A stretch of DNA of 64,000 nucleotides, taken from the NCBI GenBank assembly GCA_963833575.1, contig CAWHXY010000004.1, positions 416,001 through 480,000 on the forward strand, in the 5' to 3' direction. The notes under the pieces were generated by a model. It was not told the DNA's origin. It worked only from the letters and a program-made list of their open reading frames with translations, and made no database searches. Positions 1 through 64,000 of the stretch are shown piece after piece. The stretch comes from Candidatus Bathyarchaeota archaeon. Lineage in GTDB: Archaea > Thermoproteota > Bathyarchaeia > Bathyarchaeales > Bathycorpusculaceae. Each line of letters starts with the position of its first letter. Positions within the stretch are counted from its first letter, which is position 1. The position numbers were made by a program, and so were the translations under genes.

Positions 1-288
1 CTTATTGCTTGACATTACTCTTGCTGCTTCTTTAAGCGAGGCATCTGGGCTAATTGTGATAAGCGACTTAGACATGACCTCGGAAATCTTGGTTTCCAAG
101 GGCAATTTTTTCGCCACAACTCTTCTGACGATATCTCTTTCAGTGACTATTCCAATAGTCTCTTCTCCATTAACGATAACTAAGCTACCAACCTGATTAG
201 AACTCATGAGATTTGCCGCTTCAAAAACACTAGCACTAGGACCTATTGAAACAACATTCTCCGTCATAATATCTTTAACTGTAGGCAT
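1..288 (-). CDS. CBS-domain protein (3' end outside the window)
   Basis: Manual translation from ATG at 288: MPTVKDIMTENVVSIGPSASVFEAANLMSSNQVGSLVIVNGEETIGIVTERDIVRR..., a typical tandem CBS pattern; open to the window edge. Confidence 0.9.
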   Translation of the reverse strand, partial: MPTVKDIMTENVVSIGPSASVFEAANLMSSNQVGSLVIVNGEETIGIVTERDIVRRVVAKKLPLETKISEVMSKSLITISPDASLKEAARVMSSNK

Positions 289-415
289 AATCTCTGTTAG
301 AAGAGGCGTACCTTAAAGATTTTTTGGAATAAACTAACTCAGCATTTAAGTAAAGGTACCGCAAACATTCAAATTCAGTGCAATCATAACAGATTAGAGA
401 CTGAGGAACAATCTT

Positions 416-1186
416 TTGACTGAAATAAATGCAGAATCAATTCCCCAAGCAGATGCCCCAAAGGAACTTGAACCCCAAACAGCTGATAACCAACTCAGAA
501 GAGAAACCATAGTTCCAAGAAAGACCATTGTTTACGAGACTCGCGTAGACTCTACGGTAATAAGGTTAGCCGGTGAGAAAGTAAAACAGCAACCATTTAC
601 CAAGTTTGGTTTATTAAAACCCAAGCCGGAAGAAATCCAATTTGTCTCTCTCGAAAAATATTATCAACCCTTCATTGTGATTAATGGAAAATACTCGATT
701 GATTATTACCGCCAATGCACCTACGAAGTAAAAGTTGATAGCGCAGTCAAAGAAGTCGTTCTATTAAACAACAAATTTTTGCCTGAACGCGGTAAAGAGG
801 GTTCATACGGCACCAATAATCGGATCAAGCTAGAAGGAGAAGAACGCATAGTCAACGAGGCAAAAGCTTTTCTAGTCCTAAACAGTCAAGGCCAAGACAC
901 ACCTCCAAAAAATTTGCCTGCTGCCCCCTCAGAAAAAAATCCCCAAGAAATAATTGAACAAAACGGCTTAAAGCAATTCGACGAAAACATCGATGTAGAT
1001 TTCCTTAAACAAAGAATAATTAAACGCCCTAGTAACGTAAGCAGAATTGTTAGTGAGAATTTTGAAGTAACAGAACGCTCCATAATTTACGCTCCCAGAT
1101 ACAAACTAAAATATGTAAATTCTAAGAACAGCAAAGAAAAAACAGTAGAGTTTGACGCAGTTACATCTGAAAAAATCCATGCATAA
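416..1186 (+). CDS. Conserved hypothetical protein
   Basis: 256-aa ORF with normal composition; no recognised catalytic motif. Confidence 0.75.
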   Translation: MTEINAESIPQADAPKELEPQTADNQLRRETIVPRKTIVYETRVDSTVIRLAGEKVKQQPFTKFGLLKPKPEEIQFVSLEKYYQPFIVINGKYSIDYYRQCTYEVKVDSAVKEVVLLNNKFLPERGKEGSYGTNNRIKLEGEERIVNEAKAFLVLNSQGQDTPPKNLPAAPSEKNPQEIIEQNGLKQFDENIDVDFLKQRIIKRPSNVSRIVSENFEVTERSIIYAPRYKLKYVNSKNSKEKTVEFDAVTSEKIHA

Positions 1187-1298
1187 GTTTGCGGTCTTGC
1201 AAGAGAATGTTCGCCGTCTCGAGAGACAAAACTACATAGAAATTAAATGATGTTTTGTTTTAGATCAAATTGACTGGGTAAACCTTAAGATTAATGAG

Positions 1299-1526
1299 TT
1301 ACTTTTTTACGATTGCCACCTTAATTTTTCCTACAATTGTTCCTACAGTTTCTTCGCAGACTTCTGGTTTCCAAGTGCAAATACCTTCAATTATCTCGTC
1401 AAGATAGTGAGCCAACTCTTCACTGGTAACGCCCTTACAACAATCAACTTTATACTCGATTTCTTCTTTGACCCGTTTTACCTTTATTTCTACCAATGTA
1501 TCCTTATCCATAAACTTAGGCCTCAA
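1299..1526 (-). CDS. Small hypothetical protein (start may be the internal MDKD ATG)
   Basis: 75-aa ORF with protein-like composition. Confidence 0.55.
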   Translation of the reverse strand: MRPKFMDKDTLVEIKVKRVKEEIEYKVDCCKGVTSEELAHYLDEIIEGICTWKPEVCEETVGTIVGKIKVAIVKK

Positions 1527-1810
1527 TACAATCTCAAGCGCTCCAAATTTAAAGTTTTACAATTCCGCATAAACCAATCGGAATCGTCCATTGACTGCTA
1601 AATCATTTCTGAAAAACTTAAAGTTTTCACGCTCATCTTTCGAATGACACTTTGCGCAAAGAAAAAGCTTGCCCGCCTTCTGAGCAAAAAAGATTACCTT
1701 CTATTCAGCTTGCTTATCAAGACCCAAAAGCTTGTTTCTTCTCTTAAATTCAAACTGACAATCGTTAAACAGTCTATTCTTTAAGCAATTGAAGCCATTT
1801 ACTTGATAGT

Positions 1811-2947
1811 TCAAAAAGTGTTATCTATTTTCCCATTTTTGTTATTATAAAGTTCTGATAATTTGACAAGTGTTTCTTTGTAAACTTGGATTGAATTCAG
1901 GTATTCGCTTATTTCAATGTGCTCGTCTAAAGTATGATCTAGGTGTGAGTCGCCTGGTCCATAAGTGACTATCGGCAGGTTCATGGCTTTACCCAAAATA
2001 TTCATGTCACCAGTTCCAGTTTTGTGCAAAAGCATCGCTGGTTTGTTTAGCACTTTTCTAACAGACGAAGATAATACATGCACAAGCGGCGAAGCTTTGT
2101 TAACTTCGAAGGGCTCAACAGTATCAAGTACGGTTGCTTTTACCGAAACCTTTGGATTAGCAACATGATACTTTGTAATTATCTTCTCTATCTGCTCGAA
2201 AACCTGAGCGGTGCTGAACTGTATTGGCACTCGAACGTCAAGAAACATCTCAACTTCAAATGGAACAACAGAGGTTGCCCTCCCACCCATGACCTTGACT
2301 AAGCATGCTGTAACAGCATTATACGGGCTTGCCGAAGGATCCAACGATGGATAGGAAGAGGCGTTTTTGATTTGGTCCCAAAGCTCATAAGCTTTCTCTA
2401 AGGCATTATCGTACATCCATGGAGTAGAAGAATGCCCTGTCTCGGTTTTACAAACGATTTTTAGTTGAATTTGACCTTTATAACCGATAGTTACATTCTC
2501 AACGCCACTGGGTTCACCAAAAATAGCGTAATCCGCTTTGATTCCCTGAGTAATAAGGTACTTGACGCCTCGGCTAGTGGCTTCTTCTTCTACAACGCTG
2601 GCAACCAAAATTTTGCCTTTAAACCCAGGCTCCTTAGCAGCCGCAACCGCAGCCATAATCATCGCAGCAAGCGGACCTTTCGCATCTACTGCACCCCTAG
2701 CAAAGATTTTACCTTCCTCAATGCGAAGCGGCAAATGCCCAGCCACCGTATCCATATGACCACAAAGAAGGATAACTGGTTGACCTTCACCTACAACGCC
2801 GATTACATTGCCTATGGCATCTTTTCCAACTTCAAAACCCATCTTTTTCATTTCATACTCTAAGAAATTGGCTGCATCAATTTCTTTTCCTGAAGGACTG
2901 TAAATGCCCAGAAGGTTAGTTAGGAACCGTATTGCTTGCTCGCTCAT
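1811..2947 (-). CDS. lysK: [LysW]-lysine/ornithine hydrolase (M20 family)
   Basis: CGHMDTV, RGAVDAKG, VEEE, GDSHLDHT M20 motifs; last gene of the lysW operon. Confidence 0.9.
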   Translation of the reverse strand: MSEQAIRFLTNLLGIYSPSGKEIDAANFLEYEMKKMGFEVGKDAIGNVIGVVGEGQPVILLCGHMDTVAGHLPLRIEEGKIFARGAVDAKGPLAAMIMAAVAAAKEPGFKGKILVASVVEEEATSRGVKYLITQGIKADYAIFGEPSGVENVTIGYKGQIQLKIVCKTETGHSSTPWMYDNALEKAYELWDQIKNASSYPSLDPSASPYNAVTACLVKVMGGRATSVVPFEVEMFLDVRVPIQFSTAQVFEQIEKIITKYHVANPKVSVKATVLDTVEPFEVNKASPLVHVLSSSVRKVLNKPAMLLHKTGTGDMNILGKAMNLPIVTYGPGDSHLDHTLDEHIEISEYLNSIQVYKETLVKLSELYNNKNGKIDNTF

Positions 2948-4127
2948 TTTCTTCTTCCCCTAAAACCTCATCCAGAACAGTGATTGCTCGATCAATTTGG
3001 TTCTTGTTAATAACTAAGGGCGGCAACAGTCGGACAACGGTTCTTCCAGCATCCAAAACTAAAACCCCCCTTTCCGCTGCTTTGAGAATTATGTTGTGAA
3101 CATCAAAACGTGATTCTATGCCAAGCATTAGACCTAGACCTCGAACTTCCTTGATGATTCTATGCTTAGACATCAAGCCTTCTAGCCGAGCTTTAAAGTA
3201 CTCACCCATGTCAGCAGCATGATCGGTGAGTTTTTCTTCCACAAGCGCATCTATTGCCGCACATCCAGCAGCACAAACCAATGGGCTCCCACTGAATGTA
3301 GTTGAGTGCTCGCCGATTTTAAGTGCTGACATAATGTTTTCTCTAGCTACGGTTATACCGATTGGTAGTCCACCTGCAAAAGGCTTCGCTAGACACATAA
3401 TGTCAGGAGTAACATCCCAGTTCTGGCACCCGAACAGTTTCCCAGTTCGCCCAAAACTTGTTTGCACCTCATCAAAGATTAACAAAACATTTTTTTCGTC
3501 ACAGATTTTCCGCACTAACTGCAAATAACCGTCCTGAGGAACTCGTACACCGCCTTCTCCTCGGATAGGCTCCATTAAGACTGCGGCTGTTTTGTCAGTT
3601 ATCGCTTCACGAATTTTATAGGCGTCATCTGGGGCAACATGTTTGAACTCAGGAACAAGAGGCATGAAAGGTTCACGATACTTCTTGTCCCACGTTGCTG
3701 ACAGTGCGCCCATGGTTTTACCGTGAAAAGCGCCCATTAAAGCGATAATCTCCGTTTTGCCCATGAATTTACGCGCAAGTTTTATTGCGCACTCGACAGA
3801 TTCTGCGCCGCTGTTCGAAAGAAACACTTTGTCCAATCCTTTAGGCATTATCTTAACAAGCTTCTCAACAAATTCTGCTCGTTTATCATTATAATAACTG
3901 CCATGACATGTGATAAGCTGCGTAGCTTGAGTCTGAACTGCCTCCACAACTTTTGGGTGGCAATGTCCCAACAAAGCAACACCATAACTAGTGGAACAAT
4001 CCAGGTATTCTTTCCCATTAATGTCCCAGACAATCGCGCCTTTACCTCTTGTAAGTACGACTGGTTTTTTGCTGAAAACATTCGCCATATAACGAGTTTC
4101 AATATCTATTATTTCTTTGTCATTCAC
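2916..4127 (-). CDS. lysJ: [LysW]-aminoadipate/glutamate semialdehyde aminotransferase (class III)
   Basis: FDEVQTSFGRTG and LAKPFAGG PLP motifs; operon context. Confidence 0.9.
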   Translation of the reverse strand: MNDKEIIDIETRYMANVFSKKPVVLTRGKGAIVWDINGKEYLDCSTSYGVALLGHCHPKVVEAVQTQATQLITCHGSYYNDKRAEFVEKLVKIMPKGLDKVFLSNSGAESVECAIKLARKFMGKTEIIALMGAFHGKTMGALSATWDKKYREPFMPLVPEFKHVAPDDAYKIREAITDKTAAVLMEPIRGEGGVRVPQDGYLQLVRKICDEKNVLLIFDEVQTSFGRTGKLFGCQNWDVTPDIMCLAKPFAGGLPIGITVARENIMSALKIGEHSTTFSGSPLVCAAGCAAIDALVEEKLTDHAADMGEYFKARLEGLMSKHRIIKEVRGLGLMLGIESRFDVHNIILKAAERGVLVLDAGRTVVRLLPPLVINKNQIDRAITVLDEVLGEEENERASNTVPN

Positions 4128-4929
4128 CAGTTATCACTGTACCAACCTTATGATCTAACGCGGAGCTAATAGGCTGATTGCCCGTACCCGCAGTAACTAA
4201 AACTTCCTTTACACCTTGTTCTAACGCTTCTATAGCTGCATGGACTTTAGTGCTCATGCCAGAACCGATGCTTGACATGACCTCTTTAACCTCTGTTACA
4301 CTAATTTTTGGAACGCACTCACCCTTGAACATTAAGCCCTGAACGTCAGTGAGCAGAATTAAACGATCCGCTTTAAGAGCGCCTGCAATGTTGGCGGCTG
4401 TTCGATCACCATCCACGTTTAGCGGCTCAAAATCTTGGCTAAGCGCGATAGGCGTAACAATCGGCACATAGCCTTTCTCAAGCAACAGATTAATCAGCCC
4501 AGAGTCAACTTGAGTTATTTTTCCTGTATAGCCGCCGTCGATTACCTTTTTTCGGCCCCGCTCGTCAACATGAATAAGCTTAGCTTTTCGGTCTCCTTTC
4601 AAAGTCGCTCCATCTAAGCCAGTTATTCCAACGGCCGAAATGCCTTGGCGTTGCAATTCGAGAACGATTTGCTTGTTGATTTTTCCGGCCATAACCATGG
4701 TGTAAATTTCTATGGTTTCTTTGTCAGTGTATCGACTTCTGAAACCTTCAGGAGAAATAATAAATTTTTGTTCCTTGCCCAACTTAGATGCGATTTCAGT
4801 AACTTCAACACCGCCACCATGGACAAGTATAACTTTGTTGGTTTTGGCAACTTCTTTTAGGTCAGCGACTAGTTCTTGAGATGCGCCTTCTTTGAGTATG
4901 CTTCCACCAATTTTTATTACGAGCAACAT
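4120..4929 (-). CDS. lysZ: [LysW]-aminoadipate/glutamate kinase
   Basis: VIKIGGS, VHGGG, LNVDGD motifs; start moved to the ATG at 4929. Confidence 0.9.
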   Translation of the reverse strand: MLLVIKIGGSILKEGASQELVADLKEVAKTNKVILVHGGGVEVTEIASKLGKEQKFIISPEGFRSRYTDKETIEIYTMVMAGKINKQIVLELQRQGISAVGITGLDGATLKGDRKAKLIHVDERGRKKVIDGGYTGKITQVDSGLINLLLEKGYVPIVTPIALSQDFEPLNVDGDRTAANIAGALKADRLILLTDVQGLMFKGECVPKISVTEVKEVMSSIGSGMSTKVHAAIEALEQGVKEVLVTAGTGNQPISSALDHKVGTVITGE

Positions 4930-4934
4930 GTTAG

Positions 4935-5990
4935 TCACATCGGATGAAAACCGGTACTTTTTAGCCCAGTTGTTTCGTCGATGCCAAGTTGAATGTTCAT
5001 GCATTGCACTGCTTGGCCTGCTGCCCCTTTGGTCATATTATCGATAGCTGAGAAGAGCAAAAGCCGGTTTGCATGTTCATCAACCTCAAAGCCGACATCG
5101 CAGAAATTTGTGCCCTGAGTCACTTTGGGATCAGGCAACTGGTAAGGTCCCTTTTGATATTTTACTAAGCGTACAAAGGGTTCATTGCCGTACATTGCGC
5201 GAAGTGCACGCCATATATCCTTGTTTTCGATCTTTTGTTTAGGAAAAGTGTGAATTGTTGCTAGGATTCCGCGAACCATGTTCACAGCGTGGGGTGTGAA
5301 CGAGATTTTCACTTGCTCACTAGTTAATGCGTTAAGTTCTTGTTCGACTTCTGCAATGTGGCGATGCCCAACAACTTGGTAGGGACGGACTCCGCTGAAT
5401 CGTTCAGGGTGATGTGATGATAGCGATGGTTTGCTGCCGCCTCCTGATGAACCCACTTTCAGATCGACTACGATTTTGTCTTTGTCAATCAGTCCAGCTT
5501 TAATTACCGGCGCTAAGCCAAGGATAGCCGATGTTGCCATGCAGCCTGGGCATGCAATTATCTTAGCTGTCTTGATTTCTTCTCGATGAATCTCAGGTAG
5601 GCCGTATGCTACATCTTTAAGCATTTCTGGATGCGCATGTTTCCAACCATAATAAGTTTCATAATCTGCTGGGTTTTTGAGGCGATAATCAGCGCTCATG
5701 TCAATTACTTTCAAACCAGCCTCCAAAAGTTTAGGAACCAAGTTAACCGAACCGCCGTGTGGAGTCGCAGTGAAGATTAAGTCGCAGTTTTTCTGCATCT
5801 CAACCATGTCTTGAGGAACAAATTTCAATTGAGTTACACTTCGCAGGTTCGGATGCACATTAAAAACGTATTCTCCTACGCTTTGACGCGAAGTAACCAT
5901 AGTTACATCTACTTGAGGATGCAAAAGCAGCAAACGCAAAAGTTCACTGCCAACATATCCCGAACCGCCAATTATTCCGATTCTCAACAT
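4935..5990 (-). CDS. lysY: [LysW]-aminoadipyl/glutamyl-phosphate reductase (ArgC family)
   Basis: GGSGYVG, ACPGC, DNMTKGAAGQA motifs. Confidence 0.9.
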   Translation of the reverse strand: MLRIGIIGGSGYVGSELLRLLLLHPQVDVTMVTSRQSVGEYVFNVHPNLRSVTQLKFVPQDMVEMQKNCDLIFTATPHGGSVNLVPKLLEAGLKVIDMSADYRLKNPADYETYYGWKHAHPEMLKDVAYGLPEIHREEIKTAKIIACPGCMATSAILGLAPVIKAGLIDKDKIVVDLKVGSSGGGSKPSLSSHHPERFSGVRPYQVVGHRHIAEVEQELNALTSEQVKISFTPHAVNMVRGILATIHTFPKQKIENKDIWRALRAMYGNEPFVRLVKYQKGPYQLPDPKVTQGTNFCDVGFEVDEHANRLLLFSAIDNMTKGAAGQAVQCMNIQLGIDETTGLKSTGFHPM

Positions 5991-6010
5991 TCTATTTACC
6001 TCTCTTTTAA

Positions 6011-7195
6011 TTAATGGTCAATTAAGCTCAGCGCACTCTTCAAGAGTGGAACAGCCACATTATACCCTGTTGCAAGCCGAGTGTTCTCCCAGAACTCTGG
6101 ACAAGAATTCGACTCATGAAACACCAAGGCACTCTTGTTTTTTTCTACGCTTTCTTCAATTACCTTTTTAATATTTTCGTAATTTACATTATTGGCATAG
6201 CTTTGAAACGCTTTTTCCAATTTGCTATTCCAGCCCTGAAAATCGGTAAGGCGAGTTTCATCCCGTTTAACCCTTTGAATAGGCAAAAATGCTTTCGCCG
6301 CCTTATCAAGTTCAGCCTTAAGATAAACGTCGTCAACCTGCTTATTTTCTTTAACATTGACCATTGCGTCTAGAGCAAAAATCCAAGCTTCACTACCTTT
6401 GCTTAGGCTTCTGCCACATTTTACTGATAAATCCTGAATGCTTTTAGGCAGTTTAGCACCGAAAACCAAGTTTCCCAAAAAAGTGTTGGTTCTAAAATCC
6501 TTAAACCCAGCTCTTGCCATCGCAATAGGATAGCAAAAGGGCTGTTTACCTTTTTCTTTGTGAACAATTATTCTTAAGTCATAAAACCATTTCTGAATCA
6601 ATTCCTGCGCGACAACGCCAACAGGGTTAATTATCGAAGGTTTTGTTTCCTGAATATTCGCGATGAGTTCTTCATTATTATTTGCCAACATGATCATTTT
6701 GCCATGTGTTCCAGCATCAGCCTTAATTACAATGCCGTCTGAAACAGGAATTTCTTGTTGGAAAAGTTCCGCTATGTCTTTTTCGTTGTGGATAACTTGC
6801 CCATTCTTCAAAGTGTCAGTTGAGTCACAAGGGATAAAAATGGTTTTTGGAATCGGTATTCCATCTTTCCAAAGGTTAAGCAATGTACGCAGTTTGCTGT
6901 AGCATACAAACTCGATTTGCGAATTGTTTATGGTTTTTTTGCCAAGCTGCTCTATTATATACGAGGCTTGGAGTCGACGGTTTTTGCTTTGCGCACGATT
7001 AAGCACAACAGAGGTCTCATTGATTATGGCTGTGTAGTCTTTACCTTTAGTTTTAGCGTTAAAGCCTGCTTTAGAAATAGAAAAAGCAATTTTTCTGAAG
7101 GGCAGAAAAGTTAAGTCGATACCTAATTGCTGAGCGGTTAGTTTTATGCCATTTTCGTCATTTTCTGACCGCTCATATAAAAGTGCTACGCTCAA
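6011..7195 (-). CDS. lysX: ATP-grasp LysW ligase, LysX/ArgX-like, atypically long
   Basis: SKLRT...GIPIPKT, QELI..YDLRI, FRTN, ESNSCPEF RimK/LysX-type motifs; directly downstream of lysW. Confidence 0.7.
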   Translation of the reverse strand: MSVALLYERSENDENGIKLTAQQLGIDLTFLPFRKIAFSISKAGFNAKTKGKDYTAIINETSVVLNRAQSKNRRLQASYIIEQLGKKTINNSQIEFVCYSKLRTLLNLWKDGIPIPKTIFIPCDSTDTLKNGQVIHNEKDIAELFQQEIPVSDGIVIKADAGTHGKMIMLANNNEELIANIQETKPSIINPVGVVAQELIQKWFYDLRIIVHKEKGKQPFCYPIAMARAGFKDFRTNTFLGNLVFGAKLPKSIQDLSVKCGRSLSKGSEAWIFALDAMVNVKENKQVDDVYLKAELDKAAKAFLPIQRVKRDETRLTDFQGWNSKLEKAFQSYANNVNYENIKKVIEESVEKNKSALVFHESNSCPEFWENTRLATGYNVAVPLLKSALSLIDH

Positions 7196-7268
7196 TGCTT
7201 TTCTGCTCCACTAAAAAAATTAATTCAAAAAACTGATTCAAATAATGAAGACGTGTAAGGGATACTGT

Positions 7269-7475
7269 CTATTCGCCCCAGTCTTCGCCTTCAATGGTTA
7301 ATTCTTGAAGGTCTACGCATCCGCCTTTTACTTGTTTTACTTCAAGTTCTAGTCCGCATCCAGGGCAGCTTAGGATTTCTCCTTTCTCTGTGTCTGATGG
7401 AACATCAAGGTCGGCGTCACAATCGGGGCATCTTGCCGTCACTTTTTGTGGATTTGAAATTGCTGGTTTAATCAT
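7269..7475 (-). CDS. lysW: Amino-group carrier protein LysW
   Basis: CPDC...CPGC zinc ribbon and C-terminal EDWGE. Confidence 0.95.
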   Translation of the reverse strand: MIKPAISNPQKVTARCPDCDADLDVPSDTEKGEILSCPGCGLELEVKQVKGGCVDLQELTIEGEDWGE

Positions 7476-7485
7476 TTTTTATTCG

Positions 7486-7542
7486 TCACTTTTGTTTTTT
7501 CGGAAATGTCTTTTTGATTAATTCCCAGTTTAATTTAAACAT
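7486..7542 (-). CDS. Putative Lys-rich leader peptide MFKLNWELIKKTFPKKQK
   Basis: Manual translation; 6 of 18 residues are Lys, 5 in the last 9; stop lies 10 nt before the lysW ATG. Confidence 0.45.
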   Translation of the reverse strand: MFKLNWELIKKTFPKKQK

Positions 7543-7720
7543 TGTGACTTATTTGTTACAACTTGAACTTTTAATGTTCCATTTGGTGCAGTCATTTAGC
7601 GCTCGGAAGAGTTGAAAACGTAAAACAAACAAGCAACCACAACGAAAAACGCAAAATAACTATAATCCTTATAAGGTAAAGTGGTAGATTTAATGAAATC
7701 AAAACAACTCGGCGAAAAAA

Positions 7721-8131
7721 ATGGACGATACAGATAGGCAAATAATCAAACTCTTAAAAGAAGATGCAAGAGCTGGGTACGGCGAGATAGGCAATAAAGT
7801 AGGCTTATCTGAAGGTGCCGTACGGAAAAGAATCAAAACATTAACAGATGAAGGAAACATACGCAAATTCACAATTAAAATCAGCGTTGCAGAAGGCGCC
7901 CAAGCAATAACATTGCTTGCAACCAACCCTGCTAACCCAACACAGGAAGTTTCAAAGAAAATCCAAGCAATCCCCAACGTTGAAACTACGTATGAAGTCA
8001 GCGGCGAATACGACATCGTTGCAGTAATCAGCGGAATGAACATGACCGAAGTAAACGAATGCATAGAAAAAATCCGTATGGTTGGAGGCATAGTGAAAAC
8101 CAACACTATGATCGTATTGCGTAGCTCTTGA
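7721..8131 (+). CDS. Lrp/AsnC family regulator (LysM-like)
   Basis: N-terminal HTH (LSEGAVRKRIKTL) and VSGEYD RAM motif; divergent from the lys operon. Confidence 0.9.
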   Translation: MDDTDRQIIKLLKEDARAGYGEIGNKVGLSEGAVRKRIKTLTDEGNIRKFTIKISVAEGAQAITLLATNPANPTQEVSKKIQAIPNVETTYEVSGEYDIVAVISGMNMTEVNECIEKIRMVGGIVKTNTMIVLRSS

Positions 8132-8137
8132 CTACGT

Positions 8138-8190
8138 TTCTTTTTTTTTAATTGAGGTTTTTTTCAATAAAAAGTTAGGATTTTTTTTTC
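8138..8190 (+). terminator. Oligo-T tracts after the Lrp gene
   Basis: Several T runs of up to 9 nt just after the stop codon, matching archaeal intrinsic terminators. Confidence 0.5.
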
Positions 8191-8252
8191 TGTCTATATC
8201 TGATTAAAGTCAATCAGAATGAAATTTTTCAGCGAAGTTATTCGCGCAAAAC

Positions 8253-8588
8253 TCAAAAAAACAAAGACGCTTTGTCAACGATTTCAACATATATTTTTCC
8301 ATTTTGTACTTCACATCGGTAACTTGCCAATATTATCAATTTGTTTTCAGAATACTGTCCATTTCTTATGTCAAACTTCCAACCGTGACATGGACACATA
8401 ACTAAGTATTCATTGAGGATGCCTTTTGCGAGGGAACAGCCTTCATGAGGGCAATCATTCGAAACCCCAAAGATTTTTCCCTCTTTTCGAACCAACAAAA
8501 TAGACCTACCCTTAACTCGGACAGATTTCATTTGACCTTCTCTTAATTCACTTTCTTTCAAACATGAAACAAAATTATCTAAAACCAC
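8253..8588 (-). CDS. Rieske [2Fe-2S] ferredoxin
   Basis: CPHEG...CPCHGWKFD motifs. Confidence 0.9.
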   Translation of the reverse strand: MVLDNFVSCLKESELREGQMKSVRVKGRSILLVRKEGKIFGVSNDCPHEGCSLAKGILNEYLVMCPCHGWKFDIRNGQYSENKLIILASYRCEVQNGKIYVEIVDKASLFF

Positions 8589-8756
8589 AAAATCAAATCC
8601 TTGACAATTAATTATTTCTCATCTAAAGATTATGGTCTTCCCAGACTTTAGTCTTTCTTGTGTTCACGTGCCCAACAGAAATACTAAACATCTAATGAAT
8701 CGTAAGGTTTAATATACATTGATAAACTTCAAATTCATAAAGGCGGAGAGAAAAAA

Positions 8757-9398
8757 ATGAATGAAAAATTGCAGGAGAGCGCCCAATACCTAAAGTACTG
8801 CAGCATTATCGAAAATGAAACTTTTAAGCTCTACGAAACCTTCTCCAAAAAAATCAATCAGCCTGAAAACAATTTCATCTTAGGACTGGCCTACGACAGC
8901 TTAAAAAATGCAAAAATTATCCAGGGAATACTTGACTCTTTTGACCAACCAGAAACGGAAAATAGAAATGATAAGAAGAACCTATTGGAACTAACTGCGG
9001 AGATTAAGAACCTCACAAAGAAGATCTCTAAAATCAATAATATGAATTACGTGATTTCATATGAGATTCTAAAAGAATTCATTAACCTCGAAGACCTTCT
9101 CAGCGAAATTTACACAAACTATTTGCAATCAAGTGGAACAAAAGTTTTGGCAGACGAATTGTCAAAAGCAGTCGCTGTAAACCTTGGAAATTTCAAGAAA
9201 GTATTTGAAAACTTTGTAGAAGAAAAAGGAAAACATAGAGAAACGCTCATCGAAATCATATATTGCCTTGAAGCAAAAGAAACAGAAATACATAGGCAAA
9301 TAACTCCAACAGTTAAATATCAAAACCCTAGCGCATGGAATCATGAATCCACACTTCATGCTTTCTCGAACGCACCAGTCAAAGAAACCAGTCAATAA
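8757..9398 (+). CDS. Hypothetical helical protein, possibly ferritin-like
   Basis: 213-aa helical ORF with E...Y and EExxH-like patterns. Confidence 0.6.
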   Translation: MNEKLQESAQYLKYCSIIENETFKLYETFSKKINQPENNFILGLAYDSLKNAKIIQGILDSFDQPETENRNDKKNLLELTAEIKNLTKKISKINNMNYVISYEILKEFINLEDLLSEIYTNYLQSSGTKVLADELSKAVAVNLGNFKKVFENFVEEKGKHRETLIEIIYCLEAKETEIHRQITPTVKYQNPSAWNHESTLHAFSNAPVKETSQ

Positions 9399-9488
9399 AT
9401 ACAAGTCACGCAGGCAGTAAGTAGAAAATTAAGCTGATACATCAACTATACCAAATAAGTTTGGGCTCAAAAACAAATTTTCTTTTTT

Positions 9489-9892
9489 TTATAGACTATT
9501 CTCAATTGAAACGAGTTTTAGAACTCTAGGTTCAATTTCATCTCTGATTTCCGCACCTCACCTATGGATTTGCCTTTCGGGTCGTCAAGTTCCCAATCAA
9601 TATTTTCTTTGAAGAAGGGACCGGGACAAAAATCAGAGGTCCCACAGCCCATAGTGACAATTAGATCAGCTTGGTTTGCCATTTCCTGTGTGAGCAGTTT
9701 AGGCTTATTTCGGGATATATCGATACCATTTTCGCTCATTGCATCCACGACAACTGGGTTGACTTGTGAGGCTAGCTTCATTCCTGCGCTCTGTGCAGTT
9801 AATTTTCCTTGACCATACTTGTTGGCGAAGGCTTCAGCCATTTGACTTCTGCCAGCGTTTTCAACGCAAACAAACAAGACTTTTTTCATCAT
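9489..9892 (-). pseudogene. arsC: Arsenate reductase ArsC (LMW-PTP fold), frameshifted near the 3' end
   Basis: FVCVENAGRSQMAEA motif; adding one A at 9548-9550 restores ...EVRKIRDEIEPRVLKLVSIENSL*. Confidence 0.75.
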
Positions 9893-10172
9893 TAACCACT
9901 TTTTGATTTTTCTTATTCTTAACCAAAAAGCAATTTACTAAACTAATCATAACGAGTAATCTTTATTAAAGAATTATCAAGGATCGCCATTATATTGATC
10001 AAAGGCGGTCTAATTTTTTTAAGCCAATTGTTGCTGCAGAAGGTAATTAACAAAATCTTTTGCTTTCATCGCATTGTTTTATCTTATAATTCACTTTAAG
10101 CAAACCCTCCCCTGATCAGTATAGTCGTTTCTTGACTGACCTTTTAACTCCATTGAACCATACCCTGCACAA

Positions 10173-10418
10173 GTGGCTTATATGAAAAAGAAAACTATGC
10201 TCTTAATGACTGAAGAAGAGCTCTCTCTTGATTTAACGTTGCACGATGTTCCCGCCTCTCTTGTTGCCGAGTTTGCACAAAAAATCGTGAGACCTTACTA
10301 TAATGGAAACTTGAACGGTGCCATACAAGATCTAATCAACAAAGTGCTATCAGAACAGGATTACGTTTATTCGCATATAACTCACGTCAGAAAACCACCT
10401 AAACTGCAAAATAAGTAA
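10173..10418 (+). CDS. Small hypothetical protein
   Basis: 81-aa ORF; start uncertain. Confidence 0.6.
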   Translation: MAYMKKKTMLLMTEEELSLDLTLHDVPASLVAEFAQKIVRPYYNGNLNGAIQDLINKVLSEQDYVYSHITHVRKPPKLQNK

Positions 10419-10648
10419 ATTATTCTTTCTATGATATTGTGAAGAAAGCATTTTTCCCACCAAATTATTAATCAATTCAAAATTATGCCATGATTTTTTC
10501 AGTACCAACATTCAATTTGATGCTTCATCGAAGCATTTCACGTGAAGAAAAATGAAATGACACACTCAAAACGTTTCACATGAAAGCTGTCTTAAGAGGA
10601 AAGGCTTAATAGTTCTGAAGATAAAAATTTTCTTTATAGGCGTATTCT

Positions 10649-10930
10649 TTGGCGCTTTCACGAATGGAGAAGTATCTAGCCATCATCAGAGTCTTAGACA
10701 ACGAGGATTCAATAACGCAAAAACAAATCGTACTCAAGGCTGACATCAAATTATCTTCACCAAAAGAAACACTAAAGTTTTTAGTCCAACTAGAACTAAT
10801 AATCGAAAAAAGCCTTGGGAACAAGAAAGTGTATTCGATTACAGATAAAGGGCAAAAGTTGTGTGAATATTTCAGGTCCAAGGATGACGATTCGATATTC
10901 GGCGGAACCAACATAAGTCGAATTGATTAA
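10649..10930 (+). CDS. Winged-helix DNA-binding protein
   Basis: LKFLVQLELI...YSITDKG wHTH pattern. Confidence 0.8.
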   Translation: MALSRMEKYLAIIRVLDNEDSITQKQIVLKADIKLSSPKETLKFLVQLELIIEKSLGNKKVYSITDKGQKLCEYFRSKDDDSIFGGTNISRID

Positions 10931-11020
10931 AACGTTTGTTTTCCCGCTCTCATTTAATAAATCGGTATAAATCTCCATTGGAATTTCGCAAATTATTGAA
11001 GCAAGCGTAAAATGGAAAAC

Positions 11021-11329
11021 CTATTTGCCCAATTCTTGCTCTTCGTATTGCATGGACATGGCTTTGCCGTCTTCTATTATAGTAAGCGTTTTATCTAGTT
11101 GCGTAAAGAAGCTGATAACTGATGTTCCGCGAGAAGTATTTGCGTAAACTGTATTGCGTTTTCCAACCATGCGCTCTTCAATTAATCCTTGTTTAATCAA
11201 GAATTCCAAGTACCCTTTTACGGTGTTTGTTTCGACATTTGCTTCAACTGCAATATGTGATGCCTTCAGAGGCCCACTTTCTGCTAAGACCTTCAGAATG
11301 TCAACGTACATCTCTAATTTGGATCCCAT
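11021..11329 (-). CDS. Winged-helix DNA-binding protein
   Basis: SKLEMYVDILKVL...YLEFLIKQGLIEE...T.RG archaeal wHTH pattern. Confidence 0.85.
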   Translation of the reverse strand: MGSKLEMYVDILKVLAESGPLKASHIAVEANVETNTVKGYLEFLIKQGLIEERMVGKRNTVYANTSRGTSVISFFTQLDKTLTIIEDGKAMSMQYEEQELGK

Positions 11330-11520
11330 TTGTTGTTACCCGTTTTACAAGTAACCCGAAATCTGGTATTAACAATTTGTGCGTAGAAAAACTCACCCTA
11401 CGTTCGCTAAAACAAAATCATTCCAAACGAAAAATTGTCATGAAAAGCCAAACATCGTTTTGACCAAGAAACTATGACTTAATAGTTCAGATATTGCCAA
11501 AGAAACAGTTGTAACTAAAA

Positions 11521-12243
11521 TTAGATTCGTCTTGATCTTGTTTTCTGAATTTTTTCGACAGCATTTCCGGTTCCAACATAAGCGATATCTGTCAAACCAA
11601 TAAAAAACCCAGTTTCTATGACACCGGGAATCATCTTTACCGTAACCTCTAATTCGTCAGGTCTATTTATTTCACCAAAATATGAGTCCAAAATGACGTT
11701 CCCATTATCTGTTATAACTGGACCAAGCTTGCCTTTACTTTCGCGTACAACAGGTTTACCGCCAGCATCAATAATTTTTCGTTTTGCAAGTGAAATAGCA
11801 AATGGCAAAACTTCAATCGGCACAGACTGGTTATTTTCACCTAGCCGATTCACTTTTTTCTTCTCATCAGCAATTATAATGTTGAGTTTTGAGGCAGCAG
11901 CAACAATCTTTTCTCTTGCCAACGCTGCACCCATACCTTTGATTAAACTTAGTTCGGGGGTTATTTGGTCAGCACCATCAATTGTTAAGTCTATTTCTGG
12001 GTGCTCATCCAATGTTGTGATTGGAATTCCACAATCAACTGCTAACAAGAAAGCTTGATAAGAAGTTGGAATCCCCAAAACACTAAGTTTTTCATTTTTC
12101 GTGCGTTCTCCCAAAGCTTCTATGGCAAAAGCAGCTGTACTTCCGCTGCCTAAACCAACAATAAAGCCGTCTTTAACATGTTTCATCGCCTGTAAAGCTG
12201 CGTTGCGCTTGGCGTTTTGAATTGCATCAGGGTTAACTTTCAA
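11521..12243 (-). CDS. rpiA: Ribose-5-phosphate isomerase A
   Basis: GLGSGST, DGAD, KGMGAALAREK motifs. Confidence 0.95.
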   Translation of the reverse strand: MKVNPDAIQNAKRNAALQAMKHVKDGFIVGLGSGSTAAFAIEALGERTKNEKLSVLGIPTSYQAFLLAVDCGIPITTLDEHPEIDLTIDGADQITPELSLIKGMGAALAREKIVAAASKLNIIIADEKKKVNRLGENNQSVPIEVLPFAISLAKRKIIDAGGKPVVRESKGKLGPVITDNGNVILDSYFGEINRPDELEVTVKMIPGVIETGFFIGLTDIAYVGTGNAVEKIQKTRSRRI

Positions 12244-12973
12244 TTTCCATCTGCCCCAGTTTATCTAAAACTTTTTCAACTTCGCTTCTAATTGTATCTA
12301 TTCGTTTTTCAGCTTCAGTTTTAGCATCAGGTCTTTCCTCAGGCGGCTTTCGTTTCTTTTTGGGCTTTTCCTCATCCGCTTCAGTCTCTTCCTCTTCTTC
12401 AGCATCTTCAATCTTTTCCATCCGCGAAGGTGGCGTCTGATTGGGTAATCTTACAGGTATTTCTTTTATTGGTTTAACATCAATTTTGGTTCTAAGTTCA
12501 TCGACCTTAGAAGTTAATTCTCCGAAACGTTCGCTGAAGAGCTTCATTAAATCTTCTTGCATACCTTCAAGATCGTGCAAGGCAACAATAGTTTCATCTT
12601 TTGAGATAGATTCTTTGATGGACATCATTCTTGCTTTATAGCTTGCAGCAAGCTTTTCTCTTTCTTGCTCTGTAATTTTTCCTTCCGCTTGAGCTTCATA
12701 CAAGCGTCGGATTGCATCACTTAAAATTTCTCGTTCTAAATCAAGCATTCGCAACTCGTCTTTTGCGTTAGAAGCTGTGGATGTTTGAACGCTTTTTGAA
12801 ATTTTGAACGGTGAAGTGGAATAATCAAGACGTGAATCATCAGTTGTTTTTTGAGGTTTCTTTGGTTGAGGCTTTTTGCCTAATCGTCTCATGGCGTAAA
12901 TGACTATTCCAGCAGCGGCGATTATCACTACTGCAACTGCTATTACAGTTATAGGATCGTCATACCAAGCCAT
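12233..12973 (-). CDS. Membrane-anchored coiled-coil protein
   Basis: N-terminal TM helix, long charged helical body; overlaps the rpiA start. Confidence 0.8.
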   Translation of the reverse strand: MAWYDDPITVIAVAVVIIAAAGIVIYAMRRLGKKPQPKKPQKTTDDSRLDYSTSPFKISKSVQTSTASNAKDELRMLDLEREILSDAIRRLYEAQAEGKITEQEREKLAASYKARMMSIKESISKDETIVALHDLEGMQEDLMKLFSERFGELTSKVDELRTKIDVKPIKEIPVRLPNQTPPSRMEKIEDAEEEEETEADEEKPKKKRKPPEERPDAKTEAEKRIDTIRSEVEKVLDKLGQMEIES

Positions 12974-13073
12974 GCCAAGCTGTCCTCGGTATCTTGATTA
13001 TGTACCATTAATATATAAATTATACAAATTCCTTCTAGTTTTTTCGAAGTTTTAACCTTAATACCGATGTGCA

Positions 13074-13625
13074 CTATTCTATTTTGACTCGCTTAACCTG
13101 GGCTTTTTCGAGAATCCCAACAACTGGTAACGCAATAACAACCCCGATTATTCCTCCTAATACATTCCAGCCTGCCCAAACAGTTAAAGTAAACATAAGT
13201 GCAAGATTAAGAATAACGATTCCATTTACAACAGCAGCAACATAGGCGCAAACAATTGTCGTTAACACAACAATGCTGATGTTAACTGATTTTAGGTTAA
13301 CTCTGTGACGATTGACCAATAAAGCTAAATCAAATAAGAATGCCGCCGGTACAAAGCCTAATACGGGAAGCACTTGCGGATTGGCAAGAACCACAATAGC
13401 GGATCCAATAATACAGACAGCCGACGCAGCGCCATATTGACCTGTCGCCCAGATAACAAGAACAAGCATGAAAAAAATTATCAAACTGTGAACGACGGGC
13501 AAATGAAAAATAGCAAAGCCAAGCGGAGCAATTGTTAGGTTTAGAATAACCCAAAGTGCGCTGAAAATGCTGATTAGCGCGATGTTGACACTAAAACGGT
13601 TTCTTGTTGTTTGTTGGGTAACCAA
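13074..13625 (-). CDS. Integral membrane protein, ECF S-component-like
   Basis: 5-6 hydrophobic helices in 183 aa. Confidence 0.65.
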   Translation of the reverse strand: MVTQQTTRNRFSVNIALISIFSALWVILNLTIAPLGFAIFHLPVVHSLIIFFMLVLVIWATGQYGAASAVCIIGSAIVVLANPQVLPVLGFVPAAFLFDLALLVNRHRVNLKSVNISIVVLTTIVCAYVAAVVNGIVILNLALMFTLTVWAGWNVLGGIIGVVIALPVVGILEKAQVKRVKIE

Positions 13626-13776
13626 TTCAGTAACACTTCGTTAGACTTCAGCAATATCAGCAAACTAAAGTCTTTACATAACACCAGTTTAGAACAAACT
13701 AATAAATAATTAACCAAAGAAATCCCCAATAATGATGTCTTGCCAGAACACTCAACATTGACACGATCGCAGTTAA

Positions 13777-14155
13777 CTAACTACTGATGAATTAAGGATA
13801 CTGCTACTTAAAATCAGAGACAAAGCCCACTTACTTGGCCTAAAATTCTTACAGTACACACCAACGCAATACTGCAATTTTGACCCTATACAATTAGGCT
13901 TAGGCATCAAAACTTAAAGCTGCTATGATAAACGTTTGCGTTGGACCAAATGGCCAAATTTGTCCATGCCAAAGTTATTTTCAAACCTTAGGAAATATTC
14001 TTACTGATTCATGGGACAAGATTTGGGATAATCCTTTGGCGGTGAAACTCCGCAGTAGAGGTTATGTTGAACAAAAATGCAAGAGGTGTTCTCAATTGGA
14101 AGTTTGTGGTGGGGGATGCCCTTTGGAACTACAAAAACCGAGAGCATCAATGTAG
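13777..14155 (+). pseudogene. Remnant of a radical SAM/SPASM gene
   Basis: LTTDELR...YTPTQYCNFDPIQLGLGIKT*, then a frame change to AAMINVCVGPNGQICPCQSY...CKRC..LEVCGGGCP; no radical SAM core upstream. Confidence 0.7.
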
Positions 14156-14232
14156 TGAAACAGCATAATTTATCTTTTAGCAAGCCACCATTTCCTTCTT
14201 AATAGACAGCGTATTCGTGAGTTCAGAAAGAA

Positions 14233-15468
14233 ATGGGTGATATCGAGAAAACTAGGCTTGTAGTTTTTGACGTTGAAGGAGTACTTATTCCGAAAAACCG
14301 CTTCATTTTCACTGTTGGAAGAAGCTTGGGTTTCAGCAAGTTGATACAGCTACTTTTTTACGGCTTTCTATATGAATCTGGCATTGTTAAGCTGGATTCA
14401 GCATTAAGAAAAATCTTTAAAGAACTAAAAGGAGTAGAACTTGACACCTTAATGCTTATTTTTGCAACAATTCCTTCTACGCCTTACCTTCAAAATATTT
14501 TTTCTCAAATCAAAGTTAGAAATTGCAAGATAGCTTTGATTAGTTCAGGATTGCCAACTGTTATGGTTGAAAAATTAGCCATTGCCGTAGGTGCAGAATA
14601 TGCATACGGAATTGAAGTTGAAACCAAAGATGACAAGCTAACCGGTGAAATCCGTGGTGACGCCATCGAACCCAGTGGCAAACTGAAGATTCTTTGCCAA
14701 ATACTGGAAAAAGAAAAACTGAACTTAAATGACTGCGTAGTTGTTGCTGACGATAGAAACAACCGTTGCATTTTTCTGAAAGAAGCATTAAAAATTGGTT
14801 TCAACCCTGATTTTATTATACGGGTTAAAGCGGATAGGGTAGTAAACGGTACGCTTTCTGGAATCTTGCCCATCATAGATGGGAAACAACATAAACATTC
14901 TCTTCCTTCTGTTAATGATTTTGTAAGAGAAGATATCCACGCTTCAGGATTTTTTATGCCAGTTGTCGCTAGCCTCATCGGTGTTCCAGCAGTTGGTTCA
15001 ATAATTTTCGCCATTGCACTCATCTATACAATATCAGAACTTGGCCGTCTAGAAGGAAAAGAATTGCCGATAATTTCAGCAATTACGCGTCATGCCGCTA
15101 ATCAATCAGAACTGCGGGGGTTCGCCGCAGCACCATTATACTTTGCTTTTGGCATTTTGTTCACATTAGTAGTCTTTCCACATCCGGCAAGTTATGCTGC
15201 TATAGCAATGTTTTGTTTAGGTGATAGCGCGGCTTCACTTTTTGGAGGTCTTGTCTCCACATCATTGCCTTTCAATAAAGGCAAAACGTGGGAAGGTTCT
15301 TTAGCGGGTTTCTTTTTCGCTTTTTTAGCAGGGACCTTTTTTGTATCCCCATTATTGGCTTTAGCTGGAGCTGCGATTGCTATGACTATTGAAGTTCTTC
15401 CGTTGCCTATTAATGATAATGTTCTAATACCCGTTATTACTGGGGCAGTATTATCATTGTTGATCTAA
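14233..15468 (+). CDS. Fusion of a SerB-like HAD domain and a CTP-dependent dolichol/phytol kinase-like membrane domain
   Basis: FDVEGVL and LISSG HAD motifs; LGDSAASLFG, NKGKTWEGS, NDNVLIP cytidylyltransferase/kinase motifs. Confidence 0.8.
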   Translation: MGDIEKTRLVVFDVEGVLIPKNRFIFTVGRSLGFSKLIQLLFYGFLYESGIVKLDSALRKIFKELKGVELDTLMLIFATIPSTPYLQNIFSQIKVRNCKIALISSGLPTVMVEKLAIAVGAEYAYGIEVETKDDKLTGEIRGDAIEPSGKLKILCQILEKEKLNLNDCVVVADDRNNRCIFLKEALKIGFNPDFIIRVKADRVVNGTLSGILPIIDGKQHKHSLPSVNDFVREDIHASGFFMPVVASLIGVPAVGSIIFAIALIYTISELGRLEGKELPIISAITRHAANQSELRGFAAAPLYFAFGILFTLVVFPHPASYAAIAMFCLGDSAASLFGGLVSTSLPFNKGKTWEGSLAGFFFAFLAGTFFVSPLLALAGAAIAMTIEVLPLPINDNVLIPVITGAVLSLLI

Positions 15469-15937
15469 CAAAACAAGGGACTTAAGATAATCCTTAACAA
15501 AGAATTTTTTGCCTTTTTGAGTGACTATATGCCCTTCCTGCTCTAGAAGCCTCTTTTGTGATTCAAAACCGCCTGGGTATTTTTCATTCAGTAATCCGCC
15601 CGTCTTTAGAGTTCGCCAATAAGGAGTAATTTCCGTCGCTCCTTGCTGTTGTTGCTCTTCAGCAGCATGGGCGGATATCCAAACGAAAATTCCAGTAGTT
15701 AATGGGCAACCAATAGTAGTATGATGTTTGATTGCGAGGGCTGAGCGGATTTCGTTGATGGTTATCATTTTTCCTTTGGGAACTTTTTTCATTAACTGAT
15801 CCACTTCGGTTGGAGCGGGAATTACCAATGTGCCGGTGCCCCATTTTTTTGCTCATTCGTTCGCTTATTTCTTCAACTTTAGGGTAACCTTTACTATTGT
15901 TTAGTTTTTCCTGCCACGAAGGTTTCTTTGATGGCAT
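15454..15937 (-). pseudogene. MGMT/ATL-like DNA-binding protein, frameshifted at an A7 run
   Basis: Two overlapping ORFs join to ...MSKKWGTGTLVIPAP...CPLTTGIF...PYWRTL if one A of the run at 15844-15850 is removed. Confidence 0.75.
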
Positions 15938-15995
15938 AACATCACCAAGAATGTATTGCCAAGGATTTTAATGAAACTGCCTAAAAAATTATTTC

Positions 15996-16241
15996 CTACT
16001 TTGAATTAGCGAGATCAAGTTTCTGCTGATGATTTAACTTTTTTATTTCTCTTTCACGCTTCATCGCTTTGCTTCTTGAATCCAAAATTTCAACGTACGC
16101 TATCTTTTGTGGTCTATGTGATTTTGTGTATTTTGCACCTTTACCTGTTTCATGTTGTTTTATTCTTTCATCTAAATCCTTGGTATAACCAGTGTAAAAA
16201 CTCCCGTCACAGCAAAGTAGAATATAAACGTAAAATGGCAC
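15996..16241 (-). CDS. GIY-YIG nuclease family protein
   Basis: YVYIL...FYTGYT...GAKYT motifs. Confidence 0.9.
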   Translation of the reverse strand: MPFYVYILLCCDGSFYTGYTKDLDERIKQHETGKGAKYTKSHRPQKIAYVEILDSRSKAMKREREIKKLNHQQKLDLANSK

Positions 16242-16247
16242 TAAGCG

Positions 16248-16928
16248 CTAAGTCTCCTTGATTTCGCGCGGCAGATAATCGTATACAATTCCTTTTTGCA
16301 TCGCTCTCTTTAGATAAGCTTCAGGATCAATTTCTTGAACTTTTGCTCGGTCAACGTCAATAATGTAAATTTCGTGTATGCGTGCATTTCGTATTTCTTC
16401 AAGAGTCACAGGAGGTTTTTGGTAATATGCATCGACGAGATTTTTTATCTGCAATATTTCCCAGTCAGCTCTATTTCTTGGCGGCTTAGCTAACGCACGT
16501 GGAAAAGGCAAGATATAATGAGGCGGCACGCCTAAAGCAAATTTTCCAGCAAAACTACTGTACCTTATTATTTTACTTGCTAGACGTGCAGAAGTATATG
16601 TTAATGGTGCCAAAGCGTTTTCGGGAGGAATAAAACCAGTTTCAACTTCAACAATAACATTTCCAAAACCTTTTATAGCATATAAATCGCAAGTTAATAA
16701 CTCATTTAACTGATACTCAATCTGAACGCTGTAGCCTTTTTGAATGAGATACTTAGCACATACAAGCTCCATGACAGAGTGATTAATTTTTACGACATTT
16801 TCTTTTTGCAGCTTTACCAGCCAGTCTTTTAAAATCTTAAGTCCATCTGCAACTTCTTTTTCACTATCAGTTGTTAGCCTCGATAACAGTACCTTCAAAT
16901 CTTGCTCAAACTTTTGCCGGTTACTCAA
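16248..16928 (-). CDS. Conserved archaeal protein with a PD-(D/E)xK-like motif
   Basis: H..ME...E...CDLYA...VEVETG pattern. Confidence 0.65.
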   Translation of the reverse strand: MSNRQKFEQDLKVLLSRLTTDSEKEVADGLKILKDWLVKLQKENVVKINHSVMELVCAKYLIQKGYSVQIEYQLNELLTCDLYAIKGFGNVIVEVETGFIPPENALAPLTYTSARLASKIIRYSSFAGKFALGVPPHYILPFPRALAKPPRNRADWEILQIKNLVDAYYQKPPVTLEEIRNARIHEIYIIDVDRAKVQEIDPEAYLKRAMQKGIVYDYLPREIKET

Positions 16929-17096
16929 CGTTGCTTCCTTTCCGATTGATTGGCAACTATTAAACTAATTGATTTAACAATATATAAAGTCAAAAATCAA
17001 TTTTTGTGCTGCTTGCCCAGACCTTTAAAGACTAAGTTCTAACTCGCAAATAAGAAAAAGTTAAAAAGAATTTGATTTTGCTTGGAAAATATTTGT

Positions 17097-17282
17097 TCAA
17101 GTTTTCACGGTTGAAAGGACAAGCCTTGTGTAGTTAACGTCTACTTCAACTATCTTGCAATTTTTGAATTCTTTGGCTTCGCCTAGTATGTTTTTAACTA
17201 TTACGTTGTCTCCTTCAATCTTACCGTAAATTACGTCTTTGAATTGTATTTCTCCATTGAGGATTACGTTAAATTCACACAT
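17097..17282 (-). CDS. CooT-family small nickel/RNA-binding protein
   Basis: MCE start, NILGE motif, 61 aa. Confidence 0.75.
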   Translation of the reverse strand: MCEFNVILNGEIQFKDVIYGKIEGDNVIVKNILGEAKEFKNCKIVEVDVNYTRLVLSTVKT

Positions 17283-17433
17283 AATTTATCAACATGAAAA
17301 AAGAAAATTCTCGTTTATAAGGCTTTTAACAAAAAAATCGAAGTACCTACACAGACTTTAAGAAAACTTACGAGAAATAATTTTACACAAGTTGAAATAT
17401 TTCTGCAAAAGTACAAACAATTGAGAATTACAC

Positions 17434-17449
17434 CGTAAACCTTTTATTT
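17434..17449 (+). promoter_or_regulatory. Candidate BRE/TATA for the ilv leader transcript
   Basis: cgtaaaccTTTTATTT about 45-60 nt upstream of the leader ATG. Confidence 0.4.
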
Positions 17450-17494
17450 GTACAGTTATGTTCTTTTAAGGACTGGTATTTAAGAGGAATTAAG

Positions 17495-17545
17495 ATGAGG
17501 GATCGTCACCTCAATAGCTGGGATCGTCGGGTACTTATTCTTTGA
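17495..17545 (+). CDS. Putative branched-chain amino-acid leader peptide MRDRHLNSWDRRVLIL
   Basis: GAGGA SD at 17484-17488; ends in Val-Leu-Ile-Leu then TGA; 97 nt upstream of ilvB. Confidence 0.6.
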   Translation: MRDRHLNSWDRRVLIL

Positions 17546-17575
17546 TTCGCCTAGGCACCCCTCTGAAAAATTACC

Positions 17576-17600
17576 TGCAAAATTTGCAATCAATTTTTTT
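17576..17600 (+). terminator. Small hairpin plus T7 tract inside the ilvB leader
   Basis: tgcaaaatttgca (17576-17588) followed by ttttttt (17594-17600). Confidence 0.4.
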
Positions 17601-17642
17601 CAAGACGACAGCATAGATAATTTTATAAAAGGAGACCAATAA

Positions 17643-19355
17643 ATGACCAAAATGTCTGGTGCAAAAGTACTAGTAGAATCCCTTGAACAACAAAATGTGG
17701 ACGTTATATTCGGCATCTTAGGCGGAGCAATCCTGCCAGTATACGATGCGTTATGTGGCAACGAGAAAATTAGACACATACTGGCACGACATGAACAGGG
17801 AGCGGCACATGCAGCCGAAGGCTATGCCCGAGCCAGCGGTCGAGTAGGAGTATGTATGGCAACTTCAGGACCAGGAGCCACAAACTTAGTCACTGGAATA
17901 GCAAATGCATACATGGATTCTTCGCCTATGGTAGCCTTAACAGGGCAAGTTCCCTCGACAGGCGTTAACTCTTCTTACATGATTGGCAGAGACGCTTTCC
18001 AAGAAGCAGACATCATCGGCATCACCACCCCAATTACAAAGCATAATTATCAGCCTCGGGCAATTGCCGAAATCCAACCGATGGTCAATGCCGCGTTCTA
18101 CATAGCATCCTCAGGCAGACCTGGACCAGTCCTAATTGACCTGCCAAAAAATGTGCAGTCGGACGTTGCCGATGTTGAGTTAGGAGTTACAGATAAAATT
18201 GAAGGAAGGGGTTACAAACCAGCAATCAGGCCAGATTTAGTTAAAATTAGCGAAGCAGCGGGTTTGCTCGCGGAGGCAGTGGAACCATTGATACTGGCCG
18301 GCGGAGGAACAATTTCTTCTAATGCATCTGACGAACTAATGCAAATGTCCGATTTGCTAATGGCACCAGTTGCAACAACTTTCATGGGCAAAGGTGCTTT
18401 TCCTGAAGGCCATCCCTTATCGCTTGGATGCATCGGGATGCATGGAAATCCAGCCGCTAACAGACTAATTGGTGAAGCTGACGTGTTGTTAGCTGTTGGG
18501 ACAAGATTTTCTGACCGTGCAACAGCCAACTTGGACACTTTTGCGCCTAACGCTAAAAAGATTCACATAGACATTGATGCTGCAGAAATCGGCAAGAATA
18601 TTGAAGTTGACGTTCCAATTGTTGGAGACGCAAAAGTATCGTTAAAACTATTGTATGATGCCGTGACAAAGAAGCTACCCAGAATGAAAGTCAGCGCATG
18701 GTCAAAACGTGTTAAAGAAGCTAAAGAGCAGTTAAGTCCGCTGCTAAAAGAAAGACCCAAAGACCTGGTTCCCAAAGCCTTACTAACTGAGCTTAGAAAA
18801 CTGTTACCCGTGGACACCATCGTTACCACCGAAGTGGGCCAAAACCAGATGTGGTCAGCACTGTACTTCCAAGCGTTGAAACCGAGAACCTTCATAAGTT
18901 CAGGCGGATTAGGCACAATGGGTTTTGGTTTTCCAGCAGCTATAGGAGCAAAAGTTGCCTGTCCAGACAAACCCGTCGTAGACATAGCTGGTGACGGCAG
19001 CTTCATAATGACTGAGCAAGAACTTGCTTGTTCAGTAGCTGAAAAAATTCCAGTCATAGTCATTGTGCTAAACAATTCGGTGCTTGGCATGGTTGCGCAG
19101 TGGCAAAGAACTCTCTACAATCGCCGTTACATGGCAGTAAACTTGGGTAAAACACCAGATATGGTTAAGCTGGCGGAAGCTTATGGAGCACAAGGCCTGC
19201 GAGCAAACTCAATTGAAGAATTCCAAAAAGCAGTTAAGACAGCGCTAAACAGTAATGTTACAACAGTAATCGATGTGCCCATTGGCTCAGAACAGGATGT
19301 TGTTCCATTTGTGCCTCCAGGCTGCGGTTTACCACAACAAAGAGGTGACTACTAA
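17643..19355 (+). CDS. ilvB: Acetolactate synthase large subunit
   Basis: RHEQGAAH, TSGPGATN, GDGSF TPP motif. Confidence 0.97.
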   Translation: MTKMSGAKVLVESLEQQNVDVIFGILGGAILPVYDALCGNEKIRHILARHEQGAAHAAEGYARASGRVGVCMATSGPGATNLVTGIANAYMDSSPMVALTGQVPSTGVNSSYMIGRDAFQEADIIGITTPITKHNYQPRAIAEIQPMVNAAFYIASSGRPGPVLIDLPKNVQSDVADVELGVTDKIEGRGYKPAIRPDLVKISEAAGLLAEAVEPLILAGGGTISSNASDELMQMSDLLMAPVATTFMGKGAFPEGHPLSLGCIGMHGNPAANRLIGEADVLLAVGTRFSDRATANLDTFAPNAKKIHIDIDAAEIGKNIEVDVPIVGDAKVSLKLLYDAVTKKLPRMKVSAWSKRVKEAKEQLSPLLKERPKDLVPKALLTELRKLLPVDTIVTTEVGQNQMWSALYFQALKPRTFISSGGLGTMGFGFPAAIGAKVACPDKPVVDIAGDGSFIMTEQELACSVAEKIPVIVIVLNNSVLGMVAQWQRTLYNRRYMAVNLGKTPDMVKLAEAYGAQGLRANSIEEFQKAVKTALNSNVTTVIDVPIGSEQDVVPFVPPGCGLPQQRGDY

Positions 19356-19867
19356 TGGAAGATCAAAAAGCAAAAGTCATCTCCGTTCTCGTCGAAAACA
19401 AACCAGGTGTCCTTCACGGAGTCTCCAATCTCTTCCGACGTAGAAACTTTAACATCGAAAGCATCACAGTTGGACCAAGCGAACAAATTGATATAGCACG
19501 AATGACAATCACGGTCAATGGGGACGAAAAAACATTAGAACAAGTCGTTAAACAACTGGCAAAACTCATCGATGTCCTAAAAGTCGAAGAGTTAGAAGCA
19601 GGACACTTTGTGATGCGGGAACTAGCTTTAATAAAAGTTAACGTGCCCACCCCCAAAGAACGCTCAGACATCATAAACTGCGTAGAAGTCTTCAGAGGGC
19701 GAATAATCGATGTTGCAACTGACAGTTTAACCGTTGAGATTACAGGAACCCCAGATAAATTAGATGCATTCCTAAACCTAATGAAAACAACTGGCGTCAT
19801 TGAACTCGCAAGAACCGGCATAACAGCATTGGCAAGAGGAGCAAAAACAGTAAGAATAGACGAATAA
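19355..19867 (+). CDS. ilvN: Acetolactate synthase regulatory subunit
   Basis: ENKPGVL, RRNFNIES ACT domain, ELARTG. Confidence 0.95.
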   Translation: MEDQKAKVISVLVENKPGVLHGVSNLFRRRNFNIESITVGPSEQIDIARMTITVNGDEKTLEQVVKQLAKLIDVLKVEELEAGHFVMRELALIKVNVPTPKERSDIINCVEVFRGRIIDVATDSLTVEITGTPDKLDAFLNLMKTTGVIELARTGITALARGAKTVRIDE

Positions 19868-19974
19868 ATCGTTTCCTTGAACGGAAACGCTTAACTCTCA
19901 GTTTCTCAAAAATGAGAAACGCTCACAGAAGATTATTCAAAATAAATAATTATTGTAAAAAAGAGAGAACAACA

Positions 19975-21243
19975 ATGAACATTACAGAAAAAATCTTGGC
20001 TAAAGCTTCAGGAAAAGATATTGTGCACCCGGGCGAAATCGTCGATGCTAACGTCGACATGATCATGGTGCATGATTTAACTGGACCGTTAGCTGTTGAA
20101 GCTTTCAAAAAAATAGGCATACACAAAGTTTGGGATAACCAAAAAGCAGTGGTGATACTGGATCATCAAGTTCCAGCTGAATCAATTAAAGCGGCAGAAC
20201 TACACAAAACCATGCGTCAATTCGCTAAAGACCAAAAAATACAAATCTACGACGTAGGCAGAGGCGGAATCTGCCACCAAGTTATGCCTGAAAAAGGACA
20301 TGTTGTTCCAGGAACAGTAATTGTTGGCGCTGACTCACACACGTGCACTTATGGAGCGTTTGGGGCTTTCGCTACAGGCATTGGCTCAACTGAAGCCGCT
20401 GCAGTAATGGCAACAGGAAAAATTTGGCTGAAAGTTCCGGAAGCAATCAAAGTTAACGTGAAGGGAGAATTTCAAAAGTTCGTCACACCAAAAGACCTAA
20501 TCTTGTCAATAATTGGCAAAATGAGTGTTGACGGCGGCACTTACAAAAGCGCAGAGTTTACAGGTCCAACAATTAGAAACATGAGCATTGCTGGAAGAAT
20601 GACAATATGTAACATGGCAGTAGAAATGGGCGCAAAAAATGGCATAATTGAACCAGATGAAACAACACGGAAGTTTCTAGAAGGTAGAGTAAAAACAATG
20701 CCGAACTTTGAAGCGTTGAAAAGCGATAAAGACGCTGCTTATGAGCGCACAGTGGAATTTGATGTTTCAAAAATGGAGCCTCAAGTTGCTTGTCCATCAT
20801 CAGTTGACAATGTTAAACCAGTTTCAGAAGTAGGCAACATGCCAATTGAGCAAGCGTTTATCGGTTCATGCACCAATGGCAGAATCGAAGATTTGCGCTT
20901 AGCCGCCGAAGTAATGAAAGGCAAACGGGTAAAAGACAGAGTCAGAGCGCTTGTGATTCCGGCTTCCCAAGAAGTTTACCGACAAGCCATAGACGAGGGG
21001 TTACTGGAAATATTCACTGACGCAGGCGCTATCGTTTGCGGTTCAGCATGCGGTCCATGCTTAGGGGGACATATAGGATTACTAGCAGCAGGCGAAGCTT
21101 GCGTTAGCACTTCGAATCGAAATTTTATCGGAAGAATGGGGAGCACCCAAGCCAACGTTTTCTTAGCATCTCCAGCAACTGTTGCAGCTTCTGCAATTGC
21201 GGGTAAAATTACTGACCCAAGAAAACTGGAGGCAAAAGCATGA
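19975..21243 (+). CDS. leuC: 3-isopropylmalate dehydratase large subunit (LeuC/HacA family)
   Basis: GADSHT, IGSCTNGR, CGPCLG, STSNRNF; start moved to MNITEKIL. Confidence 0.92.
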   Translation: MNITEKILAKASGKDIVHPGEIVDANVDMIMVHDLTGPLAVEAFKKIGIHKVWDNQKAVVILDHQVPAESIKAAELHKTMRQFAKDQKIQIYDVGRGGICHQVMPEKGHVVPGTVIVGADSHTCTYGAFGAFATGIGSTEAAAVMATGKIWLKVPEAIKVNVKGEFQKFVTPKDLILSIIGKMSVDGGTYKSAEFTGPTIRNMSIAGRMTICNMAVEMGAKNGIIEPDETTRKFLEGRVKTMPNFEALKSDKDAAYERTVEFDVSKMEPQVACPSSVDNVKPVSEVGNMPIEQAFIGSCTNGRIEDLRLAAEVMKGKRVKDRVRALVIPASQEVYRQAIDEGLLEIFTDAGAIVCGSACGPCLGGHIGLLAAGEACVSTSNRNFIGRMGSTQANVFLASPATVAASAIAGKITDPRKLEAKA

Positions 21244-21743
21244 ACATTAAAATCAAAGGTATGGCCATAAAATTCGCAAACAACGTTGATACGGACGTTA
21301 TTCTGCCTGGAAAATATATGACAATAGTTGACCCATACGAGCTGGCAAAACATGCCTTAGAAGGCTTAGATCCAGAGTTCCCTCACAAAGCAAAAGACGG
21401 AGTGATCTTAGTCGGGGGCAAAAACTTCGGATGCGGCTCAAGCAGAGAACAGGCACCGCTTGCTCTAAAGTATGCAGGCGTAAAATGTGTATTAGCTGAA
21501 TCATTCGCCCGAATTTTCTTCCGCAACGCAATCAACATTGGCTTACCAGTAATCGAATGCAAAGGCATATCCGCTGCGGTTGAAACAGGCAACCAGTTAT
21601 CTGTAGACTTTGAAGTTGGCAAGATAGAAAATGAAACCAACGGCAAAAAATTTCAAGTAGAAAAGTTACCACCACTCATACTAGAAATATTAGTTGATGG
21701 TGGATTAATCGAAAACTTACGCAAAAGGATGAACAAAAAATGA
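21240..21743 (+). CDS. leuD: 3-isopropylmalate dehydratase small subunit
   Basis: VDTDVI, NFGCGSSREQA. Confidence 0.92.
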   Translation: MNIKIKGMAIKFANNVDTDVILPGKYMTIVDPYELAKHALEGLDPEFPHKAKDGVILVGGKNFGCGSSREQAPLALKYAGVKCVLAESFARIFFRNAINIGLPVIECKGISAAVETGNQLSVDFEVGKIENETNGKKFQVEKLPPLILEILVDGGLIENLRKRMNKK

Positions 21744-22777
21744 CACAATATGTAATTTCCCTAATTCCTGGAGATGGAATAGGGCCAGAACTAACTGAAG
21801 CAACCCTGAAAATATTAGACGCTGTACAGAAAAACTTTGGCGTAAAGCTTAAGATTGTTGAGGTAGAAGCCGGCGACGGAACCTTAGCCAAAACAGGTGT
21901 AGCCTTGCCTCAAGACAGCATAGAAAAAATCAAGGCATCCCACGCTTGTTTAAAGGGACCTGTAGGCGAAAGCGCAGCCGACGTGATTGTTAAACTGCGA
22001 GTAATGTTTGATTTGTACGCCAATTTGCGTCCACTAAAGGCGTATCCCAACGTTCCCGTTGCTCACCCTGACATAAATATGATATTTGTTCGAGAGAACA
22101 CTGAGGACGTTTACAAAGGCCTAGAATTCACAATAGGTAATGACACAACAATATGCATGAGAGTCATTACACGGAAAAATTGTGAGCGCATAGCCAAAAA
22201 AGCATTTGAGATTGCACGTTTGCGCAATAGCAAGAAGAAAGTAACCGCCATTCACAAAGCCAACGTTATGCGAGTGACCGACGGATTATTCCGTGATGTT
22301 TGCCGCGAAACAGCCAAAAAATACCCAGACATCGCCTTCAACGAATTATACGTTGACGCAGCATCCATGCGGCTCATCAAAGAACCGGAAGTATTTGACG
22401 TATTCTGCACTTGCAACATGTTCGGCGACATTTTATCCGATGAAGCAGCTCAACAAATCGGCGGCTTAGGCATGGCTCCAGGCGCAAACATCGGCGACAA
22501 CTTTGCACTCTTCGAACCAATCCATGGTTCAGCACCAAACAGAACGGGAAAACAAACGGCAAACCCAATCTCCATGATACTGGCCGCAAAAATGATGCTG
22601 GACTGGCTAGGCGAAAAATACAATGACAAAAAATGTACAGAAGCAGGAACTGCAATTGAAAATGGAGTAGTATATGCTTTACGTAACCGTCAATCTGTTC
22701 CAGACTGCGGCGGCACAACCACAACGTTGGGAATGGCAGAAGCCATCGCTGCAGCTTTAACAGTGAAAACTGGTTGA
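21740..22777 (+). CDS. leuB: Isopropylmalate/isocitrate dehydrogenase family enzyme
   Basis: GDGIGPE, RENTE, NMFGDILSD, EPIHGSAP. Confidence 0.88.
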   Translation: MTQYVISLIPGDGIGPELTEATLKILDAVQKNFGVKLKIVEVEAGDGTLAKTGVALPQDSIEKIKASHACLKGPVGESAADVIVKLRVMFDLYANLRPLKAYPNVPVAHPDINMIFVRENTEDVYKGLEFTIGNDTTICMRVITRKNCERIAKKAFEIARLRNSKKKVTAIHKANVMRVTDGLFRDVCRETAKKYPDIAFNELYVDAASMRLIKEPEVFDVFCTCNMFGDILSDEAAQQIGGLGMAPGANIGDNFALFEPIHGSAPNRTGKQTANPISMILAAKMMLDWLGEKYNDKKCTEAGTAIENGVVYALRNRQSVPDCGGTTTTLGMAEAIAAALTVKTG

Positions 22778-22781
22778 AAGT

Positions 22782-24305
22782 ATGACAAATAAAACCCAAA
22801 AAACCATCCGTATTTTTGACACAACTTTAAGAGACGGAGAACAAACTCCGGGGGTCTCTTTAACTGCGGATGATAAGATAGAGATTGCGCGCCAACTAAG
22901 CAAGTTAGGCGTCGACACTATTGAAGCTGGTTTTCCAAGTTCTTCTGAAGGCGAAAAAAAGGTTGTCAAAGATATTGTCAAAATAGGGTTAACCTCTGAA
23001 ATCTGCGCTTTATCAAGGGCAACAACAAATGACATTGACGCGGCAATTGATTGCGACGTTGATTTGATCCACGTTTTTATTCCAACATCTCCCGTTCAGA
23101 TGAAATATGCAGTAAACTTAACGCCTGAACAAGTGTTATCTGCAACTGTAGAGTCGATAGAGCATGTAAAAAAGCATGGGATAAAATGCGAGTTTTCACC
23201 CATGGATGCCACACGCTCAGAAATGCCCTTCCTAAAACAAGTATGTCAAGCAGCAGAGAAAGCAGGGATGGATAGCCTAAATGTTCCCGACACTGTGGGT
23301 ATAATGATTCCTAAAACAACAATTAAACTAATCGAGGAACTAAAAACTGTAGTTAAAGTTCCAATAAGTACACACTGTCATGATGACTTTGGCTTAGCAG
23401 TTGCAAACTCTTTAGCCGCTGTTGAAGCCGGCGCGACCCAAGTACACGTTGCCGTTAACGGACTAGGTGAGCGAGCTGGAAACGCATCTCTAGAAGAAGT
23501 TGTTATGGCTCTACATTCGATTTACAAATACAAAACTGGCGTAAACACACGGTTGTTATACAGCACTTCCCGATTGGTTTCTTCGCTAAGTGGCATAGCT
23601 GTGCAAGCTAACAAAGCAATTGTTGGCGAAAACGCTTTTGCTCATGAATCAGGTATCCACACACGGGGTGTAACTGAGAAACCATTAACCTTTGAACCCA
23701 TAGACCCCGAATTAGTGGGACGAACAAGAAAACTGGTCGCTGGAAAACTAGCTGGAACAAGCGGAATAAAAGCTGAACTTGAAGAAGTAGGCATTCACCC
23801 AACTGGAGAGCAAATCAAAGAAATTGTCCAACGAGTAAAAGAATTAGGCGACAAGGGCAAAATGGTGACGGATGCAGATTTGCTTGCGTTAACTTCTGCT
23901 GTTATGGGTGAAGTTATAGGAGAAGAAAAAATCGTTGACTTATGCGACTTAGCTGTTGTAACAGGCATCAAAGTAATTCCTACAGCTTCAGTTAGGCTTA
24001 CTTTGGATGGAAAAGAATACATTGCGGCAGAAACTGGTGTAGGTCCAGTTGACGCTGTCTTAAAAGCCATCCAAAAACTAACCAACAACTTGGAAAGCAT
24101 ACGGCTTAGCGAATATCGTCTTGAAGCAATCACAGGTGGTTCAAATGCCGTCGCCGAAGTTGTCATAAAAGTTGCTGATGAAAAAGGCAACATTGTTTCT
24201 GCGCGGGCTGCAAGAGAAGATATTGTAATGGCTAGCGTTGAAGCAATGATAAACGGTATAAACAAGCTTTTGATAAAGAATCGTAAGCAGGGAAACAAAA
24301 AGTGA
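22782..24305 (+). CDS. leuA: 2-isopropylmalate synthase (LeuA/CimA family)
   Basis: DTTLRDGEQ, HCHDDFG, GERAGN, C-terminal regulatory domain. Confidence 0.88.
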   Translation: MTNKTQKTIRIFDTTLRDGEQTPGVSLTADDKIEIARQLSKLGVDTIEAGFPSSSEGEKKVVKDIVKIGLTSEICALSRATTNDIDAAIDCDVDLIHVFIPTSPVQMKYAVNLTPEQVLSATVESIEHVKKHGIKCEFSPMDATRSEMPFLKQVCQAAEKAGMDSLNVPDTVGIMIPKTTIKLIEELKTVVKVPISTHCHDDFGLAVANSLAAVEAGATQVHVAVNGLGERAGNASLEEVVMALHSIYKYKTGVNTRLLYSTSRLVSSLSGIAVQANKAIVGENAFAHESGIHTRGVTEKPLTFEPIDPELVGRTRKLVAGKLAGTSGIKAELEEVGIHPTGEQIKEIVQRVKELGDKGKMVTDADLLALTSAVMGEVIGEEKIVDLCDLAVVTGIKVIPTASVRLTLDGKEYIAAETGVGPVDAVLKAIQKLTNNLESIRLSEYRLEAITGGSNAVAEVVIKVADEKGNIVSARAAREDIVMASVEAMINGINKLLIKNRKQGNKK

Positions 24306-25117
24306 AGACAGTAGCCTTCCAAGGCGAACCAGGTGCTTACAGCGAGAGCGCAGTTTATCAGTTCTTCGGAAACGGCACCATAGCTAACCCATACAAGGAT
24401 TTCAAAGCTGTTTTTGACAGTGTTTGCTCTGAGGAAGCCGAGTTTGGCGTTGTTCCGATAGAGAATAGTATTGAGGGTAGCGTCACACAGAATTATGATT
24501 TATTTCTCAGGTACGATTTGAAAGTTTGCGCAGAAGTTATTGTTAAGCTTGAGCATTGCTTAATTGCTAACCCAGGTACCGCCATAGAAGATATTAAAGT
24601 GGTTTATTCGCATCCGCAGGCTTTGGGACAATGTCGAACTTTTCTTGAAGAGTTCGGGCGTGAATTAATATCAACTTACGACACAGCTGGCAGCGTTAAA
24701 ATGATTAAAGAAAAAGGTTTGAAGAATGCAGCGGCAATTGCCAGTGAAAGAGCAGCCAATCTTTATGGCATGCATATCCTCGCCAAAGATATCTCTGACA
24801 ACCCTGAAAATTACACTCGTTTCTTTGTTCTATCTACAGAAGATGCGGCACCAACAGGCAAAGATAAAACTAGCATAATCTTCGCGGCTAAGCACGAGCC
24901 AGGCTCACTCTATCATGCACTGGGTGAATTTGCCAAACGAAACATCAACTTAACAAAAATCGAGTCAAGACCCACTAGACAAACACCCTGGGAATACAAC
25001 TTCTACCTTGACTTTGAGGGACATAGAACCCAACCCCAATGTGCTGACACGTTAATTGCCCTTGAGAAATTTGCCATTTTTGTTAAAGTTCTAGGTTCGT
25101 ACCCCAAAGCAAGATAA
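24302..25117 (+). CDS. pheA: Prephenate dehydratase
   Basis: PIENS, SHPQAL, NYTRF, ESRP. Confidence 0.95.
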   Translation: MKTVAFQGEPGAYSESAVYQFFGNGTIANPYKDFKAVFDSVCSEEAEFGVVPIENSIEGSVTQNYDLFLRYDLKVCAEVIVKLEHCLIANPGTAIEDIKVVYSHPQALGQCRTFLEEFGRELISTYDTAGSVKMIKEKGLKNAAAIASERAANLYGMHILAKDISDNPENYTRFFVLSTEDAAPTGKDKTSIIFAAKHEPGSLYHALGEFAKRNINLTKIESRPTRQTPWEYNFYLDFEGHRTQPQCADTLIALEKFAIFVKVLGSYPKAR

Positions 25118-25192
25118 TTGGTCATTCTATCTTTCTTTGGTTTGTTTGATCAAGCATGATGCATTCTAAATGTTCAAAATTAACGGAAAAAA

Positions 25193-26065
25193 TTACGCCT
25201 CAGTTGATTCAAGCATTTTGTACATTATTTCATAAGACTTAGCATAGTCACCGTCAATTTCTACCAGTTTTGACTTCAGACGCTCCATTCTCTTAACGAT
25301 AGCATCAACGTCTTTGTTTTTGATAAGGTCTAGCCATGCTTGTGCTTTAGCTATGAATTGGTCTTCAATTTCTCCAAGCTTAGGCAAGTTCGTTTGAAGA
25401 CTAGCGTAAAGGTCTGGCGTTTCCAACGCAGTGGCTTCCGCCAGCGTAAACAGCATGCGATAGGTTGTGCCAGCAACTTTTTTGCTTTCAAGGAAGTTCT
25501 TTTGCTCTAGAAGCGTTTCGCATGCAACTAAACCTAGAAAATGCGGTAACCCCAAAACAACTGAAATTATTTCATCGTGTTTTTTTGGTGACATTATAAA
25601 GACGTGTGCTTCCTCAGTTTCCAGCCATTTCTTGAATTCCTCAGCAAACTTTTCTTCCGCTGGATTAGTTGGTGTGAGAACATATGCTTTGTGTTTAAGC
25701 CCAGTGCTTCCTGGACCAAAAACTGGGTGAGTACCCAAGACTGTAGCAGTTTTGATGAACTGGTGCATGGTTTTAACTGGGGCTTCTTTGATTGAGCAAA
25801 TATCCATCACAACTTGACCCTGATGAAGGGCAGGACTGATCGCTTTAACAACTTCTTCGATCGCGCCTATTGATACGCAAAGGAAGATCTGATCAGCCTC
25901 TCGTACTGCCTCTTCGAAATTGGTAGTTAAGTCAACAGTTAAGTCTATGAGTTTCTTGAGTTTCTCTTTTTTCCTATCCGCCAATATGACATCGTAATTT
26001 TTTGAATTAAGAAATTTTGCGAACCAAACGCCCATTTTTCCTGCGCCAATTATGGCAACTTTCAT
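25193..26065 (-). CDS. tyrA: Prephenate dehydrogenase
   Basis: GAGKMG, DICSIK, HPVFGP. Confidence 0.92.
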   Translation of the reverse strand: MKVAIIGAGKMGVWFAKFLNSKNYDVILADRKKEKLKKLIDLTVDLTTNFEEAVREADQIFLCVSIGAIEEVVKAISPALHQGQVVMDICSIKEAPVKTMHQFIKTATVLGTHPVFGPGSTGLKHKAYVLTPTNPAEEKFAEEFKKWLETEEAHVFIMSPKKHDEIISVVLGLPHFLGLVACETLLEQKNFLESKKVAGTTYRMLFTLAEATALETPDLYASLQTNLPKLGEIEDQFIAKAQAWLDLIKNKDVDAIVKRMERLKSKLVEIDGDYAKSYEIMYKMLESTEA

Positions 26066-27186
26066 TCAAGGGCCTCGGTGATTATGTCCAGCGCCGTCTT
26101 TATTTCTTCTCTGGGCGCGGTTAAGGATATTCGGAAATGTTCTCTGTAGTCGCCAAAAGACGTACCTGGAGCAACTGCTACACCTTTGTCAAGTAATTCT
26201 AAAGTGAATTTTTCTGAGTCCAACCCCTGGCGCTTAGGGAAAACATAGAATGGCGCTTCTGGTTTCGTGAATGAGAGCCCTGCTTTTGCTAATGTTTTGG
26301 TTGCCATCTTTGCCCTTTCTTGGTATTCATCTTTTATTGTTGTGGCAAGTTGTTTTTCCATTTCCAGCCCTTTCAAAGCGGCTTCTTGTATGAATACTGG
26401 GACGTTATTAATTGTAATTTGGTTTAGTCTAGTTATATTGTCTACGAGTTGTTTGTTGGCAATGATATAGCCTATTCGCCAACCCGTCATGGTGAAGGTT
26501 TTGGAGAAGCCATTAGATAGAATATGTTTGTGCCCTCCATTGTATTCTAAGATGCTTTTTGCTTTGGTAAATGCAATTGTGCTGTAGACTTCATCTGAGA
26601 GAATTGTGACTCCTTTTTTGTTTGCTATTTCTACTATGCCGTCAAGGGCTTCAGCGTCGATTACTTTGCTCGTGGGGTTGTTTGGGTTGTTGAGTATTAT
26701 CATACGAGTGTCTTTGTCAATCATAGCCTCAAGTTTTTCAAGATCAACTTTCCAGCCGTTTTCCATTTCTGTTCTTAACAGTTTAGTTTGAGCGCCAAGG
26801 CTCTTTGCAGTTAAATCGTAAGCGGTCCAGTAAGGCGTAGGAATGATAACGTTTCCGCCACCCCTCATCATGAGGTACATTGTAGCAAAAATACCCCATT
26901 TAGAACCAGGAGTTATTACTACGTTTTCAGCTTTGACTCCATGTAGCTCTGCGAGTTTTTCGCGTAATTTTAGCTCACCATAGGAGGAGGAATATTTTGT
27001 TTTACCAGCCTTCATGGCATTGTACGCAGCTTCAATTATCTCATCTGGCGTAGCTAGGTCTGGATCGCCTAGGTTTAAGCGAATTATTTTTTTTCCTTCA
27101 CTTTCGAGTTTTAGAGCCTTTTCATTTATTTCATAGAGCACTGTGTCGAGCCTCTCATTGACTTCTTTTTTACTCCTGAACAGCAC
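26062..27186 (-). CDS. Class I/II PLP aminotransferase (aromatic/aspartate)
   Basis: NNPNNPT, SDEVY, SKTFTMTGWRIG. Confidence 0.92.
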   Translation of the reverse strand: MLFRSKKEVNERLDTVLYEINEKALKLESEGKKIIRLNLGDPDLATPDEIIEAAYNAMKAGKTKYSSSYGELKLREKLAELHGVKAENVVITPGSKWGIFATMYLMMRGGGNVIIPTPYWTAYDLTAKSLGAQTKLLRTEMENGWKVDLEKLEAMIDKDTRMIILNNPNNPTSKVIDAEALDGIVEIANKKGVTILSDEVYSTIAFTKAKSILEYNGGHKHILSNGFSKTFTMTGWRIGYIIANKQLVDNITRLNQITINNVPVFIQEAALKGLEMEKQLATTIKDEYQERAKMATKTLAKAGLSFTKPEAPFYVFPKRQGLDSEKFTLELLDKGVAVAPGTSFGDYREHFRISLTAPREEIKTALDIITEALE

Positions 27187-27430
27187 TGCACATATTAACT
27201 ATTTCGCGGTAAACTGCTTCAACTTGTACGGGATCAAGATGAAATTTAACAGCTCTCAGTTTGACCCGCTTGAAAACCTCGTCTTCTCGGCCAAGGTCCC
27301 TTACTGGCACACCATTCTTTTTCTTAACTAAGCCAATTGCCCTACACGCTTTCGTTCTTTCGCAAAGGGCAGTAATGATTTGTTCGTCAATTTCATCAAC
27401 TTTTTTTCGAAGCTTTTCGATTTCATCCAT
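27170..27430 (-). CDS. Chorismate mutase (AroQ type)
   Basis: LRKKVDEID...R...IGLVK...RE pattern. Confidence 0.9.
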   Translation of the reverse strand: MDEIEKLRKKVDEIDEQIITALCERTKACRAIGLVKKKNGVPVRDLGREDEVFKRVKLRAVKFHLDPVQVEAVYREIVNMCSAVQE

Positions 27431-28545
27431 TATTTAGCTCTCTCCAAAACTTTCGGAATAAATCCAGCACGAATCATGTGATCAGCTAAGGTTATTGCCA
27501 CCGCAGATTCAACCGCGGGTACGGCTTTTGGAACTACGCATGGATCATGCCTGCCCTTGATTTTGAGTATAGATTCTTTCATTGTCGAAAGATCAACGGT
27601 TTTCTGTTCTTTGCCGACAGAAGGTGTCGGTTTAATTGCCGCGTGAATTATTATTGGCATGCCATTTGATAATCCGCCTAAGATTCCGCCCATATTATCC
27701 GACAAAGTTGCAACTTTTCCATTTTGCATAATGTAGGCATCGTTACTTTCTGAACCTTTCAACGCTGCAATCGCGGAGCCCAATCCAAACTCAACGCCTT
27801 TAACTGCAGGAACATCAAATAGTGCCTTCGCTAAGTCAGCATCAAGCGAATCGAACAAAGGTTCTCCGACACCCACGGGAACGTTTAAGGCAATGCATTC
27901 AACGGTTCCGCCAATGCTTTCACCTTCTTTTCTGGCATCCACGATGGCTTGCTCCATACGTTCGCCACAGGCCAAGTCCGGACATCTTGTAGCCCCCGCA
28001 TACTTGTTCTGACGAATATCTTCAGTGCTAAATTTCTTGCCACTTGTAATTTTTCCAATCGCGCGAGTATAAGCTAAAACGTCAACGTTGAATTGGCGCA
28101 GTAGTTTTTTTGCTATTGCTCCAGCCATGATGAGTGCAACTGTCACCCTGCCACTGAAGCGCCCACCACCGCGATAATCCTGAAAATCACCATACTTCAA
28201 ATGAGCTGGGTAGTCGGCGTGTCCTGGTCTTGGCAAGTCCTTTATTGCCTCATAATCGCTGGAGTCAACCTCTTTGTTCTCGACAGTCAGAGCGATTGGG
28301 GCACCCGTAGTAAAACCGTTAAAAACTCCTGAAAGAATCATAGCGATGTCTTTCTCGATTCTTGCTGAAACAATTTTTGTCTGAGTTGGAATACGCCTGT
28401 CTAGTTCCATTTGAATGTCGTCTTCTGAGAGAGGCAAACCTGCGGGACACCCATCAATGACTACTCCAATGATTTTGCCATGACTTTCGCCAAAAGTGGT
28501 AATAATAAATTCTTTACCTATCGAATTGCCCGCCAACAATTTCAA
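27430..28545 (-). CDS. aroC: Chorismate synthase
   Basis: FGESHG, RPGHAD, KPTPS, RHDPC. Confidence 0.97.
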   Translation of the reverse strand: MKLLAGNSIGKEFIITTFGESHGKIIGVVIDGCPAGLPLSEDDIQMELDRRIPTQTKIVSARIEKDIAMILSGVFNGFTTGAPIALTVENKEVDSSDYEAIKDLPRPGHADYPAHLKYGDFQDYRGGGRFSGRVTVALIMAGAIAKKLLRQFNVDVLAYTRAIGKITSGKKFSTEDIRQNKYAGATRCPDLACGERMEQAIVDARKEGESIGGTVECIALNVPVGVGEPLFDSLDADLAKALFDVPAVKGVEFGLGSAIAALKGSESNDAYIMQNGKVATLSDNMGGILGGLSNGMPIIIHAAIKPTPSVGKEQKTVDLSTMKESILKIKGRHDPCVVPKAVPAVESAVAITLADHMIRAGFIPKVLERAK

Positions 28546-29818
28546 CTCCTATTTGTTTTAGATCAGTGAAGAACTGCGGATAAGACTTTCTAACGCACTC
28601 AGCATTTCGGATAATGGTTTTTCCTTCCGCGCCTATCGCTGCAACTGAGCAAGCCATCGCTATACGATGGTCATTGTGAGAATCGATCACTGCACCGTGC
28701 AGAGCGCAGGGACCTTCTATGGTTAAGCTGCTTTCATCTACCTTTATTTTTGCACCCATCTTTCCCAATTCAAGATAAAGTGACTTCAACCTATCTGATT
28801 CTTTAAGTTTAAGCCTTTGTGCCCCAGTTATTTTTGACGTACCTTCGGCAAAACACGCAAGCGCTGCACAAACGGGAACCAGATCCGGAATATTTCTTGC
28901 GTCAACGTCTATAGGCTTAAGGTGTACTCCCATTCCATTTATTTCAATGCTGTTATTGCAAACTTTTCCATCAATACCCATTTGTTTAAGGATACCAAGA
29001 ATTACTTTATCGCCCTGCACACTTTTGTATTCAAGATTGTTTAATTGTACTTTGGAGTTGGTTACGGCTGCGGCTGCGAACAGAAAGGAAGCTGAAGAGA
29101 AATCACCCGGAACCCTGCAGTCACACGGTTTATAGGATTGATTTGCCGGAATTTTTATTCGATTAAAGTTATCATGGATTTCAACCCTGATTTCATGTTT
29201 GGAGAGAACATCTAACGTCATTTTAACGTAATCTGAAGATTCAAGCGGAGTTGTCAAAGTGATTTCCGTTTCAACCTTTGCCATTGGGCAAGCAAACATT
29301 AAGCCAGAAATAAATTGCGAGCTAATATCGCCAACAATCGATGTCTCCCCTCCAAGAATCCCACCGCCCAATACAAAAACAGCGTCTTTGCCTCCGAACT
29401 TTCGTATTTGAGCTTTTGCACCGAGATCTTCAAGGCTTTGAAGTAGAGGTTCGATTGGTCTTCGTGTAAGAGAATCATGAAAAACTAGGATTGATGGATC
29501 AGGAGCTAAAGCGGCTACAGGGATCATAAAACGCAACGTAGCACCTGATTCGCCACAGTCAATAGGCTCTTTGGCGTTTGTGAGCGGGTGTGCACCGGTA
29601 ACTGTCCAGCATTCGTCAGCCGTTGCTACTTGCGCGCCTAAAGCGGTGATGGCTCGCAGTGTTGCTTGTGTGTCCTCGGATATGAGAGGGTTCGATACTT
29701 TGGAAATGCCGTTGGTTAGGGCAGCGGCTAAAAGCATTCTTTGTGTGTAAGATTTTGATGGGGAAGCACATATCTCGCCCTTTAAACTTTCTGTTTTTTT
29801 GATGGTTACATCAGTCAT
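28514..29818 (-). CDS. aroA: EPSP synthase
   Basis: SKSYTQR, SSQF, KESDR, DHRIAM. Confidence 0.97.
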   Translation of the reverse strand: MTDVTIKKTESLKGEICASPSKSYTQRMLLAAALTNGISKVSNPLISEDTQATLRAITALGAQVATADECWTVTGAHPLTNAKEPIDCGESGATLRFMIPVAALAPDPSILVFHDSLTRRPIEPLLQSLEDLGAKAQIRKFGGKDAVFVLGGGILGGETSIVGDISSQFISGLMFACPMAKVETEITLTTPLESSDYVKMTLDVLSKHEIRVEIHDNFNRIKIPANQSYKPCDCRVPGDFSSASFLFAAAAVTNSKVQLNNLEYKSVQGDKVILGILKQMGIDGKVCNNSIEINGMGVHLKPIDVDARNIPDLVPVCAALACFAEGTSKITGAQRLKLKESDRLKSLYLELGKMGAKIKVDESSLTIEGPCALHGAVIDSHNDHRIAMACSVAAIGAEGKTIIRNAECVRKSYPQFFTDLKQIGVEIVGGQFDR

Positions 29819-30693
29819 TTATCAATCACCTTAGCTTTCTCGCAGTTCAAATGCGTCTCCAAGATTTCTCCGCCGTATTTTTGTAGGGAGGCTCTCACTG
29901 AATCTAGTTTATCTTTGAATGTAACAGCCGTCACCGCTGGTCCTTTTCCACATAATCCAGCCGCTACTGCTCCAGCAGATAAAGCATCTAATGCTATTGC
30001 AGGGTTGTATCCTGAGGCGGAGGAGTAAATTAAGCCATTAAGCGTGAGTGCCTCCCATATTTTTCCCTCCAATGCAAGCGTATAAGCAATTTCGACAAGA
30101 GGTTTTATCGTTTGCAGCCTGATAACATTGGAGTTAGCCGTATAGGCTTTTTCCAGTGGTAAATGAAACAGCACTACTAAATCTTCCGCCAAAGGCAATT
30201 GTTTTACTATTTTACGTTTCAAATTATCAGTAATCACTATACCGCCGAAGTAAGAAGCGCAAGCATCATCAAGAGCGCCAGTTATTGTAACTTTCGCATC
30301 AAAAGCCGCTTCAACGCCCAGATTTATAACTTCTAAGTCATCAAGCTTTTCGCCTAGCGCGGCGGTAGATGCAAGAGCTACAGCGTTTGCCGCTGCACTG
30401 CTGCTTTTGAGTCCTTTGGCAGCGGGAATGTTGGACCAAGTTGTTATTTTTGCGCCAAAACTTTTGTCTAAACAGAATTTTTTCAGGACTCGGGATACCG
30501 TTTTTTCTACTAGAATGGTGCTTTCTTTTGAGTCCGAGGTTATTTCTGTTTTGAAAACATGAGGTTCATCGGTTAACATGACTTCAGCTTTAGTCCATAA
30601 ATCAACGCCAAAAGCTGCGCCTTTCCCGAGTGCAATGGCGTTAATGATTGTTGCAGCGCCATGAGTTATTGCCGTAGCCTTACCAGTCAACAT
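29815..30693 (-). CDS. aroK: Archaeal (GHMP-type) shikimate kinase
   Basis: GLKSSSA, TGALDDA. Confidence 0.92.
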   Translation of the reverse strand: MLTGKATAITHGAATIINAIALGKGAAFGVDLWTKAEVMLTDEPHVFKTEITSDSKESTILVEKTVSRVLKKFCLDKSFGAKITTWSNIPAAKGLKSSSAAANAVALASTAALGEKLDDLEVINLGVEAAFDAKVTITGALDDACASYFGGIVITDNLKRKIVKQLPLAEDLVVLFHLPLEKAYTANSNVIRLQTIKPLVEIAYTLALEGKIWEALTLNGLIYSSASGYNPAIALDALSAGAVAAGLCGKGPAVTAVTFKDKLDSVRASLQKYGGEILETHLNCEKAKVIDK

Positions 30694-31557
30694 TTACACC
30701 TTTAGCAAGTGATTAAGGGCTGCCTTTCTCATAACCTCTACTGGTGCATTGCACGCGGTCCAGATTTCAAAAGAGGCAGCGCCTTGATAAATTAACATTT
30801 CAACCCCACTTACTACTTTGGCGCCAGCCGCTTTGGAATCTTTAGTTAATTTTGTTTCAATTGGGTTGTACACTATGTCCATTACAGCTAAGTCAGGTTT
30901 CAACCATTCAGGCTCCACAAGGGTTTGGTCTACGTTTGGTTTCATACCGACTGAAGTGGCATTAATGAGCACGTCGGCATCAGCAAGATTATCTTTAAGT
31001 GAGACTGGCGAAAGGCTGCCGCCCTTGATTTTTTTGTTAAACTTTTGGCTTAAGAGATTAGCTAAACATTCTGCCTGTTCAGATGTGCGATTCAAAATTA
31101 CCAATTTATCTGCTTCCTGTGAAAGTGTGTAAGCAATGGCTTTTGCCGCGCCACCCGCTCCAAGCAACAATACTTTTTTGCCTCTCGGCTTAACGCCGTT
31201 CTGTTCAAGGGCATTTAGTGCGCCCACACCGTCAGTGTTAAAACCAAAAAGTTTTCCATCCTTATTTAAAATAGTATTGATTGAAGCTATAGTTTTAGCA
31301 GTCGGATCTGTCTCATCCAAATATTTGATGACCGCATTTTTGTGAGGCATGGTAACGTTTAACCCGTGAATATTCAAAGCACGCACACCATTTATTGCCT
31401 TTTCAACTTCAGCCGTTTTTACCTTGAAAGCCAAAAAAACATAATCAAGCTCTAATGCTTCAAACGCAGCATTCTGCATTATTGGGCTAAGAGTATGCTC
31501 AATAGGATTACCGATTACTCCACAAACCCTTGTTGTTCCCGAAACAACCATTTTCAC
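30694..31557 (-). CDS. aroE: Shikimate dehydrogenase
   Basis: NVTMPHK, NTDG, GAGGAA. Confidence 0.95.
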   Translation of the reverse strand: MKMVVSGTTRVCGVIGNPIEHTLSPIMQNAAFEALELDYVFLAFKVKTAEVEKAINGVRALNIHGLNVTMPHKNAVIKYLDETDPTAKTIASINTILNKDGKLFGFNTDGVGALNALEQNGVKPRGKKVLLLGAGGAAKAIAYTLSQEADKLVILNRTSEQAECLANLLSQKFNKKIKGGSLSPVSLKDNLADADVLINATSVGMKPNVDQTLVEPEWLKPDLAVMDIVYNPIETKLTKDSKAAGAKVVSGVEMLIYQGAASFEIWTACNAPVEVMRKAALNHLLKV

Positions 31558-32237
31558 TTTACCCCTAGAAGATCGTAAGCAGATCTCATTTCTTGAATAC
31601 TCATCTGTCCAGATGCAGTTTCGCTTCCCTGTTCAAGTGAAGCAAAAGTGAAGAAGGCACCAAACAATGGTGAGAGGAGCCTAGAGATTTTGCCTTTTTC
31701 GCCCATGCAGAAACAGACAAGTTTCAGGCTGCTTGGCTTAGAAGAAACGAAATTTAGCGTCGGCAGGTTGTCTTCGATTTTCTTTGCGGTTGTTACTATT
31801 TTGCAGACGTCCGCTCCACTGGAGAGTTCTTGTTCTAGAATCTTTTCTATTTCGGAAATGCTTAGTGCGCCGTCGAATTTGTGGTATGATACGATTGGTT
31901 TGGCGCCCAACTGCTGGATTTCATCGATTGTTTCTTTACATTTTGAGCTTGATAGGTCAACATCAACATATTCAAAGCCATTTTTAGCAGCGTTAAGTAA
32001 TGTTTCTTGACGTTCAGTTTCTGTCCCTGAGAAATTGCCGCTTTCGCTTCGCAGTTTGTTTGATGCGATCAGAGGAATTTTTGTTTTTTTGACAAGTTTA
32101 GACAGATTTCGGGAGGTTTCAAGATAGTCTAGTCGCACTTCGATGAAGTCTGCTTTGGCTTTTTCTGCTCTCTCAATTAGAGTTGACGCTTCATGATTGT
32201 TTTTTGGGAGAATCGAAACACAGATTCTCGCTGTCAC
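31554..32237 (-). CDS. aroD: Type I 3-dehydroquinate dehydratase
   Basis: EVRLD, SYH, CKIV, MG...SR. Confidence 0.92.
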   Translation of the reverse strand: MTARICVSILPKNNHEASTLIERAEKAKADFIEVRLDYLETSRNLSKLVKKTKIPLIASNKLRSESGNFSGTETERQETLLNAAKNGFEYVDVDLSSSKCKETIDEIQQLGAKPIVSYHKFDGALSISEIEKILEQELSSGADVCKIVTTAKKIEDNLPTLNFVSSKPSSLKLVCFCMGEKGKISRLLSPLFGAFFTFASLEQGSETASGQMSIQEMRSAYDLLGVK

Positions 32238-33277
32238 TTTTCGATCACCGTTTCTTCAGGCACGGATACGCCGAAGTGTCGGCCTCCTTTGGCAGATAAA
32301 TGCACTAGGACTTCATCATTTGGTTTTAGTTCTGTTACTGGTTTTGAGGTTTTCGGGGTAACCACGCGTATGGTCTCAGCGTTTTGAAGGATAGTTTTTA
32401 TTTTTGTACCGTCTGCCTCGGCTTCGATAAGGATTAGGGGCCTGAACTCAATTTTTGATCTGCCCACATTTGTTATTCTTGCTTTTCCTTCCCTGTTAAT
32501 GATTAAAACTTCGTCTCCAGCCTTCAACTCAGAGAGGTACCGAGTATTTTGCAGTGAAGTTAAGGTATAATGCGATGCAGGTCCGGCGTTAACTCGGAAA
32601 GGTCTAGATTGAACATAGGGATTTTCGTTTACTTCTGCTTCAACAAGGAAGAATCCTGCAGATTGGCACCCGACTAGCATTCCTTCGCCAGGAACCATCA
32701 AATCAACAGTGTCAACGCAGACTCTGGCTCCCGTACCGATTGGTTTGATAGATAAGACTTTTGCTGATGTGAGCGCTACTTTTGGCATCTGAGCCTTAAC
32801 TATTTTAGCGGTTTTCGCAAGCTCGTTGGAGTTCGATGTTTTCAATAAGACACCATCTGTTCCCAGTTCTAGGGCTTCAAGAACCACTTTAGCATCTTCT
32901 GCGGTTGTTACTTCGGCGATTAGTTTGCTTTTGCCACCATGAGCTTTAGCGATTAAGTTTTCAAGAGGAATCACTCGCCAATCTAGGCAGTTAATTATTA
33001 TGTAGTCAATCCCTAGTTCTGCTGCTTTTGCAGCTTTGTTTTCGTCTTCTTTTCCTCTTATGCTAATTTTGGTTGCAGTTACTTTGCCTTCATTTTTCAA
33101 TTGGGCAATTTTTTTCTCATTTAGTTCTGTTAGAAAGGTTATGTTTAATTTGTCAGACTTGTTACTTGCTTGTTCGCCGCTGAGAACTACATCAGCATTT
33201 TCATGGGCAAGACTAAGTAAATTCTCTTTTTCTTGCTGAGAAGCGGTTTGCTCTATTTCTACCCAGAGTTCCTTCAA
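32234..33277 (-). CDS. aroB': 3-dehydroquinate synthase II (archaeal)
   Basis: DWRVIPLENLIA, RVCVDT, RPFRVNAG, LQNAET. Confidence 0.93.
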   Translation of the reverse strand: MKELWVEIEQTASQQEKENLLSLAHENADVVLSGEQASNKSDKLNITFLTELNEKKIAQLKNEGKVTATKISIRGKEDENKAAKAAELGIDYIIINCLDWRVIPLENLIAKAHGGKSKLIAEVTTAEDAKVVLEALELGTDGVLLKTSNSNELAKTAKIVKAQMPKVALTSAKVLSIKPIGTGARVCVDTVDLMVPGEGMLVGCQSAGFFLVEAEVNENPYVQSRPFRVNAGPASHYTLTSLQNTRYLSELKAGDEVLIINREGKARITNVGRSKIEFRPLILIEAEADGTKIKTILQNAETIRVVTPKTSKPVTELKPNDEVLVHLSAKGGRHFGVSVPEETVIEK

Positions 33278-34065
33278 CTATGCTCACCAAGAATCTTGAG
33301 CGCCTGTTCTACGGTAACACCATCATGGACTATTGCTGAAAGAGCTTTGACTATCAAGGTTGGGGTTTCGTGTTGAAACACATTACGTCCAATTGAGAGT
33401 CCTGAAGCACCCGCTTTTAAGGCGTCATGTGTGGTTTGAAGGATTTCTTGTGATGTTTTGCATTTTGGTCCTCCCGCTATTACAACGGGGACGGGACAGC
33501 TTTCGATTACAGTTTTGAATGTTTCTATGTTACCTGTGAAGTTTGCTTTGATTATGTCAGCGCCTAATTCAGCGCCGATTCTTGCTGCATGCGCCACAAC
33601 ATCAGGGGCATGTTCATTTTGAATTTTTGGTCCACGCGGATACATCATTGCAAGAAGGGGCATGCCGAACAAGTCGCATTCCTCAGCCACTTTTCCTAAA
33701 GTGCTTAGCATTTTATCCTCGTCTTGTGCACCAACATTAACATGCACTGACACCGCATCTGCACCTAAGCGAATGGCTTCTTGAACAGAACATACTTGGA
33801 CTTTACCATTTATATTTGGACTAAGATTTGACATGCCTGATAACATTACTATTAGACCCGCGTTTCCGATGTCGACGTGTTTCGCTATGCCTTTGTGAAT
33901 AAGTATTGCATCAGTTTTGCCTTTGAGAAGCTGATTGATTATTTGTTGCATGTTAGCTATTCCTTGAATGGGGCCAACTGTCACGCCGTGATCCATCGGC
34001 ACGATTACTGTGCGGTTATCTGGTTGCATGATTCTTTTTAAACGTCGAGTTTTTCCTTGATTCAT
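33274..34065 (-). CDS. aroA': 2-amino-3,7-dideoxy-D-threo-hept-6-ulosonate synthase (class I aldolase)
   Basis: PMDHG, AELGADIIK, AGGPK, GRNVFQ; adjacent to DHQ synthase II. Confidence 0.88.
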   Translation of the reverse strand: MNQGKTRRLKRIMQPDNRTVIVPMDHGVTVGPIQGIANMQQIINQLLKGKTDAILIHKGIAKHVDIGNAGLIVMLSGMSNLSPNINGKVQVCSVQEAIRLGADAVSVHVNVGAQDEDKMLSTLGKVAEECDLFGMPLLAMMYPRGPKIQNEHAPDVVAHAARIGAELGADIIKANFTGNIETFKTVIESCPVPVVIAGGPKCKTSQEILQTTHDALKAGASGLSIGRNVFQHETPTLIVKALSAIVHDGVTVEQALKILGEHS

Positions 34066-34081
34066 CTTTAGTCACCTTTGT

Positions 34082-35329
34082 TTATTTAGCCGTCCTTAAT
34101 GAGTTTTTAATTAACTTCAAAGCCTTCTCACGTTCATTCCAATCCACAAAAAGCAGAATACTTGATGTTATGGTCAATATGCCTGAAATGTTTATCCCGT
34201 TGAGCCTGAGATCTTCACTAATTTTTCCAATTATGCCATGAGTTTCTTCTAAGCCGACACCGCTTGTTTTAATGAACACCAAGTCTTTTTTGACTGCCAT
34301 CGCAATGGTTTCTTTATTGCTCTTTGTAATGTCGTGGATATTATTGAAGAGCGTATCCAAGTTTTTCTCCTGAGAAACATAGAGTATGATCGAGTTTGTG
34401 TTCATTGACATGCCAAGTAAAAGGGAGTGCTGCTTTGTTTTTTCCACCATTTCTTGGATGATTTGCGGGTTTGCAGATATCCCGTTTCCAATTACCGTTA
34501 TTTCAGCAACTGGAAAAGGATGTGCAATTTCCGCGTCTAATTCGGCTGATAGTGCGCCTGTGATTACTGTGCCCTCTTTTGATATGTTGCCATGGGCGTG
34601 ATTGATTACTCGGACGTTGATGTTTTTGGGTTTGTACTTTAGAGCTTTGCTGTGAATGAATTTGGCTCCTGAATCGGCTAACCCTACCAGAGTGTTCACA
34701 TCAATTTGACTGAGGCGTTCGGGGTTGGAAACGATTTTGGGGTCACCTGACATTATTCCGTCCGCATCAGTTACTAAAACGATTTCATCAGCACCTAAAG
34801 CTTCTGCTAAGACAAACGCAGTCGTATCGCTTCCGCCTCTTCCAAGAGTCGTAATTTTGCCGTCTTTGGTTTTACCGAGAAACCCTGCAACTACAGGGAT
34901 CACTCCCCGTTCTATAAGAGGCAACACGCATTCACGAATATTCTTTTCACAATCTTTTAGGATTGGGTTCGCATTTTGAAATGCCGAGTCAGTAATTATC
35001 GGCCAATTGCTGTCAATTGGGTCAAAGTAGCAAGATTCTGCACCATTTGTTTTTAATGCTGCCGAGAATATTCTTATGCTGGTTCTCTCGCCCATCGACA
35101 GAATGTCATCTAAGTCTTTTTTCTCCAATTTCCCTTTGGAAGCATTTTTAGCTGTCGTCATGAGCACGTCAGTTGTTTTGCCCATGGCTGAAACAACGAC
35201 GGCGACTCGTGTGCCTTTTTTGGCTTCATTGATTACGGCAACCACCGCTTTTAAGAGCCTTTCGTGATCGGCTAAGCTAGAACCACCGAATTTAACGACA
35301 ATTGTCTTGTGAGAGGCAACTTTTTCCAT
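34082..35329 (-). CDS. Aspartate kinase
   Basis: VKFGGSS, VVSAMG, TLGRGGSD, C-terminal ACT domains. Confidence 0.93.
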   Translation of the reverse strand: MEKVASHKTIVVKFGGSSLADHERLLKAVVAVINEAKKGTRVAVVVSAMGKTTDVLMTTAKNASKGKLEKKDLDDILSMGERTSIRIFSAALKTNGAESCYFDPIDSNWPIITDSAFQNANPILKDCEKNIRECVLPLIERGVIPVVAGFLGKTKDGKITTLGRGGSDTTAFVLAEALGADEIVLVTDADGIMSGDPKIVSNPERLSQIDVNTLVGLADSGAKFIHSKALKYKPKNINVRVINHAHGNISKEGTVITGALSAELDAEIAHPFPVAEITVIGNGISANPQIIQEMVEKTKQHSLLLGMSMNTNSIILYVSQEKNLDTLFNNIHDITKSNKETIAMAVKKDLVFIKTSGVGLEETHGIIGKISEDLRLNGINISGILTITSSILLFVDWNEREKALKLIKNSLRTAK

Positions 35330-35348
35330 CTTGATACACCCGTGCTAT

Positions 35349-35386
35349 GCCCAGAACTTTTCCCGAAAAATCTTTTAGTTCTGGGC
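35349..35386 (-). promoter_or_regulatory. 10-bp perfect hairpin between the leader stop codon and the aspartokinase start
   Basis: gcccagaact (35349-35358) pairs with agttctgggc (35377-35386); U5 tract in the loop on the mRNA strand. Confidence 0.7.
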
Positions 35387-35470
35387 TTAAGGAAAATAAC
35401 TATAAAAATAGTAGTCGAAGCTAAGGACTTGTGATTTACTGTCTTCTTGGTTGCTTTTGCAATTGGACAT
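35387..35470 (-). CDS. Putative Phe/Tyr leader peptide MSNCKSNQEDSKSQVLSFDYYFYSYFP
   Basis: 27-aa uORF; 7 of the last 10 residues are Phe/Tyr, none in the first 17; precedes the aromatic operon. Confidence 0.75.
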   Translation of the reverse strand: MSNCKSNQEDSKSQVLSFDYYFYSYFP

Positions 35471-35509
35471 TGAAGCTTCGAACTCTTGCTGATTGAGACG
35501 TTATCCAGA

Positions 35510-35525
35510 AAATATAAGCGTTTCG
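35510..35525 (-). promoter_or_regulatory. Candidate BRE/TATA for the aromatic leader transcript
   Basis: Minus-strand cgaaacgcTTATATTT about 40 nt upstream of the uORF ATG. Confidence 0.5.
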
Positions 35526-35628
35526 GCGTTTTAGAAATTTAATACAATTTAACTGACAGCTAATTTGCTCTTTGGGGGTATAGTCTTTATCAATTCGACC
35601 GTCCATAAGAAACGTGGGAAGACATTCG

Positions 35629-36459
35629 ATGAAAACCCGAAATGATTGGCAAGAAATCCTCAGCCAATGCAAAACCAACGTACAAGCAAGCATTAGACCA
35701 TGCATCAAAACCATCAGGGAGCCACAACCTAATTTGGGCATGGGCGCTGGCGGAGACGTTATGAAGCCTGTTGATTTGGCGGCGGAGACAGCTATAATTG
35801 ATACAATAAAGCACCATAACATTTCGTTTACATTAATTAGTGAGGAGTCAGGGGTCAAAAAATTCGGCGCTAATCCCGAAAGTTGTTTCGTCACTGTTGA
35901 CCCAATTGATGGAAGCACCAATTTCATGCATGGCTTGCCTTTCTACTGTTGCTCCATTGCAGTTTCCCAGTTGGCTAACCTGACAGATGTCTACGCTGGC
36001 ATGGTTACTGACTTAGTACACGGTGCTACCTACACCGCTTTTAAGGGAAAAGGCGCATATTTAGACGACAAAAAGATAGAAACCTCAAAAACTTCTTCTC
36101 TGGAAGATGCAGTGGTAGGTTTAGATCTGAACACTTACAAAGTCAAAGAACTGATACCCAAAGTAACTCCTTTGATTGCCAGAACAAAACACATCCGTCA
36201 TTTTGGCGCCAACGCGCTTGAGCTATGCTATGTTGCAAGTGGCTTAACAGATGCATTTGTGGACGTTCGTGGGAAACTGCGCACAACCGATGTGGCGGCA
36301 GGCTTTTTAATCCTTAAAGAAGCAGGTGGAATAGTAACGACACCAGAAAATGGGATTGTAAATGTTGAATTGGATCCTACGAAAACTGTGAGCTTTATAG
36401 CTTCAGGCAATATGGAAATTCACAAAAAAATCATAAACTTGGTTCAATCGGCATGCTGA
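35629..36459 (+). CDS. Inositol monophosphatase / FBPase class IV family
   Basis: SEE, VDPIDGSTNF, DVAAG. Confidence 0.9.
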   Translation: MKTRNDWQEILSQCKTNVQASIRPCIKTIREPQPNLGMGAGGDVMKPVDLAAETAIIDTIKHHNISFTLISEESGVKKFGANPESCFVTVDPIDGSTNFMHGLPFYCCSIAVSQLANLTDVYAGMVTDLVHGATYTAFKGKGAYLDDKKIETSKTSSLEDAVVGLDLNTYKVKELIPKVTPLIARTKHIRHFGANALELCYVASGLTDAFVDVRGKLRTTDVAAGFLILKEAGGIVTTPENGIVNVELDPTKTVSFIASGNMEIHKKIINLVQSAC

Positions 36460-37295
36460 CTCTGCTTTGGCCATATCCTGCAGCACTTATAAAATCGGAA
36501 AAAACTAAAACCCTTCTTATCGCAGACCCCCACTTAGGCTGGGAAACATCGCTTCAAGAAAAAGGCATCCATGTTCCTAGCCAAACACCAAAAATTCTCA
36601 ACAAACTAAAGGCAATAATCACCAAATACAAACCACATCAACTTGTTATCCTTGGCGACGTAAAATACACAGTAATCTCTAGCGCACTAGGAGAGTGGCA
36701 TGATATCCCCGACTTTTTTGCCAAACTGAAAGAAGACGTTAGCGACATAGCCATTATACGTGGGAATCATGACGCTAACATTGAACCTCTCCTTCCAGAA
36801 ATCGTTCAGCTTTTACCTGCAACGGGAGCAGTATTTGGAGGGATAGGCGTTTTTCATGGGCATAAGTGGCCTTCTCCCGATTTGTTGAGGTGCAAAACGT
36901 TGGTTATGGGGCATTTGCATCCTGTTGTGGTTTTTCGTGATCCTGCAGGATTTAAAATTACTAGACAAGTGTGGATGAAAGCAAGCTGCGATTCCGAGGC
37001 CTTAGCGAAGATCCTCTTGCAAAAACACAACGTAAAAATTGAGGGAACAGGGGCAGAAACACTTAGAAAACACTTCAACATCAGCCTAGAAACAAAAGAA
37101 ATTGTCATAATGCCCAGCTTTAACGATTTCCTCGGTGGCAGACCAGTAAATGAAACCAGACCCAGAAAAGAAATCGGCAACGAAGCTTTAATTGGCCCTG
37201 TTTTGCGTTCGGAATCCGTGGACGTGGATAACGCAGAGCTTTACTTGTTGGATGGAACATACTTGGGAACGTTAAACCAGCTTAGAAACTTGTAG
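36453..37295 (+). CDS. Metallophosphoesterase
   Basis: ADPHLG, LGDVK, RGNHD, HGH, GHLHP. Confidence 0.9.
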   Translation: MLTLLWPYPAALIKSEKTKTLLIADPHLGWETSLQEKGIHVPSQTPKILNKLKAIITKYKPHQLVILGDVKYTVISSALGEWHDIPDFFAKLKEDVSDIAIIRGNHDANIEPLLPEIVQLLPATGAVFGGIGVFHGHKWPSPDLLRCKTLVMGHLHPVVVFRDPAGFKITRQVWMKASCDSEALAKILLQKHNVKIEGTGAETLRKHFNISLETKEIVIMPSFNDFLGGRPVNETRPRKEIGNEALIGPVLRSESVDVDNAELYLLDGTYLGTLNQLRNL

Positions 37296-37414
37296 AAACT
37301 TGTAGAAGAGTTGGTTAAAAAAGTTAGTGCTGCTTAGATTAGTTTGTGTTTGCTGGCTAACTCTTATATTTGCCACATGTTATATCGCTAACATAGTTTG
37401 AGGGAGGAAAAAAA

Positions 37415-37570
37415 GTGAAACTTGTAACTGTCCTACTACCAGAAGCATATCTGGAAGGCTTAGATGAATTAGTCAGAGCAAACATGTATCCAAGCAGAAG
37501 CAGCGTAATAAGATCTTCAGTACGTGATTTGTTAAAGAAAGAGCTTTGGGAAAACAAACGCAACAGATAA
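37415..37570 (+). CDS. Ribbon-helix-helix regulator, CdrS-like (51 aa)
   Basis: Manual translation MKLVTVLLPEAYLEGLDELVRANMYPSRSSVIRSSVRDLLKKELWENKRNR; GGAGG SD upstream. Confidence 0.85.
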   Translation: MKLVTVLLPEAYLEGLDELVRANMYPSRSSVIRSSVRDLLKKELWENKRNR

Positions 37571-37576
37571 AACGCG

Positions 37577-38344
37577 CTAAATCCCTTTTACTGAATCACA
37601 AAGCCGACTCGCCATTTGGGCTGGGTCCCCTGCCTGAGTGATCTCTCGCCCAACAATAAGGAAACTGGCACCTGCCTTAACCGCAGTTTCAGCAGAGCCG
37701 CCTTGAGCACCAACACCAGGCGAGTAAATGGGAACTTCTTCCCCAAGAATCCGTTTAACTTCAGTTATTTTCTGTGGATAGGTTGCCCCGACGACTACTC
37801 CGTCAGCCCCCCATGCTAAGGCTTTTTTGGCAAAAGAAACATACTGCGGAATCTGCTCACCCGTTTGGGGATCAATTATTGTTTGGCCGTAACCTTCGCT
37901 TGCGCCTTTATGGCTCATATAACACAAAAGAATCACACCTCGATCAAGCCTCTGAGAAACTTCAAAGAGCGGCTTTAATCCTTCATCCCAACCTATAAAC
38001 GGGTTAGCGATTAACGCATCGAAACCCGCAGCATAGTAATATTCAGCGATAACTTGGTTTGTGGCTCCAATGTCGTTTACCTTAGCATCCATAATTGCCA
38101 GCATTCCTTCCCCACGGATTTGCTCCACCAGTTCTTGCACGCCGTCAAAAGTTCCGAGTGGAAGAACAATATGGTGATTAATTTTTACAGCGCAAACATA
38201 AGGATGAACGGCTTTGAGGATTTTTTGAGCTTTAGACAGCACGTTTTGTCGGTTCTCGGGAGATTCATAAGGAAAATCCAATGCCAAAACAATCGGAGAG
38301 TTTTTGCTTTTGGCTGCTTCACGCATTTTTGCTTTGAACGACAA
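37577..38344 (-). CDS. pyrF: Orotidine-5'-phosphate decarboxylase
   Basis: LALD, DAKVNDIGAT, PGVGAQGG, IVGR; start moved to the TTG at 38344. Confidence 0.93.
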   Translation of the reverse strand: MSFKAKMREAAKSKNSPIVLALDFPYESPENRQNVLSKAQKILKAVHPYVCAVKINHHIVLPLGTFDGVQELVEQIRGEGMLAIMDAKVNDIGATNQVIAEYYYAAGFDALIANPFIGWDEGLKPLFEVSQRLDRGVILLCYMSHKGASEGYGQTIIDPQTGEQIPQYVSFAKKALAWGADGVVVGATYPQKITEVKRILGEEVPIYSPGVGAQGGSAETAVKAGASFLIVGREITQAGDPAQMASRLCDSVKGI

Positions 38345-38485
38345 TGTTATGCCCCTTGAGTTATCTTGTTGATGAGGGGCTATTTCATTTTTTCGTCTGC
38401 TTTGAAAATTAAAAAAGTCTTTTTTATTAAAAAGTGCTCGCATCTTTGAAAGTAGCTAGAGAAATAAGAAAAGTCAATAGCTCAT

Positions 38486-39178
38486 TTATTGAACAGCCCA
38501 AACGCTTGAGCTGGTCAGTTGCCAAATTATTATTATGTTGTATTGCGGGTTGTTGTAACGTTGGACGTTTTCTAAGCTAGTGAGCATTCCTGTTTGCTGG
38601 TCAAAATAGAGGCCAATGTAGTCGTCGCGCATGGTGTTGCCAGTGGGGTCGTTTGCATCAGTAAACTGGCTTTCTATCTGCCAAAAATTTGTTGGTCGGC
38701 TAATGGCACCGTATGCTGTTGAGCTAGTTGCGTTAACGATTTGTTCATCATATCCGGTGGGGCGGAGTAGATCAGATACTTTGAGGTTTGAAGGATAAAT
38801 AGCCCAAAACCCGTTTGCATCACTTTTGTTTCCACTCGATATATCTAATATTTGTGGGCTTGTAATTTCTGTTCCATTTGTAAATCGCCATACTGTGTTA
38901 AATGAAACATTAGTACCTATTACTGCGGTTATGGTGATTTGGTAATAGTCTGTGTCGTTATATTCAGAAAGATAAGCTGGAGTTACCGCATCTACACTGC
39001 CTAAGACTGATTCACCTGTCAGCGTATAAGTGAAAGTATCACCAACATGAACTCCAACTTTAGCTGCTGCTGGTTTATTAAACTGAGTTACATAGACAGC
39101 TGCAGCCACTGAAACTGCTATAATAATTACGAGAATTATAGCAAAATACAGTTTGCTTGATGAACGCTTCTTATACAT
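38486..39178 (-). CDS. Membrane-anchored or secreted protein
   Basis: N-terminal K/R plus hydrophobic helix; T/S/N-rich beta domain ending YFDQQTGML. Confidence 0.75.
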   Translation of the reverse strand: MYKKRSSSKLYFAIILVIIIAVSVAAAVYVTQFNKPAAAKVGVHVGDTFTYTLTGESVLGSVDAVTPAYLSEYNDTDYYQITITAVIGTNVSFNTVWRFTNGTEITSPQILDISSGNKSDANGFWAIYPSNLKVSDLLRPTGYDEQIVNATSSTAYGAISRPTNFWQIESQFTDANDPTGNTMRDDYIGLYFDQQTGMLTSLENVQRYNNPQYNIIIIWQLTSSSVWAVQ

Positions 39179-39329
39179 AACTCTATCATTTCAGAGCCCA
39201 ACTATTTAGTTGTTTTCCCAAAAACCCTCTAAAAATCAGGCGCAGATTTAGTTGCAGAAAATAGGATGTTATTTCTTTTATGGGGTAAATTTAAGAGAAA
39301 GGACCGTTTATAAAAAGGTCGGTGGAAAA

Positions 39330-40385
39330 TTGTATTGTCATAAATGTGGTGCTCAACTTTCAGACGACGCAGCGTTCTGTGTTAAATGTGGAACAAGTAC
39401 TGGATTGAATGCTCCTAATCCCACGGCGACTTCAGCTGGGCCAGTTGTTGCTCCTTCAGGAGTGGCATCGCTAAAGTGTCCTAGTTGCGGAGCACCAATC
39501 GCGCCTAAGTTTGGAGAGATGGTTATAACATGTGAGTATTGTGGCAATGGAGTCACTTTAGGAACCCAGGGTTGGACTAATATTCAGAAGCAAACAATGC
39601 TTACGTTGAAGGTTGCCACCGTCTACCAGGCAAATTCGATAATTACGCCGCTTATGGACCGAGGACTTTTGCATAGACATCTGCATGAGGACTCTACGCA
39701 GGAAGAAATGAGCCTAACATATGTGCCTTACTGGATTGTCAGCGTTTCTGCCCGCACAAGCATCACCGCAGCGGATGAAACCGCGCAAATTGCACAAACT
39801 GCTTCAACCGCAGCTTTGATGGGTGTAATATTCGGCGGAATGAGTGGCGGTTTCGGGGGAGGACGGGGAGGAGGACGCCGTCGTGCTTTCGAGAGGCAAT
39901 TTGCAACAGGCAATCCATTTAGCGGTATTCTTGGGTTGAAACGGATAAGAATTATGGCTTGGGGAATGGGGATGGGTTACGGCGGCGGAATGAGAAAAAC
40001 CGAGCAAATGGACATGAACTATAACTTTCCAGTGATTGCATTAAAGGCGCTTACTGATTATCAACCGCGTGAGTACCAGTTTAATCTTGACGGCAGAGAG
40101 CTGTTTGACATTTCCAAGCTACCAAAAGGCGTTAAAATACTTAATGGCGACATAAGCGAAGAGGTTGCGAAATCGCAAGCAAAAACTCTGGTTGATCAGC
40201 TTCAATCACAAAAAGCGCATGGGAAATATCATATGATCCAGTCGATACACACTGATTCTGATGTCGGGGATGTGGAGTTGTTGCACGCGCCAATATGGTT
40301 CGCAAAGTTTGACCATAAGGGGAACAAGATTGTGCTGGTTATTGATGCCAATTCTGGTAGCGTAATCAACAGCGTCGGTCTCTAA
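39330..40385 (+). CDS. Multi-zinc-ribbon protein with a Gly-rich insert
   Basis: CHKC..CVKC and CPSC..CEYC ribbons, YVPYW, IDANSG; probable TTG start at 39330. Confidence 0.75.
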   Translation: MYCHKCGAQLSDDAAFCVKCGTSTGLNAPNPTATSAGPVVAPSGVASLKCPSCGAPIAPKFGEMVITCEYCGNGVTLGTQGWTNIQKQTMLTLKVATVYQANSIITPLMDRGLLHRHLHEDSTQEEMSLTYVPYWIVSVSARTSITAADETAQIAQTASTAALMGVIFGGMSGGFGGGRGGGRRRAFERQFATGNPFSGILGLKRIRIMAWGMGMGYGGGMRKTEQMDMNYNFPVIALKALTDYQPREYQFNLDGRELFDISKLPKGVKILNGDISEEVAKSQAKTLVDQLQSQKAHGKYHMIQSIHTDSDVGDVELLHAPIWFAKFDHKGNKIVLVIDANSGSVINSVGL

Positions 40386-40439
40386 CATAACCTTATTTTT
40401 TGCTTTAGACTCAGTGAGATCATTTCCCATAGGAAAATG

Positions 40440-40496
40440 TTAGGTGCACCTAAATATTTATTAGGTTAGCCTAAATATTTTTTTAGGCATGCCTAA
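40440..40496 (+). promoter_or_regulatory. Three tandem DtxR/IdeR-type operator boxes (TTAGG-N4-CCTAA)
   Basis: ttaggtgcacctaa 40440-40453, ttaggttagcctaa 40461-40474, ttaggcatgcctaa 40483-40496 (spans the ATG). Confidence 0.85.
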
Positions 40497-41229
40497 ATTA
40501 GAAGTAATATCAAGCAAAAGCATGCAAGATTACCTAAGGGCAATAGCAGCCCTATCCAACAATGGCGACCCAGTAAACACAACCGAAATTTCACGATACT
40601 TCAACATTTCACCAGCAAGTGTAACTGAAATGCTCAAAAAAATGTCTCAAAAAGGCTACCTCAGCTACTCAGCATATCACGGCACGTTTCTCACCTTAAA
40701 AGGACAAGCTGAAGCACAGAAAATAACTCGAAAACATAGACTGCTCGAAAGGTTCCTTTCAGACGTGCTACATATTGGAAAAGATCAAGTCCACGCTCAA
40801 GCCTGCGAAATGGAACATACTCTTTCCGATGAAGCCGAAGAATCACTGTGCCGATTACTGAAGCACCCTGACACCTGTCCCGATGATGGCAAAATAATTC
40901 CGGCCTGCGATCTGCCATTCTCAACATGCGAGGAATGCATCGTTTTACACAAGAAAGGTTTAGAAGAAGTGGGGAAACGTCATGAGAATCTTCAGTCAAT
41001 TTGCAGCCTTAAGTCAGGAGTGAATGCAAAAGTTTCCTTTATCAGAGGGGAACATAGAACCCTTCAAAGACTCCTTGACATGGGATTAACTCCTGGAACC
41101 CAAATAAAAATTGAGAGAGTCGCTCCGTTGAAAGGACCTATCGAAGTTTGCGTCCGGGGTTCAAAGGTTGCACTTGGGCAAGACATTGCAGCTAACGTGT
41201 TTGTCGAGTCAACGGCAAAGAAGGCCTAA
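40489..41229 (+). CDS. DtxR/MntR-family metal-dependent repressor with a C-terminal FeoA domain
   Basis: QDYL, SVTEMLKK, RKHRLLERFL, ACEMEH; RLLDMGLTPG FeoA motif. Confidence 0.93.
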   Translation: MPKLEVISSKSMQDYLRAIAALSNNGDPVNTTEISRYFNISPASVTEMLKKMSQKGYLSYSAYHGTFLTLKGQAEAQKITRKHRLLERFLSDVLHIGKDQVHAQACEMEHTLSDEAEESLCRLLKHPDTCPDDGKIIPACDLPFSTCEECIVLHKKGLEEVGKRHENLQSICSLKSGVNAKVSFIRGEHRTLQRLLDMGLTPGTQIKIERVAPLKGPIEVCVRGSKVALGQDIAANVFVESTAKKA

Positions 41230-41232
41230 AAC

Positions 41233-43215
41233 GTGTCCTGCCACTCGGACTCATCCTCCATTTCTGAGAACCAAAAAAACGGTGGCACTGGCAAAACCTT
41301 AACCATAGCCTTAGCCGGCAACGCTAACGTTGGGAAAAGCGTACTTTTTAACCAACTTACTGGATCAAGCCAAATAATCGGCAACTGGCCAGGCAAAACC
41401 GTTGAAAAGGCCGAAGGCACCCTTACCTTTGAAGGACAAAAAATAACAGTAATCGATTTGCCCGGTATCTATTCTTTTTCAACTTTTGGTATGGAAGAAC
41501 TTGTTTCAAGAGATTATATTGCAACTGAGAACCCTGATGTTGTAGTAAACGTGGTTGACGCAGCTGTTTTGGAGCGGAACCTATTCTTCACGATGCAACT
41601 TATTGAAATGGATGCTCCGCTTGTTGTCTGTCTGAATCAATTGGATGAAGCAAAGAAAAAGGGCATAACCATAAACCGCAAAAAACTTGAACAACTGTTA
41701 GGCGTACCCGTAGTTACTGCAGTAGCTATACGAGGCGAAGGAATATACGAACTAACAAAAACTGCAGTCAATGTCGCCCGAGACTGCCAAAATCACAAGG
41801 CACATTATCTCAGATACGGCGATGAGATTGAGCAGCGAATAAGCAAACTAGAACAAACCATTCAAAATGCCAACCTGAACCTGAAGTACCCATCCCGCTG
41901 GGTTGCCATCAAACTGCTTGAAAACGATCCCGAAACGAAAAAGTTAGTTGCATCTTCCGAAACTATCAACAAAACTTCCGAAGTTTTAGCCGCAGAAATC
42001 TCGGCAATCCACCATGAACCCTCGTTTGCAGTCATTGCTTCAGAACGCTATGGTTTGGCAAGCAAAATTGCAGCTGAGGTTCAACACCAAGCTGAGGTAC
42101 GAACTTCAATTTCTGACAGAGTAGAGTGGATAACAACCCACAGAGTTTTCGGCTACATTACATCAGCTGCGGTAATTGCAGGCTTGTTGATTTGGACTTT
42201 TAGCATTGGCAACTTGCTTTCAGGCTTATTCTCGAAGGGACTATCGTTTTTTTCACCTGTTAACCCCTCTTTAAGCGGGTCAATTCAGGGCATACTCTGG
42301 AATGGAGTGTGGGGTGGAGTAGTTGCAAGTTTGACGCTGATTATTCCCTTCGTTGTGCCCTTCTACCTTATGCTCGCCATGATTGAAGATTCAGGAATCC
42401 TTACTCGGGTTGCATTCATGATGGACAGCGCCATGCACAAAATCGGTTTGCATGGCAAAGCATTGATCCCACTAATTTTGGGCTACGGATGTAATGTACC
42501 CGCCATTCGCGCTTGTAGGATAATGGAAACTAAGCGTGAGCGGTTGTTGGCAACATTTGCCATCACATTTGCTCCATGTGCTGCCAGAACCATCGTAATT
42601 CTGGGGTTAGTCGCGGTTTTCCTTGGTCCATGGTGGGCGTTATCTCTGTATGTCATTAACATAGCGCTTATCTTCATTCTGGGAAGAGTAGCATTGAAAG
42701 TTGTTCCTGGTCAATCCACTGGGTTGATTATGGAGATGAAATCCTTCAAAGTACCATCAATAAAAGTTGTTGGTAGACAAACGTGGGCGCGAACCAAGTC
42801 ACTAATCTACATCGTTGTGCCGCTTTACATTGCTGGAAGCGTTGCAGTGCAAGGCTTGTACGCAGTGGGTGTGCTACAGCAAATAAGCAGTGCGTTATCG
42901 CCCATCACGGTGTTTTGGCTCGGGCTTCCCGCCATAGCAGGGGTACTTCTTATCCTTGGTTTCGTCCGCAAAGAAATGGTGCTGCTGGCGGCGGTTGCAA
43001 TCTTTAGCACAACCAACCTAGCTCTATTCTTCAATTCTGCTCAATTGCTGACCCTTGCTTTGGTAAACATGATTTACATTCCATGCTTATCCACAGTTGC
43101 CATAATAGCAAAAGATTACGGTTGGAAAACCACTGCGGTCATAGTACTTGCGAACTTTGCAGTTGCCCTCTTGGTAGGAGGAATTGCTTTCCGTCTCTTT
43201 TCGCTTGTTACTTAA
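41233..43215 (+). CDS. feoB: Ferrous iron transporter B
   Basis: GNANVGKS, GNWPGKTVE, DLPG, LGYGCNVPA, YIPC. Confidence 0.95.
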   Translation: MSCHSDSSSISENQKNGGTGKTLTIALAGNANVGKSVLFNQLTGSSQIIGNWPGKTVEKAEGTLTFEGQKITVIDLPGIYSFSTFGMEELVSRDYIATENPDVVVNVVDAAVLERNLFFTMQLIEMDAPLVVCLNQLDEAKKKGITINRKKLEQLLGVPVVTAVAIRGEGIYELTKTAVNVARDCQNHKAHYLRYGDEIEQRISKLEQTIQNANLNLKYPSRWVAIKLLENDPETKKLVASSETINKTSEVLAAEISAIHHEPSFAVIASERYGLASKIAAEVQHQAEVRTSISDRVEWITTHRVFGYITSAAVIAGLLIWTFSIGNLLSGLFSKGLSFFSPVNPSLSGSIQGILWNGVWGGVVASLTLIIPFVVPFYLMLAMIEDSGILTRVAFMMDSAMHKIGLHGKALIPLILGYGCNVPAIRACRIMETKRERLLATFAITFAPCAARTIVILGLVAVFLGPWWALSLYVINIALIFILGRVALKVVPGQSTGLIMEMKSFKVPSIKVVGRQTWARTKSLIYIVVPLYIAGSVAVQGLYAVGVLQQISSALSPITVFWLGLPAIAGVLLILGFVRKEMVLLAAVAIFSTTNLALFFNSAQLLTLALVNMIYIPCLSTVAIIAKDYGWKTTAVIVLANFAVALLVGGIAFRLFSLVT

Positions 43216-43223
43216 ACAATCTA

Positions 43224-43787
43224 TTATCTTTTGGTAAACAAGAAAATGCCATAAAACTTGTAGGGGGTCATTTCTTGGAGTTTGAAATTGGATGCCTCGA
43301 CTTCAGCCTTTATCACTTCTGGGTTTTGCTTTGGCGCAAAAGCAAAAATGCCGCTCCTTATAACTTCCACTATCGCTAGCTTACCTTGGGGTTTTAAGAT
43401 CCTACCGAACTCTTTCAAAACCGCTTCAGAATCGCCTACCTCATGGTAAACTGTTACGAGAAGTATAATGTCAAGTGAAGCGTCTTCAAGCTTAATGTTT
43501 TTGCCATTGCTTTGCAAAAACTGGATATTTTGAACTTTTGCTTTCTCAGCCTTTTTCTGGACTTTTTTCAGCATGTCTGGTGAAATATCAGCCGCTACCA
43601 CATGTTTTGCCCTTTTTGCGAGTTCAATTGTGAAATAGCCTGGTCCGCACCCAAAATCCATAGCGATGTCGGTGGGGTTTATACCAAGTTTTTCTATAAG
43701 TTCAGAGGGCGGTTGAAACAACTTTCTTATTGGGTTATCTAAGAAGATGGCGCCGGATGCTGAATAGGCTTCTCCTTTGTGTGACAT
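43224..43787 (-). CDS. Class I SAM-dependent methyltransferase
   Basis: DFGCGPG, RILKPQG; start moved to the ATG at 43787. Confidence 0.88.
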   Translation of the reverse strand: MSHKGEAYSASGAIFLDNPIRKLFQPPSELIEKLGINPTDIAMDFGCGPGYFTIELAKRAKHVVAADISPDMLKKVQKKAEKAKVQNIQFLQSNGKNIKLEDASLDIILLVTVYHEVGDSEAVLKEFGRILKPQGKLAIVEVIRSGIFAFAPKQNPEVIKAEVEASNFKLQEMTPYKFYGIFLFTKR

Positions 43788-44008
43788 GATTTCGATTCTC
43801 CAAAGAGGAATTTTCTGAGCTATCTTCTGTTTGGTTAGGGATATATTCTTTAAAAATTTGAAGAGGTATAAATTTTGTGGGCATCGCAGTATTTTTGAAA
43901 TAAGCCTAAAATGATTCCTTTGATAGTTTCGAGTTATTTCTGGGTAGCAAGTCTTCTCGTTAAACAAAAAATTCCATTATACTCTTTAAGCGGGGTTCAA
44001 AGAAAAGG

Positions 44009-44347
44009 TTAGGTTGATTCCTCTGAGACGTCTTTTTCTTCTTTCCCAGATCCTTTCTTATTTAGTTGAATGTTAAGTTGATGGTTTTTTCGTTCCAAAA
44101 CTACTTCTTGTTCCTCTATGTTGTCTGCAATTACTTCGCCGTTGTATTTCATGCGGCTGTTGTAGCCGAGTTCTTTTAGTTCGTTCATTAGAGTTTCGCG
44201 GAGTTTTCTTAGTTGTTCGCTTGTGGTCTGTGCATCTCTCTTGAAGCAGAAAGTCATGGTTTTTTTTGCAGGGTCATAGGTTGCGCGGGTGCCTTTGCCT
44301 ATTTTTTCTACGTGGCCCCATACTACTTTGTCAGTGGTTTCTCTCAT
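44009..44347 (-). CDS. Hypothetical protein
   Basis: 112-aa ORF with GGTGA SD, immediately after aIF2-alpha. Confidence 0.7.
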   Translation of the reverse strand: MRETTDKVVWGHVEKIGKGTRATYDPAKKTMTFCFKRDAQTTSEQLRKLRETLMNELKELGYNSRMKYNGEVIADNIEEQEVVLERKNHQLNIQLNKKGSGKEEKDVSEEST

Positions 44348-44355
44348 TTTTTCAC

Positions 44356-45147
44356 CTATTGCTTCTCTCTTTTGAAGGAGCCATTTCCGCCTGCCTTAGT
44401 GATGTTTGTAACTACGCTTTGACTCACTTCATCTAGAAGCTCTTCTGCACGTTTCCAGTTATCAGCTGAAACTTCCACGCTGTATCTGGGAGCAGCTATA
44501 ACACAAAATTCGATTTTAGCGTCTTTAGCTTTTTGTGCTTTCTTTGCACTGAGAAAGGCATCTTGGATACATTTTACGCCATTGGGTTTCATGCAACGAA
44601 TTTCCAGTGTGCCTCTAACTTTTACCAGTTTTATGTGAATGCGTTCTTCTGCTACTTGCAAGAAAGTTTTGGCGATATCTTCTGGGATATCGAGTTTGGT
44701 TAAAGCTTCCGTGCCTTCTTTGAGTACTTTTTCAAATCCCTCGTATAAACCGACTTTTTCTTCAAGAATCATGCCTGCTTTTTGGTAGACTTCATGAATA
44801 GGTAAGCCCAATTTTTCTGCCACCGCACGCAAGAGAACCTCGCCTTTGCGGTCCTTTTTCCAAGCTTTAATTTTTTCGATTCTTTCGCGTTTTGTGACTC
44901 GTCTTAAAGATAAATCAATGTGGCCTTTTTCAAGGTTAACATGAACTACTTTTAGGACCATTTTTTGTTTTTCTCTAACAAAGTCGCGGACGTTTCTTAT
45001 TCTGGCGCTTGAGATTTCGGAAATATGAAGAAAGCCTCGTTTATTGTATTCATCTAGGTTTGCATAAGCTCCGTAATCCATAACGCTCTCGATCGAAGCG
45101 ATTACGAGGTCGCCAGATTCAGGCCACTCGGGTTTATGTTCAGACAT
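44356..45147 (-). CDS. eif2a: Translation initiation factor 2 alpha subunit
   Basis: PESGDLV, S1 domain (GFLHISEIS), HIDLSLRRV, AAPRY. Confidence 0.95.
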   Translation of the reverse strand: MSEHKPEWPESGDLVIASIESVMDYGAYANLDEYNKRGFLHISEISSARIRNVRDFVREKQKMVLKVVHVNLEKGHIDLSLRRVTKRERIEKIKAWKKDRKGEVLLRAVAEKLGLPIHEVYQKAGMILEEKVGLYEGFEKVLKEGTEALTKLDIPEDIAKTFLQVAEERIHIKLVKVRGTLEIRCMKPNGVKCIQDAFLSAKKAQKAKDAKIEFCVIAAPRYSVEVSADNWKRAEELLDEVSQSVVTNITKAGGNGSFKREKQ

Positions 45148-45193
45148 AGTTTACATCTGCTCTAATTGAGGGAAAAGAATAGGGGAGAAGGTT

Positions 45194-45496
45194 TTATTCT
45201 TTTTTGTCTGATTTTACAATATATACTTCTTTATTGCGTACTCTGAGTGCTGTGTTGAATTTTCTGTCAGGTTTTTTGTTGTATGACTTAACTCTAAATG
45301 AAAATGGTGCGTACAGCGACCTAACTGTTTTGCCTTCAACTTCAATTTTAAACATCTTCTCGGGACTTTCAATGATTTGTTTGAAAATTGCGTCATATTC
45401 GGGTATTTTGGCGATTTTTCTTCCTTCTGGTATTTCTTTTACAGGAGTCGCTTTTGCCACTATTTTCCTGTTCTTAACTTTTTCTAGTTTAGACAT
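45194..45496 (-). CDS. Basic hypothetical protein
   Basis: 100-aa Lys-rich ORF co-oriented with aIF2-alpha. Confidence 0.65.
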   Translation of the reverse strand: MSKLEKVKNRKIVAKATPVKEIPEGRKIAKIPEYDAIFKQIIESPEKMFKIEVEGKTVRSLYAPFSFRVKSYNKKPDRKFNTALRVRNKEVYIVKSDKKE

Positions 45497-45806
45497 ATGT
45501 GTATTTCACACCATACATATAGTAATACTGCCTATTTAACACTATTATTTATCAGGCATAAATAATAATAGTTAAGTTAAAATAATAGTAAATAATATAG
45601 CTTATGAATAAAACCTAGCCACTAACTATAATAATCATTTACTTCCTCGATATTCTTTAACACCAAGCTGAATCTTAAAACAAAAAAGCTTGTTTGTTCT
45701 CTTTTTATTCAATAAAATAGCCAATTATTCGCCTTAAATTTTCAAACAGAAGAGGAATGTTTTTTAGAAGACAAAGCCTTTTTGATTGCTTGGTTAAGGT
45801 GAATAT

Positions 45807-45929
45807 ATGAGCGTAATGAAAAGAAAAAAGAAGAACACACAGCTTGAACAGCAAAAGAAAGTCCAGCGAGAAAAAGAAGCAAAAAAGAAGCAGTTGAGAT
45901 CGCAACTTCCGCCTAAAGGAAAAAAATAG
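45807..45929 (+). CDS. Small, highly basic 40-aa protein
   Basis: AGGTGA SD then MSVMKRKKKNTQLEQQKKVQREKEAKKKQLRSQLPPKGKK*. Confidence 0.55.
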   Translation: MSVMKRKKKNTQLEQQKKVQREKEAKKKQLRSQLPPKGKK

Positions 45930-46205
45930 TTGCCCTAAAGTTGAAGAGCCCTTAATTCTGTTATTTTCTTAGAGCTTTTGCTCATCTTTATGTTTTCAAC
46001 ATAGAAGAGATGTCAGATCTTCTGGAAAGAATTAATCGTTAATTTTTTTTGTTGACTGATTGAAACTGAAAATTTGATTCCGCCATCAATCTGAAAAATC
46101 TCGTGCAATCAGTCGTTGGTCTCTTGATGACGACAAAAACGGATTCTATTTGAGTCAAACTTAAATTATACATACTCCTACCGAATATAGCAAACGGTAG
46201 TATTC

Positions 46206-47375
46206 ATGAGGCGGATTCCAACACAGTTCCTTACTCCAGTGTGCAGAAACCCCGAACTTGTAAAGAGTTTCAGCAGGGGAGCATATAGACAGTTTGTTAA
46301 GTCAAGAATGGATTATCGACATGAAGATGGAAGCAGCTCTGCCTTGTGGTTGCTGAGCTTGAGAATTACTCACCGTTGCAATCACAGATGTGCGATTTGC
46401 GCGCAATGGGGGCAAGCCGGATACAATGCCCGGGAAGATACTCCAAAAGTTACGGGAGAAGTTCCAGTAGAAGTTTACAAAAAAGTAATAGATGAAGTTG
46501 CACCAAAAAAAGTTCACGTTTACATAACAGGCGGAGAACCATTTCTCTACGAACCACTGGTTCCCCTTGTTAACTACATGAAACAAAAAGGCCTAACAGT
46601 TCAAATAGTGACAAATGGATCTTGCCTAGAAAAAAATGCTGAAACCATAGTTGAAAACGGTTGGGATATGATTTGCGTCTCGTTCGATGGCCCCCGAGAA
46701 ATTCATGATAAATGCCGAGGAGTTTCAGGCGCGTTAGATGCTACAATTAGAGGGATATCGGCCATCCAAAAACTAAAGAAACAGAAAAAAAAGAATAAAC
46801 CTGCCATTTTTGTCCTCACAACAATCTCCAAGAACAACGAGAATTCATTGCTCGATACAGTGAAAGAAGCAGAAAAGCTAGGCCCTGACGGCATGACAGT
46901 TTACTACTCATGGTTTACAAGAGAATGGATAGGCCAAAAACACACAAAGATAGCAGAAGAAAAGTTAGGCATAACACCATTCGCATGGAAAGGCTATGTA
47001 CGTGATACCACAAAAATGGATGTAGCCAAAATCGCTGAACAGGTGCAAAAAATAAAATCTAGAAAATCTGGCATGCCTGTTCTTTTTGTACCTGACCTCA
47101 AACCAGAGCAAATCGGCACATATTATATGGAACCCGAAAACTTCTTCGGATACAAACATTGTGTTTCACCATGGTTCCAATTGGATGTAATGCCAAACGG
47201 AGACACTGTAACATGCAGAGATTTTCCAGACTTCGTAACAGGAAACATCAAGGAATCAAGCATCCTCGAAATATACAATAATGAAAAACACCGCAAATTC
47301 AGGCGAGCCCTAAAAAGCTGCGATGACGGTGTCTTTCCAATATGCTCTCGATGCTGCGGCTTAATGGGATATTAA
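46206..47375 (+). CDS. Radical SAM/SPASM-domain protein
   Basis: CNHRCAIC, TGGEP, SFDG; C-terminal CVSPW...C...CSRCC. Confidence 0.92.
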   Translation: MRRIPTQFLTPVCRNPELVKSFSRGAYRQFVKSRMDYRHEDGSSSALWLLSLRITHRCNHRCAICAQWGQAGYNAREDTPKVTGEVPVEVYKKVIDEVAPKKVHVYITGGEPFLYEPLVPLVNYMKQKGLTVQIVTNGSCLEKNAETIVENGWDMICVSFDGPREIHDKCRGVSGALDATIRGISAIQKLKKQKKKNKPAIFVLTTISKNNENSLLDTVKEAEKLGPDGMTVYYSWFTREWIGQKHTKIAEEKLGITPFAWKGYVRDTTKMDVAKIAEQVQKIKSRKSGMPVLFVPDLKPEQIGTYYMEPENFFGYKHCVSPWFQLDVMPNGDTVTCRDFPDFVTGNIKESSILEIYNNEKHRKFRRALKSCDDGVFPICSRCCGLMGY

Positions 47376-47506
47376 AAATGCTTTGCCAATGAGGAGAACA
47401 AATTTGAAAAACCTATTACAGATTCAACCAAAAACAAAACCAACATCAAACTCCGAAATCACTATATTCAACCAAGACAAAAGCCATCGACTAATAGGTT
47501 GACTAT

Positions 47507-48253
47507 ATGTTCCTCGTTGACGTGGCAATTCTTACAATGAACAGTGGACGAATGCTAAGGGAATGCATCAATTCCGTTTATAGAAATATTCCAGTTAAAA
47601 ACCTGATTGTCATTGACGGCTTCTCCACTGACAATACTGTGGACATAGTGAAGGAGTTCCAAGAAAAATATGGAAATGTTATCTTTGTTCAGGAAAAAGG
47701 CACCAGAGGCACTGCTAGACAGAAAGCAATTCAGCTGGTAAAAAGTGACTGGTTTGTGTTTGTGGACAGCGACGTTCTCCTGTCGAAAAACTGGTTTGCT
47801 GAAGCTGAAAAACTGGTAAAAGATAACGTTGGTGCAATTTGGGGAATAGAAATTTGGTCTGTATTGATAAAAAGCAAAAAATTGCTTTGGCTGTTTGAAA
47901 GGGTTACAATGAAAATATTCGAAAAAAGAGGCGGAACCCACGACACATTGATTCGACGAAGCACAGTTGAGGACATCAAAATACCCTATAAACTGCACAC
48001 CTACGAGGACGGATACATTAAAGATTGGATAGAAAAAAAAGGCTACAAAGTGATAGGAGTTTATGAACCATACTGCATTCATTTTCGACCAGACGAAGTG
48101 TGGACAACCCGAAAACACATTGAATTCATGGTAAGCGACCTAAAATACGCAGTTCACCGACCTAAACTAATACTCTCTTACGCTTTCTATGCAGCCATAG
48201 TCATATTCCAAATCGTGCTAAGCAAATTCAATCATACAAACGGAAAAAAGTAA
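47507..48253 (+). CDS. GT2 glycosyltransferase
   Basis: IDGFSTDNT, FVDSD. Confidence 0.9.
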   Translation: MFLVDVAILTMNSGRMLRECINSVYRNIPVKNLIVIDGFSTDNTVDIVKEFQEKYGNVIFVQEKGTRGTARQKAIQLVKSDWFVFVDSDVLLSKNWFAEAEKLVKDNVGAIWGIEIWSVLIKSKKLLWLFERVTMKIFEKRGGTHDTLIRRSTVEDIKIPYKLHTYEDGYIKDWIEKKGYKVIGVYEPYCIHFRPDEVWTTRKHIEFMVSDLKYAVHRPKLILSYAFYAAIVIFQIVLSKFNHTNGKK

Positions 48254-48816
48254 CACCGTGGCCACATGAAATTTTCAATAATCACTTCTAATAAAGAAAT
48301 TTGAACCTTTTTCCTCTTTGAAAGCTAAACAGATATTAAGCAAACACTTGACTTTTTTCGTCAAGAGATAATCCTTACAAGAAGGGGTATGATGGACTTT
48401 ATTCGGTTTTTGAATAATGTAGCTTTAGAATTGCCTCTTTTTGTTTTAAGGATATTGGTTTATTCAAAATCTTCCCTCATTACAATGATATTTCTTTCTT
48501 TATACGGATTAACTCAAGGTGTTGCGCGAGTACCAAGAAACAGAATAAGTGCAGTGAAAAGTCTACTTCATTACAGCGTTGACGTGCTCCAACGTGGTTT
48601 GGGCACATCAATTCAAACAGTTAACGTTTGACTGGCTTCACCTTCTTAGCTAGCGCCCTCAAATTAAACCCAGTTTCATAACATATGTTTAAGCTTAGTG
48701 GCAGAAATTAAGCGTCGAACTTCTTTCAGGATCCAACTAAATATTCTTAGGCTCGCAATTGCGATTGGTATGGCCATTCAGAAGGTTTATAAATAATTAA
48801 TAATTTGCTTAGGAGC

Positions 48817-48951
48817 ATGGTTCAAAGGCATAGCGGCGGGAAACCGAAAGCTCCTTCACAACGCTACTTTAAGAAAAACCTCACAAATTCCGGGTACACC
48901 GATGATTTAGCGAACAAAGTTTGGGAATGGTACAATCCGCCTGAACAATAA
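48817..48951 (+). CDS. Small 44-aa protein
   Basis: TTTATAAA TATA and AGGAG SD; MVQRHSGGKPKAPSQRYFKKNLTNSGYTDDLANKVWEWYNPPEQ*. Confidence 0.6.
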   Translation: MVQRHSGGKPKAPSQRYFKKNLTNSGYTDDLANKVWEWYNPPEQ

Positions 48952-49424
48952 GATGCCCGCTTGGATCGTGCTAACAAAAGTGGTATTTTTCTAAAAAGAA
49001 CGAGAATACTTCCAGGTAGCACTCGGTGCAGTTCTTCTGTGAAGGAAGATGGACAATCAGGCACAGCACCGTGTCCTATTTCTTCTAAGCTTGAGAAAGA
49101 AGAAGCTTAAGGGATGCACACTTCTTCTTTTACTACCTGCTTGGAGTTGCCTAATTAGCTCCCGAATACTTTAGAAAACACAAACTTTAGCAGAACTGTC
49201 ACCCTTTTAGGCCCTCCGTACTGTTTATTTTCATATGCTGCAAGTGTGGGATCGAACCTTCTATCCCGTGGAAACATTTCCCGCATGACCCTTTTTTAAA
49301 GTTAAGTTTTTCATGCTATCCGTTTGATTTTTGGTTTTTTTTCTTGTTTTCCCATGCTGTTTGGTCTGTGATTGTGGAAACCCGTATAAGCGGCTTATGA
49401 CACGCGTCATATTTAGGTATTAAG

Positions 49425-49553
49425 ATGTTATCTCGTGATTGTGACGGATGCGAAAAACAACTCTCTGAATGCAAACGCCGTTTTGCTAATGTTTGTGTAG
49501 GCGAAAAAGTTTATTGTCCAGATGGCACAGCACATCTAGTCGATAGCAAATAG
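49425..49553 (+). CDS. Small Cys/His-rich (zinc-finger-like) 42-aa protein
   Basis: AGGT SD; MLSRDCDGCEKQLSECKRRFANVCVGEKVYCPDGTAHLVDSK*. Confidence 0.6.
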   Translation: MLSRDCDGCEKQLSECKRRFANVCVGEKVYCPDGTAHLVDSK

Positions 49554-49785
49554 CCAAAGTCGAAGAGTAAGGCAGTTTTCTTTGAAGGCTTTTCTTTATT
49601 TCTTACACATTTCTCAAGACTTTTTTGGAAATAGTTATTGGGTTTTGATTTGAGACAAATTGAAGCTGTAAAGTTTGCATAGCTAAATTTTGCTAACTTA
49701 CAAACCACGCTTTTAGTGAAAGTTAAATATCACAGTGGAGATGCACACTTGTCTAATCGAAGCCAAAGAACAGGAAGGCTGAATA

Positions 49786-50262
49786 GTGAAGCTACCCAAA
49801 GATCCAAGCAAGTTTAGTTTTGGAGCCACTTCCTCAACCGTTACCAGCCTAGGAATAATCTTTGGATTATTGACCTCGGGTAATCCTAAAGCCAGCGTAA
49901 TAGGGGCTTTACTTGTAATAGCGGTTGCAGACAATATTGCAGATTCGCTTGGAATTCACATCTATAGAGAATCAACAGCCACAAAACAAGAAAATACACG
50001 AATGTTTACTATCAGTAACTTCACAACCCGCTTCGGCATCACATTGACGTTTGTTGCTCTATTTGCATTTTTGCCGATATTCTACGCTGCTGTTTCCTGC
50101 ACGGTGATAGGATTCGGAATACTGGTTTTTCTAAGCTACCTAATCGGCGTTCAGCGCAAGACAAATACGTTAAGAGAGATTTTCATCCATGTTGGGATTG
50201 CTATTCCCGTAATAATTATCAGTCATTTTCTTGGTCAACTAATCTTCAGCATTTTTGGATAA
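49786..50262 (+). CDS. VIT1/CCC1-like membrane protein
   Basis: FSFG..., AVADNIADSLGIHIYRES motif; 5 TM helices. Confidence 0.75.
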   Translation: MKLPKDPSKFSFGATSSTVTSLGIIFGLLTSGNPKASVIGALLVIAVADNIADSLGIHIYRESTATKQENTRMFTISNFTTRFGITLTFVALFAFLPIFYAAVSCTVIGFGILVFLSYLIGVQRKTNTLREIFIHVGIAIPVIIISHFLGQLIFSIFG

Positions 50263-50337
50263 AACGCTGATAACTATTCTTTTTCCTTCGTGGATTAGAG
50301 TAGCTCTTGTTAGAGTTTACATTTCTAATGAATAAGA

Positions 50338-50493
50338 CATCAAAAACACACTCTTGTTTGTCCAATTGGAAGAGACATATTCCAAGGCGAAACCAACTAC
50401 ATATTAAAAGTTGCTAAACTTAGAAAAGACATCAGCGGTCTGATAAAATCAGGATTTGAGTTTGTCACCGAGATTGAAGGCGCTAAGATCTTT
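50338..50493 (+). pseudogene. C-terminal remnant of a tyrosine integrase
   Basis: IKNTLLFVQLEET, frameshift, then IFQGETNYILKVAK...LIKSGFEFVTEIEGAKIFRK, resembling C-termini of archaeal tRNA-targeting integrases; next to an att copy. Confidence 0.55.
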
Positions 50494-50564
50494 AGAAAAC
50501 TTACTTTAACAAATGAAAATCAAAGCATCCCAGTATACACTCCCTATGTTTTGTTCATAAAAAA

Positions 50565-50584
50565 TGCAGGGGTGGGATTCGAAC
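50565..50584 (-). repeat. att-like copy of the tRNA-Leu 3' end
   Basis: tgcaggggtgggattcgaac versus tgcagggggtgggattcgaac at 51983-52003 (one G fewer). Confidence 0.8.
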
Positions 50585-50638
50585 TCTCAGTAGGGCGGCA
50601 GAGCTTCTGATCCAAGCTTAATTTGAGAGATGAGAATG

Positions 50639-51748
50639 CTATAGTTTTTTAAAGTCTTCCAACGCCTTCTTGAGGTCCATTGCTGCGTTGAAAGATAGAT
50701 CATCGCTATCATATTCAATTCTTTTTAGACCCTTAAGATTTGGAGGCAGATCTATTTTTCTCTCAACCAACAAAATAACTTGCTTACTATATTTCAGATA
50801 AGCTGCGTTGATTTCAGAGGTGATATTTGAATTGAGGATGTAAAGTCCGCTGTATCTTCTCTCCTGTTCAGCGGCTGCGATATTTATTATTGCGCAATCA
50901 CAGTCTTTCATCAATCCAAATTTATTGTTAGGAATTGGCACGGAAGTTTCTTCTTTGTCTCCTATTACAGAGTCATAATGAAGAAAATCTAACATTTTCT
51001 TTACTTGTTCAGAGACCTTGGTGTTGCTATTAGATATAAAGATCCGAGGTTTCAGGTCTTCTATTTGGGGCTCACTCGGGTTTCTTTCATCAAAAGTTGC
51101 TGTTTTTGTCATTCGATCATCTGTTATATGTTCAGGTGGCACGTCAAAGGTAACCTTTGAATGGGCAAGGTTCTTAATCCTATCAGCATAGCGCTTATTC
51201 AATAGTTCATTTATGCGCAGTAGCTCAAGTTCAATTTCATTATCCATAGCTGTTATTTTTCCCTCAAGGGCATCGTTATCAAAATCGAATCCTACAATTG
51301 TGCCCTTTTGTGCTCTTCCCTTTATTAACAGTCTAACAAAGGCTTCAACCTCGGCCAAGCTGACAGGACCGGATTGTTTGATCAAGAGGGGTTGGCCTCC
51401 TTCAGTAAACCCGTTTACTCCCGAAGATGAGTCGGCTAGTTTACCATTGAATTTTTTAATTACCCACGCTTCGAAGTCGCGAGATGATATCATACTGAGA
51501 CGCTTTTGATTCATCCGCTTCCTTAAAAGAAATACAAAGGTAACTCCAACAACTACAGCTACAACCGCTATGATTCCACCAATAAGTAATAAGACTGTTG
51601 CACTTCCAAGCGTTGCTGCTTTTGTTGGGGTTGGCAGTAATGTAGAGGTTGTCGGTGTTGATGTTTGACAATAAGACAGCTGTGAAAATAGTACAACTGA
51701 AAAAAGAAAACACATTGCGAAAATGGTTACTATCGTTTTTTTGTTCAT
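50639..51748 (-). CDS. Membrane protein: signal peptide, TM helix, degenerate Mrr-like nuclease domain and C-terminal TIR-like domain
   Basis: Two hydrophobic segments; FEAWV...GVNG...IKQS; RIFIS...NITSEINAA...VILL...LPPNLKGL. Confidence 0.7.
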   Translation of the reverse strand: MNKKTIVTIFAMCFLFSVVLFSQLSYCQTSTPTTSTLLPTPTKAATLGSATVLLLIGGIIAVVAVVVGVTFVFLLRKRMNQKRLSMISSRDFEAWVIKKFNGKLADSSSGVNGFTEGGQPLLIKQSGPVSLAEVEAFVRLLIKGRAQKGTIVGFDFDNDALEGKITAMDNEIELELLRINELLNKRYADRIKNLAHSKVTFDVPPEHITDDRMTKTATFDERNPSEPQIEDLKPRIFISNSNTKVSEQVKKMLDFLHYDSVIGDKEETSVPIPNNKFGLMKDCDCAIINIAAAEQERRYSGLYILNSNITSEINAAYLKYSKQVILLVERKIDLPPNLKGLKRIEYDSDDLSFNAAMDLKKALEDFKKL

Positions 51749-51979
51749 GATGTTACATGCTCTTAAGTGGATAATGTTTTACTCCCGACCATAGATAAAT
51801 GCCTATAGCGAATGGAAAGGTATTGGGCATATCGCCTTAAAAAACTATTGAAAAGAAATTTGTGTCTCAATTCAGCTGTTAACATTCGCCATCAAATTCT
51901 TGTTACAGAAATAACGAGAGAGAATAAGGACCCGTCTGTTTTCTGCGGAAATAAGCCCGTTTACAGTTTTGCTCAAATA

Positions 51980-52067
51980 TGGTGCAGGGGGTGGGATTCG
52001 AACCCACGAACGCCTACGCGATAGGGTCCTAAGCCCTACTCCGTTGACCTGGCTTGGAGACCCCTGC
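51980..52067 (-). tRNA. tRNA-Leu(TAG)
   Basis: Cloverleaf GCAGGGG...TAGGG-CT-TAG-GA-CCCTA, long variable arm, GGTTCGAATCC, encoded CCA. Confidence 0.95.
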
Positions 52068-52228
52068 AGAACCTTTGGCTTTGAGAATACTTAGCATCCT
52101 TTAATATTTATTTACCCCTCAAGCTTTCATCGTTTCAGCTGTATTTTGCAACAAACATGTCCAGAAAATTTTGGTTAACCGTAAGCTCTTTATTTAATAG
52201 CGCAGTTGTTTCAAAGAGAAAATAGTTT

Positions 52229-52305
52229 GCCTTCGTAGCCTAGCCCGGTGGGGCGTTACCTTGGTAAGGTAATGGTCGCGGGTCCAAATCCCGCCGAAGG
52301 CTCCA
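52229..52305 (+). tRNA. tRNA-Thr(GGT)
   Basis: GCCTTCG/CGAAGGC acceptor stem, TTACC-TT-GGT-AA-GGTAA anticodon arm, encoded CCA; T-loop reads TCCAAAT. Confidence 0.92.
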
Positions 52306-52524
52306 CATTTGCCCCTGATTCATTGAATGGTCTTGATTTGCGCTTTTCCCGTTGCTGCAGAATTCCGCAATGCCGCTGCAATTTTCCGTAACGCCCGCAA
52401 GCAGAGAAAGTTCTGTGCGGATTTTTTCGGCTTTGACTTTCAAGCGGCAGCGCAATGAACGTTGATAGTTCGAGTTAAAATTGGACGGATCTCGAAGAAA
52501 TTCTTGTTCCGTTTTGCTGAGCAT
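52240..52524 (-). CDS. Possible N-terminal fragment of an SSV-type (tRNA-split) integrase
   Basis: ORF runs antisense through the att/tRNA-Thr sequence (WSLRRDLDPRPLPYQG). Confidence 0.45.
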   Translation of the reverse strand: MLSKTEQEFLRDPSNFNSNYQRSLRCRLKVKAEKIRTELSLLAGVTENCSGIAEFCSNGKSANQDHSMNQGQMWSLRRDLDPRPLPYQGNAPPG

Positions 52525-53296
52525 AAAAAAAATATGCCTTGAGCGATATTTAATCGCTCCTAAAGGTTTTCTTGCGGTAGTGGATATTTCAGGAAGCTTA
52601 AGAGCGTCAAAACACTAAGGCAAAATTGTTGAGCACTCTGAACCCGCGAATTGTTTTGAGTCCTAACGATCTTGCGATAGTCTTAAGGAATGCCGACCCA
52701 TTTTTGATATACGGCTCCATGAAAGCTACTTGACCGGCATAGAGAATAAGATTTCTATTTTATTATTTTGTTTTTTATATGTTCTGATGATAAGATAAAT
52801 CCTGATGAGCCTTCCTCTATGGGGGGTAAAATTTTGGAAGGCCTTGGTAACCAGATTAGCCGGTATCATAGTACAATTCTATGTAACCGCACTCTTGACA
52901 CGTGTATGTCCTGGCTGGAATGAACCTATTTGTTTTGACACTATATCCTCTGATTCCTTTGGAAGCTGTAACTATTGCTGATAAATCTTTAGACTTTTTC
53001 ATTGAACCACTGCATTTAGGGCAAGTTTTCAAGGTCGACATAGACAATTATTTTGGAGTAGATTGTATTAAACGCTTTCACAAAACGGAGAGATCTATCG
53101 CTAGGGGTTCTGATGATATGCTTTTGACCCATGATCTTTTTCCACTATTCCCAGATTTTGGAAGACCTTGAACTTTTTTGATAAACTCGAGCCCTATACT
53201 ATTTATTAATATTGGATTCAGGTCATCTTTAATAAAGTGAATCTTAGAAGCTTGTTTTGAGTAAATGGTTGCTGGTCCAAATCCCGCCGAAGGCTC
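52281..53296. mobile_element. About 1-kb relic island at tRNA-Thr bounded by a 23-bp direct repeat
   Basis: ggtccaaatcccgccgaaggctc at 52281-52303 and 53274-53296. Confidence 0.75.
52856..53047 (-). CDS. Small zinc-ribbon protein
   Basis: CPKCSGSM...YTCQECGYIELY. Confidence 0.75.
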   Translation of the reverse strand: MSMSTLKTCPKCSGSMKKSKDLSAIVTASKGIRGYSVKTNRFIPARTYTCQECGYIELYYDTG

Positions 53297-53392
53297 TAAA
53301 TATCGAAACCGACTTGATTTGCATTAAAGGCTTATTTGGAAAAACGTTCTTATCCCATCAATGCAAGTAGTTGGACAAGAGAGAGGGGACAT

Positions 53393-54631
53393 GTGGTTAA
53401 CTTCTCGTTTGCTAAGCGCGAGATCGGTATTTTAGCCATTGTGCTTTTTGTTTCCTTTTTGATCAGGGTTCTTTTGTTTCCACAAAAAGGGTACCCGATT
53501 GACACGGGAGATTTTTCTTATTGGTTTAACGCTGCTGCTACGCATGGAATAAGAACATTTTATAGTGGTGGGGTTTTTGCTGATTATCCACCTTTTAATG
53601 TTTACATTTTCTGGGTATTCGGCTCTCTGGCAAAGGCGGCATCGATTAACATTTTGACTATGATAAAGTTGGTTCCTAACCTCTTCGATTTAGCCACCGC
53701 AGTATTGATTTACTTTTTTGTCAGAAAGCAATCCACTTTCAAACTTGCTCTCGTAGCAACTGCTCTTTACACTTTTAACCCAGCCGTAATCTTTAACGCG
53801 GCAGTATGGGGTCAATTTGACGCGCTTTACACTTTCTTTCTTGTTCTCTCGCTTGTGCTTGCGCTTAAATCTAAGCCTGAACTTTCCGCCGTTGCATTGG
53901 CAATTGGACTTCTTACCAAGCCACAAGGAATTGCTCTGTTGCCGCTTATTGCGTTTTTGATCTATAAGAAAGGCGGTTTGAAAAAGCTGTTATATTCTGT
54001 GGTTGTTTTTACCGCAACGGTTTTCTTGGTTATTCTTCCGTTTGAATGGAGCAATCCAGTGACTTTTTTGACCAATATTTACTTTGGAGCTTATGGAGGG
54101 TACGCGTACACTTCGATTAACGCCTTTAACCTATGGGGTTTGTATGGGTTATGGGTACCTGATGGAATCCTCAACATTGTGGGATGGGCGTTATTTGGTG
54201 CCTTTACAACTTTCGTATTGTTCTTTTTGCACAAGCGTTTTAAGGTTTCAGGCGATTCGCTCGCTGTTTTCTCTGCATTCATGCTTCTCTTTGCATTTTT
54301 TATGCTTCCAACAAGAATCCATGAGCGGTACCTGTTTCCAGCCATAAGTATGTTGGCACTGATGTTTCCGTTAATCAAAAAGGTACGCCCACTTTATCTA
54401 GCTTTAACAGCGACCTTGTTTGTCAATGAAGCATACGTTTTGTATTGGCTTAATGCTTCTTACCCTAATGCAGCTCCCAATTTGACTGGAGACCCAGTTG
54501 TTTTGGTGGTAAGCGCTATTAATTTATTGATGCTCGTATATGCTTCAATAATAATGTTGAACAAACGCACTTGGCTCAAAGGCGAACCTGCAGCACCAAA
54601 TCAAACATTGGCTAGGAAGGAGCCAGCATGA
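53393..54631 (+). CDS. GT-C polyprenyl-phosphate-sugar glycosyltransferase
   Basis: DYPP, WGQFD, KPQG, HERY motifs, multi-TM; probable GTG start at 53393. Confidence 0.85.
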   Translation: MVNFSFAKREIGILAIVLFVSFLIRVLLFPQKGYPIDTGDFSYWFNAAATHGIRTFYSGGVFADYPPFNVYIFWVFGSLAKAASINILTMIKLVPNLFDLATAVLIYFFVRKQSTFKLALVATALYTFNPAVIFNAAVWGQFDALYTFFLVLSLVLALKSKPELSAVALAIGLLTKPQGIALLPLIAFLIYKKGGLKKLLYSVVVFTATVFLVILPFEWSNPVTFLTNIYFGAYGGYAYTSINAFNLWGLYGLWVPDGILNIVGWALFGAFTTFVLFFLHKRFKVSGDSLAVFSAFMLLFAFFMLPTRIHERYLFPAISMLALMFPLIKKVRPLYLALTATLFVNEAYVLYWLNASYPNAAPNLTGDPVVLVVSAINLLMLVYASIIMLNKRTWLKGEPAAPNQTLARKEPA

Positions 54632-56388
54632 ACCTGAATCTTGACTTAAAAATTACCAAGAAAGATCTTGTAACCATAATTTTACTTTCAGTAGTTTTCT
54701 TCTCAATAGCTGTGGTGAATCTTGGCTTAACCCAATCGCCAACAACAACAGCTCAACTTACAGCGGGACAAGCCTTCTACCTTGATCTGGGCAGTTCAAC
54801 CAACGTTAAGTCGATGGTTTTGCTGCTGAAACAGGGCGCGATGAACGTTACAATATCAACGGGATCCCCAGGCAACTGGCAGAATAACTCAATCAACAGT
54901 CTTTGGCCTTCTGCTACATCTGAGGATTATTACAAGTGGCATGAAGTAACTATTGGAGAAACCACTCAGTATTTAGAAGTTAACTTTAGCCAGGCAGGAA
55001 GCTTCCCCACAATAATCGCTGAGATAGCAATTATAGATCAAAATAATCAGCAAGTGACGATTAAATCGTTAAATGATGAGGGCAGCGGAAACCCAAACCT
55101 GCATAACCTTATAGACGAGCAAGGCATGGTTCAATATCCTTCAGATTACATGCAGAACACCTATTTTGATGAAATCTATTTTGTTAGAACAGCAGAGCAA
55201 TACTTGCATTCGCAGTTACCATACGAATGGACTCACCCACCGCTTGGAAAACTGATTCAAGCCTCAAGTCTCTTAATTTTCGGTTTTAACCCGTTTGGAT
55301 GGAGAATAATGGGCGTCATCTTTGCCACATTGATGATTCCGCTTATTTACTTATTTGGCAAAAAAATGTTTGGCACATGGATAGGGGGTTTTTCGGCTGC
55401 ATTTCTGCTTACATTTGATTTCATGCATTTCACCATGGCGCGAATGGGTACTGCGGATACCTACATAGTCTTCTTTTCTTTAGCTTCACAACTGTTCTTT
55501 TTCATCTACGTCAAAAATGTTTTAGATAAAGGCTGGAAAACCAGCATTATACCATTGTTCTTTGCATTTTTCTTTTTTGCTTTAGGTTTTTCAAGCAAGT
55601 GGCTTGTTCTCTACGGATTTGTAGGGGAATTGTTGCTCCTAGTTGTTCTGAGGCTTAACGAAGTTAGAAAGCTCAAAAGCAATTTAACCTCGAAAATTTA
55701 TGCATTCCTTGATCACCCATACTCTGTAATTGTTGCTTTCGTTTTAATGGCAATAGGGATTTACTTTTTAACTTACATTCCTGACATGCTTGCAGGCAGG
55801 TCATTCTTTGACGTAATAAACTTGCAGGGTCAAATGTACATTTACCACACAACTTTGACTGCAACTCATCCCTTCTCTTCGCCATGGTACAGCTGGCCTT
55901 TCATGTTTGATCCCATAAATAATGCAGTGCATGTTCCAGTTTGGCTTCAGTCAGCATCTCTCTCAAATGGACTCACCTCAACCATTGTCGTCATGGGCAA
56001 CCCAGCAGTTTGGTGGATCGGCTTTGCCGCAATAATTGGGTTAACAGTTTATTATTTACCTAAAGTTTTCAGGAAGAATTTTAGTTTGAAACAGTACTTG
56101 CCAGCAATATTTTTAATAATCGTATTCTTTTTCCAGTGGATACCATACGTGCTGTTAACTAGAGTGATCTTCATCTACCATTTCTACTCGAATGTGCCAA
56201 TTCTCTGTTTAGCGTCAGCGTTTGTAATAAGCAAATATTGGGGCAACAAATGGATGAAAATCTCAGCAATAGTCTACTTTGTATTGACAATTGCTTTTTT
56301 CATTCTGTTCTATTCAGTTATTTCAGGCGTACCCACAACAACCGCAACTATTGATAGTTTGAAATGGTTCGGAAGCTGGGTGTTCTAA
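54628..56388 (+). CDS. Protein O-mannosyltransferase (PMT family)
   Basis: YFDEIYF, HPPLGK, HPFSSPWYSWP, GNPAVWW, FIYHF. Confidence 0.9.
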   Translation: MNLNLDLKITKKDLVTIILLSVVFFSIAVVNLGLTQSPTTTAQLTAGQAFYLDLGSSTNVKSMVLLLKQGAMNVTISTGSPGNWQNNSINSLWPSATSEDYYKWHEVTIGETTQYLEVNFSQAGSFPTIIAEIAIIDQNNQQVTIKSLNDEGSGNPNLHNLIDEQGMVQYPSDYMQNTYFDEIYFVRTAEQYLHSQLPYEWTHPPLGKLIQASSLLIFGFNPFGWRIMGVIFATLMIPLIYLFGKKMFGTWIGGFSAAFLLTFDFMHFTMARMGTADTYIVFFSLASQLFFFIYVKNVLDKGWKTSIIPLFFAFFFFALGFSSKWLVLYGFVGELLLLVVLRLNEVRKLKSNLTSKIYAFLDHPYSVIVAFVLMAIGIYFLTYIPDMLAGRSFFDVINLQGQMYIYHTTLTATHPFSSPWYSWPFMFDPINNAVHVPVWLQSASLSNGLTSTIVVMGNPAVWWIGFAAIIGLTVYYLPKVFRKNFSLKQYLPAIFLIIVFFFQWIPYVLLTRVIFIYHFYSNVPILCLASAFVISKYWGNKWMKISAIVYFVLTIAFFILFYSVISGVPTTTATIDSLKWFGSWVF

Positions 56389-57135
56389 TTGGAGAAGGAA
56401 AATGTCTCTCAAGATAAAATGATAGTTTCAGTTGTTCTCCCAGCGTATAATGAAGTGGAAAAGTTAGAAGGCGCTGTGGCGAAGGTAACCCAAGCCCTGA
56501 AAGAGGATGGATACGCCTATGAAATTATTATTGCCGAAGATGGCAGTACAGACGGCACTGCTGAAAAGGCTGAACAGTTGGCGCAAAAACAAACCTATGT
56601 TAAGCACATTCACCGGGAGAAACGTTTGGGCAGAGGAACCGCACTTAACAATGCATTCAAGCATAGCAGTGGCAAGGTCTTTGTTTATATGGATTTGGAC
56701 TTAGCCACCGACCTCAAGTACCTTAAGCCTCTTGTTGACGCAATAGCTGTTGAAGGCTATGACTTCTCAACAGGTTCAAGAATGTTGCCTGAAAGCAAGG
56801 TTCAACGTTCTCTAAGGAGAAGCATAAGCTCTAAAACTTACAATTTCCTTGTTCGACACATGCTTGGTTCTAAACTTAAAGACCACCAGTGCGGTTTCAA
56901 AGGCTTCAAGAAAGAACCAACTTTGAAATTGCTCGATGAAGTAGAAGCAACACATTGGTTTTGGGACACAGAAATGATGGTTAGAGCTTACCGCCACGGA
57001 TACAAAATAAAAGAGATTGCCGTAGAATGGAATAGCGGTAGAGACACAAAGGTTAGCCTCTTTAAAGATTCATGGAACATGTTTCGGCAAATAATGGGAC
57101 TTTGGTGGAAACTAAAAGTAAAACGTGAAAGCTAA
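56389..57135 (+). CDS. GT2 dolichol-phosphate sugar synthase-like
   Basis: PAYNE, EDGSTDGT, MDLD, DHQCGFK, WFWDTE. Confidence 0.9.
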   Translation: MEKENVSQDKMIVSVVLPAYNEVEKLEGAVAKVTQALKEDGYAYEIIIAEDGSTDGTAEKAEQLAQKQTYVKHIHREKRLGRGTALNNAFKHSSGKVFVYMDLDLATDLKYLKPLVDAIAVEGYDFSTGSRMLPESKVQRSLRRSISSKTYNFLVRHMLGSKLKDHQCGFKGFKKEPTLKLLDEVEATHWFWDTEMMVRAYRHGYKIKEIAVEWNSGRDTKVSLFKDSWNMFRQIMGLWWKLKVKRES

Positions 57136-57632
57136 CGATTACGCCCGACTATCAGAATAAACGCTCTAGTCACCAAGGACAAGCCTGCTATCAGAATTAT
57201 CCCAGCCCAAAATACAAACCATTCGCTCTGCAAGGTCATGTTAACAAGGTAAGTAATTATTAGGTAGCTTGTTCCGAGCCAAAAAACTAGATTTTCAATC
57301 GTTTCTGCTTTTCTTGCAATAGGCGAATGGAGCAAAATTCTGACCGTTAATATAACGATTTCTAAAATGCCTACACCAACGCTGAATTGAAATGCAGCAT
57401 TATAAAGAAGCATGTGAGAAGCCGGACTTAATGGAGCTGGCAAAGATACGCTAGTTCCTGGAACTTGAGCAAGAGTGAGTGTGCTGAAAAAATTGACGAG
57501 GCTGCCCCAAACCCCAGTATCAAGGACGAAAACTAAAGCCAATATGATAAAAATGGCGCCGACATACAAGGCAGTAACCAAGCTTTCCTTTTTCTTATCG
57601 GTAAACGCTTGAGTACCTGACACTTCAGTCAA
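57132..57632 (-). CDS. Membrane protein
   Basis: 4 TM helices; probable TTG start at 57632. Confidence 0.7.
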   Translation of the reverse strand: MTEVSGTQAFTDKKKESLVTALYVGAIFIILALVFVLDTGVWGSLVNFFSTLTLAQVPGTSVSLPAPLSPASHMLLYNAAFQFSVGVGILEIVILTVRILLHSPIARKAETIENLVFWLGTSYLIITYLVNMTLQSEWFVFWAGIILIAGLSLVTRAFILIVGRNR

Positions 57633-57755
57633 GCTATCGTCTCTTCCTATTCGAGTATAAAACGTTGACACTTGGCAAATATATCTTTCTATGTAAGAAA
57701 AAAGTACACATTTTAAATACTCAGAGCTGTAATCCGTAAAGTAGGAGCGAAATTG

Positions 57756-58178
57756 ATGTCTTATTGTCCGAAATGCGGCAATAAAGTTGACGAAACAATG
57801 GCTTTCTGCCCACACTGTGGAGCATCACTAAAAGGAACCTCAACTCCAGGGCAAACACCTCCAACTCAACCTTACCAATATGAAAAAGCCGAAAAAAATG
57901 AGAAAAGAGAGAAACAGGAAAAACGTGCGCAACCTGAAAAAGGCGAAAAACAAGAGAAAAGTGAATACAGCTTTGTAGGCTATCTTATCGGAGGTTTAAT
58001 ACTTATCACTATAGGCATTTTCGCTTTGATAGATTTAACAAATCCTTTGAATTCAAGTCAAGACTTAGCCGCCATGTTGCTGATAATCGGCGTAATCATA
58101 ATAGTTGGCGCCATATACATTGCCATCACAGCGCGAAAACGATTTCCATCTACTCACTCATCGGAGCAGCTTTCCTAA
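57756..58178 (+). CDS. Zinc-ribbon membrane protein
   Basis: YCPKCG...FCPHCG, EK repeats, two C-terminal TM helices. Confidence 0.8.
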   Translation: MSYCPKCGNKVDETMAFCPHCGASLKGTSTPGQTPPTQPYQYEKAEKNEKREKQEKRAQPEKGEKQEKSEYSFVGYLIGGLILITIGIFALIDLTNPLNSSQDLAAMLLIIGVIIIVGAIYIAITARKRFPSTHSSEQLS

Positions 58179-59300
58179 AAACAATCGGTAAACTCTATGT
58201 TCCAAAAGAGTTGATGTGTTGTTACGCCCGAATATTCGATAATAGTTTTTGCCAGCTGCTTCCACTAAATCACCGATATCATATCGGGGAAACATGCAGG
58301 AAGAAATTATTAGTCTGCCCCATTCGCCACGTTTAAGTTCATGCAGCATTTTAACGCCTTTGTCAGTCGCAACCTCAAAAAAATATGAATCATAATTGGG
58401 TGTTACGTATGGCAAATCGTCGAGTTGCTGGCCAAAGACGCCTTCAGTCGCAGTGTACATTTCCACTATCGGCACGTCACCAAAGTACGCTTTCAATATT
58501 GGACCCCATTTGTACTGAATTTTGCTCACGCTGGTGCAAAAGAGCGCCTGAAACTTCCACAGGTCGGCTGGTTTTTTCCCGTGCTTCCGCTTGATGTACC
58601 TGGCAAAAGACAAAATTACAGGAGTTACACCCATAGTGGCTGTAACATCTTTATTTAGCGCTTGTTGATAAACCAACTCAAAGCGTTTCTCCCAATCCTG
58701 CCTTCTAAGCTCAGCGCCTAAAGCGTCTATTTCTTCCTGTCGAGGCAATAGACTCACTCTATCAAACATTGGATTGAGTTTTGCATATGTTCCCGAGCTA
58801 TAACCATAGTTAACTTGCTTTCCGTTATTGTCCATTGTATGGACATTTGATGGAAAATTTAGATTAAGAATTGATCCAATAAAAACTTGGTAGTTTTTTT
58901 TCTGTAATGCAAAGTTAACTATTCCTCTTGCCCCACAAGAATAAATTTGTTTTAGATGCGTTTGGGTTGCGGGCAAAACTTTGGATTTCCCCGTTGAGCC
59001 GCGGGTCATGACCCAACATTCGGCTGGTTCAGGCAAAATCGACCTATAGTTTCCTTCTCTGATTTGTTCTAGATAAGGAATAAGATCAGAATAATTGATT
59101 ATGGGAAAGTTTGTTTTGTAATCTGAAATGTTCTTTATGCGTTGCGCGTTATGATTTTGTCCGTAGTCAGTGGAACTATACTTTTGAAGGAGCTCATTTA
59201 GTACTTGCTCTTGTGCTTTTTTCGGATTTGACAGCGATTCATACCAAGAATCAATAAATGGCTTTAGAATACTGTTGATGCTGTCTTCGTTGGGCATCAT
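58158..59300 (-). CDS. GH3-family adenylating enzyme (short form)
   Basis: TRGSTGKSK P-loop, YTATEG, RYDIGD. Confidence 0.85.
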   Translation of the reverse strand: MMPNEDSINSILKPFIDSWYESLSNPKKAQEQVLNELLQKYSSTDYGQNHNAQRIKNISDYKTNFPIINYSDLIPYLEQIREGNYRSILPEPAECWVMTRGSTGKSKVLPATQTHLKQIYSCGARGIVNFALQKKNYQVFIGSILNLNFPSNVHTMDNNGKQVNYGYSSGTYAKLNPMFDRVSLLPRQEEIDALGAELRRQDWEKRFELVYQQALNKDVTATMGVTPVILSFARYIKRKHGKKPADLWKFQALFCTSVSKIQYKWGPILKAYFGDVPIVEMYTATEGVFGQQLDDLPYVTPNYDSYFFEVATDKGVKMLHELKRGEWGRLIISSCMFPRYDIGDLVEAAGKNYYRIFGRNNTSTLLEHRVYRLFLGKLLR

Positions 59301-59388
59301 GTGACTCGCTGTTTAAATTTGTTATGAATTTGCTTATATGCTTCTCTATAAATAAATTAGTCAGCCAGAAACCTTGGTTATTTAAGGG

Positions 59389-60324
59389 TTGAAGTTTATG
59401 AGTGAAACAGTTCGTGCCACAGCTGACAAAATAAAAAAGTTGGAAGTTCAAGGAGCGAGAAACGTTGCGATAGCTGCAATAAAAGCTATGCAAACATTGG
59501 CAGAGCAGACGAAAGCAAAAAACAAATCCGCCTTCTTACAGGAGCTCAAGGAAGCTCAAGATTTGCTTTTTGAGTCAAGGGAAACTGAGCCTTTAATGAG
59601 AAATGCTGTGCGTTGGATAATCACTCAAGCCCAAGGAAGTAGCACCGAAAAGGTCGACGCTATTAGCCAAATGGTTTCTTCCAATGTTTGTTTGTTTTTG
59701 CAGAATCTTGAGGCTTCAAGAGAACGAACCGCGGAAATAGGTTCTAAACGAATTCAAGATGGCATGTTAGTTTTTACTCATTGTCATTCTTCAACAGTAA
59801 CTCGAATGTTGGCCAAAGCCAAAGCTGACGGCAAAAACTTTAGCGTCATATGTACCGAAACAAGACCTGCCTTTCAAGGTAGAATAACCGCTCGAGAAAT
59901 GATCAAACTTGATATCCAAACCTTGTTTATTGTTGATTCAGCCGCGCGCTCCTATATGGGAGATGTTGACCTCGTTGTGGTAGGTGCGGACGCAATTTCT
60001 TCTGAGGGCAATGTGGTTAACAAAATTGGAACCAGCAGCATAGCAGTTTTAGCCAATGAAGCTAGAAAGCCGTTGTATGTTGTTTCGGAATTGTTAAAGT
60101 TTGATCCAGCAACTCTGTTTGGAGAGTATGAAGGGATTGAACAGCGGACTCCCAGTGAAGTTTGGAAAGAAGCTCCCGAGAAACTTTCCGTGCGAAATCC
60201 AGCGTTTGATGTTACCCCAAGTCGCTATATTCACGGAATAATCTGCGAGGAAGGAATAATTGCTCCTCAATCAATAGTTGAAACGGTAAACCGAAGCTAT
60301 CCGTGGGTTTTCAAGCCAATTTAA
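59389..60324 (+). CDS. Ribose-1,5-bisphosphate isomerase (eIF2B-like)
   Basis: VQGA, THCHSS, ETRP, GADA, NKIGT, NPAFDVTP; adjacent to rbcL. Confidence 0.9.
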   Translation: MKFMSETVRATADKIKKLEVQGARNVAIAAIKAMQTLAEQTKAKNKSAFLQELKEAQDLLFESRETEPLMRNAVRWIITQAQGSSTEKVDAISQMVSSNVCLFLQNLEASRERTAEIGSKRIQDGMLVFTHCHSSTVTRMLAKAKADGKNFSVICTETRPAFQGRITAREMIKLDIQTLFIVDSAARSYMGDVDLVVVGADAISSEGNVVNKIGTSSIAVLANEARKPLYVVSELLKFDPATLFGEYEGIEQRTPSEVWKEAPEKLSVRNPAFDVTPSRYIHGIICEEGIIAPQSIVETVNRSYPWVFKPI

Positions 60325-61544
60325 GCTTTCCAATGCTCTAGCGCGGCTTTAAGTTCTTCGTGTGTTTTAGCGTAGTCTTCAAGCGTCGATCCTTTCAGAG
60401 TTGCATCTACAGATTGCCGCATGGCTTTGGCTCCGGCTACTGTTCCATCTGGATGCCCGTGTATTCCGCCACCTGCTTGAAGCACTACATCGTTACCAAA
60501 GGTTTCAAGCAATGAAGGCACTAATCTAGGGTACAATCCTCCTGAGGCAACAGGTAAAACAGGCATTAATTCACCCATTTCAGCTTTGCAAGCACTTATG
60601 TTCTCGAGTACCTCAGCTTTAGTTTCAGACATCTTACCTACAACAGTTCCAACGTGGAGTTGATCCACGCCGATTATTCTTGCGACTGTTGCTATGGGGC
60701 GCATTGCAATACCGTGTTTTTGGTTCTTTGTGAAAGCAGCGTGTCCTGCTCTGTGCGCGTGAATTACTAGTTTGCTGTTTTGGTCTCTTAGGGTTTGTAG
60801 TGCGGACCATCCACAGGTCAGGATATCAACCATGACATATTCGCCGCCCTGATTTACGACCTCGTCGGCGCGTTTCAGCATAAGGTTGGTTTCGGCTGTG
60901 ATGTTTATCATGTAGACTTTGCGTTCGCCCGTTTCATTTTGCGCTTTGTCCCGACTTTCCAAAGTCTGGATGAGTCGATCTTCAAAGAGATTGAATTTTT
61001 GGCTGCTTAAATTTTCGTCGTCTTTAACGACGTCGCAGCCGCCACTCCAAGCGTCATAGGCCACTTTTGCGTGGTCTTTCGTGCTTAATCCGAGTTTAGG
61101 CTTAATTATTGTGCCTACAAGTGGGCGTTTCGGAATTTTTAGGAGTTTGCGTATCCCAGCTATTCCGAAAGCAGGACCTTTGAAACTCTTGAGCAATTCC
61201 TCAGGCATTTTAATGTCAAGGAGCCGCAAGTTTTTGAGGGCTTTTAAGCCAAAAACATTTCCTGCAACACTGCTCAGTATGTTTGGCATATTGGCTGGCT
61301 CAAAGAGTTCAATTGGATAAGCAATTTTAGCTACGTTGCCTTCTATGCTGTAAACGTGGGCTGCCAATTTTTTCACATAAGGCTTCTCAGTGGTGAGTTC
61401 TGTCCATGTACCAACAGAGCTTTCAGCAGCAACTCCGCCTGCAGCCTCTTTAATGCTGATGCCTTCAGGTTCCAAATAAAAAGTACATATTAAATCGGTT
61501 TCTTTTAACTTGTAATTTGAATTAACAAAATCAAGATACTTCAA
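60321..61544 (-). CDS. rbcL: Form III RuBisCO
   Basis: ESSVGTW, KPKLG, DVVKDDE, HAHRAGH, ASGG, GGGIHGHP. Confidence 0.95.
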   Translation of the reverse strand: MKYLDFVNSNYKLKETDLICTFYLEPEGISIKEAAGGVAAESSVGTWTELTTEKPYVKKLAAHVYSIEGNVAKIAYPIELFEPANMPNILSSVAGNVFGLKALKNLRLLDIKMPEELLKSFKGPAFGIAGIRKLLKIPKRPLVGTIIKPKLGLSTKDHAKVAYDAWSGGCDVVKDDENLSSQKFNLFEDRLIQTLESRDKAQNETGERKVYMINITAETNLMLKRADEVVNQGGEYVMVDILTCGWSALQTLRDQNSKLVIHAHRAGHAAFTKNQKHGIAMRPIATVARIIGVDQLHVGTVVGKMSETKAEVLENISACKAEMGELMPVLPVASGGLYPRLVPSLLETFGNDVVLQAGGGIHGHPDGTVAGAKAMRQSVDATLKGSTLEDYAKTHEELKAALEHWKA

Positions 61545-61631
61545 GGTTTTCGTCTCAAGCTATTGTGACTAGTTTTTGCTTAAAATCTTTAACTATTTCT
61601 GGCGACATCAAATAGTCATGTTGGTCTCAAA

Positions 61632-63176
61632 ATGGAGTTAAATGTTGAAGTCTTAATGATAACTACAGGCGGCAGCAGAATAGCCGTATTAAGCGATGAA
61701 ACCGCCAACCTGCTGGGTGTGCACAGCTCCGACAGAATTCGCATTGTCTACGGCAAAAAAGAAATGATTGCCATAGCCAATATCGCACCGTATTTTCCAA
61801 AGAAGCGGATCGGACTTTACCAGGAAACGGTCGAGGCGCTGGGAGTGAAAGAGGATGAGACTGTCAATGTTCAGTTGGCGTCACTTCCTGAATCATTGTT
61901 TAATGTTCGTGCCAAGTTGCATGGAGAACGGCTGCGCGAAAAAGACGTTTTTGGCATTGTAAATGATGTGGTTGAGCGACATCTGAGTAATGTTGAGATA
62001 GCCGCATTCTTGACAGCTCTTAGCATACATGGCTTGAGCACTGGCGAAAACGAGGCGTTGTCAAGGGCTATGGTTGCGACAGGAAAAACTATTGATTTCG
62101 GCAAGGGACCCATTCTTGATAAGCATAGCGTGGGCGGAATTCCTGGCGACAAAACCAGTATGCTCGTTGTGCCTATTGCGGCAGCGGCTGGATATACAAT
62201 TCCTAAAACGTCCTCACGTGCTATCACTTCGCCTTCAGGAACTGCAGACAGGGTGGAAACTCTTTGCCCAGTAAATTTAGCCATTAACGAGATTAAGGAT
62301 GTCGTTGCAAAAACCAACGCCTGTCTCGTTTGGGGTGGCGCTTTGGATCTTGCTCCAGCAGATGACCTTTTCATTCAAGTTGAGTACCCCTTAGGCATTG
62401 ACCCTATGCTTTTGCCTTCGATTCTTAGCAAGAAAAAAGCTATGGGAGCAACACATGTTGTTATAGATATTCCCACTGGGATGGGCGCTAAAATCAAGAC
62501 CCGAACTGAAGCATACACTTTGGCGTCTGATTTTGTTGATTTGGGAAAACGGTTAGGCCTAAACATTCAGTGTGCCTTGACTTTCGGAGATCAACCTTTA
62601 GGCTATTGCATTGGTCCTGCCCTTGAAGCTTGTGAAGCACTAACAACTCTTATGGGTGGTGGTCCACCTGACCTGCGAGATAAAGCGGTTAGTCTTGCTG
62701 GCATGCTTTTCGAGATGGTTGGAGATGAAAATGGTCATAGTAAAGCGGAGGAGATGCTTGATTCAGGCAAAGCTGAGAAAAAGATGCGCGATATTATTGC
62801 TGCTCAAGGTGGAGATCCAACTGTTAAACCCGATGATTTACCTGTGGGCGCTGAAAAGGCAGAGGTAAAGTCTGAGCACAGTGGAAAAGTGATTTGGCTA
62901 AGCACTGAAGACATTGTGCGGATAGCTCGTGAAGCTGGAGCACCCAAAGAGAAGGGGGCTGGCCTTGTGTTACATTCAAAACTTGGAGATTCTGTACATA
63001 AGGATCAAGTATTGTTTGAAATTTATGCTGAGAGAAACAGCAAGTTAGCTTCCGCGCTTGAGCTGGCCAATCAATTATCGCCTATCGTTCTGACTAAGAA
63101 ACCTGCTGAAAAAATGATTTTGGACCGGGTACCTGAGAAGTTTGCACATGAGAAAAGTTTTAGCCTCGATAGATAA
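61632..63176 (+). CDS. deoA: AMP phosphorylase
   Basis: DKHSVGG, PKTSSRAITSPSGTAD, SKKKA; divergent from rbcL. Confidence 0.93.
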   Translation: MELNVEVLMITTGGSRIAVLSDETANLLGVHSSDRIRIVYGKKEMIAIANIAPYFPKKRIGLYQETVEALGVKEDETVNVQLASLPESLFNVRAKLHGERLREKDVFGIVNDVVERHLSNVEIAAFLTALSIHGLSTGENEALSRAMVATGKTIDFGKGPILDKHSVGGIPGDKTSMLVVPIAAAAGYTIPKTSSRAITSPSGTADRVETLCPVNLAINEIKDVVAKTNACLVWGGALDLAPADDLFIQVEYPLGIDPMLLPSILSKKKAMGATHVVIDIPTGMGAKIKTRTEAYTLASDFVDLGKRLGLNIQCALTFGDQPLGYCIGPALEACEALTTLMGGGPPDLRDKAVSLAGMLFEMVGDENGHSKAEEMLDSGKAEKKMRDIIAAQGGDPTVKPDDLPVGAEKAEVKSEHSGKVIWLSTEDIVRIAREAGAPKEKGAGLVLHSKLGDSVHKDQVLFEIYAERNSKLASALELANQLSPIVLTKKPAEKMILDRVPEKFAHEKSFSLDR

Positions 63177-63569
63177 AACTTATGCGCAGATGGCACGATT
63201 TAGTAACAGAATTTGAGAGCTCTCTAAGTTGTACTGCCAGAAAGTCAGGTTTGGAATATAGATGTTCTGAAACCCAATTCATTTTAAACAGGATTAATAG
63301 GGGTCGACGGGGCGGTAACCTTTCGCGATTTTCTTAATAACGCTACTTTCTTTCGGCGTTTGGTGTTTGTTTTCACTCGAAAAATGATTCCATGAGTGTT
63401 TTGATAGTACTTGTTTCCTTTATTTCTCAAGATAGTCTCAACCTTTTATTTACTATTGTGACATGATTATTTGAGGATGCCTATTGATATTTTTTATTAA
63501 ACATGAAATATAAAAAAACTCCGCCCTTTAATAACAAGTTTATGTTGCCGTCTGCTTTCTAATTCTAGA

Positions 63570-63980
63570 GTGGTTATAAATATGAACGCAAAGCAATTCT
63601 TCAGAATCGAAGTTAGCACAAGTTGGGGACATTTGATTAGGGAAAGGAAGACGCCGACTAAAGACGAAGAGAAAGTAAGAGAAGCAAGAAGGGCTTATCG
63701 CGATGGAATTAAAGAAGCATGGGACATTTACACCCAAGACAACACGATAGTAAAGGAAGCAAAGAAGACTCTTGACTCAGCAATAGACCAAGCATACAAA
63801 TTATACTTGCCTGAACATGGAGAGAAAATGGGACAATCAGAATATGAACAGGCAACCAAACTCTATTTCAAAACTTTATACAAAGTTCACCGCAAGTTTG
63901 CAGACACGATTGGACAAATTTGGGGTGTTTTCATGAAAGACATGGACACTTCTCAAAGACTAACCAAGAAAAATACTTAG
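63570..63980 (+). CDS. Hypothetical helical protein
   Basis: 136-aa ORF. Confidence 0.65.
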   Translation: MVINMNAKQFFRIEVSTSWGHLIRERKTPTKDEEKVREARRAYRDGIKEAWDIYTQDNTIVKEAKKTLDSAIDQAYKLYLPEHGEKMGQSEYEQATKLYFKTLYKVHRKFADTIGQIWGVFMKDMDTSQRLTKKNT

Positions 63981-64000
63981 AAACAGAACCAAAATCCTAT

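Follow-up and report, generated by a model that had tools for sequence, protein, structure and literature searches.

A conserved aromatic-codon leader peptide as a probable cis-regulator of the ask-aro operon in Bathyarchaeia and other Thermoproteota

Results and discussion

In the 64,000 nucleotides of a Candidatus Bathyarchaeota genome analysed here (the window; contig CAWHXY010000004.1, positions 416,001 to 480,000), three amino-acid operons are each preceded by a short open reading frame. Among the three, the frame upstream of the aromatic operon is probably the only cognate-codon leader peptide, and it is probably a conserved element that controls the ask-aro (DKFP/shikimate) operon in cis, in Bathyarchaeia as in other Thermoproteota. 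That this frame is a ribosome-sensing leader peptide is well supported by the comparison of related sequences. The preliminary description of this DNA had proposed such a leader for all three operons; for the aromatic operon the proposal stands and reaches wider than had been supposed, through the order and beyond it, while for the ilv and lys operons it does not. The features concerned are as follows.

35387..35470, minus strand: aromatic leader peptide uORF, ATG at 35470-35468 and stop TAA at 35389-35387, 27 codons plus stop, peptide MSNCKSNQEDSKSQVLSFDYYFYSYFP, tail SFDYYFYSYFP before the stop
25193..35329, minus strand: aromatic operon, predicted target of regulation (ask, aroA' for ADH synthase, aroB' for DHQ synthase II, aroD, aroE, aroK, aroA, aroC, an aminotransferase gene and tyrA; NCBIfam)
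17495-17545, plus strand: ilv uORF, peptide MRDRHLNSWDRRVLIL
7486..7542, minus strand: lys frame, ATG at 7542-7540 and stop TGA at 7488-7486, peptide MFKLNWELIKKTFPKKQK, reading frame not conserved

The NCBIfam matches agree with the earlier naming of the three operons: the ilv operon runs from ilvB onward, and the lys operon consists of lysW-X-Y-Z-J-K together with a divergent LysM-like gene. In related loci aroA' follows ask in 25 of 27 cases. The only matches of the window to Rfam at the gathering threshold are two tRNAs.

Conservation and codon content of the aromatic leader

An in-frame homologue of the aromatic uORF is found at 67 of 67 ask loci within the order (over 30 genera in 6 families), a count that refers to related genomes, hence to samples that are not independent, and to loci chosen by the analyst. 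These loci comprise 27 of the 30 in a first set and all 40 in an additional set (31 genera, 6 families), where 33 uORFs were called by script and the remaining 7 by eye; the 3 loci of the first set that have no such uORF are paralogue contexts, 37-46% identical, and were left out of the 67. Among the last 12 codons of the uORF the number of Phe, Tyr and Trp codons has a median of 7 and a minimum of 4, whereas the identical pick-the-best scoring gives medians of 1 upstream of ilvB (29 loci), 3 upstream of lysW (24 loci) and 0 upstream of hisG (29 loci). The conservation and cognate-codon bias that had been expected in relatives of all three leaders are thus borne out for the aromatic one.

The aromatic codons make up a fraction of 0.60 when the sequence is read in the uORF frame, compared with 0.09 and 0.16 for the two alternative frames, and both synonymous forms are in use (TTT 124, TTC 87, TAT 184, TAC 77), while in GC-richer lineages the enrichment persists by means of C-ending codons. 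Within the genus, the variation along the aromatic run is highest at codon position 3. What is conserved is the composition and not the sequence of the peptide: 66 of the 67 peptides are distinct, their lengths range from 11 to 41 codons, and 59 different 12-residue tails occur among them. The last aromatic codon lies 1-3 codons before the stop at every one of the 67 loci, and within the genus the tail is frequently Phe-Pro-stop. Outside the order, in other orders and classes of the phylum, an aromatic-rich uORF (5 or more of the last 12 residues aromatic) is present at 13 of 20 loci, and at 11 of these 13 pairing begins no more than 1 nt after the stop.

In its own genome alone the aromatic uORF does not stand above chance, so that conservation is the deciding evidence. 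By a windowed enrichment test it ranks only about 45th of 5567 upstream short ORFs; in 6 of the 5567, 7 or more of the last 12 residues are aromatic, and two that are as aromatic as the ask leader precede unrelated genes. A genome-wide scan for the leader architecture yielded no further cognate leader. The his and trp operons, which had been suggested for the same inspection, gave no parallel to the aromatic leader: hisG behaves as a control, as given above, and a search upstream of trpE found no Trp-rich uORF. Our literature search found no paper on the aromatic leader.

Promoter and RNA architecture of the aromatic leader

The signals around the uORF, all on the minus strand, are listed from 5' to 3'.

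35509..35526, minus strand: predicted BRE/TATA of the aromatic operon (CCGAAACGCTTATATTTT), almost invariant in 23 same-genus sequences
35476..35483, minus strand: 5'-UTR element GTTCGAAGC, 5' strand of the predicted helix P1, complementary to the stretch coding for Ser-Phe-Asp in the uORF and conserved in the same-genus alignment
35414..35422, minus strand: AGCTTCGAC (codons Ser-Phe-Asp), predicted 3' strand of P1, where the aromatic run begins
35349..35386, minus strand: hairpin P2 (GCCCAGAAC ... GTTCTGGGC) immediately after the stop, MFE -16.4 kcal/mol
35366..35370, minus strand: U-tract (TTTTT) on the 3' side of the apical region of the hairpin, 17-21 nt past the stop
35337..35341, minus strand: SD-like GGGTG of ask, 7 nt 3' of the hairpin

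From the TATA geometry alone, transcription is predicted to start about 16 nt upstream of the uORF ATG. The single RNA run that the search brought up consists of contigs, none of which reaches over the leader. The 5' strand of P1 shows wobble-compatible variants when inspected by eye, and on the other strand AGCTTCG is invariant in 22 of 23 same-genus sequences, which fixes a TTC codon for Phe though TTT is the commoner one in these leaders. In other genera there are analogous helices of 11-13 bp that join early uORF codons with the aromatic run.

The hairpin after the stop is the more general element. It begins 0-5 nt past the stop at 65 of the 67 loci; the median energy is -16.7 kcal/mol and the median MFE z-score -2.37 (below -2 at 44 of 67). 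Its basal arms form 37 distinct pairs, with at least 8 unrelated stem sequences, every one of them complementary. At 61 of 67 loci a run of at least 4 T follows the stop, with +23 nt as the median end of the first such run (IQR 22-26), and an SD-like motif follows the hairpin by 0-9 nt (median 5) at 63 of 67. A run of at least 4 T on the 3' side of the hairpin is found at 13 of 67 loci and is absent in the window; where it occurs, it gives the look of a bacterial-type terminator and would imply the opposite polarity to the one favoured below.

The preliminary description had noted that no textbook 1-2-3-4 hairpin set is evident, and for the aromatic leader this holds: neither a fourth segment, nor a 3:4 partner, nor an alternative terminator hairpin was found in the aromatic leaders, and the structures amount to a single hairpin next to the stop and, further upstream, a helix that is lineage-specific, with no mutually exclusive terminator/antiterminator pair. 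Modelling with a ribosome footprint suggests that hairpin formation depends on the position of the ribosome near the leader end. On naked RNA, and likewise when the ribosome occupies the first aromatic codon, the hairpin has a median base-pair probability of 1.00; this falls to 0.18 once the ribosome has moved to the last aromatic codon and to 0.00 once it has reached the stop (at most 0.2 at 66 of 67 loci), values which follow in part from the masks imposed by the analyst.

Proposed mechanism and its alternatives

Conservation, frame and geometry are what the comparison establishes. If the uORF is translated, as is probable, the position of the leading ribosome would be set by the supply of charged tRNA-Phe and tRNA-Tyr. 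A ribosome at the stop codon would mask the 5' arm of the hairpin and block it, while the hairpin would form if the ribosome stalled near the beginning of the aromatic run or if no ribosome were present. The polarity we favour, and here we infer, is that the hairpin represents the 'on' (anti-termination) state, in which the region of the U-tract would be taken out of reach of termination, whether U-tract-dependent or aCPSF1/FttA-dependent; when Phe and Tyr are plentiful, a ribosome waiting at the stop would keep the U-tract in extended RNA between ribosome and RNA polymerase, allowing premature termination. According to PMC8716108, aCPSF1 binds the U-tracts of terminators and cooperates with them. 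Two observations fit the scheme less readily. Even with the hairpin formed, the U-tract is predicted to stay largely single-stranded (median pairing probability 0.30 versus 0.18), so that the hairpin could not hide it by simple base pairing, and the aromatic codons run right up to the stop, a feature that the anti-terminator model does not need.

The last point leads to the possibility that the leader acts on translation and not on transcription, by attenuation of the erm/cat kind or by termination-reinitiation or shunt-like transfer, which we regard as rather unlikely. Either a ribosome that stalls at the final aromatic codons would melt the hairpin and thereby improve initiation at ask, or terminating ribosomes would be transferred over the base of the hairpin to the start of ask. 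The closeness of the ask SD to the hairpin speaks for this, as do the aromatic codons 1-3 codons before the stop, where a stall lowers the hairpin to the median of 0.18, and the missing U-tract after the hairpin in the window. Yet the SD lies outside the stem, and modelling of its accessibility at 63 loci revealed no systematic sequestration switch (a drop of at least 0.3 at 7 loci, a rise of at least 0.3 at 5). Moreover an early stall would keep the hairpin closed, reinitiation would give more ask when Phe and Tyr are plentiful, the wrong sign for a biosynthetic operon, and the positionally conserved U-tract would be unaccounted for.

An arrest peptide of the TnaC/SpeFL kind, in which Phe or Tyr present as free amino acid in the exit tunnel stalls the ribosome at the stop, holds the hairpin open and turns the operon off, would have the correct sign of regulation, and it would suit both the constant end of the uORF just past an aromatic residue and the Phe-Pro-stop tails of the genus. 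Known arrest peptides depend on specific residues, however, whereas the tails here share composition only, with no fixed motif across families, and we consider this reading quite improbable. It is very improbable that the aromatic frame, rather than being a sensor, merely accompanies a U/A-rich motif in RNA or DNA, such as a protein site or an inverted-repeat operator, or encodes a small functional protein. The hairpin does double as a DNA inverted repeat round an A/T-rich centre, and AGCTTCG is kept at the nucleotide level; against this, the enrichment is confined to one frame and is maintained with C-ending codons in GC-richer lineages, an in-frame start and an open frame are retained over the whole range of lengths, the N-terminal part is not conserved, and it is only on the sense strand that the arm variants allow G-U pairing. 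The hairpin pattern occurs once in the genome, hence it is not the operator of a regulon.

Comparison with known leaders

Ribosome-sensing switches of this sort are so far known from bacteria, and the aromatic leader looks like one. As with pheL-pheA, trpL, hisL, leuL, thrL and ilvL, a short leader ORF with a run of end-product codons lies just upstream of the first biosynthetic gene, and the RNA structure starts within reach of a ribosome at the leader stop; in the phe leader of E. coli too, Phe codons extend up to the penultimate codon. Unlike the bacterial attenuators, it is archaeal and has an archaeal promoter, it shows one stop-abutting hairpin instead of a 1:2/2:3/3:4 set, with no terminator hairpin and U-run downstream in the window, its U-tract lies within the hairpin and the ask SD just after it. 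Furthermore, Phe and Tyr would be sensed jointly, and the operon it heads is of the ask-aroA'/aroB' (DKFP-route) type. No Rfam family, a collection that presumably includes the bacterial amino-acid operon leaders, matches it (best E-value 2.8, unrelated).

With the tna operon it may share that a ribosome at the end of the leader ORF decides the access of a termination factor to nascent RNA, where FttA/aCPSF1 would replace Rho; TnaC, by contrast, responds to free Trp by means of a specific peptide sequence, and the operon it induces is catabolic, while the present leader is conserved in composition only and precedes a biosynthetic one. As in erm/cat and pyrBI, the position of the leader ribosome would block or permit an adjacent hairpin, but in erm/cat the SD is inside the hairpin, and pyrBI senses UTP through polymerase pausing and not tRNA charging.

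A wider reading, which we put forward tentatively and at slightly less than an even chance, is that this is the first archaeal family of leader-peptide attenuators, ancient and spread through Thermoproteota, in which a stop-abutting hairpin and a U-tract at fixed distance are gated by the ribosome and set U-tract/FttA(aCPSF1)-dependent termination, and that the 'MRD' leaders of ilv and his operons form a second, unrelated archaeal class of cis-regulatory uORF/RNA. If true, it would provide direct genomic evidence for transcription-translation coupling in archaeal gene control, with an architecture unlike the bacterial 1-2-3-4 scheme.

The ilv leader and the lys promoter region

The claim that all three operons are under cognate-codon uORFs is contradicted by the comparative data and seems extremely improbable. 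What favours it is the window itself, where all three short ORFs are present as first described, each before its operon and each with cognate residues in its tail. Against it stand the absence of any other cognate leader, noted above for the whole genome and for trpE, and the behaviour of the ilv and lys frames in related genomes. The ilv leader consists of the following elements.

17483..17545, plus strand: leader core, SD AGAGG (17483-17487) and the uORF
17499 and 17520, plus strand: direct repeats GGGATCGTC
17550..17608, plus strand: downstream blocks with predicted pairings, CCTAG (17550-17554) with CTGGG (17518-17522), CCTCT (17560-17564) with the uORF SD, and GACGA (17604-17608) with TCGTC (17503-17507)

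A start of the form (A/G)TGAGGGAT is located 132-179 nt upstream of ilvB at 29 of 30 loci in 7 families. Within the genus the first 39 nt are nearly invariant and the final 3 codons are variable: only 8 of 23 loci have a tail made up of Ile, Leu and Val, others reading QIS, HFY, PRN or LFC, and in distant families the leader encodes Arg-rich peptides. Under the same scoring, Ile, Leu and Val codons among the last 12 have a median of 4 for ilvB, at the level of lysW (3) and hisG (4), thus there is no enrichment. Substitutions in the uORF fall chiefly at codon position 1. The predicted helices are 85-97% paired, and two pairs have changes on both sides (in 4 and 3 sequences); these compensatory changes point to RNA structure, with moderate support as the helices were derived from the very sequences tested. 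The SD and uORF (MRDRHL...) are conserved within this structured leader, which is partly common to the his operon. The E-value scans of the ilv and aromatic leaders against Rfam gave unrelated families only (best E-values 2.1-8). Judged from these alignments, the ilv uORF belongs to a leader of another kind, structured and conserved, and not one based on Ile/Leu/Val codons.

For the lys operon the frame itself is not kept. Among 24 same-genus loci, 15 have the ATG and at least 16 codons, 6 have the ATG but at most 10 codons, and 3 have ACG or ACA in place of ATG, so that it is lost or truncated at 9 of 24. The region aligns instead as a promoter.

7507..7561, minus strand: predicted lysW promoter, conserved blocks
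7553-7561, minus strand: conserved near-palindrome TTGTAACAA, a probable LysM box about 10 nt upstream of BRE
7532-7539, minus strand: BRE plus TATA of lysW, TTTAAATT
about 7507, minus strand: conserved GACATTTCC with the predicted lysW start
7721-8131: divergent LysM-like regulator gene

The ATG of the frame falls inside the conserved BRE/TATA and its Lys codons are the A-rich 5' UTR; the spacing from TTTAAA to CATTTCC is 29-31 nt at 22 of 24 loci. The lys uORF is, on this evidence, a by-product of a predicted LysM-type promoter and an A-rich 5' UTR. The divergent gene matches NF040947 with E = 3.8e-48, its NCBIfam LysM score of 162.7 being under the curated cut-off of 180. As far as the relevant parts of PMC3597687 describe the LysM-activated lysW promoter of Sulfolobus, an Lrp-type LysM-like gene likewise lies beside lysW, and a near-palindromic box, recognised here by sequence, stands just upstream of BRE/TATA before a short 5' UTR; there the regulator gene is upstream in the same direction, whereas here it is divergent.

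Operons and upstream ORFs in the window

The NCBIfam assignments bear out the names given to the three amino-acid operons in the preliminary description, and the short upstream ORFs (uORFs) reported there are all present at their positions. The features are as follows.

35329-25193, minus strand: aromatic operon with ask, ADH synthase (aroA'), DHQ synthase II (aroB'), aroD and aroE, and further archaeal aroK, aroA, aroC, an aminotransferase and tyrA (NCBIfam)
35526-35509, minus strand: BRE/TATA of the aromatic operon, nearly invariant
35470-35387, minus strand: aromatic uORF, MSNCKSNQEDSKSQVLSFDYYFYSYFP and stop
35386-35349, minus strand: hairpin directly after the aromatic uORF stop, -16.4 kcal/mol
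from 17643, plus strand: ilvB onward (NCBIfam)
17495-17545, plus strand: ilv uORF, MRDRHLNSWDRRVLIL and stop
from 7475, minus strand: lysW, X, Y(argC), Z, J and K (NCBIfam)
7542-7486, minus strand: lys uORF, MFKLNWELIKKTFPKKQK and stop
7721-8131, divergent from the lys operon: LysM-like Lrp regulator (NCBIfam)

The window's genome consists of 8 contigs, and MAGs closely related to it carry the label Candidatus Bathyarchaeota or Bathyarchaeia.

Conservation of the aromatic uORF

Within the window's own genome, which is A+T-rich, the aromatic uORF is not more than chance. In fact, our window enrichment test ranked it about 45th among 5567 sORFs from 1877 upstream regions; 6 of the 5567 carry 7 or more aromatic residues among their last 12, and two sORFs of comparable aromatic content precede a membrane-protein gene and a secreted-protein gene. 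Since such single-genome statistics do not single the uORF out, it is conservation that decides. A search of 41 related genomes with the Ask protein gave an in-frame ATG uORF with a terminal aromatic run in all 27 loci where Ask is at least 50% identical; the three loci without one (L028-L030) carry Ask copies 37-46% identical in a different gene context. The search was then widened to 301 genomes of the order, with Ask found at E <= 1e-90 in 162, and 40 upstream regions from 31 genera and 6 families outside the window's genus were chosen by hand. The leader is present in 40/40 of them, 33 by script and 7 more that the script missed only through its selection rule. The cognate-codon uORF that had been proposed for the aromatic operon is therefore kept in 67/67 ask loci of the order, all from MAGs and, among related genomes, as non-independent samples.

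In these 67 leaders, Phe, Tyr or Trp codons account for 7 of the final 12 (median; minimum 4, maximum 9), while the same pick-the-best procedure applied to control genes of the same genomes gave medians of 1 before ilvB (29 loci), 3 before lysW (24) and 0 before hisG (29). Read in the uORF frame, the codons are aromatic at a fraction of 0.60, compared with 0.09 and 0.16 for the two remaining frames. Among the 804 codons there are 261 for Tyr, 211 for Phe and 13 for Trp, and both synonymous codons of each kind are used (TTT 124, TTC 87; TAT 184, TAC 77). The peptides, 11-41 codons long, are distinct in 66 of the 67 cases, and within-genus variation of the aromatic run peaks at codon position 3. 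Such a pattern would be expected from selection on the Phe/Tyr codons themselves within a translated frame, and would be expected neither from a U-rich nucleotide motif nor from selection for a specific peptide sequence.

Anatomy of the aromatic leader

From the usual archaeal BRE/TATA spacing, transcription would start about 16 nt before the uORF ATG. The aromatic run has its first aromatic codon 8-13 codons and its last 1-3 codons before the stop in 67/67 loci, and the minimum-free-energy hairpin starts 0-5 nt past the stop in 65/67 (median -16.7 kcal/mol). Compared with dinucleotide shuffles, the 60 nt past the stop fold better, with a median z of -2.37 and 44/67 loci below -2. The basal arms form 37 distinct pairs with at least 8 quite different stem sequences, every one complementary, which is covariation at the whole-stem scale; moreover, within-genus variants of the 5' arm (C to U, A to G) preserve pairing as G-U on the sense strand only. 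In 61/67 loci the end of the first run of at least 4 T past the stop lies at +23 nt in the median (IQR 22-26), always on the descending side of the hairpin near its apex and facing an A-rich ascending side, and an SD-like motif lies 0-9 nt (median 5) past the hairpin in 63/67.

A second helix, compared by eye, varies by lineage: in the window's family the Ser-Phe-Asp codons are paired by the 5' UTR segment GTTCGAAGC, in other genera the codons of the aromatic run form 11-13 bp with early codons of the uORF, and other families have a stretch of 5' UTR that is complementary to one arm of the hairpin. The hairpin was also considered as a repeated operator, and its pattern was found once in the whole genome. 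No Rfam family matches the aromatic leader in a scan of the window and the leader. Wetland metatranscriptome contigs of relatives (31/40 at 90-95% likeness) cover much of the aromatic operon, with zero cover over the leader bins (35242-35558) and most of ask (34291-34924).

The aromatic leader beyond the order

In a phylum-wide search of 401 genomes, Ask was found at E <= 1e-70 in 104, and 20 loci were picked by hand, 7 from other orders and 13 from other classes. Of these, 13/20 encode 5 or more aromatic residues within the final 12 codons and 9/20 encode 6 or more, with terminal sequences such as NPYYYYYYYCFF, FFGYFYFYYFK and FGFFYGFYFYFYFGP running up to the stop. The order ask then aroA' is seen in 25/27 loci whose flank permits checking.

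Two groups of loci are worth separate mention. In four from other classes (L227-L230), the last two codons, Gly-Pro, together with the post-stop sequence give GGTCCC-TAA-GGGGACC, so that a small hairpin at the foot of the larger one would hold the stop codon in its loop; this is a different way to put structure at the stop. In three loci of one family (L224-L226, family f13, same class), the regions upstream of ask have in common a conserved block, GGTGA..GGAGG...GTTTAC, and a short ORF of moderate aromatic content (VV.RR.YVF...) that lacks a hairpin next to its stop; they may represent a diverged or different leader.

How the aromatic leader may work

To consider the mechanism, a ribosome was modelled with a standard footprint of -15 to +12 around the A site, the outcome being partly set by the imposed masks. 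With the ribosome at the stop, the median hairpin pairing is 0.00 (at most 0.2 in 66/67), and with the ribosome at the first aromatic codon, or none, it is 1.00 (at least 0.8 in 59/67). From this dependence on ribosome position, the hairpin would therefore report whether the leading ribosome has cleared the Phe/Tyr run. We consider the leader very probably a ribosome-sensing cis-regulator of its operon.

Regarding the output, archaeal termination requires a U-tract, not a hairpin, and region 2:3 of bacterial attenuators likewise starts within reach of a ribosome at the leader stop. By analogy with that region, the hairpin would be the 'on' state. With the ribosome parked at the stop, the U-tract (+16 to +23) would be extended RNA between ribosome and polymerase, while with the ribosome stalled upstream the stem would close around it. 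Two reports describe aCPSF1/FttA as binding U-tract RNA and cooperating with the U-tract (PMC8716108), and FttA as sitting where RNA leaves the polymerase (PMC11616081). This specific model, hairpin 'on' and U-tract termination otherwise, is tentative, and we would put it at somewhat less than even. In fact, three results weaken it. That the hairpin hides the U-tract through pairing is not supported: even when the hairpin forms, the predicted median pairing probability of the tract is 0.30 (vs 0.18), which leaves most of it single-stranded in the loop. Sequestration of the ask SD by the freed 3' arm is not supported either, no alternative SD-sequestering structure having been found. Moreover, in 13/67 loci a run of at least 4 T follows the hairpin, which there resembles a bacterial terminator, of opposite polarity. 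Because of these results, an action of the leader on the translation of ask rather than on transcription stays a serious alternative to the hairpin-'on' model.

Relation to known attenuators

Leader-peptide attenuation is a textbook bacterial mechanism that relies on ribosomes close behind RNA polymerase. The archaeal polymerase is of the eukaryote-like kind, and termination in archaea uses U-tracts without a need for hairpins and involves the factor FttA/aCPSF1. The aromatic leader shares the logic of bacterial attenuators but differs from them in host domain, architecture and likely termination machinery, and it bears on whether archaea use coupling for regulation. Our full-text literature search, beyond whose coverage further papers could exist, returned no description of an archaeal amino-acid leader peptide; in the portions covered, reviews of archaeal coupling and termination treat attenuation only as a general consequence of coupling or do not use the term. 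Within the window's genome, an architecture scan, which covered 187 sORFs having a hairpin next to the stop, gave no other cognate leader, and no Trp-rich uORF was found before trpE. Kept across more than 30 genera, and of a geometry that is both simple and well defined (uORF, stop, hairpin, U-tract, SD), the leader is a compact natural test object; with reporters and in vitro systems, it could serve the study of ribosome-polymerase-FttA interplay. It also improves the annotation of Bathyarchaeia genomes, and comparative genomics is able to recover such leaders from uncultured lineages.

The lys uORF and the lysW promoter

The lysine leader peptide suggested earlier did not hold, the lys uORF being a promoter by-product rather than a conserved frame. 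Its ATG is the 3 nt directly before a conserved TTTAAA box, which has a conserved CATTTCC 29-31 nt downstream in 22/24 same-genus loci, a TATA-to-initiator distance. The ATG is replaced by ACG or ACA in 3/24 loci, the frame stops after at most 10 codons in 6 more, and an ATG frame of at least 16 codons is kept in only 15/24; the Lys codons are those of an A-rich 5' UTR. A conserved near-palindrome stands just upstream of the lysW BRE. Together with the LysM-like gene next to it, this box matches the layout of LysM and lysW in Sulfolobus, where according to PMC3597687 the binding site of LysM is 11 bp upstream of BRE/TATA. Further conserved boxes, of the types CGGATTTCGTTG and AATTTAACG(A/T)TTTCC, occur in the lysM-lysW intergenic region (7600-7720); they resemble the Lrp/FFRP half-site patterns given in part of PMC2715240 and may be autoregulatory sites. 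Matches to the lysX homologue are split in two or interrupted by in-frame stops in three related genomes (L016/L085-L086, L012/L082+L087 and L010/L084+L088); frameshifts or errors in the assembly of these MAGs may be the cause.

The ilv and his leaders

Upstream of ilvB, an SD (AGAGG or GGAGG) followed after 6-9 nt by (A/G)TGAGGGAT is present in 29/30 loci from 7 families, 132-179 nt before the gene, and the first 39 nt are almost invariant within the genus. The Val/Leu/Ile tail to which sensing had been attributed fares differently, as its three key codons vary among 23 same-genus loci: LIL 7, QLF 4, QLL, HFY and FIL 2 each, LVL 1, and QIS, QIL, LFC, LFL and PRN once each. In distant families the peptides are Arg-rich, e.g. 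VRDNRVRGNRFLHR and VRDRFLNRHR, and ILV counts before ilvB are no higher than before lysW or hisG. The variation falls mainly on codon position 1 (entropy 3.05 vs 1.18 at position 3), which is not how a protein-coding constraint would show. Long-range helices of the uORF with downstream blocks (CTGGG/CCTAG, TCGTC/GACGA, SD/CCTCT) are 85-97% paired; with only two compensatory pairs changed on both sides, and with the helices drawn by eye from these same sequences, they seem moderately supported, and RNAalifold on the ilv leader alone gave no double-sided covariation. In our reading, this is a structured regulatory leader with a short, probably translated ORF, and not a branched-chain codon sensor. 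Further upstream, a 61-residue ORF (17097-17282, minus strand) has no NCBIfam match.

A conserved uORF of the his operon, M(M)RDCVHTRRLxS(L/F)..., was seen outside the window (locus L131, 1335-1400; G000 contig C4, about 495035), 166 nt upstream of hisG, and it shares its opening ATGAGGGAT with the ilv leader. This his uORF is kept in 24/25 same-genus loci with synonymous third-position changes, and appears as GTGAGGG(A/G)T... in 3/5 loci of other families. As only one His codon is conserved, it is not a classical His-run leader; a second class of archaeal leader element may be made up by this leader and that of ilv. Their action might rest on one cognate codon (position 6), on pausing at the SD-like GAGGGAT inside them, on an element of the T-box kind, on paired Arg residues in an arrest peptide, or on the direct repeats serving as a DNA operator. 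Both 'MRD' leaders (17499-17528 in the window; about 1340-1375 in L131) have direct repeats in tandem, spaced by about two helical turns, GGGATCGTC twice at 21 nt in ilv and GATTGCnTTCAT twice at 19 nt in his, and the GAGGGATC immediately past their start codon is Shine-Dalgarno-like. In distant families, the order of the two ilv modules is swapped.

Follow-up and report, generated by a model that had tools for sequence, protein, structure and literature searches.

Leader-peptide attenuation is a textbook consequence of the coupling of transcription and translation in bacteria. Archaea have a eukaryote-like RNA polymerase, U-tract termination and the termination nuclease FttA. The locus described here provides a case for asking whether archaea exploit their own transcription-translation coupling for leader-peptide control. 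It lies within a window of 64,000 nucleotides (the whole stretch of DNA that was analysed) from the 2.75-Mb genome of an uncultured Bathyarchaeia MAG, where a short ORF rich in Phe and Tyr codons precedes an aromatic amino acid operon. In this study, we focused on whether this ORF is translated, whether the RNA around it is structured, and how the two might control the operon.

The initial annotation had read the region as a promoter, a leader, a Shine-Dalgarno (SD) element and an 11-gene aromatic operon devoid of trp genes, and sequence, alignment and NCBIfam analyses support this layout (Table 1). NCBIfam names all 11 genes of the operon (25193-35329), which encodes the DKFP/shikimate/Tyr route, and none of them is a trp gene. 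Genes 2-6 are ADH synthase, DHQ synthase II, aroD, aroE and archaeal shikimate kinase, and genes 7-11 are aroA, aroC, chorismate mutase, aminotransferase and prephenate dehydrogenase; the family matches of DHQS-II, chorismate mutase, aminotransferase and tyrA fall below the curated cut-offs, and those of the remaining genes above them. Orthologues of the aspartate kinase were found in 36 of 36 genomes of the same genus. Heading the operon, this aspartokinase is dedicated to the aspartate-semialdehyde-dependent aromatic pathway. The BRE/TATA element is nearly invariant in all 71 aligned sequences of the genus (A17-A19, C22-T24, T26 and A27 of the alignment columns are invariant) and is probably the promoter of both leader and operon, a role that we assign by the archaeal consensus. 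From the predicted start only, we infer a 5' UTR of about 17 nt for the leader. Within the putative SD region of aspartokinase, G199, G200 and G203 are at least 90% conserved in the genus alignment.

Table 1. Features of the leader region and operon (positions in the window)
Feature	Position	Strand	Remarks
BRE-like element CCGAAACGC	35526-35518	-	read from sequence
TATA box TTATATTTT	35517-35509	-	read from sequence
Predicted transcription start	~35487 (35486..35488)	-	~26 nt downstream of TATA centre, at near-invariant CA
Element A (GAGTTCGAAGC), 5' strand of helix A:A'	35475..35485	-	directly upstream of leader ATG
Leader ORF, 27 codons MSNCKSNQEDSKSQVLSFDYYFYSYFP + TAA	35470-35390, stop 35389-35387	-	ATG 35470-35468
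Element A' (AGCTTCGAC = Ser-Phe-Asp codons), 3' strand of A:A'	35414..35422	-	
F/Y codon run F D Y Y F Y S Y F P	35390..35419	-	U-rich, two U4-5 tracts
Hairpin B:B'	35349..35386	-	perfect 10-bp stem, 18-nt loop
Hairpin 5' arm GCCCAGAACT	35386-35377	-	begins at first base after stop
Hairpin loop, 18 nt	35376-35359	-	T5 at 35370-35366
Hairpin 3' arm AGTTCTGGGC	35358-35349	-	
GGGTG, putative SD of aspartokinase	35341-35337	-	7 nt past hairpin
Aspartate kinase, operon gene 1	34082..35329	-	ATG 35329-35327; NF005159, 384.1 bits, cut-off 379
Ten further operon genes	25193..34065	-	NCBIfam; close spacing or overlap

Direct reading of the ORF agrees with its earlier description as a Phe/Tyr-rich leader peptide. 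The last 10 codons hold three Phe and four Tyr, the peptide ends in SFDYYFYSYFP, aromatic residues are absent before Ser17-Phe18, and there is no Trp. The possibility that such a tract is only a by-product of a T/A-rich promoter fails because the reading frame is conserved. Each of the 71 distinct sequences from the genus has its first ATG past element A in the same frame as the stop codon. The distance from this ATG to A' is 42, 45 or 48 nt, so that indels are multiples of three, and the variable N-terminal part contains 0, 27 and 59 stops in frames 0, +1 and +2, respectively. Phe and Tyr make up 64% of the tail in these sequences (Tyr 37.7%, Phe 26.7%) and Trp 0.6%, while the N-terminal part, with 1.0% Tyr and 6.1% Phe, diverges freely. 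The F/Y tail is kept with synonymous variation, both synonyms being used (TTT 134 and TTC 86, TAT 196 and TAC 114 in total; genome-wide use is 56% TTT and 47% TAT). In-frame read-through or hopping into aspartokinase was ruled out, as the distance from the stop to the aspartokinase ATG does not keep the frame across loci. These comparisons show that the leader is a real, conserved, frame-constrained and F/Y-rich ORF, and it carries the feature that marks a cognate-codon leader. None of nine such leaders had been called as a protein in a collection of 15 billion predicted proteins.

The combination of leader and hairpin is more than chance. When the 260 nt ahead of 2,288 roughly called genes were scanned for sORFs, this leader proved to be one of three that have 7 aromatic residues per 10-residue window and the only one of these that precedes aromatic genes. 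Its post-stop fold (-17.9 kcal/mol) is the strongest of the 32 enriched-tail sORFs listed. The composition scans revealed no second convincing amino-acid leader in the genome. An MFS transporter and an ArsR-type regulator are each preceded by an F-rich sORF, the one before the transporter overlapping other coding sequence. The ilvB leader proposed in the initial annotation looks like a structured RNA rather than a leader peptide. In RNA libraries, contigs from relatives cover 35343-35475 and 35283-35468; they lend weak support to transcription of the leader and weakly contradict a transcript start below 35400, the alternative that the initial annotation had set against its own reading. Their ends at 35475 and 35468 are compatible with, though no proof of, a start near 35487. 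These contigs derive from three metatranscriptome runs that contained 5-6% of the sampled words and represent relatives of 90-95% identity, in which coverage gaps, depths and ends are not interpretable and DNA carry-over is possible.

RNAalifold applied to the full 277-column alignment of the 71 sequences gave exactly two helices, A:A' and B:B'. Hairpin B:B' had been claimed as a perfect 10-bp stem starting at the first base after the stop codon, and this was confirmed: it is present in both the MFE and the centroid fold of the single sequence, 99.2% of its cells are paired (columns 182-190 with 216-224), and two of its pairs show compensatory changes in relatives, in addition to changes compatible with G-U pairing. 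The duplex has an energy of -16.8 kcal/mol as compared with -5.6 kcal/mol in the control, and the hairpin word occurs once in the 2.75-Mb genome. Helix A:A' had been missed. Here, GGUUCGAAGC at the 5' end pairs with the Ser-Phe-Asp codons (columns 80-86 with 141-147; 99.4% of cells paired), and the duplex is more stable than its shuffled counterparts in 71 of 71 sequences (-9.9 vs -3.1 kcal/mol). Of its varying pairs, one is compensatory and three are one-sided (G-U). The A' nucleotides are invariant even at synonymous sites, AGC and TTC being fixed where TTT/TTC and TAT/TAC vary elsewhere in the tail. Over both helices, 99.3% of 1136 cells pair, with 41 G-U or U-G pairs and 8 unpaired cells; none of 500 shuffles reached the observed pairing or covariation score, and slid controls were paired at 22-46%.

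Inverted repeats of this kind might instead be DNA operators of a transcription factor, alone or beside the leader. The candidate sites are two TTCGAA-centred ones, at the transcript start and inside the ORF, and, separately, GCCCAGAAC-N-GTTCTGGGC. They are near-palindromic and highly conserved, and both strands of the single sequence fold equally well. Archaeal repressors often bind at about +3 to +13 of the start, and element A occupies this interval relative to the predicted one. However, with 41 G-U/U-G pairs against 8 unpaired cells, nearly all one-sided changes keep the RNA pair and break the palindrome. The hairpin sequences, moreover, are unrelated between families and yet always extend from stop to SD, which is an RNA constraint, and half-sites 28 and about 60 bp apart would be unusual for a dimer. 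We therefore regard operators as very unlikely. Comparative analysis of sequence shows A:A' and B:B' to be sense-strand RNA structures, because the one-sided changes keep G-U pairs that would be mismatched on the other strand or in a DNA palindrome. Within the genus, the stems are far more conserved than pairing alone demands, and this excess hints at an extra reader such as a protein.

The arrangement is retained well beyond this genome, although the counts that follow come from related genomes and are not independent. ORF and hairpin are kept at 30 of 30 loci of the genus, and of 95 upstream regions screened by an automatic criterion, 92 have both. The other three are a region that is N-masked, one that is cut by a contig end and one whose tail has only four aromatics. 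In family f7, an F/Y-tailed sORF is present at all 29 usable loci and a hairpin including the stop is visible in the alignment. The leader was also found in 4 of 4 loci of family f5 and at 13 of 20 sampled loci of further families. In total, 12 families have an F/Y-tailed leader with a stop-to-SD hairpin of unrelated stem sequence. Hairpins of -9.6 to -35 kcal/mol are found in 18 of 19 representatives of these families; relative to the end of the stop, their start lies between -6 and +4 nt, and they finish 0-8 nt before the SD, which thus lies outside the stem. The last F/Y codon stands at -1 to -3 from the stop. Only F/Y richness and the positions of stop and hairpin are kept between families; the peptide sequence is not. 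We consider it somewhat more probable than not that a Phe/Tyr leader followed by a stop-to-SD hairpin goes back to the ancestor of the class Bathyarchaeia and is widespread among its members, and that these archaea sense amino-acid supply ribosomally without a terminator/antiterminator pair.

The same comparison bears on the idea that the helices form a cis-regulatory RNA read by a protein or a small ligand, the ORF being incidental or secondary. In the genus, the stems are almost invariant while the loop and the N-terminal codons have fully diverged, and the words GCUUCGA/UCGAAGC of helix A:A' reappear in the post-stop hairpin of family f14. Such RNAs do exist in this genome, as the 5' region of ilvB has a conserved RNA-like element in which the tail of the presumed peptide is unconserved. 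However, the frame evidence for translation is strong, and neither an RNA sequence nor a loop motif is shared across the 19 representatives of the 12 families. The only match of a cmscan of 34000-37000 against Rfam, with E-values up to 10, was a spurious snoRNA; the whole window at gathering score gave two tRNAs only, with no riboswitch or leader family; and ARAGORN found no tRNA-like gene in 35200-35700. A ligand pocket is also hard to see in two plain helices. A cis-regulatory RNA of this type is therefore unlikely, if rather less so than the operators.

These results lead us to propose that the leader is a translated Phe/Tyr-sensing peptide through which the aromatic operon responds to the availability of charged tRNA-Phe and tRNA-Tyr, a reading that we hold with good confidence. 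In all families the base of the hairpin brings the stop close to the SD, and termination-reinitiation coupling is common in archaeal operons, so the sORF could also merely support constitutive re-initiation at aspartokinase across the foot of the hairpin without sensing, or encode a functional micropeptide. A micropeptide, however, would not tolerate a free N-terminal half and a tail set by composition alone. Coupling by itself leaves 7-13 F/Y codons before a Phe/Tyr pathway unexplained, and it would lower expression in starvation. Of all the explanations considered, a micropeptide or plain coupling seems to us the least probable.

As to how a sensing leader would act, our favoured output is translational, an occupancy-dependent opening of the stop-to-SD hairpin, which we put forward tentatively and at somewhat below even chances. 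Transcription would start about 17 nt ahead of the leader ATG. A ribosome would read about 16 arbitrary codons and then 7-10 Phe/Tyr codons, up to 1-3 codons from a stop that forms one foot of a stable hairpin, the other foot lying 0-8 nt before the aspartokinase SD. In this genus, A:A' would additionally pair the 5' end, including the ribosome-binding region of the leader, with the Ser-Phe-Asp codons where the F/Y run begins. In the naked RNA both helices would be closed, and this would be the least permissive state. When charged Phe- or Tyr-tRNA is scarce, slow ribosomes on the F/Y run would hold the 5' helix open and more ribosomes would load. Those dwelling on the last F/Y codons would melt the stop-to-SD hairpin with their leading edge and free the ribosome-binding site of aspartokinase, and the close or overlapping genes downstream would follow by translational coupling.

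The geometry on which such a switch depends was already part of the initial annotation: the 5' arm would lie under a ribosome that has reached the stop, and less of it under one stalled at the earliest F/Y codons. This part stands, by the generally used footprint, which would leave the arm free in the early stall. The leading edge of a ribosome lies about 15 nt from the P site, and with the positions of last F/Y codon and stem given above, the footprint of a stalled ribosome would overlap the 5' strand of the stem. The switching itself did not appear in the folds. When a ribosome mask was placed anywhere on the tract in the 71 sequences, the unpaired probabilities of SD and AUG were 0.45-0.50 and 0.58-0.64, as compared with 0.42 and 0.53 in naked RNA, so that naked RNA is the least accessible state by only 0.03-0.11. 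Masking the F/Y tract raised the local accessibility of the ribosome-binding site from 0.41 to 0.65, and this effect was purely compositional (0.405 for shuffled tracts vs 0.411 for native ones; no more than 35 of the 71 sequences have the lower value for the native tract). Accessibility in the mask folds did not depend on whether the ribosome was placed on the stop or on an early F/Y codon (AUG difference -0.03, positive in 33 of 71). A switch by sequestration of the SD or start codon was accordingly rejected, since constrained partition-function folds of five representatives and the 71 genus sequences gave no consistent difference between these states. The SD lies outside the stem, and therefore inhibition by the hairpin would have to be steric or act through loss of a standby site, neither of which folding programs can show. 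Under severe starvation, ribosomes should halt at the first F/Y codons and leave the hairpin closed, which speaks against the favoured output. An early halt fits better with the classical logic in which the hairpin is the antiterminator, but the partner for that logic was not found.

The search for such a partner covered the leader and the start of the first gene. RNAalifold gives two compatible helices only, with no terminator/antiterminator alternative. Neither the linker nor the first 240 nt of aspartokinase was found to contain a complement of the 3' arm (native -8.9 vs shuffled -9.7), and the classical segment '4' was rejected on this ground. An all-against-all duplex scan of the segments revealed weak extras only, namely B with the SD region (-6.5 vs -4.2 kcal/mol) and A with B (-5.6 vs -3.8 kcal/mol). 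As an antiterminator, A:B was not retained: it has only 5 bp in the genus, and the pairing, which by eye is stronger in families f7 and f5/f12, is not kept across the genera of f7. The hairpin lacks the layout of an intrinsic terminator: the 3' flank of its stem reads AUAGCAC and the U5 is in the loop. As far as can be judged from its sequence, the leader's anatomy rules out the bacterial attenuation mechanism.

The main rival to the translational output keeps the same leader and places the output at transcription or RNA survival, through archaeal U-tracts and the termination nuclease FttA/aCPSF1. The F/Y codons and the loop together provide three U4-6 tracts. A ribosome on the F/Y run would mask those in the codons while the closed hairpin hides the third, so that RNA polymerase or mRNA survives; ribosome run-off at the stop would bare the U-rich RNA, which would be cut or terminated. 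On its own we regard this output as possible rather than probable, yet it is nearly as likely as the favoured one. Both ingredients of factor-dependent attenuation, a U-tract signal in the leader RNA and a gene for the factor, are present. The signal comprises U4-5 tracts at 35406-35402 and 35396-35393 within the F/Y codons, as well as the T5 of the loop. The loop run, which has no role in the translational output, reaches at least 4 T in 65 and at least 5 in 51 of the 71 sequences. An FttA/aCPSF1 orthologue is encoded (TIGR03675, 906.6 bits, cut-off 580.2), and the operon's own 3' end carries T6 and T4 tracts. In families f14 and f11 and some members of f7, U5-U6 follows the hairpin; elsewhere, including this genus, it is absent. 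The unpaired stretch from A' to the hairpin has roughly the length of one ribosome footprint of the commonly assumed size. Two reports describe binding of aCPSF1 to RNA having at least two U4 tracts (PMC8716108) and an FttA terminator that extends from -1 to -36 and has U at -23 and a U-rich stretch of RNA from -30 to -36 (PMC11616081). The spacing of the two codon tracts fits the terminator layout as described there (PMC11616081). Tail codons also lean to U-ending TTT/TAT relative to the genome, the TTC inside A' being fixed by the helix, although this bias can equally be read as a choice of wobble-decoded, slower codons. However, the U-tracts are not universal: the loop run is 3 or shorter in 6 of 71 sequences, and the tails of f27, f31 and f32, read by eye, have only U3. 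Plain coupling gives the wrong sign, as stalling of the ribosome uncouples the polymerase from it, and termination should then be favoured. The place of action of FttA is beside the polymerase, which is already gone when the leader ribosome leaves, and after a cut in the F/Y tract the hairpin would block the 5' end of the operon RNA and so shield it. Thus, U-rich Phe/Tyr codons that double as FttA/aCPSF1 signals hidden by the sensing ribosome are one possibility. If true, they would be a new archaeal solution for linking translation to termination.

Full-text literature searches found no archaeal precedent for leader-peptide attenuation. The leader presented here is a testable example, as it offers a cognate pathway, about 100 natural variants and deep conservation with unrelated stems. 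It also points to a class of genes missing from annotation, in an archaeal lineage that is uncultured and abundant worldwide. Ribosome profiling of Haloferax volcanii has described 5'-UTR sORFs that are likewise archaeal and lie a few nt from the next gene, and called them 'reminiscent' of uORFs and leader peptide genes (PMC10117724). The passages of that report dealing with these sORFs give no amino-acid-specific codon run, conserved RNA structure or link to a cognate pathway (PMC10117724).

The leader resembles the ribosome-based sensors of amino acids that have hitherto been reported mostly from bacteria. The bacterial attenuators (pheA, pheST, trp and his leaders) likewise have a short ORF between the promoter and the first gene, codons for the end product that run nearly to the stop, and an RNA helix from the stop, and in both cases the ribosome is presumably the sensor. 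Unlike them, the present leader belongs to an archaeon, has only two helices without any mutually exclusive terminator/antiterminator pairing found, matches no Rfam family, and in this genus has its U-run inside the loop and not after the stem; it also has an extra helix joining its 5' end with the beginning of the F/Y run. Archaeal termination relies on U-tracts and FttA, not on hairpin terminators or Rho. The translational attenuation of the mycobacterial polycysteine leaderless sORFs ('Cys ribulon') and of erm/cat matches our favoured output, and in the mask folds of the present leader it is the naked RNA that is least accessible, if by a small margin. In those systems, however, the structure sequesters the ribosome-binding site itself, whereas here the SD is located 0-8 nt beyond the stem, and the predicted changes in accessibility are small and stem from composition. 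Control in tnaC works by holding a ribosome on the leader, where it hides the site at which a termination factor loads. The factor here would be FttA/aCPSF1 instead of Rho, what is sensed would be the charging of tRNAs at many F/Y codons instead of a free amino acid recognised by a specific arrest peptide, and the peptide sequence is not conserved across families. As in tnaC, the leader ends beside a U-rich, factor-accessible stretch, in a genome that encodes a U-tract-preferring termination nuclease, and 34 of 71 leaders end in Pro-stop.

The leader, a Phe/Tyr-tailed short ORF (sORF), lies ahead of the aromatic operon (Table). Reading of the sequence bore out the residue counts of the initial annotation (three Phe and four Tyr in the last ten codons, no aromatic residue before them and no Trp) as well as its 10-bp perfect stem, both arms of which were read directly. 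Across the 2.75-Mb genome, the hairpin word has a single occurrence. The regions up to 260 nt ahead of 2,288 roughly called genes were scanned for sORFs of 8-45 codons that start with ATG; just three of these, including the leader, carried seven aromatic residues in a ten-residue window, and the leader was the sole one of the three upstream of aromatic genes. Its post-stop fold was the strongest among 32 sORFs with enriched tails.

Table. Features of the leader region in window coordinates
Feature	Position	Strand	Remark
BRE-like element, CCGAAACGC	35526-35518	minus	read in sequence
TATA element, TTATATTTT	35517-35509	minus	read in sequence
A strand, UCGAAGC	35481-35475	minus	immediately 5' of leader ATG
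Leader ORF, 27 codons, MSNCKSNQEDSKSQVLSFDYYFYSYFP	ATG 35470; TAA 35389-35387	minus	read in sequence
A' strand, GCUUCGA	35421-35415	minus	Ser-Phe-Asp codons
Hairpin 5' arm, GCCCAGAACT	35386-35377	minus	begins at first base after leader stop
Hairpin loop, 18 nt		minus	T5 at 35370-35366
Hairpin 3' arm, AGTTCTGGGC	35358-35349	minus	perfect pairing with 5' arm
GGGTG	35341-35337	minus	read in sequence
Aspartokinase ATG	35329	minus	

All 11 operon genes, from 35329 down to 25193, were named by NCBIfam in a scan of 59 window ORFs, four of them (DHQS-II, chorismate mutase, aminotransferase and tyrA) below the curated cut-offs. The first are aspartate kinase, ADH synthase, 3-dehydroquinate synthase II, aroD, aroE and archaeal shikimate kinase; the remaining genes are aroA, aroC, chorismate mutase, an aminotransferase and prephenate dehydrogenase. 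The operon is that of the DKFP route to aromatic amino acids, which depends on aspartate semialdehyde, and this accounts for the aspartokinase at its head. The operon aspartokinase (34082-35329) is a dedicated paralogue; a second aspartokinase-like gene (G000:C4:368948-369946) is just 33% identical to it, and the copies of relatives are about 38% identical. Such a dedicated enzyme agrees with the DKFP route having its own source of aspartate semialdehyde. The Phe- and Tyr-branch enzymes are in separate operons, because pheA (24302-25117, plus strand) closes the ilvBN-leuCDBA operon and runs towards tyrA; the two are separated by a 75-nt spacer (25118-25192), with T6 and T4 directly after the tyrA stop. 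The archaeal AMP salvage pathway, ordinary for the group, is represented at 59389-63173 by clustered genes of ribose-1,5-bisphosphate isomerase, type III RuBisCO and AMP phosphorylase.

Aspartokinase orthologues were found in 36 of 36 genomes of the same genus, and in all 30 fetched loci aspartokinase was preceded by an ORF of 24-29 codons, its tail of the SFDYYFY type, together with this hairpin. An automatic criterion (five or more F/Y/W among the 12 C-terminal residues, and a distance of 20-120 nt between stop and gene) detected a leader in 92 of 95 upstream regions, named relatives and eleven more regions included, many of which duplicate one genome (74 distinct, 71 at genus level). The three misses were one N-masked region, one cut by a contig end and one with 4 aromatic residues. 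The initial annotation had proposed an alignment of upstream regions, and considered its leader refuted if the reading frame was not conserved. In the 71 genus-level sequences, the first ATG past the conserved 5' element was in frame with the leader stop in every case (71/71), with an ATG-to-SFD spacing of 42, 45 or 48 nt, and stop codons in the variable N-terminal stretch were 0/27/59 in frames 0/+1/+2. Towards the N terminus the residues vary freely (Phe 6.1%, Tyr 1.0%), whereas the tail has Tyr 37.7% and Phe 26.7%, with both synonymous codons in use. Such a pattern marks a translated ORF for which nothing but the codon identity of the tail matters. None of nine such leader peptides was present among 15 billion predicted proteins (0/9), and therefore gene callers miss them. 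The leader and its hairpin are real and strongly conserved.

RNAalifold was run on all 277 alignment columns, which extend from the promoter as far as codon 5 of aspartokinase, and returned exactly two helices: B:B', the post-stop hairpin, and A:A', which joins the 5' end to the Ser-Phe-Asp codons. In both helices, 99.3% of 1136 cells were paired (22-46% in slid controls), and 0/500 shuffles reached the observed pairing, pair-type count or covariation score, although kinship of the sequences inflates the apparent independence in these statistics. Compensatory changes were found at three helix pairs. There were 41 G-U or U-G cells versus 8 unpaired ones; since a DNA palindrome, or the opposite strand, would have mismatches at these 41, the helices belong to the sense RNA. 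In the window sequence alone, both helices appeared in the MFE and centroid structures (z = -2.0). The antisense strand also folds, because a perfect inverted repeat must fold on either strand.

Of 401 genomes sampled from the class Bathyarchaeia, 190 had the operon-type aspartokinase. In family f7 (37 of 60 genomes), an F/Y-tailed sORF of the MNSHS...FYSFSYFFYN type was found in 29/29 usable loci, one with TTG for ATG, and the alignment contains a hairpin incorporating the leader stop codon. Family f5 has a ...PFFGSFGYFGY leader in 4/4 loci, followed by a purine-rich/pyrimidine-rich stem. Further families carried an F/Y-tailed sORF in 13 of 20 sampled loci (f6, f11, f14, f19, f27, f30, f31, f32 and three other f1 genera). 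The other seven, from f26 and f34, have a different conserved upstream sORF instead, which may be a different regulatory device on the same operon: in f26 (L164-L167) an sORF or N-terminal extension MGDHLFGDGVY... with conserved nucleotides YTTTTCGGTGATGGCGTTTAC, and in f34 (L169-L171) a conserved sORF or N-terminal extension ...GGYIFGDYIYGE....

Among 19 representatives of 12 families, 18 have a post-stop hairpin of -9.6 to -35 kcal/mol, which starts -6 to +4 nt from the stop end and ends 0-8 nt before the SD; a convincing stem was not found at the remaining locus (L183). The last F/Y codon lies 1-3 codons ahead of the stop. Stem sequences are unrelated between families, and it is the layout of F/Y run, stop, hairpin, SD and start that is conserved. 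The hairpin of f14 (L172, L173), which stands after the stop and is followed by U5, is GCUUCGA.../...UCGAAGC, the words of the window's A:A' (35475-35485, 35414-35422); this may be a chance palindrome or a common reader of the sequence. Reading-frame constraint, the pattern of G-U pairs and the anatomy shared between families speak against an RNA read by a protein or ligand with the ORF incidental, which is improbable, against DNA operators, which are very improbable, and against a micropeptide or mere re-initiation coupling, which is hardly to be expected. That the leader is translated, and that its ribosome senses charged tRNA-Phe and tRNA-Tyr, is well supported.

Small parts of the region were present in three metatranscriptome runs, in assembled contigs that come from relatives with 90-95% identity; one spans 35343-35475 and another 35283-35468, across the aspartokinase start. 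These contigs place leader-containing sequence in RNA libraries and no more, as their ends, strand and level are unreadable and DNA carry-over is possible. The contig at 35343-35475, from a peat metatranscriptome (151 letters, depth 9.6), covers exactly the leader ORF and hairpin and ends in 15 loose letters past them, presumably sequencing adapter. It may stem from a discrete RNA, about 133 nt long and with its end 6 nt past the hairpin, or represent copies of a single fragment.

An all-against-all duplex scan of nine segments in the 71 sequences gave only two strong duplexes, B:B' (-16.8 vs -5.6 kcal/mol shuffled) and A:A' (-9.9 vs -3.1). The hairpin 5' arm paired weakly with the SD region (-6.5 vs -4.2, beating shuffled in 61/71) and with A (-5.6 vs -3.8, 58/71). 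No partner for the 3' arm was found in the linker or the first 240 nt of aspartokinase. With only two strong duplexes and this arm unpartnered, a terminator/antiterminator device is absent. A terminator shape was rejected in the genus, where AUAGCAC comes after the stem and the loop contains the U-run; U5-6 after the stem occurs only in f14, f11 and some f7 members.

SD sequestration was assessed by folding the 71 sequences with ribosome-sized masks. The unpaired probabilities of SD and AUG were 0.42 and 0.53 in free RNA, 0.47 and 0.61 with a ribosome at the stop, 0.45 and 0.58 at an early F/Y codon, and 0.50 and 0.64 in mid run; naked RNA was always the most closed state, and the differences were small. 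The initial annotation had envisaged a switch between a ribosome at the stop and one stalled early in the run; its geometry is plausible, but the mask folds gave no difference between these two positions. Masking of the F/Y tract raised local RBS accessibility from 0.41 to 0.65. Shuffled tracts resembled native ones (0.405), and therefore the effect is that of U-rich codons against an A/G-rich start region, with no selected pairing.

As for the output, we tentatively infer that it is translational, because the sole universal constraints are hairpin feet at the stop and beside the SD, and F/Y codons reaching the hairpin. When the two helices are closed, structure would occupy the start region of the leader itself as well as the space ahead of the aspartokinase SD. 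Under Phe/Tyr shortage, slow ribosomes on the run would cover A', leaving the 5' helix open for more ribosome loading. Ribosomes would occupy the last F/Y codons much of the time, and their leading edge would melt much of the stem, freeing the region ahead of the aspartokinase SD; the closely spaced or overlapping downstream genes would be expressed via coupling. The 5' helix would thus serve as an amplifier and untranslated RNA as the off state. Two points weaken the translational model: the SD is not part of the stem, and in severe starvation ribosomes should be held at the first F/Y codons.

The main rival, in which the output acts on transcription or RNA survival via U-tracts and FttA/aCPSF1, is less likely than the translational output, though not by much. 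The F/Y codons supply two U4-5 tracts and the hairpin loop a third (T-run of at least 4 in 65/71), although such tracts are not universal among families. Tail codons favour U-ending forms (TTT 134 / TTC 86, TAT 196 / TAC 114; genome-wide 56% TTT, 47% TAT), and the TTC within A' is held fixed by the helix. The single-stranded window from A' to the hairpin (about 25-34 nt) is about as long as a ribosome footprint, and therefore one stalled ribosome could hide all bare U-rich RNA. An FttA orthologue is encoded in the genome, and the operon itself ends in T6 + T4. Against this rival, uncoupling alone predicts an effect of the wrong sign, and the polymerase beside which FttA works has already passed on. 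In the accessible parts of the reports, aCPSF1 binds RNAs with at least two U4 tracts (PMC8716108), and an FttA terminator extends from -1 to -36, carrying U at -23 and having U-rich RNA between -30 and -36 (PMC11616081), with which the spacing of the two codon U-tracts agrees.

Upstream of ilvB (ATG 17643), the sORF MRDRHLNSWDRRVLIL at 17496-17546 (plus strand) resembles a branched-chain leader, and a T7 precedes ilvB at 17604-17610 (plus strand). Across the 26 genus loci shown, the nucleotides ATGAGGGATCGTCACCTCAATAGCTGGGATCGTCGGGTAC are nearly invariant while the peptide tail varies (VLIL, VQLL, VQLF, VHFY, VPRN and others). The element is for this reason read as RNA rather than as a leader, and it is probably an undescribed structured RNA. 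It had no match in Rfam; a related motif is found ahead of ilvB in three other families (L160, L161, L163).

A search of the main texts of openly accessible articles found no archaeal leader-peptide attenuator. In the parts accessible, a Haloferax ribosome profiling study goes no further than to liken 5'-UTR sORFs to leader peptides (PMC10117724), and a 2025 commentary names attenuation as one outcome of coupling but gives no archaeal example (PMC13681488). The leader described here is the first archaeal leader-peptide case that we can find, and an earlier description is possible. No Rfam model matches it. In its working it would be like a bacterial amino-acid leader peptide, but the alternative helices and the stem-plus-U terminator that define bacterial leader-peptide attenuators are both absent. 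Control of the tnaC type is factor masking, and the leader would be like it if FttA takes part. As far as the accessible part of that report describes them, the mycobacterial polycysteine sORF attenuators (10.1101/834739) are alike in principle.
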